Translations under genes and position numbers: made by a program | The notes under the pieces: generated by a model | The model's database searches: none | What the model saw: the letters and a program-made list of their open reading frames with translations, nothing else | Told to the model about the DNA's origin: nothing | Part shown: positions 1 to 64,000 of the stretch, piece by piece | How positions within the stretch are numbered: position 1 is the stretch's first letter | How the letters are laid out: the number at the start of each line of letters is the position of its first letter | Origin: Aplysia californica | Lineage: Eukaryota | NCBI RefSeq assembly: GCF_000002075.1 | Contig: NW_004798139.1 | Coordinates: forward strand, 187,334 to 251,333 | Reading direction: 5' to 3' | Length of the DNA: 64,000 nucleotides

Positions 1-11040: not shown

Positions 11041-14000
11041 ATTTGTCACATTATTTCGTATGCGGTGCCCAAACAAGTTGGGTTTTTCTGCAAACTGGAA
11101 CTCAAAAGATGTATTTTTGGATATGACGGCTCAACTTTCAATCAGAGAAGTAGTATTAATGGACCACGTTTCATATTTTTCTGTCCCCATCGTTTTATGC
11201 AAGAAAAATTATGAAATTATGCAAAATGAGTCCAAAAACGTGAAATTATGAGATTCTGTTAATTTAAGTACTAAGAATAATAATATAAAGGAAAATAATC
11301 ATAAATTATGCAAAAAATGATCAAATTTTGCTAAATTATGCGGGGTGCATAAAACCACGGGGACAGGTTTTTGCTTTTCAGTCTCTTTCCAGTATGGACA
11401 GAAATTTTCAGATTTCTTGTAAGTGTATTACCGAGTGCACACCACCAATCAAATTCTTTTGATTGAGTCGAGGCTGGCTAATTTTCCTTGATGGATGGGG
11501 AAAACGAAAAATTTTGTCTCTATTTGACAGAATTTGACTTAATTCAGCTGAGATCTTCAAAATCAAACATGTTTGTCTTTCAACGTCATGAGTCGAATTA
11601 GCCATAGTGTACCAGAATGGTAGCTTATGTCCCTTCATGGATGAAAATCCGGCTGGCTTCCACTCAATTTGATTAGTTCCGATTGGTAGTGGCAGTGTGC
11701 AGAAGGTATAAGTTGATGAAATGGATATTTTACTTCATTGCTCTTCGATTTTACGTAAATATGATGTTTCCGCTCAAAGTTGAGTGTATTGTGTTGACTT
11801 TATCCATTTCAGATGAAATTATGGAAATTTGTTTAAGTATGTAATTATGACCAAGAGTATTGCTTGTTAAAGAGGTGTATTAGCCTACTCATATCACTGT
11901 TTATGTGACTTATTAAAAGTGGTACGGTATTCTCTGTATGTAATTTTAAAAATCAAGTCATGTTGTTTTTTCCTGTATCATTGTATTATGTAACCCATTA
12001 TCATCTGCAAATGTGTGAAAACTTTCTTCATGGCTGTCCCTGGTAATACCTGCTGTCAGTTAATAGATGAGAATTGTTCGTCAGCTTTCTCTTTCTATGA
12101 GATCATGAGGGATAACTCACTCAACAGTTAATAATCCTCCCTCATTGTAGAGGACATGGGCTCAGTGTTTACAAGTTTATCCTTCCTCATCATTGAAGAT
12201 AAGAGCTCTTAGTGACTCTTATTAGATTTAAATCCAGACGGGAGAGAAATGTGAGTAAATGTTTTAAGCCCCAACAGACACAATTTGGACAGTTTAAGAG
12301 GTAGCCACTTTGATCCTGCCTGTCAAGGTCAACCTGGGCAAAGCAGGATACAGCGTCCCATCAATCTTACCTAGGAGATAGTCAATAAAAAAAACTTCCC
12401 AATGTGGATACTGAACTCATGTCTTCTGTGTGCCACAGGGAAAGATCCTTACTACCATAACACTGCCATGTACACATAAAAAACAGTTTTACTGACTTTT
12501 TTTTTCCAGCCTCTGTTAGCTTTTGGTGTCTAGGGGAGAAGCAAATGTCTTTCTCTGGTTTGTTTTTTTGTATCACCTGTTGGGATGGTTATTTTATTTT
12601 TGTCTGATGTTTCTCTGACCCTCCACCCTTTCCCCCTCTATTCATCCATCTTTTCCTGGGCCAGCCTCTTCTACTTCTACTGTATCCATCTGATCTCTGG
12701 TTATATATGCTCTTGCCACTTTACTGTTTAGTGGTAGTCTTGGCAGATGTCCAAATCATTTCATTCGTTGTTTATGTAGGCTTACTCCAAGCAGGGAGTC
12801 AAGGTAACTCATTTATTTGCAATCTAATTTTTCACCCTGTCTTTTCTTGTGGTGGTCAAAAGTTTTTCTAACGCATCTCATTTCATAGGCATTTATTTTG
12901 CTGCTGATAAACTAGGATGAATATATCACTGAAAAGTCAGTGATCAATAACTGGAAAAGTTGTTTTACACCATAGCGGACACCGTTTAGATCATTTTTTA
13001 AGGTAATGCGCTCTGCCCATTTTACAACACTTGGCCGCAATTTTTCTGTGTAGGAACTGAGGAAACTAACTAACCCATTGTGAGGACCACAGACATAAGT
13101 TTTTTTTAAAAATATATGTGAGTTTTGATTACCTTTACTTTATCAGTTTCCAATGAGGATACTGTTGAGTGAAAGAAAGTATTTCAGAAGAATAACATAG
13201 ACCTTTGTCCTGCAAATAGTCAATTTTAAAGACATTTTTTCTTTTCATAAAACAACAACAAGGCAGGTAGTCTTCTCATAATCATACACAGCTTTAATCT
13301 CAATATTCTTTTCATATATAACTAATGTAAAAAAAAGAGAGGAACATTCTCATGTCAAAGTTGACAACTAACTGAATGTAGGAAGGCCCCAAAAACACAA
13401 GTACACAGCTGGACTGTTTCTGTTTTTGTCTTTATTTAGTTACAGTTATAAATATGAGTTAATAGAAAAATAAACTGTCATGCTCCTTCACACAGCGATT
13501 CAAAGTCAAATAAATATAAATTAATTCTTTCTTGTCTTTATCAAGTCTGAACAACTATCAACTAACATAACAGTGAAAGTGAAAGCACATTTCAAAACAT
13601 TAATGAGCAGAGCATTGGCAGTAGACGTATTTGGATAAGTTTTTAAACTTTTACTTTTGGTTATTACGTCACGTCCTTCTAGAAACTGTATGATTATGAA
13701 TATGATGCATTAATTCAACAATGTAACAATTTAGTCTCACTCTTGCATCTGTGGAGAAGGTGTCCTGAGCTTAGACAAAAAATTATGCACTTTTTAAAGT
13801 AACACTCGTATAAAGACAGTAATGAAGAGCAGGCACATCCAAGAAGTATAACCAAGAAGGTCACTTTGTTCAGTATAAATTTCCTACTGAATTTGTCTCT
13901 TCTTCGTTCTGTAACTTTTTTTCCTTTACATCGAGCTTCCATTCTTTGTTCTTTTTTTTTTAAGGACAAGAAAGTTTCATCCTCAAGACCTTTTTTCTTT

Positions 14001-14813
14001 AAAGAAATACTGACAGAAAACTGTAATGGTATAATGGGTGTTGTTCCTACAAAGTAGTTACATGATCTGTTCCCACAAAGTTGTCACATTATCGTACATG
14101 ACATAGTACATTCAAACCAACGGCAACAAAGAATTTTGTTCAACATGATAGATATAGGCAATATGAAATAGTTCACTTCTACCCCATGCACAACCAAATT
14201 AGCAACAACTTTTCTCACTACTTGAGCACAAAAAAAAAATTAAAATATGTCATCACCTCAAGCCATCCTCCACACACTCAAATTCCTGACAAAAACTGGA
14301 ATACCTGGCCAAGAGTACTACACTAATTGATCATGGTGACCCAAATTATAGATTAATTTGAACCACTAAAACATGTTTCCAAAAAAAAGTAAGAAAGTAA
14401 TGAAAAAAAATATGCACAGCAATGTATTTCGTATGATGAAGCCATACATATAATATATTGAAGCTTGATAAAGATTTGTCATGTATAGTTTTAGCATGTT
14501 CTCTAATTTTATTAAAACTTTCATTTTTTAAAATTTTGAGTCATGCCACATCTGCCTACTTCTCATTGGCACATTTTTATTTAACAAAAATTTTAAAATC
14601 AGAAATCTAAAATTGTTTCACAATCATGTGAAGTCTGAACGAGACAGACAATGTTTATATAGTACTGGACACTTTCTAGTGGGAAACATGAGGAATCTCA
14701 CAAGGTGGTCGTCTCATTAAGTGTCTACAACATCTTTCCGATGGAGAAAAAAACAAAACAACATCCTGTTTTACTTTTACACAAAGGCAATCATTATCAT
14801 AGATTGATCACAT

Positions 14814-16522
14814 TCACAACTTTGGCTGCATCTTCTTCATGAGCTTCTCCAGTTTCATGGCCGCCCTCATGTCTCCCTTAATCTTGAGCTTGCCCGTCAT
14901 GAAGGAGGTGGTGGCGTTGGCTTTGCCAGCAAACATGTCTTGGAACAGGCCACTGTCCAAGACCATGGTGCAGTCGGCGCCTTCCAGTGTACCTGGAGCA
15001 ACCACTCCTTTCCCAGATTTCAAGTCCAGATAATACTTACCAGAATCAGGGCCTGAACACAGAGAGAGAAAAATTAACCGTATTTCAGCTGGTAGTATTA
15101 CAGATTAGCTGATATATCATAAAGTTGATAAAGAGTTGTTTTTTTTAAATTATTATCATGCTTCAGCTAACATACCATTATTTATATGTATGTAAAAATA
15201 AATCACACTTTAGCTGATATATCATCATTAAGAGGGAGTACGAAGAATAAGATCAAGGGAGACAAAAAAAAATAAAATCAACTATTTTTCAGCTGAGCTC
15301 ATCCTTTCTGTCCCTTTCATTTTAAGCAAGAAAAATTTTGAAATTAAGCAAATGGAGCCCAAAAATGTGAAGTTATGCAATTCTATTAATTTTAACAAAG
15401 AATGATAATAATAATAATGAAGATCATTTCTATAGCGCCCACTCCCGTGTAAACACAGCTTAAGGCGCTTTACATAAATGCATGTACGAACAATATTCAT
15501 GCACGCGACACACACATGCACACTCATACACACACACACACACTCACGCACACATGTGCACACACATAAAGGAAAATAATAAGAAATTATGCAAAAACTG
15601 ATCAAATTTTGCTAAATTATGCAGGGCACATAAAACCACGGGGACAGTCCTTTGTAGCATCTATTCTCTTTTTTCTTCGATGTCGTGGCAATTGTGGTTT
15701 GTCAAGATCTATATTATTATAATAATCCTGGCCTTTTCCTATAACCCATGTGTTCAAGTTCTCTACGTAAGTTAGTCTTGGTCTACCTCTGCCTCTTGCC
15801 ATCTAATTTTCCAGTGAGAGTAAGATGTTTTAGGCCATTATTAATTACAGTGAAACTCGAATGCAACAAACTCAGATTCAACTAAAGAAGCAGGATTCCC
15901 CATTTTTTGATTCATTAAAAGAGCAAATATGATTCAATCAAGCCGCTTGCCAGATGAGCAGCTCCCCCTAATGTGACTTCACTCATATTATTTTTCTTCT
16001 GCAGCTAAATTTATCTGCCCTATTCCAGGGGACTATCAATCGCACCTGCACTGTCAATCATTACGCTCCATGTTGTTTTCAGATTAACTGTTCAGTTTAA
16101 ACCGATTCAACTGAGGTTACAAAAATTAATTGTTGACCCATGTAATAAGGTTCACAGTACATCATTAGCGTATAAAACCAAGCCAACCTCAATTTAAACT
16201 AAACATTAATATTTAAATAATAGCCCATAGTCATAAGTCCACTATTTGCATTTGAAAACTGATAAATTTGGTCAAAATAAACCCTGTAGTCTCACCTGAA
16301 AGGTCAAACTGGAAGCTGGAGTTCATTTCCTTGACCAAGTCCTCAGACAAAAGCCCCTCGAGGGCCTTGAACATCGTCGTAAGTCCTGAGCTCACAGCCG
16401 CCCCGGCTGATGCCTCTTCTCCCGCTTCAGCAGGGTCAGCGTCCAGGAAAAAATCTGGCATCAATTTTGCTCCTGTGATTGTAATTATAAGATGTTTTAC
16501 ACCCCTATCAACACTTTTATTT

Positions 16523-16555
<33 letters not shown>

Positions 16556-19500
16556 GGTTGTTGCTGCTTCAACTTTGACCCTGACTGTCGGAGTCAACCT
16601 GGGCTGAGAAGGATACAGCATTCCTGCAGACAGCCAAAAGCATTACTACTATACCGGAGACACCAGTCTGTACTTCTCACATGATAAAGGAGATGCAAAG
16701 CCTCTTTAAGTTCTAACTAAGAATAAAGTAAGAAAATAGAATTTCAGAATAGGAAAGGGGAGAAAAAACTGAAGTGGCAATATCTGAGTACTATCAAAAC
16801 ATTTTTAAATTTAAACACTATAAATAATTTTTTTTTACATTTACTATTCATGCCATGTACTGCTAAAAATAAAGTTTTTAATTAACTGTACAATGTCATA
16901 TTCAACATGTATCAGAAATACAAATTAGACCATTAATATGATACTAGTAAAAGTTAGGGGGGGGAGAGCATTTATTTCATTTTTTCTTATACATTTGGAA
17001 CTTTTTTAGCTACTGTGCCCAAGTCTAAAAATTCTCCTACCACAAACCTGGAACACAAGAATATTTCTCCATGTCAGTCACTCCAGCTTCAGTAAGAACT
17101 TCATCGTCGATGGCAAAGTTTCCAGTGTACTTGCTGCTGTCCTTAGACAAAATGACGTACGCCGCGTCACTCATGATCTCAACGTCACGGCATTGCTCCT
17201 TCACCTCGCTACCACCGCCCAACATCTCCATCGCAGCTGTGTAGATTGCTACATGGGGACAGACAAACAGAATCACATTTGAGTTGCATTATTGAGAATA
17301 TCATGGAAGGAAAAGAAATCAAATGAGGTAGTGCTTGATGAAGCCCACTTGGGACGCTCAATGTTAAAAACAATCAGGAAATGACAAATGCAGTTTTTGG
17401 GACACCTGAATAGACATAAGGGTCTTGAACATCTAACTCTCACTGGCAAAATTGAGGGCAAGCGAGGCAGGGGTAGGCCCAGAACAACATACTTAGGGAA
17501 CCTAAACAAATGGGTAACAGGGAAAGATCAGGGAAACGTAACTTTTTTGAAAGCATCCAAGCAAAGGAATGAAAGGAGAACCATGATGGCCGATGTCTGT
17601 CACAGATCTGGCACTGGATGAAGATGATGATTGAGAACTCTCATCATGGGCGAAGCATGACTACGTTTTCGGGTCAGAATTCTCTTGCGTTTGGGGGGTG
17701 GGGGGGGAGGCTTTGTCTAGCATACAGGTGCCAATGAGAAGGCTAGTAATGCAGTGGAGCTTTAAAAACAAAGTCTATATTGATGGAGCACTGCACAGAT
17801 GGGACTTTTTCTCTAGAAGCCTATTTTACAGGGGAAGTTAAAAAATTAAACCACCAAAGACCACTTCATTTCAAATTGCATGTCAATCTTTTCTGCATTT
17901 CTACTCATTGAATTTTGACACCATTTATTGAGATGACGTATTTACCTCACTTTACAAAGCATAAATTTTTTTTAAGAAGGCTCAATTGTCCATGACATCA
18001 ATATGATGAGCGGAGTTCTCCTTACCTGTACGTGGCCACAAAGCATTCACAGCCACACGGTCATCCCTAAACTCCTCAGCCATACCCAGAACACACATAG
18101 ACATGCCATACTTGGCCATGGTGTATGCTGGAAAACACAAGAAAAGACATAAATACAGAACTGCATTGCTTTGAGTAAGGAGATAACAGTCATTTAGTGC
18201 ACAGAAAAGAAAAGACAAACAGGCAGACCCCAAAAAAAAGAAAAGAAAAAAAAAAGAAAATTCCAGCAGCACCCTCCAACCATCTACAGTATTAAATAAA
18301 TGTCTGTTCAGGATAACAGAAAGAAGTATAAAGACACAATGATAGCTTTTAGTCAAACTCCGCTAGAAAAAGCAAGGTAGACAAAAATAATACTCTGTGA
18401 AAAAAAAAAGCCAACAACATTATCCAAACAAAAGGAAGACATTTTTTTTTTTTACGAATACTTTACTCTACAGCTTTTTCTATTCATATTCAACTTTTTC
18501 CTATGGAGTTTGGTTTTCCTGTGTCTCGGATGAACTAATTTCTAGAACAATAAAAACATTCAGTGGTGAGAGAAAAACACCTATAGTTTCAACAGTAACT
18601 CAGGGAAAATCTCAATTCTGGCATCAATGACAGGAAAAATGCAATAGAAAAATGCAATAGGAACAAAACAAGTGTACTATATTATGATAAAATGCTCAAT
18701 GACACAGCTCAGTAACCACCCATTAACCATCCAGACTCATATAATACATAAATTCACATTTCTCTGAGGAAGAATTCAAAGTGGTGGGATTTTTCCCTTT
18801 ATTATTTTCATAGAATAATCAGTCACCTACCCACATGACCCTGGAACCATTTTGCACTCATGTTCAGTGGAGGGCTGATGTTGAGAATGTGAGGGTTCTT
18901 ACTCTTCAGGAGATATGGAAGGCACACCTTGGAACTGTAACAGATTCAGTTTATGCAAATTAATGACCATCTTTAACATTTACTCAGGAGTTCAAAGACA
19001 AGTATACACAAAATTGAAACACATATAAATTCATTACCTTGTGAGAAAAATTTTTAATAACATAAGTAAAACACTAGATACAGACAAAATGTATAAACAT
19101 GTAAAATTGAATACACCTGTTGCTCTTTCCAGTTTATCTTTCTTAGAAAGAGAAAAAGTCACAAAACATACACCCACACATCAATAGTAATAGTTGTTTG
19201 TTTGTTTAGTAAAGCAAAAGGGAAAGAAAAGAAGTAAGACCTACAAGGGACGCCCACCAATTACCCATATCAGCAGATCAAAGACATATCTTACCTTAGC
19301 AATGATTTATAATACAATGTTTCAAAAATTAAATTAAACTGATCAAATAGAACTGCTCTTCTTTCCACAATTTTTCTAGATTTCCAAACATCATTTCTTC
19401 TACTCAGTGTGAAGGACAGCAATTTCAACAGTGTGACCAAAGAGACCAAAAGGAGGCTAGACTCACCAGAGATATGTGCCACGGGCATTGATAGAGTTCA

Positions 19501-22500
19501 TCAAGTCATAGGTCTTCATGGGCGTCTTCAGTGTGCCGGTGAGAGAGATGGCGCTAGCATTGTTGATCAACACATCAATTCCTCCAAACTTGGCAACCGT
19601 CTCCTGCACAGCATTCTGAACCTGCTCCTCACTTCTGATGTCCACGATACAAGGCAAAGCTTTGCCACCGGCTTTGTTGACTAGGAAACAAAAAATAAAA
19701 TAAAATAAAATAAGAATAAGAATAAGAATAATAACAAATAGCATTCAGACAGTACAAATTCTTTAAAATTTATAACTCTTTCATAGGATTTTTTCAAGAA
19801 GGAATCCCTGTTATATTATAGATGTATACTATCTACAATGCATAACACTATTTTGATAATAGCAACAGAAGAAACCTTGTAGTAAGGCTCTCAGATTCTT
19901 CACAATCATTTCTGTGGCATTTTACTGAAAAATATTGATCAACAAGTCTCCAAACTAAGATCCCACTGCTTACGATCCCGGTTCGCTTAAGATCCCTCTG
20001 TTTTAAGAAAACAGAATTTTTACGATACAAAATTAATCCCTAAGATCCCGCTCTGATTCACTCTGAAGGTCTACATTAGGCTAAGATCCCGCATTTCAGA
20101 CAAAATTTACCGAACAAAAACCCAGGCGGGCACAGCTGATCAACCAAGAGTGAAAATTTGCGATCATTGAACTACCTGTTGCGTCAAAGATCAACCACTC
20201 GTGTTTATGATCGCATGTGCATTGTAAGTCACAATGAAATGGTACAAAGTTTGCCCCAGACAGGATCACACTGAGGTGTGAATTCGCCAATGCATTTGTT
20301 TTCTCCAAACATCGCATTCGCATCTGAGCTCTCCTCCTAAACTTACATCACACTCTGCGTGGGTAATACCTACAACTTTGCTCCAGTCAGGATCACAATC
20401 TCAAGGGATGGTGAACTCTTCCCCAACCATTGCAGCAGTTGCCTCTACTCCCGAATTTGCAAGACAGACTGAATTTTAATTGGTGTGTTCTACTAATAGG
20501 CCCTGGTGCGGTCACAACGTACTAGTGCATAACGACAAAGGTGGGGGGGGAACTCAGTCAGAGATGGAAAGCTATAAATTTTGGATAGGTAAAGGGGAGG
20601 GGCAACTGGAAAAGCTTAGATCTTGAGACTCACGATAGGATATTAAGAGAAAATGGCATGCTTTAATCGATTGTGATTGGTCATCAAGCAGGTTGATCCC
20701 TCTTTGCTCGCCAAAAGTCATAAACCCACTCAAGGGTCACATCAGTTCATTTTAGAGTGAAGGGAGACCATTTTACTGGTTGTGTACTTGACCAGGATCA
20801 CCACAGATTCTTCCCATGGTGCATCACCTAAGATCCCGTATTTTTCTTGCTCCCGAGCAGTGGGATCCTAGGCGGAGACTAATGTATTATTGTAAAAATG
20901 TGAATTTGTTATCTCCAAGAACACTCAAGCTTTAGAAGTCAGCAAACTTTGGCAGCCATTTTCTCACTAATTTTACACCAGACACCAGGCAACCCCTACC
21001 TGAAATTGCAAATATCTGGACTTCTATTCAAGATAGATGAGTTTTTTCCCTCAAAAACAGGATAAATAAACAAGCTTTATGATTATGGCAATAGCTCCAT
21101 TTGTCCAAAAGTTGAAAAGTGCCTGATTCACCATGTCGTATCATGTATCATCAAAAGAATTCTTACTTTCTTCGGCAGCTGTGTAGATGGTGCCCGGAAG
21201 TTTTGGGTGGGGCTGTGCTGTTTTTGCAGCAATCACAACATTGGCACCATCTTTAGCAACTTTGAGGGCGATGGCTTTTCCAATTCCTCGACTGGCTCCT
21301 GAGATGAAGACTGTCTTGCCCGCGAGCCGTCTGCAAAAGTTCAGAAACTCTGAAATATAAACTTGTTTTTCTATCCAGGTTTATGATATTGGTCAAGTTA
21401 AAAATAGACATGATGATACTTTCATTCTTTATGAGAATTTGGCGCTTGAAGGCAAATATTTTTTTGTGGCAGCACATTGTGTCGCTGACAATTTTTTAAG
21501 TAGAATCTGAATCACTTTCCAAATCAAGATTATCATGTTTATCAGGTCCTTCTACTATAATATCTGTTTTTTCTGCTTTCAGTCTCACTGTCCGTTTCCC
21601 CAAGGCTGCTAATGGTTAATATTTCAGCATGGAAACTGAGTTAGATCTAGATCCAAAATTGTCAAAGAAACAAAAGCTTATTACACGAATCCTAATTTAT
21701 GACAGCATAGATTTAATTCTGGCAGTTCAGGAAAACCATGAATTTAATTCTGGCTGATAGGAGTTAAGAGGCCTTAATACAGTGGAACTTGGATTCAACT
21801 AGCTCGGATTCTTCAATTAGAATCGGATTCAATGAGATGAGACGGATTATGTCACGGATTTCCCGTTTTTTTTCTTCTTTAAAATCAATAAAAATAACCC
21901 GAATCGAACGAGCACTTAAATCAGCAAGCTCGGATTCAACGAGGTCGCTTCCTGGGTGAACACCCCCGAAGACGTGGTTTCCGCACCTTTTACGTTCATT
22001 TAAAAACACATTTGCACGCAGATTTTACTGAAAAACATTGATTAACACTACGCCCCCACAGGACGCCGACCGGAAAAAGTAAGAAGCCGTCCTTTTTCCC
22101 CAATGGGACGCCAATCGATGGCGGTGTGATATAGCAAGTACCGGAGAGAGCGCTACGTTGGTGAAAAGTGTTAAAAGCACGAAAAATGCCCCTCAAGCCA
22201 TGGAAGTCAGCAGACTTTGAGCACTTTGGCAGCCCTCGCTAATTTTACCTCTCAAACCAGATGATCCGCTCACCTCCTTCAATTGCAATATCTCGACTTC
22301 TATTCTTTTTAACATAGAGATGGACATTTTTTACACCAATAACAAGGCAAATTAACAGGTTTTAAGACAATACCAGTAACCTCATTGCCTCAAAACTGAC
22401 GAGCGCCCGATTCCACCATGTCGTGCCACATTGTATTTGAGCATCAGGATTCAAGACCGATGCCTGTGCTCCACCATAGTATTCACGGTCTAGCAATATT

Positions 22501-22984
22501 TTAGGTGATAGTGCATCACCATATACATGCCATTGCCGCAAGAACTATAGTAGTAGGCCCATTATTACTATGACCATGCCACTGCGTTGGCCTACCATTC
22601 ATGATTCTGATTAGTAGAGCTCTATGAAGTAGCTCCTAATAATATACCTAGATTCTTAGTGAGCTTTGAAAGATGATTTAATGTTAAAAGATGTAGATCT
22701 AGAGTCTAGAGTATAGATCTAGATTAGGCTACTACAGAGGTTGACCCCTCTCACTCATACAGGAATACAAGACATTGGACAGTTGAAGGGTAGGCATAGA
22801 TCTACACCCAACGGAGGAAGAAACAGAGAGAAACAGTCAAGTATAGAAGAAGTTGATAAACATAATATAACAATGATAAATCCATCAATGATTCTACCGA
22901 TCAAAACAAAATAGAAAAACCCTCCTGAACTGTTCTAGAATTAGAATCTCTATCTACTAAAACTTACCCTGTATTTGCTGCCAT
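14814..22984 (-). CDS. HSDL2: Hydroxysteroid dehydrogenase-like protein 2 (SDR + C-terminal SCP2 domain), ~405 aa, 8 exons
   Basis: Exons (minus) 22968-22984, 21167-21330, 19467-19680, 18831-18934, 18026-18127, 17048-17248, 16296-16472, 14814-15052; 1218 nt, GT-AG, phases consistent. Motifs: MAANTGRLAGKTVFISGASRGIG, AAKTAQPHPKLPGTIYTAA, NNASAI, HILNISPPL, YTMAKYGMS (YxxxK), SCP2 domain FMTGKLKIKGDM, C-terminal PKL. Confidence 0.97.
15400..15560 (-). mobile_element. SINE 3' end with L2-like tail
   Basis: Minus-strand tgtaaagcgccttaagc..gggcgctatagaaat followed by (ATT)n. Homologous to 27340-27410 plus 27896-27990. Confidence 0.65.
15650..15835 (-). mobile_element. RTE-type LINE 3' fragment
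   Basis: G.RGRGRPRLTYVENLNTWV; homologous to 17360-17630. Confidence 0.65.
17360..17630 (+). mobile_element. RTE-type LINE 3' fragment
   Basis: FLGHLNRHKGLEHLTLTGKIEGKRGRGRPRTTYL is a typical RTE C-terminus, followed by a (GAT)n-like tail. Confidence 0.8.
19940..20884 (-). mobile_element. Tigger-like non-autonomous element, family A copy 2
   Basis: The reverse complement is colinear with 2899-3836; degenerate TIRs; TA at the right end. Confidence 0.85.
22000..22430 (+). mobile_element. Partial copy of ~430 bp MITE family B (also ~20890-21140, 46842-47277, 62288-62716)
   Basis: Shared blocks ctttggcagcc, cacctccttcaattgcaatatctcgacttctatt and the terminal gattccaccatgtcgtgccac. Confidence 0.7.
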
Positions 22985-23197
22985 TCTGCTCTATTCAGAT
23001 TCTACTGCAAGGCTAGATCTAGATGTTGATTATTAATTCTAGGTTTAATGCAACTTGGTTCCTGATACGAGACCAAAGATTTCGGAGGTACCGGTATTTG
23101 ATGTGTTCAGTCAATGCTGCTGACTCGCCCGGTCCCTTAGCTAAAGACGGAAATAAGGTCGAGCCTATGCGTGTTTTGTTCTAGTTCTAGTTCTAGT

Positions 23198-23889
23198 TAT
23201 AAAAAGGGAGCTGACCTTTGTACTTTGTACCAAACTCCTAAAGATTCTAAATTTTAGAACCCAAAGCTTCTGCTAGCCTTGGGGCCTATGACATACAGAA
23301 GGTTCAATTTTAATTTTGGAGGATATCTGAAATAATTATATAATCTTTTCACAACATTTAGAATTGTTTTTAAAGGTGTTGTGCGTTTAAAATGAAAGAT
23401 ATTATAACCTAAAATAGTTATTATTTAGAAAATAGTATTGTTTCGCAAATGAAAATGGGATTGTATAAAAAGTTCAAAGGGTCAGCGACCTATAAACTCA
23501 ACCAGGCCTGTGTTTTGCCTCGGTGATAACGAGTGACAGATCGAAAAATCAAAGGTAAAATTGACTGTATAACAATTTCATGCTTGATTCAATATATATT
23601 CAGGACATATTTCTATCGCCTGGTTTGATGGGGAACTGTGAGCCTTGATTAATCGTAACTAGAATCTAGATCTAGATAAACTCTGGTGCTATGATGCACG
23701 AAGTAGACATGAATCAATGAATGAAATTTGGTCTGCTGCACTTTGTACTCCTACACCACAGTGTTTACAGTTGACCTATTGAGCCTATTGTGACTAGATT
23801 TAGATCTAGGCTAGGCTAGGCTAGTGCTAGGCCTATTGAAAGTTATAGTTATTGCCAGTACCCAGTTCTGTTCAGTTTACCTTTGCACC
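23198..23889. promoter_or_regulatory. Putative shared promoter/enhancer of HSDL2 and the SCPx-type thiolase, with nuclear-receptor DR1/DR2 elements
   Basis: TGACCT-T-TGTACT-T-TGTACC (23212-23231), AGTTCA-AA-GGGTCA (23471-23484), TGCACT-T-TGTACT (23737-23749), TTACCT-T-TGCACC (23877-23889). TATAAA-like boxes at 23198, 23464 and 23491. Starts ~210 bp upstream of the HSDL2 ATG. Confidence 0.55.
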
Positions 23890-24123
23890 CTCAGTTAAAT
23901 CTGAATTACGTTAACACAACTTTGACTTTTTACCTTATTTATATCTAGATTCTAGATCTAAATTTAGATTTAGATCTAGATCTACATGATGTCTCTTTTT
24001 TGTGTCAATGCAAAGAGCGGTTGTTAGAGAGGAGACTTTAAAAAAAATTTATTTATGATGTGGTTGTTTTTACAGTTTATGCCCCCCTCCCCCCCAATAG
24101 AGTTAAGAATATTTAGATAATTA

Positions 24124-24997
24124 GGGGATGGATTGTGTACTTTACCGGACCACCCGTCTCGGCCCGTGATTACTACGCACGCCTAGCCTAACTACGCACT
24201 CATAGTACTCTACGTGCGGACAAAAGGTAGTTCCGCAGGCGATTTCGCGCTCGCACAGCGCAAGCCAGCGGAGAGTGGCGAGGCGAGGTGAGCGAGAGGT
24301 GGTGGTTGAGGGTGGGCAGGGGAATTAACTTTGGTGGACCACCGTGTATCATACCAACAGTGGGGAGGGGGGGGTCAGGGGGGCTTGCCCCCCTGCTGGA
24401 AACTATAATAAAGGAAACACACTAATGCGAAACAATACAATAACATGAGCGGACAGTCGTGTTTACATATTATATCAATGTAACTAACGACAGTGGGGGG
24501 GAGGGGGGGGGGTTTCAGGGGCCCCCCTGGCAACAATAATTTAAAGACACACACACACACACATATAAACAATAACTTGAGCGGACAATCGAGGTAGATA
24601 CTCGCCAAGTCGCGAGTAGGGCCGAGAGGGTTGCAATTATGCAAATGAGCTCTTGTGCGCATCTCTAGCCCTCCATAAATACTTTGCCGGACCAGGAGTA
24701 GGCTAAGCCAGTAGAGTCGTGAACAAATAAGAATAGTGGACCACGTGATTAGACTGACCAATTAGCCTCAAGGTGTCAGGGTTGTGGGTCAAAGGGCACA
24801 GTGGCATGGTCGGGATGACTGAAAAACCCGGTAAGAGACGTCAGTCGATTGTTGGCAGTCGAAGGGTGAGGACGTAGAAAACTGAGTAGGAGAGTGAGTA
24901 GGGGAGCTTGGAAAGGAAGAATAGCGGGCCATTAGGCACCAGGGGCGCCATAGCGAAAGTTGTTCCGACCGGTGGTCCGGTAAAGTACAATCTTACC
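24124..24997. mobile_element. Non-autonomous TIR DNA element
   Basis: Imperfect TIRs share GATTG(TG)TACTTTACCGGACCACC. GG..CC ends. Flanked on both sides by TAATTA (24118-24123, 24998-25003). Confidence 0.8.
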
Positions 24998-25195
24998 TAA
25001 TTATGCCCTAGAAGCCAATTTTGTCTGAGAGGCATAGCCTACAACGTCCCAGTAGAAAGACTGAGATACTTGATAAAAATTCTCCCCATTCAGGAATCAA
25101 TCTGGTCTCCTGCATTCGAAAGCAAAACCCTGACCACTAGATCTAGGTCTACACCACAGACGCTGGATATAGATTCAAGCATATATATATATATA

Positions 25196-26013
25196 CAGTC
25201 AAACCTGTGTAAGACGGCCACCCATTGTCAATGAGAAAAGTGGCCGTATAAGACAGGTGGCCGTCTTAGGCAGGACTGATCTAGATAAAGAAAACAAACC
25301 ATTCCCATCTGAGGTCCCAATCGAAAGTAGCCACAGTATGTTGTCTTTGTTAGTGTTGTTGTTGTTGGTTTGTATTTCGTTTGTAATTTTTATTTTGTCG
25401 CTGATTTTGCACAAGGGGGACAATAAAACTAAATGTATCAGACAAGGAGGACTGAGTGCCATGTTAAAACAAACACATGGGTCGCCACCACTCGGAGAAC
25501 GAGCGACGCTTCTGTCACACGTTCATGTTGACGTCCATTGTTACTTTGTTACAGACTGAGTAAACAGTGACCACTCATCTCACTTACGATTTGTGTATGA
25601 GTTCTGGGCGGGGCTTATGGGTTATGAGGGATCACACGCTTACCTCACCAGCAGCTGAAAATTGGTAGCTATTGGTCAACAGTATGAGGGGCCTACGCAA
25701 AATGATCGGTTGGAGGGACTACCTAACAACAACGACAGGTGATTGAATTATGACGGCTCGCCCACAACGTCAGGGGCCAATGCACAATTTATGACAAAAC
25801 GTAATGGAGTCACTAAGGTGGCCGTCTAAGACAGGTGTTATTGCTTAGTATGATAGGGGTTGTGCGTTAAAATATGGTGGCCGTGGCCGCGTTGGACAGG
25901 TGCCCGTTTTACACAGTTAAATTATATAGAAAAAACGCAAGGGGGGAAATGGAAAGTGGCCGTTTGTACAGGTGGCCGTCTTATAGAGGTGGCCGTCAGG
26001 GCAGGTTCGACTG
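25196..26013. mobile_element. Tigger/pogo-like non-autonomous element
   Basis: TA-CAGTCAAACCTG ... CAGGTTCGACTG-TA, with repeated GTGGCCGT subterminal motifs. Confidence 0.88.
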
Positions 26014-26194
26014 TATATAGAAAACAGAATATAATATTTTCTTAGCCTCTATAGTAACTAAACAATGAAACCAAACCCTAAATTTTGTAAAGACTCTCCA
26101 TATTCAGAAATTACTGATTTTCCCCTTGCTTTACGATCAAACCTGCCCAAAGAAATTTATGTCCCCAAGATGGAAACGTGTCGAATATGTCCCC

Positions 26195-26700
26195 GCTTAG
26201 AAGACAGTGAATCCTTCTGCTATCTTGGGAGTATTATTTTCAAAGAAGGAGGAACAGGTGCTGAAATGAAGTCCTGCATTGGAAAAGCACAGACTAGGCT
26301 GCTTTCATTATATCTATCTTTGAATAGGATTTAGAAGACTAGAGATATCTCACTTTGAACAAAGTTGGGGATCAATTCAAATGTGAAGTCAGTTCTGTTG
26401 TATGGATGTGAGACATGGAACTCATCTCAGACTTGTATAAAGAGGATCCAGATTTTCTTGAACAAGTGTCTAAGAAAGTTACTGAGGATCAGATGGACCG
26501 ACAGGGTCACCAACGAGGAAATGTGAGGAAAACAAAGACAGAGAGATCCCAGCCAGAGATGAGGTAGGATGAAGGCGGTGGCAATGAATTGGAACATATT
26601 CTTAGGAAGTCAGGCATCTGCATAACAAAGAAAGCGCTGGAATGCAATCCATGGGGTAAAAGATCAAGGGGAAGACTTCGTGGAAGCTGGAGAAGGATTC
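26195..26700 (+). mobile_element. Decayed RTE LINE RT C-terminal fragment, continuing at ~28800-28905
   Basis: ESFCYLGSII..GGT..E.KSCIGKA, NSNVKSVLLYGCETW, FLNKCLRKLLRIRWTDRVTNEE; later TWNNIERLAQDRER. Stops and frameshifts present. Confidence 0.85.
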
Positions 26701-27417
26701 TGGCCCCGCATAAAATTGCGTTTTTGAAATACAAAAATTGCAAAAAATTGCAAGGTTAACTGTCTAGAAATGGCAAAAAATTGCAACCTTCCCATCCCAG
26801 GCGCATTATTACGGGCTTAACATTTTTAGTTTAAAAAACATGATAAATTAATTTGAGTACCAGTAGCATTAATATAAAGCAGAACAGCCTTTTAAAAAAT
26901 CATGACCCACAATACAAATTTTATTAACAACACACAAGTACGTTAACAATAAAGTTATCGACCAAATATAATATAATACCGCGTGACCCAAAATAACGGA
27001 ACCCTCGGTATTCGTAATAACTTTTAAATGAAGGCATAAAATTTAACCAAATTTAGTAACTGGGTACTTGGTTCATGCACAGATCTAGAAGTGTAGTATG
27101 AGGTTTAGTTTATTCAATAAAAAAGAAAAGAAATTATGGGTGATTCGAACAAGCAAAATTAGCTTATGCCCCAATCAATTCAGATCCTATTCTATTTTTC
27201 TCTTGATACTTTCGATACACCACAGTAATCTGTATTTAGGTATATTTCAGATATTTTCTTTTTTAAAACCAGTATGGTATTGTTTTAACTCCAAGTCAAA
27301 CCGTAAAATACAGCAATTTTTTTTCTCCATTTAATTGTAATACATGTAATAATGTAGATCATTTCTATAGCGACCACTCGTGTGTGAACGCAGCTTAAGG
27401 CGTTTTACATTTATTGA

Positions 27418-27895
27418 GTGTCTACGTACACGGTAACCGGGCACCTAGTCTAGCGTCAGTGTCTACGTACACGGTAACCGGCAACCGGGCACGTAGTTTC
27501 AGTGTCGTCACGTACACGGTAACCGGGCAGTTCAGAACTCCAAGTTCAGTTTTTATCATCCGGTGTTGCCTTCAACCCCAGCCATCTCCTGACTGTACCT
27601 TTTTAAAAAAATCAACAATCCCCCATTCCAGAACCCTAGCCTATATACTTCGCAGCGCACAGACTTTGAATGAACTTTGGTGACCCCAACCGGTACTCAC
27701 AATGTGATGCGAAAGCACAGGTTCACTGACCAGTCACGATGGCAAACCCGACAAGACGCTTGTACAAGTACAAGTATGACTTTCTTTTTTTTTTCAACAA
27801 GTGACGGCACTGGACAAATATTGATTTATTTTCATTCCGGTTACCGTGCATGTAAATACTGAGACTAGGTGCCCGGCTACCGTGTATGTAGACAC
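27418..27895. mobile_element. MITE with long TIRs (possibly Harbinger-like)
   Basis: GTGTCTACGTACACGGTAACCGGGCACCTAGTCT matches the reverse complement of 27862-27895 with 2 mismatches. Internal repeats of TACACGGTAACCGG. Confidence 0.85.
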
Positions 27896-28120
27896 ATGCA
27901 TCATGTACGAACAATATTCGCGCGCGCGCACGCACGCACACACACACACACCTTACATGCGCACACACATGCACACCACACACACACCTACTTTCTTATC
28001 ACACGCGCACGCTCAATCTTACGCACATTAGATCTCTATGTCTCAGTTTGTGTTGTACCTGTATTCCGGCCTAAATTTCCAGTTATAGCTTTCAGAGTAC
28101 GCCCAGTAGTAGACTAGAGC

Positions 28121-28578
28121 GACCGAAAAAAAATTTTCTCTAAAATTGTCTCCCTTCACCTCCTTTCCTGCTCTCTAGCAATACTCTGGCGTCTGCTTTC
28201 GTCTCCTCTTTCTGCCCCCACCCCCTCACCTCCTTTGCCCCCCTCCTCTGGGCTCCTGACTCTTTCTGCAGCCTTTATACTGCTACTCCTTGACTCCTTC
28301 TTACAGCTGTCTTTCTGCCACACCCCTGATCTTCTGGTAGGAAAGATCTACACCTATAGCCTTCTCGGACAAGGGGGAAAAATCTCGGAGGGCCCATGTG
28401 CAAGTTGCGCACGTTAAAGATCCCTTGGTGGTCTAAAATCGATAAGAGTAGGCTTCGGCCGCCACACGGGCAAAATTCTAAATTTCCTACCAACTAAAAG
28501 TATTAGCTGTGTCCCGCACGCTCATATGACCTTATGCAGTTGTGAGCGCTGTAAAACACTTACCAAAAGAAAAAAAAA
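28121..28578 (+). mobile_element. 5'-truncated SINE with A-rich tail and 10-bp TSD
   Basis: TSD AGACTAGAGC at 28111-28120 and 28579-28588. A-rich tail. Homologous to 8148-8510. Confidence 0.9.
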
Positions 28579-29404
28579 AGACTAGAGCTGGGGCGAAACC
28601 ATGATTTAAGTAGGCCTATCGGCTCTGTACTCGCACCATTTTGAATTTAAAATTCCGTTAAAATTAAAGCGTTGATGTTATTTTGCCTAAAATTGCAAGA
28701 AATTGCGAAAACTGCAAAAAATTGCGGCTTTAATCCGGAACTCGACGAAAAACGTAGCCGCAAGACCGCACTTTCCTGGGGGGCCAGAGAATTACAAAAA
28801 TTGATAGAGGTACAGAAAAGTGAGAAGACATGGAATAACATCGAGAGGCTAGCCCAGGATAGAGAAAGGTTGAAAGTGTTTGTCCGTGGCCAATATACCC
28901 TGGCGCAGGGTGACAAAGGCAATGATAATCTCCCTGCTTCCCCCATGATGAATTCATATAGATAGGCCTATATCTACAATATAGTACCTGTCTAAGATGG
29001 AAACCTTCACAACCCAAAACAGCCCAGTTCTAAGAGAGTCGTTCTGGTAGACAGAGAAGGGGTGGACTCCTAAACATTTATCCGATCCTTAGAAAAGGGG
29101 TAAACGTCCATCTTCTTCAAGGCTGGCAGGTCCTGAGACTTAGATGGCCACACTTCAAAAACTGAAGGATGTGCTTCTTACATTTCGAATTCTTAGTTAT
29201 AGTTAAAAGTGCAATATATTCCTATGCTCTGCTGAGAAGGTGGGCCGCTCCTGTAAAAAAGAAAAATGACCTTTGAATTTCAGAAGGCTCTTGTGAATCT
29301 TAAAGGGAATCATTTTAGGGATTGTTTGTTGCAATGATATAACATACTCTCAGCAAAAAAGTGAAATGGCTTTAAATAAAACTAATTAGGATCCTTACTC
29401 TCTC

Positions 29405-29585
29405 ACTGTTTGTTATTCACAGCCTGAAGTCTGGTATCTATGTCTATCATACCCTTGGCCGTCTTGCTCAACTTTTCTTTTGATCTGTACAGCTTCTCCT
29501 GTAGTGTCAATGTGGTTGGCCACATTTCCTGTCTCAGAAACCCTGTGTGTCCTGCATTGCTGAAGGATGTGTTCCACATTGTCAA
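29405..29585 (-). mobile_element. Extreme 3' fragment of the I/Ingi-like LINE
   Basis: VEHILQQCRTH and LRQEMWPTTLTLQEKLY match 5240-5380 (LRQKMWPTPLTLQEKLY). Confidence 0.8.
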
Positions 29586-29699
29586 AAATAATACTGATGT
29601 TGGGTTTTTTTCGTTTTAATTTGTGTGCAATCATTATTTTAAAGTTATAATTTTATATTTGTTGTTTTCCTTTTTTCAGTGTAAGTTATTGTTGTCCTG

Positions 29700-32121
29700 A
29701 TGAACAAGATGTTGTCGAATCGGACGTATGTCATCGGTGTGGGGATGACACGGTTTTTTAAACCTCTCACCAGAGAATGGGACTATCCTGATATGGCCAG
29801 GGAGTCAGGTTGGTACGTGTAGTTGAAGTTGTGCCAAAGTTTTATTCAAGTCCTTTTGGATGGAATAGATTATGTGTCATCATTCCTCTTTGTAACAGCA
29901 GGCAAGGATACTAGACAGTATTGATTATTCCAACTGGAAAAAATACAATGGTGTTCACAATGAGTTTCCTCTGTAAAATTTGGTGCAAGGCTAGATCACC
30001 TGCCTCAAGTGATTTTCTGTGGCAAAATACAGGGTGATTAAAAAAAAAAAACGCCAAAATCATCACGCGATATTTTAAGAACAAAAAAAACAAACAAAAA
30101 ACAATAGAAGACTGTAGCTTGGACACATGTGTTGTACAAACCTTCAAGTTTTTATTTCCTTGTTTTGCAAGTGCTCAATGCAGCACGGACAGCATCAAGA
30201 CGATATGAGAGTTCCTCCCAAACCCACCTTAGAATGTCTCAGGCCACTGTGTTGATTGTAGCTGTTATTCGATTGTTCTTGCCACCAATATTTGCTTTCT
30301 TTAACATATTTCCACACAAAAAATCACACACAGTGAGGTCCGGAGATCTGGCAGGCCAACTGCAGAGAGCGAGTTCTTTAGCCTACTAACCTACCACTAA
30401 GGCACATTTTCATTCAGTTAAGCAATGTGTACAACACATGTGCCCAAGCTGGAGTTTTCTGTTGGTTTTCATTTTAAAAATATCAGGTGATGGTTTTGGT
30501 GTATTCGTTTTTAATCGCCCTGCATTTCAGAATGAGTTAGAGCTAAGATTTCTATCATCATATAATGTACCTAAAGTAACAAATTGCTTTTAATATTGTG
30601 CTGCTTCTGTAATGAAGTCCGTTGTCATGCCCCAGGTCAAGCTGCTTTGGCAGATGCTGGCATCAGCTACAAGGACGTCCAGGCGGTTGTTGCCAGCTAC
30701 TGCTACGGAGAGCCAACGAGCGGCCAGAGAGCTGTCTATGAGTTGGGCCTAACTGGCGTGCCTGTGTTCAATGTCAACAACAACTGCTCTTCTGGTTCAA
30801 CTGCACTGATGATGGCTCGACGTCTTGTCATGAGCGGGATAGAAGACTGTGTCCTTGCTCTAGGTCAGTTTATAAGCAGGCCCATCTTTCTTCTGAAATT
30901 TCTGCCTTTTTAAAATTTTTAATAGTTCATCTTTCATTGGGAATTTTAATTTAAATATTATTATTATCTACTGATTCTCTTCTCTGTGACAATGGGATAA
31001 ACTGGTCTGAGTAAGTTAATACAGTATAATACGGATAACTCAAATTCGTAGGTAGTTTGAGGGATCCGTAGTTTTAGGGATACGTGAACAGTGTTATGGC
31101 ATCGACTGTCTCAAAGAATCAAGGGAAGCAACGAAGATTAGGTCGGAATAGAGATTTTTCTTTTTTTGGCCATTGTCCTGGATCAGATAGGTTAGATCTG
31201 TGCCTATTGACTTGAATTTGAAATTTGAGAGAATTTGAAATTGACTGATTGAGAATGAGAAACATGATGAGCAAAGCTTTGGAGTTCAATCGGTAATGAG
31301 CCTACCCGTACCAAGACAGTTTCATTGCGCAGGTCAATGTGAGTGGTCTTTAGTCTGCATCAATCGAACTGTGCCTTTTCAAAATTTTCAAAACATAAAA
31401 CAATTTGACAAGATAAACATATCGTAGCAGTAATCAACAACGTGATAATGAAACAATGCAGCACTACTCCGCCTCTCCCACCAAGCGTGCAGTCTTTTTC
31501 AAAGAGGAGTGGGGCGGCTAATCGTGTGATGCACACCCCTTCTCTCGCCTGCTCCACACAAGTCTAGCTAGGTCTAGGAACGAGGCCCCCGCAGAGGGCA
31601 CGCGTGTCGAGCAGTGCGCTAAAAATACCCCACAGCTTGCTGCTTCTGTGGACGGGGAGTATTTCACCAACCTTGCCTTTTTCCATTTTTTGAAATTGTT
31701 AGGCCTATTATTATTTTGCTTCAAGTGCACCTCCAAGGACATTGACTTTAGACCTTTACGGCAGCGTAATTAGTTCGACTATTCCGTGTTTGTATTCAAG
31801 CTTCGCGTAATTTTCTTACAAAGGGGAAAAAATGAAACCGCAGACACAGTTCGACGGATGCGTGATTTCGAGTAGTCTGTGTTCGACCTATCCAGGTTAT
31901 ACTGTATTCAGCCTTCTGAGTCATGGGCAGTTTCAATACAGTTGATTTAATGAAAAGATATGACTAATAAAATGATGGGACTTGCTTCTAAGGTTTTGTA
32001 GGGAGTTTATCCTCACTTGTCAGTGTTGTTGAAAAATTTTGTAACGCAGAAAAAGAAGAGAAAGACAAATGTGTGTGCCTTCACACACATACACCCTTAC
32101 TTACACTCAAACATACACACA

Positions 32122-32165
<44 letters not shown>

Positions 32166-35100
32166 AATGCGTGCGCACGCATATGGGCGCACATGTTACA
32201 AGACCAGAAAACTGGCTGTTAACATGATAATGGTATTAAATGAAGATGAGGCACGCGCGTGGGCAGAGGGGGGCAGAATTTTATTTTATTGTTTAGAACA
32301 ATAAATTAAATGTGTTTTTTTGTTTAAGGTTTGAGAAGTTTATAGAGTAAAACACTGTCATGAATGTTTTCTGTTCAGGGTTTGAGAAGATGGAAGGTGG
32401 ACTGTCAGAAAAATATACCGACCGCACATCTCCCGTCAAGAAACACATGGACCACATGGTCGATCTCGGTGCTAAGCCTGGCCTGATAAGTCCCAACATG
32501 AACGACATGACTTCAGACGTCATCAAACTGTTTGCGTACGCTGCCCAGGAGTACATGAAGAAATACCCGAAAGGTGCGCAAGAAGCTTTGGTGCAGATCG
32601 CCTACAAGAACAGAAAACAGGGTGTGAACAACCCGAGAGCATCTTTCCAGGTATATGATAGTAGTCAGAGCTGTTAAAGTACTTTTAAAAAGGTACTTAA
32701 GTACAAATTTAAGTACAATCTAAAATATATACTTAAGTACAGTAAAAGTACTTTCCTGTAAAATGTACTTGAGTACAAGTACTTTTTTAAAAAGTACTTA
32801 TGAGTACATTTTGAGTACTTTCTGCTAATATGCTAAAACACTTCAAAATGCAAAACATCATATTGAATAACATATCTAGTATATTTGACAAATTCGGCCA
32901 TTTATTACTAATAATGTAAACAGTATACAAAGCATTTGAATATACGCACTGAACGTAGGTGGAAATTGTCAGTGAAATTGAAAAAAAAAACCCAGCAAAC
33001 AAACAGACGCAACTAGTGAGTAAGTGATATTATGAATAGAATTTGTTTGAGCAAGACAATATGATCTAATGTAAGTCAGTCCTAGGGGTCGGAAAGAACT
33101 TTTTTCCTCAAATAAGCGCCCCTGGTTTATATATTTATACATGTAAGCGGCAGCAGATTCGGGAGTCTCAAAAGTACTCACCCATCTGTTGGACGGAGTT
33201 TCTTTGGCGTACGCTAAAGTGTGGCATTGAGGAAAATATGTAAACTTTTTAATGTTTTAAGTGTATGCTAAGAATAAACAAGGTAATGACACTCCTGAAA
33301 TCGGGAAAATCTGCAAATAAGCCGCATCATTGTTTAAGTTGCAGGGTTTCAAGCCGAAGAAAAAAGTCGCTGCTTATAGCCCGTAATTTATGGTACTCTT
33401 TTTTTTCAATACTTTCAGCTGTATAATTTAATTCTCATAATACATACAAAACCAATGAATTAAAAAGTTAACAAACAAATAAATTAATAAATAAACATAC
33501 TAAATTATTCCTTATTTCAGAAAGAGATGGATATGAAGACAATTGCCACCAAAGCCATGCTGTGCCCACCTATCACGTTTGGTATGACAGCTGCTACAGC
33601 AGATGGGAGCGCAGCCGTTATTGTGTGCAGTGAGAACTTTGTGAAAAAACATAAGCTACAGGACAGGGCAGTGGAGATCTTAGCACAGAATATGGTATGA
33701 TGGAAGATGTATGTAAAAAAAAAAAAAAAAAATTACGCTTTTTATTTGTCCCGAAAGGGCACTTTGTTTTACAATGGCAAACATACATTTACGTATATAA
33801 ATACATAATAATGAATACGTACATACATAAATACATGCAGAAATACACACATGAATACACAATACTACACAAATACAAAATAGTTTACACACATGCCACT
33901 GTCGGTTGCCACTGGGCAGCGCCCTGTATTTTGAGCTAGGGTTGTCGTGTCTTGCTCAAGGACACACCCCAGTGACCACCCATCTGATCCCCGTATCACC
34001 GACACTTGCTTGACATTACTTGAGTCAAAACTCACTACTTACTTAGCCTCTGTTTGTGTGATAAGTGAATATGTGTGTGTGTGTGTATTTTTATGTTGGT
34101 TAGTGTCTGTGTTCATATCTGTGTGGATGAATAAGTGTATTTGTGCTTGTGAGTGAGTGTGTGTGTTTGTTTGTGTGTGTGTGTGTGTGTTTATTTTATT
34201 GTTTATATTAACAATTTTGTAAAACATCATAGACTGCAGTAAAACAGTTGTGATCCTTATTTCGAGTAGGCTACAGTGCCATAATACATTTATTCTACCT
34301 TAGTGTGTGTGTTTGTTGTATGCGGTGAGTCAATAATAGTTTGTCAAAAAAAATTAATATGTGGAATAACAACCCATTCTTCAAGACAGAGTAACAGAGA
34401 TTGTGACATTGTCTAATGCAGTGTGTGTTTGTTAGTGTGTGTTTGTTTTTGTTACATATTAATGTCTCTGGATTATTTTCCCTAGAGGCTTCTTTTCATG
34501 AACTTAAATTCATGCACAATGCTTGAGGAAGCAGTTCTTTACAGGGAAGGGGAAAGGCAGGGGGGGGGGGTGCTGCTAGATTGGAGAGAGAGATATAGAA
34601 AAGTAGAGAGATGGCGAAAGAGAGAGAGTGTCTTGGGTAGAGATCAGTGATTGTCAGTTATTTGCATTTGATTTTTTGTTCTAAGAGAGCATTGATAAGT
34701 GAAAAAAAATTATGACATATCCGCTGAAGTCTTTTAGATGATTTCAAACTACAACATTTCAGGTCACAGATCTACCAAATTCATTTGAGCGATCGTTCAT
34801 GGATTTGAGTGGTTATTCCATGGCAAGAGAGGCTGCCAAGAAGTGTTTTAACGAAACAAAATTGTGTCCCAAAGATGTTGATGTATTTGAGGTAAGAGAT
34901 ACATTAGTTGTAAAGTTTGGATATATTGGATTTCATTGTAAGCATGGGGAATTTTTAAAAATATTTGTATCATTCACTTCATGGTGTTTGGTTTTAGTTC
35001 TTAGAGCAAAGAAATAAGAACTGCCATTACGAAAATGAATAAACTCTGATTTTGTTGTTATGTCTGTTTTCGCTATTTTATTCATGCAAATATGGCATCA

Positions 35101-37658
35101 AGAAATTGAAATGTAACTAAGATTATAACTAAAAAGCAGTATCTTGTTGTTTTGAGGGCAAGGGAATAATAGATTTTCTCTTCTTGGTTGTGTCGTGTTG
35201 TTAATCATCAAGTGTTACATTAATAATAATAATAATGATGATATATGACATCTATATTGCGCTCGAGCGCTTTACAAATACAATAACGCATAAATTTGTT
35301 TGCCTTGTTCCCCAGGTCCACGACTGTTTTTCCTGCAATGAGCTCTTCATGTATGAGGCTCTAGGACTGTGTCCTGAGGGGACTGGTGTGTCTTTGGTGG
35401 AAAATTCTGAGTGGAAAACCAATAGGAATGGTGGAGAGTTATTGTACTTGGACAAGAAATGGGTTGTCAACCCTTCTGGAGGTCTGGAGTCAAAAGGCCA
35501 CCCAATAGGAGCATCAGGTATTATTACCAGAATCATTACATTTTAGTGGGGTAAAAATAGCTTCAGGAGTAGTTGGCATCTTCACATATTATGGAAGCTA
35601 GAGTTTCATTTTTTTTTAAAATTTTAATTAGGGTTGTTTTTGTTGTGTTTTTTTTTGGGGGGGGGAGATGTTAGTATTTCTTCGTGGGAATCTGTGCAAG
35701 TAGCCTCACAGTTGCATGCAAAAGATGTAAGTTTAATTCCTAAGGAGAGAAGTTTTTTAATTGAGTCTCCAGTTGTCTGCTTTGATGTTGTACTCCACTG
35801 TGTCTGGGATGGTTCTGACATGTTGGATTGAAATAACTTGTCTCTTTTTTGTTTTTAATTGTGTTAATGGAGACCAAAATCGTTCACTGTTACAGTCGAA
35901 CCTACCTTAACGAAAACCTGTATGAAAGAGAAACCTCTCTTAACAGAATCTCCCCGCTCCCTCCTTGATATACTCCTCTTTAATTACCTGTATAAAACCG
36001 GAAACCTGTCCAACGCGGAAACGGAAAGAAAAATCCGCACCCTTCCAAGGATTTTACCTATCTAAGACGGAAAATGCTTTGCCCGTTCAGTCCTGATTTG
36101 AAACAAAACTCGCAAGTTTGGTTCCGTCCGCCGGCTCTAAACTTAACGCTATGCTGCCGGGCGAGGAAGGGGAGTATGGGTGCATTTTGAGGGTAGATGT
36201 TACCCCATCTATGAGCCTTGAGCGATGAAGATGGTCAGGGTGGTGTAGGTGTGAAATCTCACGAGTGCCAGTAAAAGTGGCGCTCTAGCACGGAAACTTT
36301 CTTTGGTAGCCAGAGGCCAGAGGTGTGAAATTAGTTTGACCAATGCCTGCTGCCCTGATCATACAACCAGCGAAGAAAAGAGTTCCTCAAATCGTTGTTA
36401 TGGCAGTGAGGGGTGGCATTGGTTGACTGTGCTTATTACACTGATGGGTGGAGCTAAGGGTGAAAGCAAAGAAGATGTTCAAATGTTTCTGTTTTTAGTA
36501 GGTCAAACAGTGGTCCTATGAAATGCAAGCACTTGTGGTAATTGGATAAATAAGAATGATGCATGTCATTATCAGAGAGGATAGCAGTGCCGACTGGACA
36601 AGCGACCCTTGATCCCACCAGCTGAGCCTTTGAAACACACCCCCCCCCCTACTATCTCCCCACTAAATTCCCCTGTCTAAGACGTAATTTTTTTCTGGCT
36701 CCCTTGCGATTCCGTCTTACACAGGTTCAACTGTATTTAGTAAATTGTTTTTTCAAAATAATTTCAGCAGGAATTTGATCACCGTAAATTTTTTGTATGG
36801 TATTCAGGAAATATTTTTTGTTTTAAGTGTAGCCTGCTGAGAAGCTTTACTAGTCTGTTAAGTTTCTTTTAAAATGGCTTTGTGCTTGGATTTGGCCAAT
36901 GGACGTTATGTTTGTTTGAAATTTTTTCTGTCAACTGCTCTCAGATTCATTTGTACCAGTATGGAAAATTTGATCTATTTTTCAGTGGTTTGCATTTATT
37001 TAGGCTTGGGTTTTTGTAGATTTCCTTCAACTTATACTTTGTTGAACTTCCCAATGAGGATGAAACTTGTCTAATGTAATTTTGTTTGTCTCGTCCTTTT
37101 TTTTCCCCAACTTATCATTCCTCAGATATAAATGAATTTGATAGCAGCTAATGCATTGGATGGAAAAATGCAAAACAGATACAATAAAGTTACAGTAATC
37201 AAACCCCCTCCCCTCAATTCTTTTTTTCCGTACTATCCTTTCTCTCAAGTCTTATCCTGTGTTGGTTTATATCATCCAAAGTTTTCATCTTTTGTTTTCC
37301 CACGGGTTTTATCTTATTTCATCTTGTCTTCTCATTTATTTTCTCTCCTCTTTGATTTGTCTGTTTTCCGTTCTCAAGGTTTATCTCACCTTTGTTTTTT
37401 CTCATTGTTTTTAATCTCACCTTTGCTTTACCTAATCTTTTTTCCTAAGTTTTAAATCATCTTTACTTTATTTTTATATGATTGCTGTTCCCAGGTCTGG
37501 GCCAGTGTGCGGAGCTGGTATGGCAGTTGCGAGGAGAGGCAGACAAAAGACAGGTGGAGGGTGCTAAGGTCGCCATGCAACACAACTTTGGCATTGGGGG
37601 AGCTGCTGTTGTCACCATGTATGGAAAAGCCGATCAAAAGTTGCTCTCCAGGATTTGA
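29700..37658 (+). CDS. SCPx-type (SCP2-thiolase type-1) peroxisomal 3-ketoacyl-CoA thiolase lacking the SCP2 domain, ~425 aa, 7 coding exons
   Basis: Exons 29700-29808, 30636-30863, 32379-32650, 33521-33694, 34763-34891, 35316-35517, 37495-37658; 1278 nt, GT-AG. An in-frame TAA lies 18 nt before the ATG and an acceptor at 29679 implies a 5'UTR intron. Motifs: [20 protein letters not shown] (nucleophile Cys), [41 protein letters not shown]-terminal SRI. Confidence 0.95.
31022..31904. mobile_element. Tigger/pogo-like non-autonomous element
   Basis: TA-CAGTATAATACGGATA ... TATCCAGGTTATACTG-TA. Confidence 0.8.
32115..32165. repeat. (CA)n microsatellite
   Basis: CA run in thiolase coding intron 2. 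Confidence 0.9.
32666..33188. mobile_element. Decayed hAT-like MITE with AAGTAC/AGTACT arrays
   Basis: CAG..AGTACT start and AGTACTCACCCATCTG end. More than 10 AGTAC repeats in 32675-32820. No clear TSD. Confidence 0.5.
35893..36733. mobile_element. Tigger/pogo-like non-autonomous element
   Basis: TA-CAGTCGAACCT ... AGGTTCAACTG-TA. Confidence 0.82.
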
Positions 37659-40578
37659 AGCTCAGAATAGTTTATGTTGATAAAAAAAGGGGGGGGGGGG
37701 AACAAAGGTAGGGGATCAGAATTCCTGGTTTGATTAAGCCACGGATTTGATGATGATAATGATCAGTTTGGTTAGATCTGTAGAATTGATAACGATAGAG
37801 ATGAGTTTTGTTAGATCAGAAGATTTGATGATGATAATGATAATCACGAAGATTAGTAACAAAAAATTACATTACTGGCCAGACAGCTTGATGGGGAAGC
37901 AATACTTTATTCTTACCTGTTTCCTGTAAATATTGCTGCTGGTGCCATTGATATCTACTCTAGTAATTGTATGCATTTAACAGAAAGTATTTAAAAATTA
38001 TTTCACTGTTTTGTAATTTTCTTTTATCTGATTCCTTGAGGGGTTTTTTATGTTTTGGCATTAATATCAGAAGTTGATTATGCGAAAAATTAAGGTCCGA
38101 TATTTCATTATTAACTTTTATAAAACTTGTTTTAACCTTGCTACTTACTGAACGACTTCATTCATGATTCCGTTAGATTCAAGGATTTGATTTGAGTACA
38201 ACTGTTTTTTGACTAGGAACTAATAGTCAGTTTGTGACTTGGGTAATGACTTGTTTGAATGCCAGTATAATTTATCTTGTTAATAGTGAAATATGTAACA
38301 TAACTTGCTACCTCTTATATAATGGAACCTAAGTCTAAGTGTAAATCTGTTACTACTTTCTATGAGGTTTTTTTAAAATACAAATGCAGCAGACAGCTAT
38401 AGTCTCAGTCCCAACAGTGGAGTATGCATAAAGCAGACATGTTTAATCCGATTACAGCAGTAAACTGAAAGAAAATGAAATCCCATATCTTTTTCCTTCT
38501 ATTTGAGCAACCTCTCGAAACCATTAACCCGGCTAAATCAAAGAAAGATCCTCAAGATTTCATTTTAAGCGGACTTCATTGTATCTGGTTCTGAGTAATT
38601 AGTAATAGGTAAGATCAAGTAATTGAATTTTTTAAACTTCAACTGACTATTGTATAAGCACTTATCAATGCATGAGAAAGAAAGTTGTTCAAAGCAAAAA
38701 TGAAATGGAAATTTATATTTGTGTGGTCATTTTTTTAAAATGATTTTTCTTTGTCTGACAATATTGTTTTATCGAGTTACAAAATGGTTCTGAGGTGAGC
38801 TTATGGATTCAGAAATGCTTTTATTTTGTGTGTTCCTGAAGAGTTTTTACATTCACAGAGCAGGGAAGAAGCAAAGCAGGAATCGTGGATGTTAATGTCT
38901 GTGATCTAATATATCCAAGCATTCACTTTTTTGTTGTTTTGTATCGTATAAAGATTGTATTTTATGTTACCTGTTTCGCTGTACCTCAGTTTGTATTCAT
39001 ATTTTCTATTTACTTAATGATCGGATGAAATGGTAAGGTTTGAGAGAAGGTTGGTTATTGACTCCTCGTGCCTATTATTACAGTAACTTTTCATGGGAAT
39101 CATGAAACTTATAATCTGACTTTTGGAGCTTGTTGTATTTTTTGTTTCTTCCATGACTTTTTTTAGCTTTGTACAGTGGCTTCGACTGTGCAACGGAATG
39201 AGAAAAGCATGGTTGTGAAAATGTATGCATGTAGTCAGGTTTGATTTTTGTGTAAGTTGAAATGTGTGTGCTCGTTCTTGTTGATTTGTGGGTGTGTGAA
39301 AATGAGTGACTACTCTTAAATTGATGTGTGACTTTTCCATTTTTAAGAGTAGTTTTGTGTGTATTTATTGTTGACTGATCTTTGCTGCAGTCCTGTTGTT
39401 GCTGCAGTTGCCTTCTTAGGTTTTGCTATTCCCAGTATCAGACTAACTAGTCATGACCAGAAATATCTCAACATGTTGTTGTGAGTCTTGAATTTTACGT
39501 ACATTAAAGTTGAATTTTTTTTGTATATTTGACTTTGTTTCATTTTGTATGTTGAATGTTTTTTGAAGGAGCTGTAGGGTTTGCTTGCTTAATCAACTAG
39601 TCTTTGACATCTGTTGTTGTTTGCTGGTTCCAAAAACTATGAAGACTCAGTGTTCTTAATGAACTTAATGCTCTTAGAACCGAGATTTCTCAACCCAGTG
39701 AGAGTGCACTGTTTTAAAAGTCAGTGCCCACTTTACTTAGCATATGGCTGAAAGCCAAGGATCCCTACCACTGGTTAAGTACAGTTTGCTCTTGAGAAAA
39801 GGGTTGCTTGAAGGGCATCACTAATATGACCTATTTCTTTACTTTTCCTCTGTTATTTGCGTCTGCCTTCTTTTTGCAAGAATTAGATGGCATCTGTCTT
39901 GTCAATTTAGTTTCTTACTTTAACTCAGCTATCGTATGTTTTCAATATTTATGTTTTCAACCAGTGGACCTACTTTCTGTTTTTTCCTATTCTATTCCCT
40001 CCAGGGTTTACATGATCCCGTTGTTGAACTTGACCTACATGCAAAAGTTTAAGGTTGTAGCCTCCCTAAATGTTTTTCCCCACCTCTCTTTAACAGTTTC
40101 CCTCAGCTTTGTGCTATAACAAGAGGCCACCATTGCTCTGCCTTTGAAGTGCTCCAAACCTTACATGAAGTAATGATTCTGCTATGCTCTACAGATACTG
40201 TTATCATTCCTATGTTTCATCTCAACCAATTTCAGAACTCATTTACTCAGATGAATTGTGGGAATTTGACTGAGGTTAAACCTTAGTATTTTGAGTTATC
40301 TTTTTATTTTTTCCCCTGGTCTGTGGTCTTTGTCGCTTCTTATGGTTCAGAATATCCTGTATTAGAGATAATAGGAAAAAACAGCCTTTCTTTAAATGAT
40401 TTGGTGTTGTCACAAACACGGACTAGAGAGCTATATGTTTATCTATATATAGGTCTAACAGACAAGACTGGTTTTGAATGTGGTCGAACACCAATAGACA
40501 CAGTGGAACAGGAACATATTATTAAGTACATGTATGCTTCATGGGTAAAGGGATGATTCATGAAAAAGTCATCAAACC

Positions 40579-40929
40579 CGTGGCGTCGGTAGTCCAGCGG
40601 TTAGATTACCGGACTTGTAATAATGTGGTTGCAAGCTCGAGGGTTTGAGCGTCAGGCCCGACTTTGTGTCATTGGACAAGGTACTTTACATGAATTTCCT
40701 CATGTCACCCAGGTGGGAATGGGTAGGCCTACCCTGCTAAAGACAGCGAACGATCTTGTCAGTATGTTAGTGTTTTAGGGCCTATAACTGGCAGCTTGAA
40801 CTGGTTGCTTCCCAGGAAGTTGAGATTGTTTCAGAATGCTATCAGGTCTGCTGGAGTAATAGTATGGATTGTAATGCACTTAGAGCTCCCTGTTGAGCGG
40901 GAAGTTGCACCTTACAAATGCTATCTATC

Positions 40930-41001
<72 letters not shown>
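40579..41001 (+). mobile_element. tRNA-derived CORE-like SINE with (ATT)n tail
   Basis: A-box-like tagtccagcggttag head, CORE-like tgtgtcattggacaaggtacttt..tcacccaggtg..aatgggta, L2-like 3' end, then (ATT)n at ~40930-41001. Confidence 0.75.
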
Positions 41002-42741
41002 CCAGGCTGGGGTGACCATCCCCGACCCGGCGGGTCCCAGATGGCGGATAAGGAACAGCCACTGTAATGAAGGTTAGCTGTGAATGTTGAATAAGCAGCC
41101 CATGACCTACTGGCGATGCTCTTATACCAGGACGGGGTGAGGTGGTAGGTGGCACTACCACGTCATTAAATGCCCTAGGAGTCCGCTGACGGGGAGCACC
41201 ATGCGGAAAAAGATTGCATTAAGTCCTGGCTACGGGTGGGATCCGGTAACAATTCCTCGATCCCTGTGCTCCCAGGCAATTTCCTAGGACCTGGAGATGG
41301 AGTGCTAAAATCGGAGGCATTGGGCCGAACGGCGCACTCTAGAGAACCACAATTCCACGTAATACTGCAAAAATGATACTTGAAGCAGATAACTTTAGAT
41401 ATGGTGCTCGCCCTGTGCAGTGCCAGGCCCCAAGCCTCGAAGGGATCCACCCCAGCGACTGGAGGGCCTTCCAAAAATCCATCGTTCTGGAGTGCCAGGA
41501 GAAGAGGAAGAAAAGTGACTGGTAACACAAACACAAAACAGGTGGTAAAAAATCTTAATATCATGCCCTGGAATGCCCAAGGAATCCCAAACAAGAAAAC
41601 AGAGCCGGAAAACTTTCAAAAAGATAACGAAATACACATCAGCTGTATACAGGAAACACACCTGCCAGAGGAGGCAAGCTTTAAGGTGAAAGGATATCAG
41701 TGCTTCAGAACCGATCGCAGAGGTAGAAAGAAAGGAGGAGTATTGACCCTGATAAGAAATAACCTAAATACGGTACCTTTGAAATCAAGAAATATACAGG
41801 AGAGGCTGAGTATATCCAAAACAGGATCACCACCAGCAAAGGCACTATCTGGATCTAGTGAACTGTTATTGTCCAAATGATAAAAACCTTATGCTAGAAA
41901 CCATCGAAGTCCCAGACACAGACTTTCTCATCGCTGGAGATTTCAACAGCCAGTCCCAGAGTTGGGGTTATAACAGACTAGCCAGAAGAGAAGAAGAAAT
42001 AGAAGCCTGGCAAGATGAAAACGATCTGCTTGTGATCACGATCCTTTAGATCAGCCCACATTTTATTCTCGAGCTTGGCATTCAACTACGACTCCAGACA
42101 AAGCACTCGGCACAGAAAACTTGCACAGACATCTTAGTAGAAAAGTGGAAACCCAACTTGGGAGAAGTGACCACCGCCCTGTTCTTCTTACCAAAGTAGA
42201 GAGCCTGCCAGAGGACAGCCAGAAAAGGCCGAGATGGAACGGCAAAAAGGCAGACTGGAGACGTTTCAGCATAAGAACTGATAATGAGCTGACAAAGAAC
42301 ATCGCAGTCTTCAACAAAAATATAAACAATGCCATCACAGAGTTCAATGAAATCATCCTTTAGTCAGCCAAAGAAACCATACCTAGAAGTATAAGGGAAA
42401 ATTACACCCCATACTGAACTCCAGAAAACACATAACGGCCTCATCAAGGCCAGAGAAGAAGCCGAATCACACCCAGGGATAGAAAACAACAAGCTACAGA
42501 GGTGTAAAGCCCGCTATCTCAAAACCAAGTTGGAGTGCACCAGGAAAAGCTGGAGGGACAAAACACACAAATTAAACTCGGAAAAGGACGCCACAAAACT
42601 ATTGAGGCTTGTGGGCTAAACGACGAAGGAAATAAAAGTGCCAAGATCACTCTAGAAGTTGAAGGAGAGATGGGAATGGAGAAAAGGGCAGCACATACCT
42701 TTGTAAAGGCATTATATGCTCAAGAAAGCAACATAAAAATA

Positions 42742-42776
<35 letters not shown>

Positions 42777-43930
42777 CAGACAAGAGGAAGGAAAAGAAAT
42801 ACAAAAACCATCCAGGAAGCAATGAAAAAGGACATCACCATGGAAGAGCTGAAGAAAGCAATAAATCAACTAAAGCAAAGAAAATCACCAGGCCCCGATG
42901 AAATTACAAACGAAATGTTACATCACCTGGGCAACACAGCCTTACAGACTATACTGGATATTTTCAACTTAAGCTGGAAAAATGGGCAAGTACCCCAGTG
43001 CTGGAAAGAAGCAACGATGATCCTGATCCTCAAGCCAGTGAAAAGTAAGGCACGACCATTAAGCTATAGACCTATCAGCCTCACAAGCTGTGTATAATGT
43101 AAGACATAATGTAGCTTGTAGAATGCAGAAGTACCTAGAGGCACAACGCATCCTAGTACCAGAACAAGTTGGATTATGTCAGTTCAGGAGCACAGAGGAC
43201 CAAACAACTTACTTGTCTCAAGTTATAGAGGACTCCTTCCGGGCACAGAAAGTGATGCTAGCAACATTTATTGGTCTACAAAAAGCGTTTGACAAGGTTT
43301 GAAAGGAGGGTTTAATAGTCAAGCTCCTCAGAAGTGGTATCCAAGGCAACATGTACCAATGGACCAGATCCTATCTACACAACCAAAGAGCATGCGTGCT
43401 TGTGGATGGATATCAAGGGCGGAAAATGCTGCTGCGACAAGGAGTACTCCAAGGTGGAGTCATGCCACCTTTGCTCTTTGTCCTCTTCATCAATGACCTC
43501 ATGAAAGAACTACCCAAAGGAATACAAGGCGCATTGTATGAAGACGACCTGGTGGTGCTCTGAGGAATTCGTCACCACTGCCACATATAACATGCAATCA
43601 CTGGACAAACTCACTACATGGACAAAAACCTGGTGGGTAATCGTAAACAAAGAAAAGTCTTCTGCTACACTCTTCACTCTCAACCAGGCTGAGCTTAACA
43701 TCATGAGAAAACTTGCAGGGACTCAGTGGGGGAGCAAATGAGAAAACAATTAGACAGGTCTATCTGTGGCCAATCAGGCCCCATCTGGAGTACGGATCCA
43801 TTGCATGGATGACTGCAGCACAGACTCACAAATATACTCTGGAAAACGTGCAAAATTAACCAGGCTCTCCAAATAATCTCTGGAGCAATGAGGTCAACGC
43901 CAGTAGAAAAGATGGAACAAACAACATCTA
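41002..43930 (+). mobile_element. Decayed non-LTR retrotransposon (APE + RT; I-group/Ingi-like), 5' leader present, 3' end missing
   Basis: APE motifs WNAQG, CIQETHL, RTDR..KGGVLTL, IAGDFNSQS..WG, SDHRPV. RT motifs KSPGPDEITNEML, YRPISLTSC, LQKAFDKV, GVLQGGVMPPLLF, YEDDL, RPHLEYGS. Many stops and frameshifts. Confidence 0.93.
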
Positions 43931-45054
43931 TAGTGGCCCATCTATAGTGCCAGGTGGTTTCCGCGTAGACTTTGCTAACTTTGAGGGCACTGATTACGAA
44001 AATATGACATTAGAATTTTAATCCAAACTCAAAATTAGATTTTTTTTTTTTTAAGCTCCGGCGGGGCCTATGGCTCGTGAGTCACGACCCGGCCCGGCTA
44101 AAATTGAGCAGGCGGCTTTCCAACCGCCAAGTCTTTTGTCGTGGCACGCGTCGTGTCTGTTGACTCAGCCAAACGGACTTTTCATTGGTTTCTTAGAAAA
44201 TAGACGGCGCTCCATTTCAACTACCGACTTTCCGAGAGGCGGACGGAATCGGGTCGGTTGGTGTCCGGTGCAGTGGACACGGGCCCCTATTTACCTAAAA
44301 CGTTCTTTATAAAAATTAAGTGAACTTTTGACTCATTTTGTTTGTTTCATTGCCTTATTTATCAAGATAAAATTGTTATTTGCAAATAAGTTCTGTGCAC
44401 ACAAGCTCTATAATATGCATTTTAAATCCCACAAAACACAAAGTATTTCTATTTATTAATCCAAGTCAAATTGCATGATGACACACAATTTTCGTAAAAC
44501 GCTTACTTTCTTTATTGTACTATCATTGTTAATATTCATTGTATTTAATTTTAATTCAATATTATGGGTTTGTATGCTGATCAAACTATTCGTACAATAA
44601 TGATTGTCTCAAGGCCAATTCAATATTGTGTCGAATGGTAAATTGATATAAAGCTATTTAAATTCTGCGAGCCCTTTGCATTTTGTTGAAAGAGAAAAAA
44701 AAAAAGAAGCTGTTTTTCACGGATAATAATGAAATTGAAATATCGAATTTCGCGAAACGAAGGATACGATACAGGGGAGCAAACCCAAGGCGTTTTTTAA
44801 TAAGCTTGCCAGTTTGTCTACTTTGAATTGTTTAGTTTCAATAAAGGAATTTATAATATCATTCGTTTTGTTATTTTTATTGGCTTTGTATCTCCTTTAA
44901 CATACTCTTCACATAAAACATACTCTTTATAGAGTAGTTTCCAAAAGATTCTGGTTACATTTTGAGGTTCTGGCCTAAATAAATGGACTCGCAGAAAGTT
45001 TGACAACATGGGTACAGTTGTTTGATTCTAAATCTGGTATACATCGTTCTCAAA

Positions 45055-48000
45055 ATGGCGGAGAAAACGAAAGCGAAACGAGCGATTCCTGATGAAGATC
45101 CAGCGGAGAAAAACTCCCCGGAAGACGACGACAGTGAAGATGACTGTATTGGACCAAGTCTCAGCGAAGCAGTAAAACCAAAGAAGCGCAAAGGTTTTGA
45201 TATTTTAATTCTGCTAAGACGTTTTAAGAAAGTGTAGCTTTTATAGTGTGGTAAAGTGAGGCTTACGTTGGAGTTGGACCGGGCACCGTCAGCCATCATC
45301 ATTTCATCAGTTTTTTCCCCAGTTTTTTTCGGTTATGGTAGGCCTAAATTTTGGGCTCTGCGTCTTTGGTATTCTTCGCTTTTGGCCCCAAGAGATCTAC
45401 TGGATATCAATACTGACTTAGCCTTTATATGTGGCTAATTCGGTATCGATGTTTGGCGCTCTTTCTGACATGCCGTTAAACGTAGAAGACGCATCTTTCT
45501 GAGTGGCTGCTAATTTTAGTAATGTGATGTCATCTGGGATACCTACAGACTATTTTATGAAGGCCGTGGAGGTAACGCATAGAATCATACGTGTTTCCAG
45601 TATGTTAATAACATTTCGGAATTCCAGTATTGACACTGCACGAATGTCAACAATTTCCTTCCTTGAGACATTGACGGGTTTGGGCATCCTAATTTTCCGG
45701 TTCACTGCGTCTATTGAATTAATTCTTTGAACGTTTCCTCTAGATCTACCGTAAAAAGAGACTATTCATCATCGGAGCACCGTATCATATCACGTTTGCG
45801 CGATTCCTGGAAAAACATCGCACCAAAGCGTCATGCCATCCCGTTGGCTATATTTGATATAGTCACATGATTGGAGGGGTATTTCGGTCTGACGTCACAC
45901 AAAATCGCCGCCTTACCTAAAAATAGTTTGCGTCCTTCTACGTTTAATCGCATGTCTCTTAAGGTAGCTCCCGCCCCCTTTATTTTAGCCTATTTTATTG
46001 GAAATTTCCAAAATTGAGCTTGAATTTGCTTCAATTTGTTCTCTACTAATTTCATTGGACGAGCATTTAGTCTAGAGCTACGGTACCAACTTGGGGGGCG
46101 CGCTCATATGACCTTAGCAGTTGCGAGCGCCGTAAAACCTTATACTACTACTACTACAACTTGGGGTGTTTTCAATGAGACGTAGGCCTAGATCTAGGCT
46201 AGCCTTAGCCTACACTTCGGTGTAGAACCAACACAGGCAATTCTAGAAGTAGAAGGTCACAAACGCACACAAACTCCAACAGAAATTCATTTTATATCAA
46301 GGAACATAAATCCGAGGGACGGGGGTCAGGAAAAGACACACACACACACACACAGAGGGACGGAGAGGTGAATGCACAACACTGAGCACTCGAGCACAAT
46401 AGGCTAGGTCTACTCACCAACGCGAAAGAGCTCCAATTTACTCAGTGGCAATTGACGCTGCTGTCAATTTTTGTCAATTGCCACTGCGTCACTCTGTGGC
46501 AATTGACGCTACCTTCAATGTAACCACGATTTGATGTTTTGCAATTACATTGTAGGTTTGATATCCCTTGCTCGCCGTGCATCAAACATCATATTGGCAC
46601 TCGCATTGAAAAGTAATTACCAGAAGTAATCGATGGTGGAGCCAAAACCCTTACTCCATTGTTATCGTTGGGGCCAAAACTGGATTATCCCGCATCTTTG
46701 CTCTTAGAGATTAGAGTAGTGTGCCACAACACTTGAATAGTTTTATCAAGGCTAGGAGGGCTTGAGTATTATTAAACTTTCACACCCTTCTCATGTTCAG
46801 ATATTGTAGACCAACTTGTACAGAGCACTTTTCTATGACATGTGTCACGACGCGGAGGAATAAGGCATTGGTCAACATTTGGGACATGTAATGGAGTTAT
46901 TGGTATCATTTTAAATCTTGTTCATTTGTCTTGCTTTCGAAGAAAAATTTACCCAATCTTCAATGGAAGTCGAGATATGTCAAATTGAAGCAGGTGAGGT
47001 CATTTTGTTTCAAAAGTAAAATTAAAGAGAATATGGCCACCAAAGTTTGGCGACTTCCAAAGTTTGAGAGTCATTGGAACCTGTAAATTTACATTTTTGT
47101 AGCTTTAATCAACAATTTTCAGTAAAAGCCACGCAGCAATGTGTTTTTAAATGTCCAGACATAAAAGGTGCTAACAAAGAATGAAAATTCCATTAAAATC
47201 GCCAAATGGGAAGAAAAATGTTGTTTTCTTCTATTTCATTATTTTGATGAGCGCCTGATTTCACCACAATGTCTCACATATAACATGTGTCACAACATGG
47301 TGAAATCAGGTACTCATAAATTTTTTGGCATATGGGGTTATGGTATCATATTAAAGCCTATATATTTGCCTTCCTTTGGGGGAAAAAAATATTCATATAA
47401 TTTTCATAGAAGTCAAAATATTTGTGATTGAAAGGGGTCAGGGTTGCCTGGATTCAGAGGTAAAATTTGCGAGAAAACGGCTGCCAAAGTTAAACGGTGA
47501 TGAGTTGATTTTTAGAATTCAACTCTTGACTACTCGTCGCCTCAGAACTATTTTATCCAAAGTGTACTTAATTAAAGAAGAGGCATTTTGGACAAAATAG
47601 TTCTGAGGCGACGTATTGTATACCAGGTTGGTTTTTTTTTTTGCTTGTGACTTGAATTTACGAATCATGTCTCAAGTGGAGATGAAAGCAGGTGACAATA
47701 GGACTAGAGAACCAGCAAGGAGAACATTTTAGAGAACAAATTTTTCATTTCTGTCAAGTTTTGAACTCGGGACCTATTGAATGAGAGGCAAACACCGTAC
47801 CTTTAGACCACAAGAGTCCTCCCTTGAGGGTTCTATTTTATGAAATTGAAATTGAATAGGTTGAAACGGATGAATATCAAAGCACATCATGAATGCAGTC
47901 TCTTTCACATTACCAGACAAAAGTATGTATTTTATGTTTTAGAGACATTCTACTCTTTAAATGCCTTGACCCTTCTTCTTGTTTATATATCCACACTACA

Positions 48001-51000
48001 CACTCCTCACTAGTCACTGTTTCAGAGTAAAACACTTTGTTTTGCTCTGCCAACTCTGGTCATTGTGCTTGCAGTCACTGAAGACTGATCATAACTACCC
48101 TAACCCCAACTAATAAATTCCGTCCCAAGTATCTAAGACCAGCCATAACATGAAGACTGGGTACATCTTCACTGAACTCACCATATATAAATCCGGACCT
48201 TGTAAATTTTCTTTACAATGTTTCATTTAGGTTTGAATTGTATTCCCCTATGTCCTTTTAGGTACGCATCAGAATACCATTGAGTTACAATCAGAATACT
48301 GAGTATGTATCTTCGGTAACACTATTAAAGTATAATTACTGTTCATTTATATTTAACTATTGTATTATTATGGTTATGAGAGTGTGTTTGCGTATATATG
48401 GATGTGCACATGTGCCTGCGTATGCGTGTGTGTGTGGTGTGTGTGCGTGCGTGGTGAAACACCAAACCAATATGCCAGGATCTGGACAGTTAAGATGTAT
48501 CTTATCTTATCTTATCTTATTCTTTTCTTACTCCTCAGTATTGGCTTTTGAGAAAGTCTACCTGGAAGGTTTACCAAGTGCAGAATATTATGAGAAAAGC
48601 TACATGCACAGGGACATTGTCTCTCATGTTGCTGTCAGCAAGTAAGTCAATTTTTTAAAAATATGTTACCAGTTGGGTAGTTCTCAAGAATTTCAAACTG
48701 TTCATGGTTTTTTAGTTCAGTTTATCTGATTTTTTAAAGTGATAATGATAATGTTAGTTGCTTTTTTTTGCGTTTTATTGTGATTATTTCCTTTCACTGG
48801 TTGAATGTTCTTTCGTAGGCTTATTTTGTAAATGTTTTGTAACCCAAATGTTATTTAATTCAGTGTTGCTTTCTTTTTTCACCTAAGTGGTCTCATCAAT
48901 GTATATTGGATATGGATTTAATAAGTAAATCATAACAAATGAATTATTGTCATATGAATGGAGCCACTTAACTATCTGGTTTGTTCTGAAAGTGGATGTT
49001 TGGAAAGTGGCCTTATATTCTTTATTCTTCCTCTTTTGCTTCTAGAACTGTTTATCAGTCTTGCTTTTTCTTACTGCTAAATGACTGTTTTGTGTTGATA
49101 TGCATCTTTTTAACTCAAATAAACAAACAAATAAACAGTCATCGTTTCTTTGCTAATTGAGTTCTTTGTACGAACCCCAGATCTGGGTTTATCATTACTG
49201 CCAGCGCTGATGGGCATGTCAAGTTCTGGAAGAAATGTGAGGAGGAAGGTATTGAGTTCGTCAAGCATTTCAGGAGTCACTTAGGTATGGAATCAGAAGA
49301 CGATTAATCTATTCAATTGAGATTTATTCCATTGAGAGTATATTTGGATGTGTGCAAAAGTAACAATTTGGCATGAAAAACTGGAGTCTGTCTATTTTAA
49401 AGTTTCCTGTCATGATTTAGTAAGCTCCAGTCATTACTGTGAATTGCCGAAATATAATATGCCGTGGGTGTTGGATTTTGTTATGAGCTTCTAATTTTTG
49501 TGAAAATGGCTTTATTTTCAAAGGAGTGACATTTTGAGGAAAAAATTATTTTGATTAGTCAGATTCTTGACATTTGCAAAACTTTAGAAAAGCTTGTTCT
49601 ACTGTATCTGTATAGATAGAAAATGAATCTACACCGACGGTCTTTTTCCTGTGCATACAAGAGTGAGCAATGGACTTCATGATACATCATGCTTGTAAGT
49701 CAATCGTCATTTTATGTCCCTCTGTTGGCAGGTGTCATCGAAGACTTGGCCATGTCCCCAAACGGGGAACTCTGTGCAACAGTGTCCGCGGACAAAAACG
49801 CAAAAGTCTTTGATGTTGTCAATTTTGGTAAGCAGAGTGTTCTGGTCACTTTATTTATTTAACCCAAACTTTGTGACTGATGAGAGCACGTTTTAAGAAT
49901 ATTGTGAAAGGTCTTTAAAATATTTTTTATCATGAACATGCAAAAAAAACAACCTTTTTGTCAATTGACAAAAATATGGGAAATGATAGTGATGTGGAAG
50001 TCGGCCTTGTCAGTGTTGGAGTACACTTGATGGTGATTTTTTTGCTCCCTGATTGAGCTAGATTGTACTTACTATTGATCTTGCATCACTTTTTATTTTC
50101 AATTGTGTGATATATTAATTGTAGTTGATTTACCATCAACTCGTGATGTATTGGGATGTAAGAAGAAAAGAAAGGTTGACGTTTGCTTTCTCACGTTCTC
50201 GTCCTGAAGTTATGTTTGTTTTACCGGCAGTTATGATTCTGTTAGCAGTAAAGTTTTTGTTTTATCAACTTTTATTTAAGTAAGAAAGAGTAAAGATGAA
50301 TGTGTAACAGTTTATCTGGTTTTGTTTATTGTGCACATATAGTTTTGGAAAATGTGTAGTAAAAATTATGACTGTAGTTACTATGTCATCACATTTATTT
50401 TATGTGGTTACTGAAAGGGTTTAATATTTTTTGTGTTTGCTTTTTTTATGCAGATATGATCTACATGTTGAAACTTGTGCTACTAAAGTCTCCAAATAAA
50501 GTAAAGTTTAATAAAAATTATTGTTTACTTACTTTGTCATCCCATAGTTTTTATCCTTTGCGTTTGCTTCTTTTTTTTTTTCTGCAGATATGATCAACAT
50601 GCTGAAACTGGGGTTTTCTCCCGGCTGTGCTGGTTGGCTGTTCAAGGGAGGAGACCCTATCTCTTCTCTGGCCATGTGAGCTTGACTCTTTTTCTTTCTT
50701 TAAAAAATGTATTTGGAACTGCCGTGTTTTGAAATGGATGTAAATCGGAAGAGGGCGAGTGTTGTTTCGAAAAAGTGAAAAACTGCAAAAAATATTGATT
50801 AATTGGTTAAACTTCTGTATGCTGTTGAAAAAAAAGTGAATCCCAGCGAACTGAACTCATTAGGGCCAGCACATTATGTGGCAAAACATTTTAAAGCAGT
50901 GGAGATTGAAGATAGGACCAGTGATCTAGGGGGAGGGGGGTACTGGAAATCCAAATATTGGAGAAAGCATAATTTTTCAGTAAGCCCCTCACTTTGTATC

Positions 51001-52612
51001 TATTGTTCAATAAAAATATTAACATCCATATTATATTACCTTTTTCTAATCCCAATACACTTCACATATTCTTTGTTTTGTTCTGGAGTTTCATTTCCTT
51101 CCTTTTTGGAGCTGATATATAGTAAACAGTGTGAAGTTTCCAGCATATAAAATGCTACATTTGCTTTCAGCTGTGAGAAAGAGACGCCCACTGTGCACAT
51201 CTATGATGGCAGAGGGACAAGCACGGCACTGAAAGTTCTGGAAAAACTTCATGTTGCTCCAGTTGTTTTCATCAAGGTGTGTATTTCGGGATTTGAGGTA
51301 GTGAAACTTGCATCTATTATGTAGTTGTTAGTTTCTTCTGTCATCGTTTTGCAGAAGACGTGATTGCGAATCCGGAACAGTGCATGGTTGACAGGTGCTC
51401 TATGTGGTTTCCTCCTCCTTTCCTATCAAACATCTGTCCTCCTCATCTCTCCTCCTTCTTTTTTGTGTCTGTTACTCTCTCGTAACACTTCTAACCTTCG
51501 GCACTTATACGGCCTAATTTTGTTGCAAGTGCTGTTAAACTCATACGAAAACTAAAACATAATCCCAACTAGGAAAGTCTTTCTCATCAAGTACCTCCGT
51601 CTGTCTGTTGGGATGCTTTATCCCACTCAGCCTGAGTCGGCCCCGAGTGACATTGGGGAACCAACTTGCCTTCTACACATGGGCGAAGGTTCGCCACCAT
51701 ATGCTAGCCCTTCCGGTTTTTTAACCACGACAGACCTAGGTCCTCCAGTTTTTTAGACTGGGACTGGCATGTACGCGTGTAAAAACCAGCGACTACACAA
51801 CATGCAAAACGATGGTCCTTAAGCAGGACAGTAGTCCTGAAAAAGCCCCCATTCACTCTTTGGAGATAAACCACCTGTACTATTAACCCTTAGACCTGCC
51901 CTGAGGCTGATAGCACTCAAGAAGAAATGAACAGCTGCCTTATTTTCAAGTGCAGGGTAGGCCCATTAATATGTTAAAACTTTTGTGTGTGTGTGTGTGT
52001 GTGTGTGTTTTTTTGTCTTTGCCATCTTATCTGACTTTTTGTACAATGACTTTCAGGTTTTTGAAAATTCCCACCCTACTTCTTGAGGTTGTTTTATGTC
52101 TTTGAACTTTCACCCATGCTCCTACATTTTCTGTTCTGTGTTGGTGGTGATGTAAAACACTTACAATTTCATTTGGATTACAATTGCTGTTAAAATGTTT
52201 ACTAAAACTACCTCTATTTTTGTTTCTCCCCCCCCCCCCCCCCCAGTATAATCCTCAGCTGGAGCTGGTGGTGTCTGCTGATTCCAAGAGTATGATAGAG
52301 TACTGGACAGGGCCCAAACACGACTACGCCTTTCCCCGGAATGTCCAGTGGGAATACAAGACAGACACAGACCTCTTTGACTTTGTTAAGGTATGCAAGG
52401 TTCCTGCTCAACTTGGAAAACAGAAAAAAAGCCAGTAATTTCATTTTCAGTTTTCTCGGTCAGGAAAACAGTGAAAACAGGGGGGGGGGGGGGGGGGGAG
52501 AATTTTCTAGTAAAAAGCCAGGAAATAAGATCGGATGATTTTAAAATAATTTATCGCCTGAAATTTTCTACCACTGGCAAGTATAACTTTGGTCTATTCC
52601 TTCTATTGCTCC

Positions 52613-52669
<57 letters not shown>

Positions 52670-55600
52670 TTTCCCTGCTCTAAATGACTATAAATGTGTC
52701 AGTGTGCTTCTCTTTACTCCAACAAACACTAACCAGACCAGACCATCAATGATTTATTTATAGAGGCACCAGCCATCCATGAACAAACACTAACATCAAA
52801 CATTTTGTGGTCAATTTCTTTCAGCACAAGTGTCAGCCAGTGGACCTCGCTTTTTCCCCTAACGGTCAGCTCATGGCTACAGTGGCCACAGATAGAAAGG
52901 TAAGTGTGTGTGTGTTTGTGTGTGAGAGAGAGAGGGAGAGTGAGAGACGGCCATCTATGTTTATGTGTATGTGTATGAGTGTTGTGTATTTTTTTGTATG
53001 TGAGTGTTGTGTGTATGGGTTTTTTTTTCCTTGCTAGAAGGTCAACAGAACCCCTTTGTTTTGTTTTTTAAAATATTATAATGACACTGTCCAAGACAAT
53101 CACCAGTTTAGGAATCAGTTTTCTCCTGACCAATGGGTGGCTGTCGTGGACAGTTTTGACCGTACATTCTTTGCATGTTTTGATGTAACGGTCTCCTCTT
53201 TCATCACCTGATTGTGTTGCGGTTTTATTTTCTGTGGCAGATTCGGCTGTTCAAGGTCAGGTCAGGAAAACTGTGGAAGGTTTTGGATGAAAGTGTCCAG
53301 CGGTTCACAGAGCTGCAACAGGTTTGTTTACAGTTTACTGTTTACCAAAACTTTTCTTAGTGGATGGTTGGCGGATTCTCTGGTGTGGTTTGCTCCTTCT
53401 TTCCTGTCAAACATCTATTGTCCTTATCTCTCCCCCTTCTTTCCTTTGTATGTTGCTCTCAAGTAACATCTCTAATCCTTTGCTCTTGTATGACCTATTT
53501 GTGTTTTAGAATGTGTCTGTTTGAACCATGGAAAATGCTTCATAAAATGACTTTTAGATACAGTAAAGCTTGTACTTGTATCCTTAGAACATTAAAATGA
53601 AGTAGGGAATTGCGAGATAGTTTTTATAATAACATTTATGTTTTTCTGTCTCCCTTTGACATGGTCTTACCTGAAGGTCCTTCGTATTTCAGAAAAAGCA
53701 ACAGATTGCTAACATGGAGTTCAGTCGCCGCCTAGCCGTGGAGAAAGATCTAGAAAGGTCACCAAGTTTCCACACAAGTAACGTGGGTGAGTATTGGCAT
53801 GTGTCCATTTTTTAATGTTTTCTTTTCTTGTTCATTCATTGATGGGCAATTTATTCCTCAGTTCTTGCCAGAAATTCAAAACGAAGGAGTTCGCTTTTTC
53901 TTTCTTTTTCTTTTTTAAAATATACTTTTGTTCATTGCTTTTGAGGGATTTTCCCCTGTTCGTTTTCCTATTCAAAATGCAAACATTTTCTTCTCTGTTG
54001 TGAATAATCACCTTTAGAAAATTTGACAAAGTTTTTTTCTCCATTTTTTTCTTTTCCTTATCCATTGGTCTTTTGGGGAATACAAACTTTGTCTATTGAA
54101 CATTTCTTGACTTGTTTCCTCAATTTTGGAGGGTTTTTGACTGAAATTAAAATTAAACGTTAATGCCACTGGGGCCAAAATCACACAACTCCCTCTCAAG
54201 TCTAGACAGAGAGGAAAGCTGACGCACCCACCATTCCATTGTGTATTTTCTAAATTCAGTGCAGAATAACTGACACACTGTGATGAATATAGCTGCAGTC
54301 ATAATACAGCACAAGAATTGTGAACTAAGAAATGGCAGGAGGCTGTGGCAAAAGTAGGTTGTTGAAGCAGAACTTTTACCTCTGTAGCTGGGAAGGTCGT
54401 AAATTAACCCTATCTCAGCCAGAGAAAGAGTGAGTAGGAAATCCTCAGATCTGCTGCCAGACTAACGAGGCCAATTTCCGCACCCTCATTAAATTCCCAT
54501 TTTTTGTTGCAGTTTTTTGTGAAATGCCATGACAAATCCTGCTTATCCCTTGTGTCTGAGCAAGGGTTTTTATGATCCATGACATATTCCAGCTGCTACA
54601 GCGCGGGGTTTGGGTAGTATAGGAATTCAGTCAAACTGCTCTAGCAGTCATATCTCCAAGACAATCACCTTTACAAACGAGCACTTCCTACTTACCCTTT
54701 GCATCTTCCCACATCATAATGACATTGTCCACAACGGTATAGATTTGGATTTTTTTCCTCCCTCCCAGTGTTTGACGAAAGCGGCTACTTCTTGCTCTAC
54801 GCTACAATGCTTGGAATCAAAGGTGAGGCTTTTAGGTCTTGCAGTTTGTTTCATTTTCGAAAGACAGGAGCTAGCATGTCCAAGTAGCAAGTCGATTGAG
54901 CTATTCCAGATATCTTGCGGGCCAAAGCAGGAGAAAACTGAGGGAATCGGTTGAAATACCTAAGCTCTCAAAAGTGAGACTAGAACTAATATTAAAGCAT
55001 ATTATATAATTCGAGGCCATTTTATGAGATAAGAATATTAAATCTGTTGCTTCCTGCAGAGCCAGAAACTATTGATTTTGATTTTCAAGATGGACAGTTT
55101 CTTTTTATTAATTATCAAATCACTGCAGGCCACATTCGTTATTAATTACTACCTCGACTTGCAAGCCAGACTGAAACTACTCACAGGCTGTAGTTTGCCC
55201 TTGCCTCATGGTAAAGGCTGTCTTTTCTGTAGCTTGTACAGCTATTTATGAGAAGACTTTAGAAAGGTATTTATTTTTCTTTTACCTCTTTAAATGTAAG
55301 TGCCTTCACTTTTTAACAGTTCATGTTCTTCTTCTAGGATCCGTTTTGCTGGAAGAGATTAGATCATTTGTGTGTGCTTTTGTTCTTGGAAAACGAATGT
55401 TTTGTTAAAAATTTGTAAAGTAGGGACATAATAGTGCAATCCAAGGAATTGTCTTTTTTTAAACCTGACTCAAGAGTAATAGTATTACTGTGAATTTCAT
55501 CTTAGTAATACCAAACCCATATTTGAGTGATCAACTTGCACGCAAACTCTATTTTTGCGTACAAATTTTAATGATATACACACAAGCGCATATAACTTAC

Positions 55601-58600
55601 TTACACATTCTCATTCCAGTCATCAATTTACATACCACCTCTCATAACTTACTCACAAATCTTATTACAGTGATCTACTTACAAACTAGCTCTCATAACT
55701 TTTTACACACTCAAATCTTCTTCCACTGATCAACTTACACACAAAATCTCATAACTTACACAGAAATTTTATTCTATCGATCAACTTACACACGAACTCT
55801 AATAGTATACTCCTAAACTTTCATAACTTACACACAAACACTTATTCCAGTAGTCAACTTACTCACCAACTCTAATAATATACAAATAAACTCTCATGAT
55901 TTACTCACAAATTTTGTTCCAGTAATCGACTTAAACAAAAAATCGAATAATATACAAAGAAACATTCATATCTTACACTCAAATCTTGTTCCAGTGATCA
56001 ACTTACACACCAACTCGTGTGCTTGCTGGCTGGGTAAGACTGAGAACACAAGGTTCCTGCAGCTAGCCTTATTCCAAGGGGCGGGGAAAGCGGCCCAAAG
56101 AGTGGACGTGGAAATGGCCGCCTCGGACAACCCGGCCCTCAAGAATGTCTTTGTGGACCCTCTCCTGGTGTGCACGGCGTTCAAAAAGCCGCGGTTTTAC
56201 TTCTTCAGTCGGAGAGAGCCCGATGACTCAAGAAGGTGGGCGTGATTTTACATCGATGACGTCAGGCTCTGATAGGCCATCTCCAAGACTGTCTATTTTA
56301 CAGGAGAGGCTAAAAAAACTCATTAAATACACTATCCAAGACTACTTCAGCTCAATTTTCGTGTTGTGCTTTTATTCATATCTTTTTGTTGAATTTTTTC
56401 CCTATTTATTGAGATTATGTAATTGACCCTGCTCCACTTGTGAAGTACTTAACATACCAAATGTTGAAAATTGGGCTCTAGAAAATTTATGAGTTGGTCC
56501 ATTTGTACAGGTCACCTTTGATGTATCCATTATAAATCTGTTATTGATTTTTGGAATTCTGGAAGTTCTTGATGTTTCAATCTTTTTAAAAAATCTTCGT
56601 CTTACTTCAACTTCATCTGGATCGCTAACAACAACTTCTACTTCATTAACATGTCTTTTGATGCTGTTCAATAAGTCCAATGTTGTTTCAGACTCGATAT
56701 TCTTTTCTTCACTTTTCACTTTTTTGAAAGGGTTTACTCATGTTCTCTTATACGTTTTCAGTATGGAGAATGAGAGAGATGTGTTCAACGAGAAGCCATC
56801 CAAGGAGGAGATAATCGCTGCCACACAGGTGAGCGACTGTTGTTACTAAGTTAGCCTTTTTTGTCTGACTGTCTGTCTAAATGGGAAGGATAAAATATTG
56901 AGGAGATAGATGTATTAAAACTATTGAGCTATCTATCTTATGAAGTCACTCGTATGCATGTCCAGTCAAAATTATCAGAGACAGCCACCCATTGTCAAGG
57001 AGGAGAGGTTGGAGTGTCATTATGATCCACGGGAAAAAAAAAGGCTCCACTGAAACCGAAAGCTGCCGGACTGCTAGATTTTCTTAAGTCAAGCGGGGTT
57101 TTTGGTATAGAGAGGTTGTTCAAATAGAAAAAGATCTGGAGATTTTTTTTTCAGTTTATACTGCCATTGGTTTTGGATAAACGTATTGGGTTCAAGTGGA
57201 TTCCAGTGTATTGACTTTTATGTTCATCAGAAAACCATGAAGTTGTGACTTACACTTTTGACTGACCAAATGTTTTCTTGTGTTTCCCCAGGACGCAGCC
57301 TACCTCAGAGTGTCGGACAGCTGCATCATTCACACCACCATGGGAGATCTTCATTGCAAAATTTTTGCTTCTGAGTAAGTGTAATTTTCTTTCACAGTTT
57401 GTACATGTGTGTGTCTCTGGGTACCGGTACATGGTTTTATTGTGTGTATGTAAATCGTGCTTGAATAACTAGTGTATTAGGGTCTGTTGTATAAGCTTTG
57501 TGTAGAGTTACATGCAGAAGTCACAAGTTCGATTCACTTGAGCAGAAATTTATTTATCAAGTAACTTTGTCTGCTGGGATGTTATGTCAGTCAGCCTAGG
57601 TTGGCCCAGACTAGCAGGTCTGAAGTGGCCCACTTGAATCTTCGATCCAATAGATGTTATTTTTGTTATAGAAGTCCTACTATGTTTAGTTGGTTAAAGC
57701 ACAGCTGTTAAGCCACAGGTCTTGATCCGCTGTTCTACAGGTGCTCAGTGTTTACCCTTTGGCTTTCCACAGGTGCCCAAAGACAGCAGAGAACTTTTGT
57801 GTCCACAGCCGCAACGGTTACTATAACAACCACATTTTCCACCGAGTCATCAAAGGCTTCATGATTCAGACTGGAGATCCTCTGGGTGAGTGGCAGGGGT
57901 GAGGGGGGAAATTCGAGGGACAGAGTTTTATTAGTTGAGAGAGGCAGAGAAAAATGAAACACAAATCACGGAGATGATGGCCTTCTGAAAAAACAAATTG
58001 TAGTAAACAGTGATAGAACCATTTTGGGTGTTTAAAAAAAGTTCTATTTGAGGAAGGCTGCCTCTAACAAAATACAAAATAAAACAGCTGTCTTACTGAA
58101 GAATTTTTTTAAAGCAGGTCATCAGCTCCACTTTATGCGTGTCTCTGCTCAGTCATTTTTCATGGAATAGCCCATCATATCAACTTAACTGACGGACATT
58201 CACTACAGTCAGAGCTGGGGAAAAGCAAGACAGACAACAGTGGGAAGGAAAAGAAGAAAGACCTAACACTAACAGGGATACCCTCCAACTAACTACTGTT
58301 GAAGGTTCTTTTTTTCTTCCAAAATCACTGATGTCTGTGTTTTTGGTAGGCTCATCTATGTATGCGGAAGATGTGAATTACGTTCTTGTATGTTCAAGCT
58401 GTTTCAGAGTACTTAGTCCAGAAAGAAATATTTTTAAAGAGAGAGAAAAAACTGTTTCATTCTTTTAACAATTGTACCTATGTTTTGTATCTTTTCTTGA
58501 TTTGAAAAAAAATCTTTTTGAATTTGAATTTTTACAAAATATTTCTTTGGCACATGGACCTGGTACCACAGATTAAGAAATTGCAATAAAATCCCCCCCC

Positions 58601-60194
58601 CCACCCACCTTAAAAAGAAAACAAACCCCAAGTTAGGGGCTTACAGTCTTGCCAAATACTCCATCAAAATCGGAGTCCACCTATGTTTCATTTTGTGCGT
58701 CTAAGAATTGATCGAATTTGCATAAAATTTGATCTTTTTCCTGAATTATAAAAAAATTTCTTATGCAAAGCAATTTTGTAATGATATGTGGAGCATCTAA
58801 AATGGAGCAAGACCACAAATATCTTCTTCTTATTTTACCTTTCTGTGACGTTTCTCATTTTGTGCCTTTGCAGGCAATGGGACTGGCGGTGAGTCTATCT
58901 GGGGCGGAGAGTTTGACGACGAGTTTCACCCAAACCTACGTCACGACCGCCCGTACACAATGAGCATGGCTAATGCTGGACCAGGGACTAATGGCTCGCA
59001 GTTCTTTATCACTGTCGTTCCTACAGTAAGTGTATACCATATATATGCTCGTTAGCTCAGTTGGTATCTTGCTGGTGTAACTCAGCGTCATTATTTCTTG
59101 CTGTCAGATAGGACCTTATGTTTTTCTTTTCTTTGGACGAGGCAACAAATTTTCCATTTAAACCTTAATTCTTGCTACAGTGCTGCAGAGATGTAATTTT
59201 TCCCATCGTCCTCGTCTATCAAAAGTCTCCCTGCCTAGCCATGCATATCATGAGCATCAAAATCCAACTTTTTAACCCTCACAGAACCAGGCTGTTTGTA
59301 GCCCTCCTTCCCTCTGGCCCAGGCAATACTGGAGTCCTCGACTGCTCTGGCCCAGCCAATACTGATTTTTAAAGTTTTAGTAAGTTTTACAGAACTTTCA
59401 TCACAATGAGGTCATTTATGTGCTGAAGAATAGAGAAGGCGATTGTGTCTGTAAATTTTTTGAAGGTATTAGAAATAATTCCCTACAGTGATACTGCTTT
59501 TGTTTGAAGTTGAAGTTTTAGGAAATAACATGGAGAATATTTCATTATTTTTCAGAGACAATTGGGTAGATTACAGTAGAAATATGAGACTTAATTGGGT
59601 TTGAGGTGGCCTGCACCTTGTGAGGGAAATGTATATGCGGCCGGGCCTGGGGGAACGAAAAATCTCGAGGTTAATATACATAACTGCGGCCCGGGGTAGT
59701 AACTGCAAGGCTTAATCCAACAAAAATGGTTTCACTTCTACAAACACATGGTGTTTGGCTGACCTTCTCTTTTCTCTTGACCTTTCCCCTCTCTTTCAGC
59801 TAAAATTGACATCTGTGGTGAAATGGTTACTCTGCTCACTGATATGACTTTAATTCCCAAGTGAGAAAGGTTTTTTTTAAAAACATCTCCATCTCTCTGC
59901 TGGGTTGCTGTATCCATTTCAGCCTGGGTTGGTCCTGACTAGCCAAGTTGAAAAACCCAATATTTCAAACAGTCTAAATTTTGTCGAAAGAGGCATAAAC
60001 TTTTACAAAAATAACGACAGATGTATACATGTATAAACTCTCTCTCACAGCCGTGGCTGGACAACAGACACACGGTGTTTGGCCGGGTGGTCAAGGGCAT
60101 GGAGGTCATCCAGAACATCAGCAACGTGAAGACAAACGCCAAGACAGACAAGCCTTACGATGACATACGGATCATCAGCATCACTGTCAAATAA
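45055..60194 (+). CDS. PPWD1: Peptidylprolyl isomerase domain and WD repeat-containing protein 1, ~627 aa, 17 exons
   Basis: Exons 45055-45193, 48539-48641, 49181-49284, 49732-49827, 50588-50675, 51171-51276, 52247-52390, 52825-52899, 53241-53321, 53693-53786, 54769-54822, 55995-56235, 56762-56828, 57292-57374, 57773-57885, 58874-59025, 60051-60194; 1884 nt, GT-AG, phases consistent. Motifs: [89 protein letters not shown]. Confidence 0.97.
46842..47277 (-). mobile_element. MITE family B copy
   Basis: The reverse complement is colinear with 62288-62716; flanks ACAT/ATAT. Confidence 0.75.
52612..52668. repeat. (TGTC)n microsatellite
   Basis: Pure tetranucleotide run. Confidence 0.95.
55520..56016 (+). 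repeat. Degenerate minisatellite (~50-72 bp units) derived from the PPWD1 intron 11/exon 12 junction
   Basis: About 7 copies of the unit ttccag|tgatcaacttacacaccaactc..cataacttac.cacaaatctt; the last copy is the functional acceptor at 55994. Confidence 0.88.
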
Positions 60195-62287
60195 TCTCTC
60201 TCTTAAATAAATTTGACATAATTGTTCATCTGTGTCGTCTCACACTCTAAGCCGAGAAAATGACCGGGACTTCTATATATAAATACATAGATTTGTGTAT
60301 GTAATGGTTTATGTAAATAAAATGGTGAATAAATGTCTTTTTTACAAATGTCTTTCATTGAATTATCTTTCATTTTTTTTAATTGTTGGAGGGAGAAATT
60401 CTTTGCTCGTATACAGCTTACCACACTTTGCATACCTTGTGAGTTGCTTATTCCCACCTGTAGCGATGGCCGCTGCCTCTATGATCTTTCCACTTTCTTC
60501 TCTTTCTATAAATTATATTTATGAGAAGTGTTGACAATGAGTTACTTCTAGGATTTTAGCCCAATGGAAATACGACATATTAAATTTATAGGTTGAGTTT
60601 GTATAATTTATTAGTATATATAGTGAAGTGATAAAAGATATGTTTAACTTGAAGAAAATAGCATCAGTTGTAAATGTACAAATTTGACTCCAGTGACAAT
60701 TTTCGGCCAATATCTCTCCATGTGTGGATTGAGAAAAGTAACTCAGTTTGTCAGTACACCTCACATTTGGTAGCACGATATAGTCCCACCTTTTCCTGTT
60801 CTGTGCTGGGAAAAGCAAGAAAACTTTACCCTCAGAAAAGTCAGACTGGCAAGAAGTGAAAGGCGGATAGCCTCTTGCGGAACAGTGCACTCTCTTTTAC
60901 TATTTTTTTTCTTATTTCAAATCAACTGTTTAGTTTAAGAATCCGCCAAACGCTGATTTGAAAAATGACATAGGAGAAATATGATGGAGTCTTACACTAC
61001 ATTGAGCAGTTGAAAAGTTGAATATTTTACCAAAGCTCATCTATTGATACCATTGGCTTGAAACTACATTACAGTCAATTTGTAATAATTCTTTTTATTT
61101 GACACTAAGACTCAGCCACCTCTTCTTGCAGAGGAATGTTTGAGTAAAGTACTGTAAAGAGAAGCACATCGACACAATAATGGTCGTTTAACGCTGGGAA
61201 AAAGTAAGACGGACAGACAAACAATAGAGTGAAACTAAAGAAGTAGAACTTTCCGAAAGCACCCTCCAGCCACCTGCTCAGAGGAATGCACACACTCACA
61301 TTTCCCTGTCAGAACTTCAAAAAAGAGACTGAAGGACACTGTATTACCAATGGCATGTTTAATCAGTGAGAACAGCTGTGTTGTCTGCCTGAGTGCTCTG
61401 GACAGTTACAGTGGACATCATCCAATTACTCGACATCACCACAACTCAAACATTAATCATATGGCAAGAGGGGAGGATGCATATGCATACAAGTTAATTT
61501 GTCAGTAATGCAAAAGATCATGTAACATTAAATAGGAAGGATAAAACCACAGTTCTAAAAACCTACAGTGATAAAGTTCATACTCTGGGCAGGCAATAAA
61601 ACAAGTCTCATGGAAGGACAATTTTCTCTTTTTGTTTTTCATTGTGAATGTAAAATAGCAAAGAAAGGAGAGTCTAAATGTCTGCCATATATATATAAAA
61701 GATTTTGAAAATACTCAAAAATGAAAAGCAAAAGCTAGTTTGCTTACATAGCATATAATAGACCTATCTCTAGAAACTAAAAAATAGCTTTATCACATTT
61801 TTTCAGCTCATGAATGCGCTCTCTAAAACTCATATGAGCAAATTTAAAGGAGTTAATTGTGTAGCACATGAGCATATTTTGGCATCATATCTTTCACTAT
61901 CTAGCTCAGTGTGCAGAAAAAGACAAGAGGTGCCAACGGCTTAACAAAAAATCCTTAACTTTTCAGACCCAGTGAAAACAAATCCCAATTTCCAAATTTA
62001 TCCAGAAAATCAGCACCTTTGACTAGCATGTGGAATCCAAGGCTCCACCTAAAAAGTGAAAGATTGTAACTGTAGTCAGTAGTAAATCTTTAGCGCCCCC
62101 ATTGTTTCAGTTTAGATCATATAGGAGTGTGCTGTTTGGACCCTGCCTGTGACTACTGTAAGGGCCAATCGAGACCACAAAGGGTACAACACCCCAGCAG
62201 ATGGACAGGGATACTTGATTTTTTAAAAACTCTCCACAGGAATAAAACTTACATTCTGCATGCAACGGCGAAGAACCTAGAACAATT

Positions 62288-62716
62288 GTGAGGCATCAAG
62301 GTGAAATCAGACGCTCGTCAAAATAATGAAATCGAAGAAACTGGCATTTTTCTGCCCACCTGTCAATTTTTATCAAATTTGTTTTTTGGCTTCACGTCTG
62401 TTACGTCCATTTAAAAACACCTTTGAGGGTGGATTTTACTTAAAAAAAACTGATTAAAAGCACAAAAAATGTAAATTTACATGTTCCAAAGGACTCTCGA
62501 GCTTTGGAAGTAACCCAACTTTGGCGGCCATTTTTTTGCTAATTTTTTCCCTCTGAAACTACGCAACACTCACCTCCTTCCAATCACAAATATCTCGACT
62601 TTTATTGAAGATAGATTGGTATTTTTAGCATGGAAAGTAAGACTAATAAACAAGCTTTAACATGATGCCAATAACTCCACAATTGACGAGCGGCTGATTC
62701 TACCATGTCGTGACAC
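62288..62716 (+). mobile_element. MITE family B, full copy, possibly Sola1-like
   Basis: Imperfect TIRs GTG..(A/T)GGT.(A/G)AATCAG.CGCTCGTCAA. 4-bp AATT duplication at 62284-62287 and 62717-62720. Confidence 0.78.
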
Positions 62717-64000
62717 AATTACACAACGGGTACTCGTCATTTTTTAAATAAGTGCACACACCAGAAAGCAACATGCCATCATGTGCGCCTCTGCACACTA
62801 TCCCTCCTCTAACTGGTCAGTTCAGGTCTTTTACAAGGCAGCGGTCACCATTTTTCATTCAACAAAAAGATAGGTGACCCACCAGAGGTGTGAACAAAGC
62901 CACAAAATCATCAGCGTCAATTCACAATCATAAAAATCAGTTTCTAGGGTTTTCCAAACAACCTCATTATTCAAATAGAGACATAAAATTTTCTTCAGTT
63001 TCGTAAACATCTACCCCAGTTTTTCACTAAAAAATAATAGCTGCCCAAGTTGTGGTCCTGGTTAGTGATAATTTATCTGAGCACCCTCTTTTCCTTTAAC
63101 TTTCACCAAACTTCAGGTGCTTGAGTAACTGTAAAGATGCTGATGAACTAGTTTCCTGCAATCTCCTGCAGTGACCCCGCTATCTATCATTATGACATGG
63201 AGCGTGTTGAGCAAAACAAAAGTACAGTGAGTCACAGCAATAACTTAAAAAACACACATTTTGACTGGCATGAGTGATATTTTTCAAAAGTAAAAATATA
63301 TATAAATATACATACATTTAACAAGTTCCGTTACAAAGGACAGATAAAATAATGAATTTATAAAAAGTAAGAAGCCCAATACATGTATTGTATTCATGTA
63401 TAATGCAACATTTTTTACACCAAAAACACATGCAATTGCGTCCCATCTGTACACACACACATATATATTTATATCATCATCATCATTCATTGTCTTATGT
63501 CAAAATAAAGGTTTTCAGAAGAGGTAAAAAAATGTTATATTTCGCTCAGAACACTATCTTAATACAAAAAATGTTTAATTCATCTAAATCCGTTATCATT
63601 TTAATAAGAAAAATGAGACTAGGACCAATCAATGCACAAACTCTACAATGTACTTGATTTTCATTTTCTTTCGAAATTTAGACATACTGCAATGTTGAAT
63701 GATAGCAAGGATATTAGGTCGCTTTTAAGGACAAGCGGGCTAACCCAGATTTCGGGGGTTTCCAGATCTTTACCTACACCAAAAGTGGGCATTGCCCTAC
63801 CTATGGGAGAAGTTTGGTTTCAGTGGTGTGTATATTTGTTTGATTACAATATAGAGAAAACTCTCCTTGTCTTTTAAAGAAACTGAATAAGGGTTCTAAA
63901 ACTTTACCTTCAATTTTCTCAAAACAGCATTTCCTGGGATAGTCCCCTTGTGCTTAAAAGCGATCATTTAATAACCAGGAATGCACTCTGAGGCACATGC

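Follow-up and report, generated by a model that had tools for sequence, protein, structure and literature searches.

HADHA and HADHB lie head-to-head, and their products form one complex; in Caenorhabditis elegans, the thiolase DAF-22 works with DHS-28. Both systems bear on the gene pair described here. HADHA-HADHB has been described as a conserved, co-expressed (r 0.79) pair of neighbouring dehydrogenase and thiolase genes, and conserved gene pairs are enriched for the head-to-head layout, those in that layout tending to positive co-expression (PMC3514665). The vertebrate SCPx thiolase is cleaved from its SCP2 domain in peroxisomes, SCP2 being needed for peroxisomal targeting (accessible text of PMC7682436). 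HSDL2 is a poorly understood protein that has NADP/H, sterol derivatives and fatty acids as ligands, influences bile acids in mice, has been tied to several cancers and is mainly mitochondrial in mammals (PMC11141617), with a dual localisation given in the accessible part of PMC3583843.

We analysed a window of 64,000 nucleotides of the Aplysia californica genome. A preliminary description, made from the sequence alone, had recognised two divergent genes, an SDR-SCP2 protein of the HSDL2 type and an SCPx-family thiolase lacking SCP2, and our exon models, domain searches and a database match agree with it. The Aplysia pair differs in enzyme families and in predicted compartment from HADHA-HADHB, which make up the mitochondrial trifunctional protein. 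DAF-22 is likewise an SCP2-less SCPx-type thiolase of an animal, but in Haemonchus the orthologue includes an SCP2 domain and is split into 16 exons, as human SCPx is, which points to the canonical SCPx lineage (PMC4966567 for both species); the parallel with DAF-22 drawn in the preliminary description is therefore probably one of analogy only. Vertebrate HSDL2 shares the SDR, the SCP2 domain and the PTS1-like end but lies in another syntenic block, the only one with HSDL2 among the rows examined in supplement 4 of PMC8851819 (five vertebrates).

Gene models

The features of the locus are as follows (window positions).

14814..22984, minus strand: HSDL2 coding span, eight coding exons, 405 aa, SDR and SCP2 domains, PTS1-like PKL end
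22984-22968, 21330-21167, 19680-19467, 18934-18831, 18127-18026, 17248-17048, 16472-16296, 15052-14814, minus strand: HSDL2 coding exons
22968..23186, minus strand: HSDL2 exon 1 with 5′ UTR, from spliced contig X7; 23,186 is a minimum reach, not a mapped start
14814..15052, minus strand: last HSDL2 exon, encoding the bulk of SCP2 and the terminal PKL
13600..14813, minus strand: HSDL2 3′ UTR, its reach to at least about 13,600 taken from the lengths of two contigs
23126..23157, plus strand: non-coding first exon 1a of the thiolase, its 3′ part being seen in the loose end of contig X6; donor GT at 23,158; within HSDL2 exon 1 on the opposite strand
23040..23554, plus strand: thiolase non-coding first exon 1b, contigs X5 and X18; donor GT at 23,555; last 30 bases observed, start at 23,040 taken from contig extent assuming no further intron
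23555..29679, plus strand: thiolase intron 1, containing high-copy repeats
29680..37658, plus strand: long-loop SCP2-thiolase type-1 gene, 425 aa, PTS1-like SRI end, no SCP2
29700-29808 (exon starts at 29,680), 30636-30863, 32379-32650, 33521-33694, 34763-34891, 35316-35517, 37495-37658, plus strand: the seven thiolase coding exons
37659..39508, plus strand: thiolase 3′ UTR, contigs spanning 37,822-39,500 in pieces; ATTAAA at 39,503

The HSDL2 gene is real and intact. All its introns are GT-AG, the joint between exons 1 and 2 is seen in contig X7, and the protein ends in MQPKL; a database isoform from the same locus (P0066, named HSDL2) has 389 aa and is missing the 16 aa that open exon 7. A domain search and alignment assign the protein an N-terminal classical SDR domain with the catalytic S-Y-K and a C-terminal SCP2 domain, and G-x-S-R-G-I-G, NNA, S152/Y168/K172 and A-K-T are invariant or nearly so among 86 aligned relatives.

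The thiolase gene is equally real, with its catalytic motifs intact. Its introns are all GT-AG, and the protein, ending in LLSRI, is identical to database entry P0001. The nucleophilic cysteine, C87 in NNNCSSG, sits in a CxS motif and is kept across the alignment; HDCF 306 (in place of NEAF), GHP 365 and HNFG 401 are present and CxG is absent. By these features, as set out in the accessible part of PMC7682436, it classes as an SCP2-thiolase type-1, and it shares CxS, HDCF, GHP, HNxG and the absence of CxG with the zebrafish type-1 enzyme (6HRV/6HSP), which it matches in sequence at E 7e-130. The predicted structure (pLDDT 95.4) finds zebrafish SCP2-thiolase 6HRV as best match (E 3.6e-53), superposes on that type-1 fold with TM 0.87/0.94 at 50% identity, and has 6HRV/6HSP/6HSJ, all of the type-1 fold, as its top five structure matches; the ESM Atlas yielded generic thiolase clusters only.

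A downstream SCP2 exon joined to the thiolase would have undone the reading of an SCP2-less enzyme. A profile search of 37,658-45,100, from the thiolase stop to the next gene, found none (best E 5.2), and the same profile recovered, with E-values no worse than 2e-8, three of the four SCP2-region exons of a control gene, the SCPx fusion on contig C12. The lengths of two contigs fit, by arithmetic rather than by a displayed joint, splicing through the thiolase stop and an end at a homopolymer just behind it.

A shared 5′ region

The repeats that the preliminary description had seen as transposon debris between the genes are there, but the sequence that holds them is not intergenic. In contigs of three of the four runs, a first exon whose last base is 23,554 (X5, X18) or 23,157 (X6) is joined to the acceptor at 29,680. 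These contigs place the thiolase first exons at ~23,040-23,554, in overlap with HSDL2 exon 1, so the 6.7 kb separating the two start codons is no intergenic spacer: the genes overlap at their 5′ sides, and the repeats sit in thiolase intron 1. The divergent ends, as judged from spliced contigs and not from mapped start sites, lie less than 1 kb apart, as in bidirectional pairs. We took the contigs, whose source runs are recorded without an RNA label, to be of RNA origin, since GT-AG introns are spliced out of them. The exons of both genes had next to no coverage in the raw reads of three poly(A) runs; contig depth is no measure of expression and was not used for ranking genes.

One thiolase donor falls inside HSDL2 exon 1 and the other about 370 bases past the seen end of that exon, and several upstream ATGs occur in both candidate leaders. 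The length of one 5,231-nt contig, from a single run, is by arithmetic that expected of the two mRNAs linked 5′ to 5′. The overlapping first exons bear out the linked pair proposed earlier, and HSDL2 and the thiolase very probably share a promoter region.

The pair is flanked by PIGW on the HSDL2 side and a PPWD1-like gene on the thiolase side. A further head-to-head pair of apparently unrelated genes, with start codons at ~2,105 and ~2,555, lies 12 kb away in the window.

Position of the thiolase in its family

The preliminary description read the thiolase as an SCP2-less SCPx to which HSDL2 might supply that domain. By its sequence it is instead a member of a separate ancient paralogue clade, here called long-loop, and not a truncated SCPx. 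An AU test on a quick tree of 41 rows (40 of 80 database rows and the C12 model) rejected a single clade of 12 animal long-loop rows with the C12 SCPx (p-AU 1e-27). Compared with the SCPx thiolase, the Aplysia enzyme has no SCP2 domain, has its own PTS1-like end, carries insertions at ~143-160 and ~334-345 and has a changed LQCCP loop; it is encoded by seven coding exons against 18 in the SCPx of the same genome and belongs to a pan-eukaryotic clade of its own. Clade members come from protists, fungi, a sponge, cnidarians and spiralians, including annelid, brachiopod and bryozoan species. Our homologue searches found no named chordate, arthropod or nematode protein in the clade, and no named vertebrate member. 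This apparent absence from the usual model animals would explain why the clade has been overlooked; databases name the thiolase just 'sterol carrier protein 2-like' despite the absent SCP2 domain.

P0045, which branches next to the long-loop clade, carries SCP2. In four unnamed relatives of the clade, a carotenoid-oxygenase (RPE65) domain forms part of the protein as a fusion; the three that the tree included all fell inside the clade. One prokaryote-like long-loop thiolase turned up, on a 3-kb contig without introns (L086) where the neighbour was uninformative; among 401 sampled genomes of a single bacterial phylum, the 52 matches were of short-loop length.

The genome also encodes a canonical SCPx-SCP2 fusion (C12) and an HSD17B4-like gene combining MaoC and SCP2. 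Supply of SCP2 in trans is therefore unnecessary. This list of SCP2 genes is not exhaustive, as the small exons encoding SCP2 in C12 escaped the genome-wide Pfam search. Thiolase and SCP2 phylogenies have reportedly been treated by Mazet 2011, Anbazhagan 2014 and Edqvist and Blomqvist 2006.

Targeting signals

Both predicted proteins end in PTS1-type tripeptides that are conserved as such in orthologues, as had been pointed out for Aplysia in the preliminary description. The Aplysia ends, SRI and PKL, are weaker PTS1 variants, the orthologues of both proteins mostly ending in SKL, AKL or ARL. PTS1-like ends occur in 71 of 85 long-loop thiolases and in 32 of 36 named mollusc HSDL2 proteins. The four HSDL2 proteins without such an end are all from sacoglossans, and the only sacoglossan tabulated with both genes has them on different contigs.

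Linkage across species

The mollusc comparison that the preliminary description called for came out in favour of conserved linkage. In 12 of 20 other molluscs the accessions or locus tags of HSDL2 and the thiolase differ by at most 2, and in 15 of the 20 by at most 9; the 12 take in four scallops and two abalones. In 18 of 20 the genes are apparently on one contig or within 9, the accessions in Pinctada being 996 apart, and in Physella and Plakobranchus they are on different contigs. Accession order is an indirect measure of distance that is silent on orientation, and these counts stand without a background rate of neighbour conservation for molluscs. Linkage across molluscs at large is nonetheless likely. 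Two nemerteans have both genes apparently on one contig, with accessions 277 and 696 apart; linkage is demonstrated within molluscs only.

HSDL2 persists in arthropods, echinoderms, a tunicate and a nematode, lineages from which the searches yielded no named long-loop thiolase; HSDL2 therefore does not need the thiolase as a partner. In bacteria, an SCPx-type thiolase was absent from all 17 HSDL2-type loci and an HSDL2-type SDR from all 80 thiolase loci, and in none of eight genomes having both genes were they adjacent. The neighbours of bacterial HSDL2-type SDRs were mixed (36 picked ORFs scanned), with an acyl-CoA dehydrogenase at two of the 17 loci and an enoyl-CoA hydratase at two. We found no published account of the HSDL2-thiolase pair or the long-loop clade in a search of largely open-access literature; the list of conserved pairs in the supplement of PMC3514665 may bear on novelty.

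Possible function of the pair

We tentatively favour, at somewhat less than an even chance, a co-regulated pair serving an auxiliary peroxisomal route for methyl-branched acyl-CoAs, derived from isoprenoids or sterol side chains. One bidirectional promoter at ~23.0-23.6 kb would drive both genes and would have kept them together since before the split of gastropods and bivalves. Both proteins would enter peroxisomes through PTS1, HSDL2 probably being found in mitochondria too, as in mammals. The thiolase would use C87 to cleave a 3-oxoacyl-CoA, together with the cysteine of HDCF and the histidine of GHP; the changed LQCCP loop and the two insertions specific to its clade may give it a substrate range unlike that of the SCPx in the same genome. 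HSDL2 would be an NADP(H)-binding SDR that carries out an accessory redox step on the lipid class of the thiolase, the standard NAD-dependent 3-hydroxyacyl-CoA dehydrogenase step coming from the HSD17B4-like gene and not from HSDL2; the scheme would require no physical complex of the two. Whether HSDL2 and the thiolase act in the same pathway at all is a nearly balanced question, leaning slightly to the negative.

The pair might also be mere bystanders, a bidirectional promoter gained in an early mollusc or spiralian and hard to separate having tied together enzymes of unrelated reactions, with HSDL2 mostly in mitochondria and the thiolase in peroxisomes. This is possible, if on the less probable side. 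It fits the retention of HSDL2 without a long-loop thiolase in many phyla, the lack of bacterial linkage, the second head-to-head pair of seemingly unrelated genes next door, the mainly mitochondrial HSDL2 of mammals (PMC11141617) and the general enrichment of conserved pairs for this orientation (PMC3514665, in part). Yet both genes belong to the small SCP2/SCPx-type lipid gene set and both products have PTS1-like ends, which is unlikely for a random pair, and loss of the PTS1 coincides with separation of the genes in a sacoglossan, at most one event and in a draft assembly. If the link is purely positional, there is still a well-documented pair of neighbours conserved in head-to-head layout, along with an enzyme subfamily that carries the wrong name.

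HSDL2 might also bind the thiolase and lend it the SCP2 domain, rebuilding an SCPx-like unit in the manner of HADHA and HADHB. The complementary domains, common promoter region and conserved linkage suit such an arrangement, as does P0045, by which the ancestor may have had SCP2. We consider it improbable, however: lack of SCP2 runs through the clade from protists to molluscs and long predates the linkage demonstrated here, the SCPx fusion and the HSD17B4-like gene are further sources of SCP2 in the genome, and the domain's role in SCPx, from which the thiolase is cleaved, is targeting (accessible part of PMC7682436), for which the Aplysia thiolase has its own PTS1-like end. Alternatively, the overlapping first exons could interfere with each other so that the genes become active in separate cells or states, with the overlap tuned by the two first exons of the thiolase. 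The placing of the two donors, within HSDL2 exon 1 and ~370 bases beyond, and the upstream ATGs in both candidate leaders are in keeping with this, but the single-run contig apparently holding both mRNAs implies their presence in one sample, and conserved head-to-head pairs tend to positive co-expression (PMC3514665, as available); such reciprocal control seems very improbable.

Under the co-regulated route that we favour, a neighbour sharing its promoter in snails and clams would offer a concrete, testable partner and pathway for HSDL2. The carotenoid-oxygenase fusions in protist relatives hint at isoprenoid substrates, and an isoprenoid or apocarotenoid substrate for the Aplysia pair is conceivable but rather unlikely. 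Still more speculative, and unlikely as a whole, is the proposal that animals other than vertebrates and arthropods keep a second, pan-eukaryotic peroxisomal thiolase for branched acyl-CoAs derived from carotenoids or terpenes, with HSDL2 as its dedicated redox partner on a common promoter across molluscs and perhaps all spiralians; if true, it would name the substrate class of human HSDL2. Among bacterial relatives of HSDL2, three carry the automatic name 'citronellol/citronellal dehydrogenase'.

Gene structures and overlapping first exons

As the preliminary description stated, the window holds two divergent genes. Both are intact and have GT-AG introns throughout when exons are joined by coordinates.

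Features of the window
22,984 to 14,814, minus: HSDL2, 405 aa
29,700-37,658, plus: SCP2-less thiolase, 425 aa
1,896-2,731: head-to-head pair of PIGW and a minus-strand gene, start codons ~450 bases apart
Start about 2,555, end 10,104, plus: PIGW (GWT1 family)
Start about 2,105, minus: head-to-head partner of PIGW, no Pfam hit
41,377-43,920: broken LINE-type element with pieces of endonuclease and reverse transcriptase
45,057 to about 60,000, plus: multi-exon gene, WD40 exon and cyclophilin-like stretches

HSDL2 encodes an SDR domain (SGASRGIG, NNA, S152-Y168-K172), then SCP2 and a terminal PKL. The thiolase, identical to the Aplysia californica database protein P0001, carries NNNCSSG (C87), HDCF, GHP and HNFG and ends in SRI. 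Its reported lack of SCP2 held: no SCP2-like exon was found in 37,658-45,100 with a profile that does detect the exons of a control fusion gene on contig C12. Searched against the genome, thiolase exon 3 matched only the window copy, and HSDL2 exon 3 the window copy and one weak SDR match. The database isoform X2 of HSDL2 (P0066) is 16 residues shorter where exon 7 begins (16,472-16,425), apparently through a second acceptor. The LINE-type element follows the thiolase 3' UTR and precedes the next gene, which we take to be PPWD1-like.

In three of four sequencing runs, from three studies, assembled contigs join 29,808 to 30,636 and have loose ends before 29,680. Those of runs X5 and X18 were placed at 23,523-23,552 (donor GT at 23,555), and that of X6 at 23,126-23,155 (donor GT at 23,158), while an X7 contig of HSDL2 runs from 23,186 across exon 1 into exon 2. 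Because the contigs splice across to the thiolase acceptor, the stretch formerly regarded as intergenic debris is thiolase intron 1, and the two first exons overlap around 23,040-23,186; such contigs reveal neither start sites, strand nor level, and strand was deduced from splice signals. By arithmetic, the length of the X6 contig (5,231 bases, 2,596 of them preceding the acceptor) is consistent with a head-to-head joined HSDL2 mRNA; its end would fall near 13,607, little different from the 13,644 to which the X7 contig points. One promoter region likely drives both genes.

Probable linkage in other molluscs

Microsynteny was assessed by proxy, using locus tags, accession numbers and contigs of equal size, in the 20 molluscs besides Aplysia for which both genes could be identified. 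The two genes lie at most two numbers apart in 12 of the 20, so that the microsynteny anticipated for molluscs is borne out by this proxy.

Spacing of HSDL2 and thiolase in other molluscs
At most 2 numbers apart (12/20): Lottia, Haliotis rufescens, H. rubra, Batillaria, Bulinus, Pecten, Ylistrum, Argopecten, Mizuhopecten, Sinanodonta, Mactra, Magallana
At most 9 numbers apart (3/20): Babylonia, Tegillarca, Crassostrea virginica
Equal-sized contig, wider gaps (3/20): H. cracherodii 49, H. asinina 450, Pinctada 996
Separate contigs (2/20): Physella, Plakobranchus
Excluded, one gene only in the tables (e.g.): Lymnaea, Patella, Littorina, Pomacea, Mya, Biomphalaria, Elysia, Mytilus, Mercenaria

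The twelve species with the smallest spacing cover about eight of the major lineages of gastropods and bivalves, but four of them are scallops and two are abalones. The abalone gaps (1, 1, 49, 450) suggest that in more recent releases the numbers do not necessarily track gene order, and the nemertean gaps by accession (Lineus 277, Tubulanus 696, each pair on an equal-sized contig) are thus compatible with adjacency or separation. For Bulinus there are two thiolase records (P0006/P0198), which differ from HSDL2 by 1 and 8 numbers. P0065, the HSDL2 record of Pinctada, is a doubled 745-aa model, probably two tandem genes merged.

The original observation is confirmed; the overlap of the first exons and the linkage across molluscs reinforce it. 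Its interpretation is supported in part: the two genes are likely a co-regulated pair, but a supply of SCP2 in trans is not needed.

Identity of the thiolase

Sequence comparison and modelling assign the window thiolase to the SCP2-thiolase type-1 class. It would cleave 3-oxoacyl-CoAs in the manner of SCPx but with a different substrate range; it is neither an SCPx fusion nor an orthologue of SCPx. The canonical SCPx-SCP2 fusion is encoded elsewhere in the genome (G000:C12:192,015-219,748, minus; 18 exons, 532 aa, ending ARL) and is 50% identical to the window thiolase. In the corrected tree the latter lies inside a clade with SH-aLRT 99 (the long-loop clade), comprising molluscs, an annelid, a brachiopod, a nemertean, cnidarians, a sponge, two fungi and protists, and forcing 12 animal members together with the C12 SCPx was rejected (p-AU 1e-27; quick tree, one model).

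The SCP2 domain of the C12 gene escaped a six-frame Pfam search owing to its small exons. Other SCP2-domain genes are an HSD17B4-like MaoC+SCP2 gene ending SKM (G000:C130:609,900-616,200) and one at G000:C930:45,167-45,313, presumably STOML1-like.

Clade members share two insertions, and 23 columns, including an LQCCP loop, set them apart from short-loop relatives at a level of at least 80% within each group (84 long-loop versus 63 short-loop rows); judging by general thiolase anatomy, these may touch the substrate pocket. A PTS1-like end is present in 71 of the 85 long-loop rows, and the protein branching beside the clade has SCP2. Among the best 120 of 7,999 candidates scored with this query, the end of which short-loop bacterial proteins already occupy, none of the named clade members came from a chordate, an echinoderm, an arthropod or a nematode; several of its rows are without a name. 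Four long-loop thiolases (P0205, P0206, P0221, P0234) are fused to an RPE65/carotenoid-oxygenase domain, a fusion on which the literature search listed no paper; the three placed in the tree all fall inside the clade, and the three full-length ones end in SKL or SRL. Long-loop thiolases P0367-P0373, P0377 and P0378 have no PTS1-like end, one being an ORF without introns on a metagenomic contig (L086:1,922-3,055); possibly they form a prokaryotic branch of the clade.

Proposed function and alternatives

Our tentative reading, put at somewhat below even odds, is that HSDL2 and the thiolase act in one shared pathway. The sacoglossans may favour it: 32 of 36 named mollusc HSDL2 proteins end in a PTS1-like tripeptide, all four exceptions are sacoglossan (P0068, P0072, P0080, P0087), the Plakobranchus thiolase is a 209-aa fragment on a contig other than that of HSDL2, and no long-loop thiolase of Elysia was among the matches listed; this is a single lineage, with draft annotation a possible cause. 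Against a shared pathway, HSDL2 is retained in many phyla where no named long-loop thiolase was found, and the genes lie apart in two molluscs. Bacterial linkage of the two families was seen at none of 17 HSDL2-type loci and none of 80 thiolase loci (42 of them at least 6 kb), and none of eight genomes holding both had them adjacent (nearest pair ~50 kb apart). The linkage could be that of bystanders, which we rate only a little below the shared pathway; the same window holds PIGW head to head with a gene whose first exon we take to be LMBRD1-like, so this arrangement is by itself no sign of a common function.

That HSDL2 lends its SCP2 to the thiolase within a complex is unlikely, such supply in trans being unnecessary. 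The DAF-22 parallel once offered stands as analogy and not as lineage, since DAF-22 appears derived from the canonical SCPx line (PMC4966567). Reciprocal control of the two genes is more improbable still. The closest genomic precedent for the pair is HADHA-HADHB (PMC3514665); within limited coverage, we found no literature on the pair itself or the long-loop clade.

In the shared-pathway reading, both proteins probably enter peroxisomes; for human HSDL2, mitochondria and peroxisomes are reported, predominantly the former (PMC3583843, PMC11141617). HSDL2 is described as binding NADP/H, sterol derivatives and fatty acids, its substrate being unknown (PMC11141617), which fits an accessory redox step better than a core dehydrogenase step. 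The substrates would, at a guess, be methyl-branched isoprenoid or sterol side-chain acyl groups, given the carotenoid-oxygenase fusions, a mouse bile-acid phenotype and the automatic name 'citronellol/citronellal dehydrogenase' on three bacterial HSDL2 relatives.
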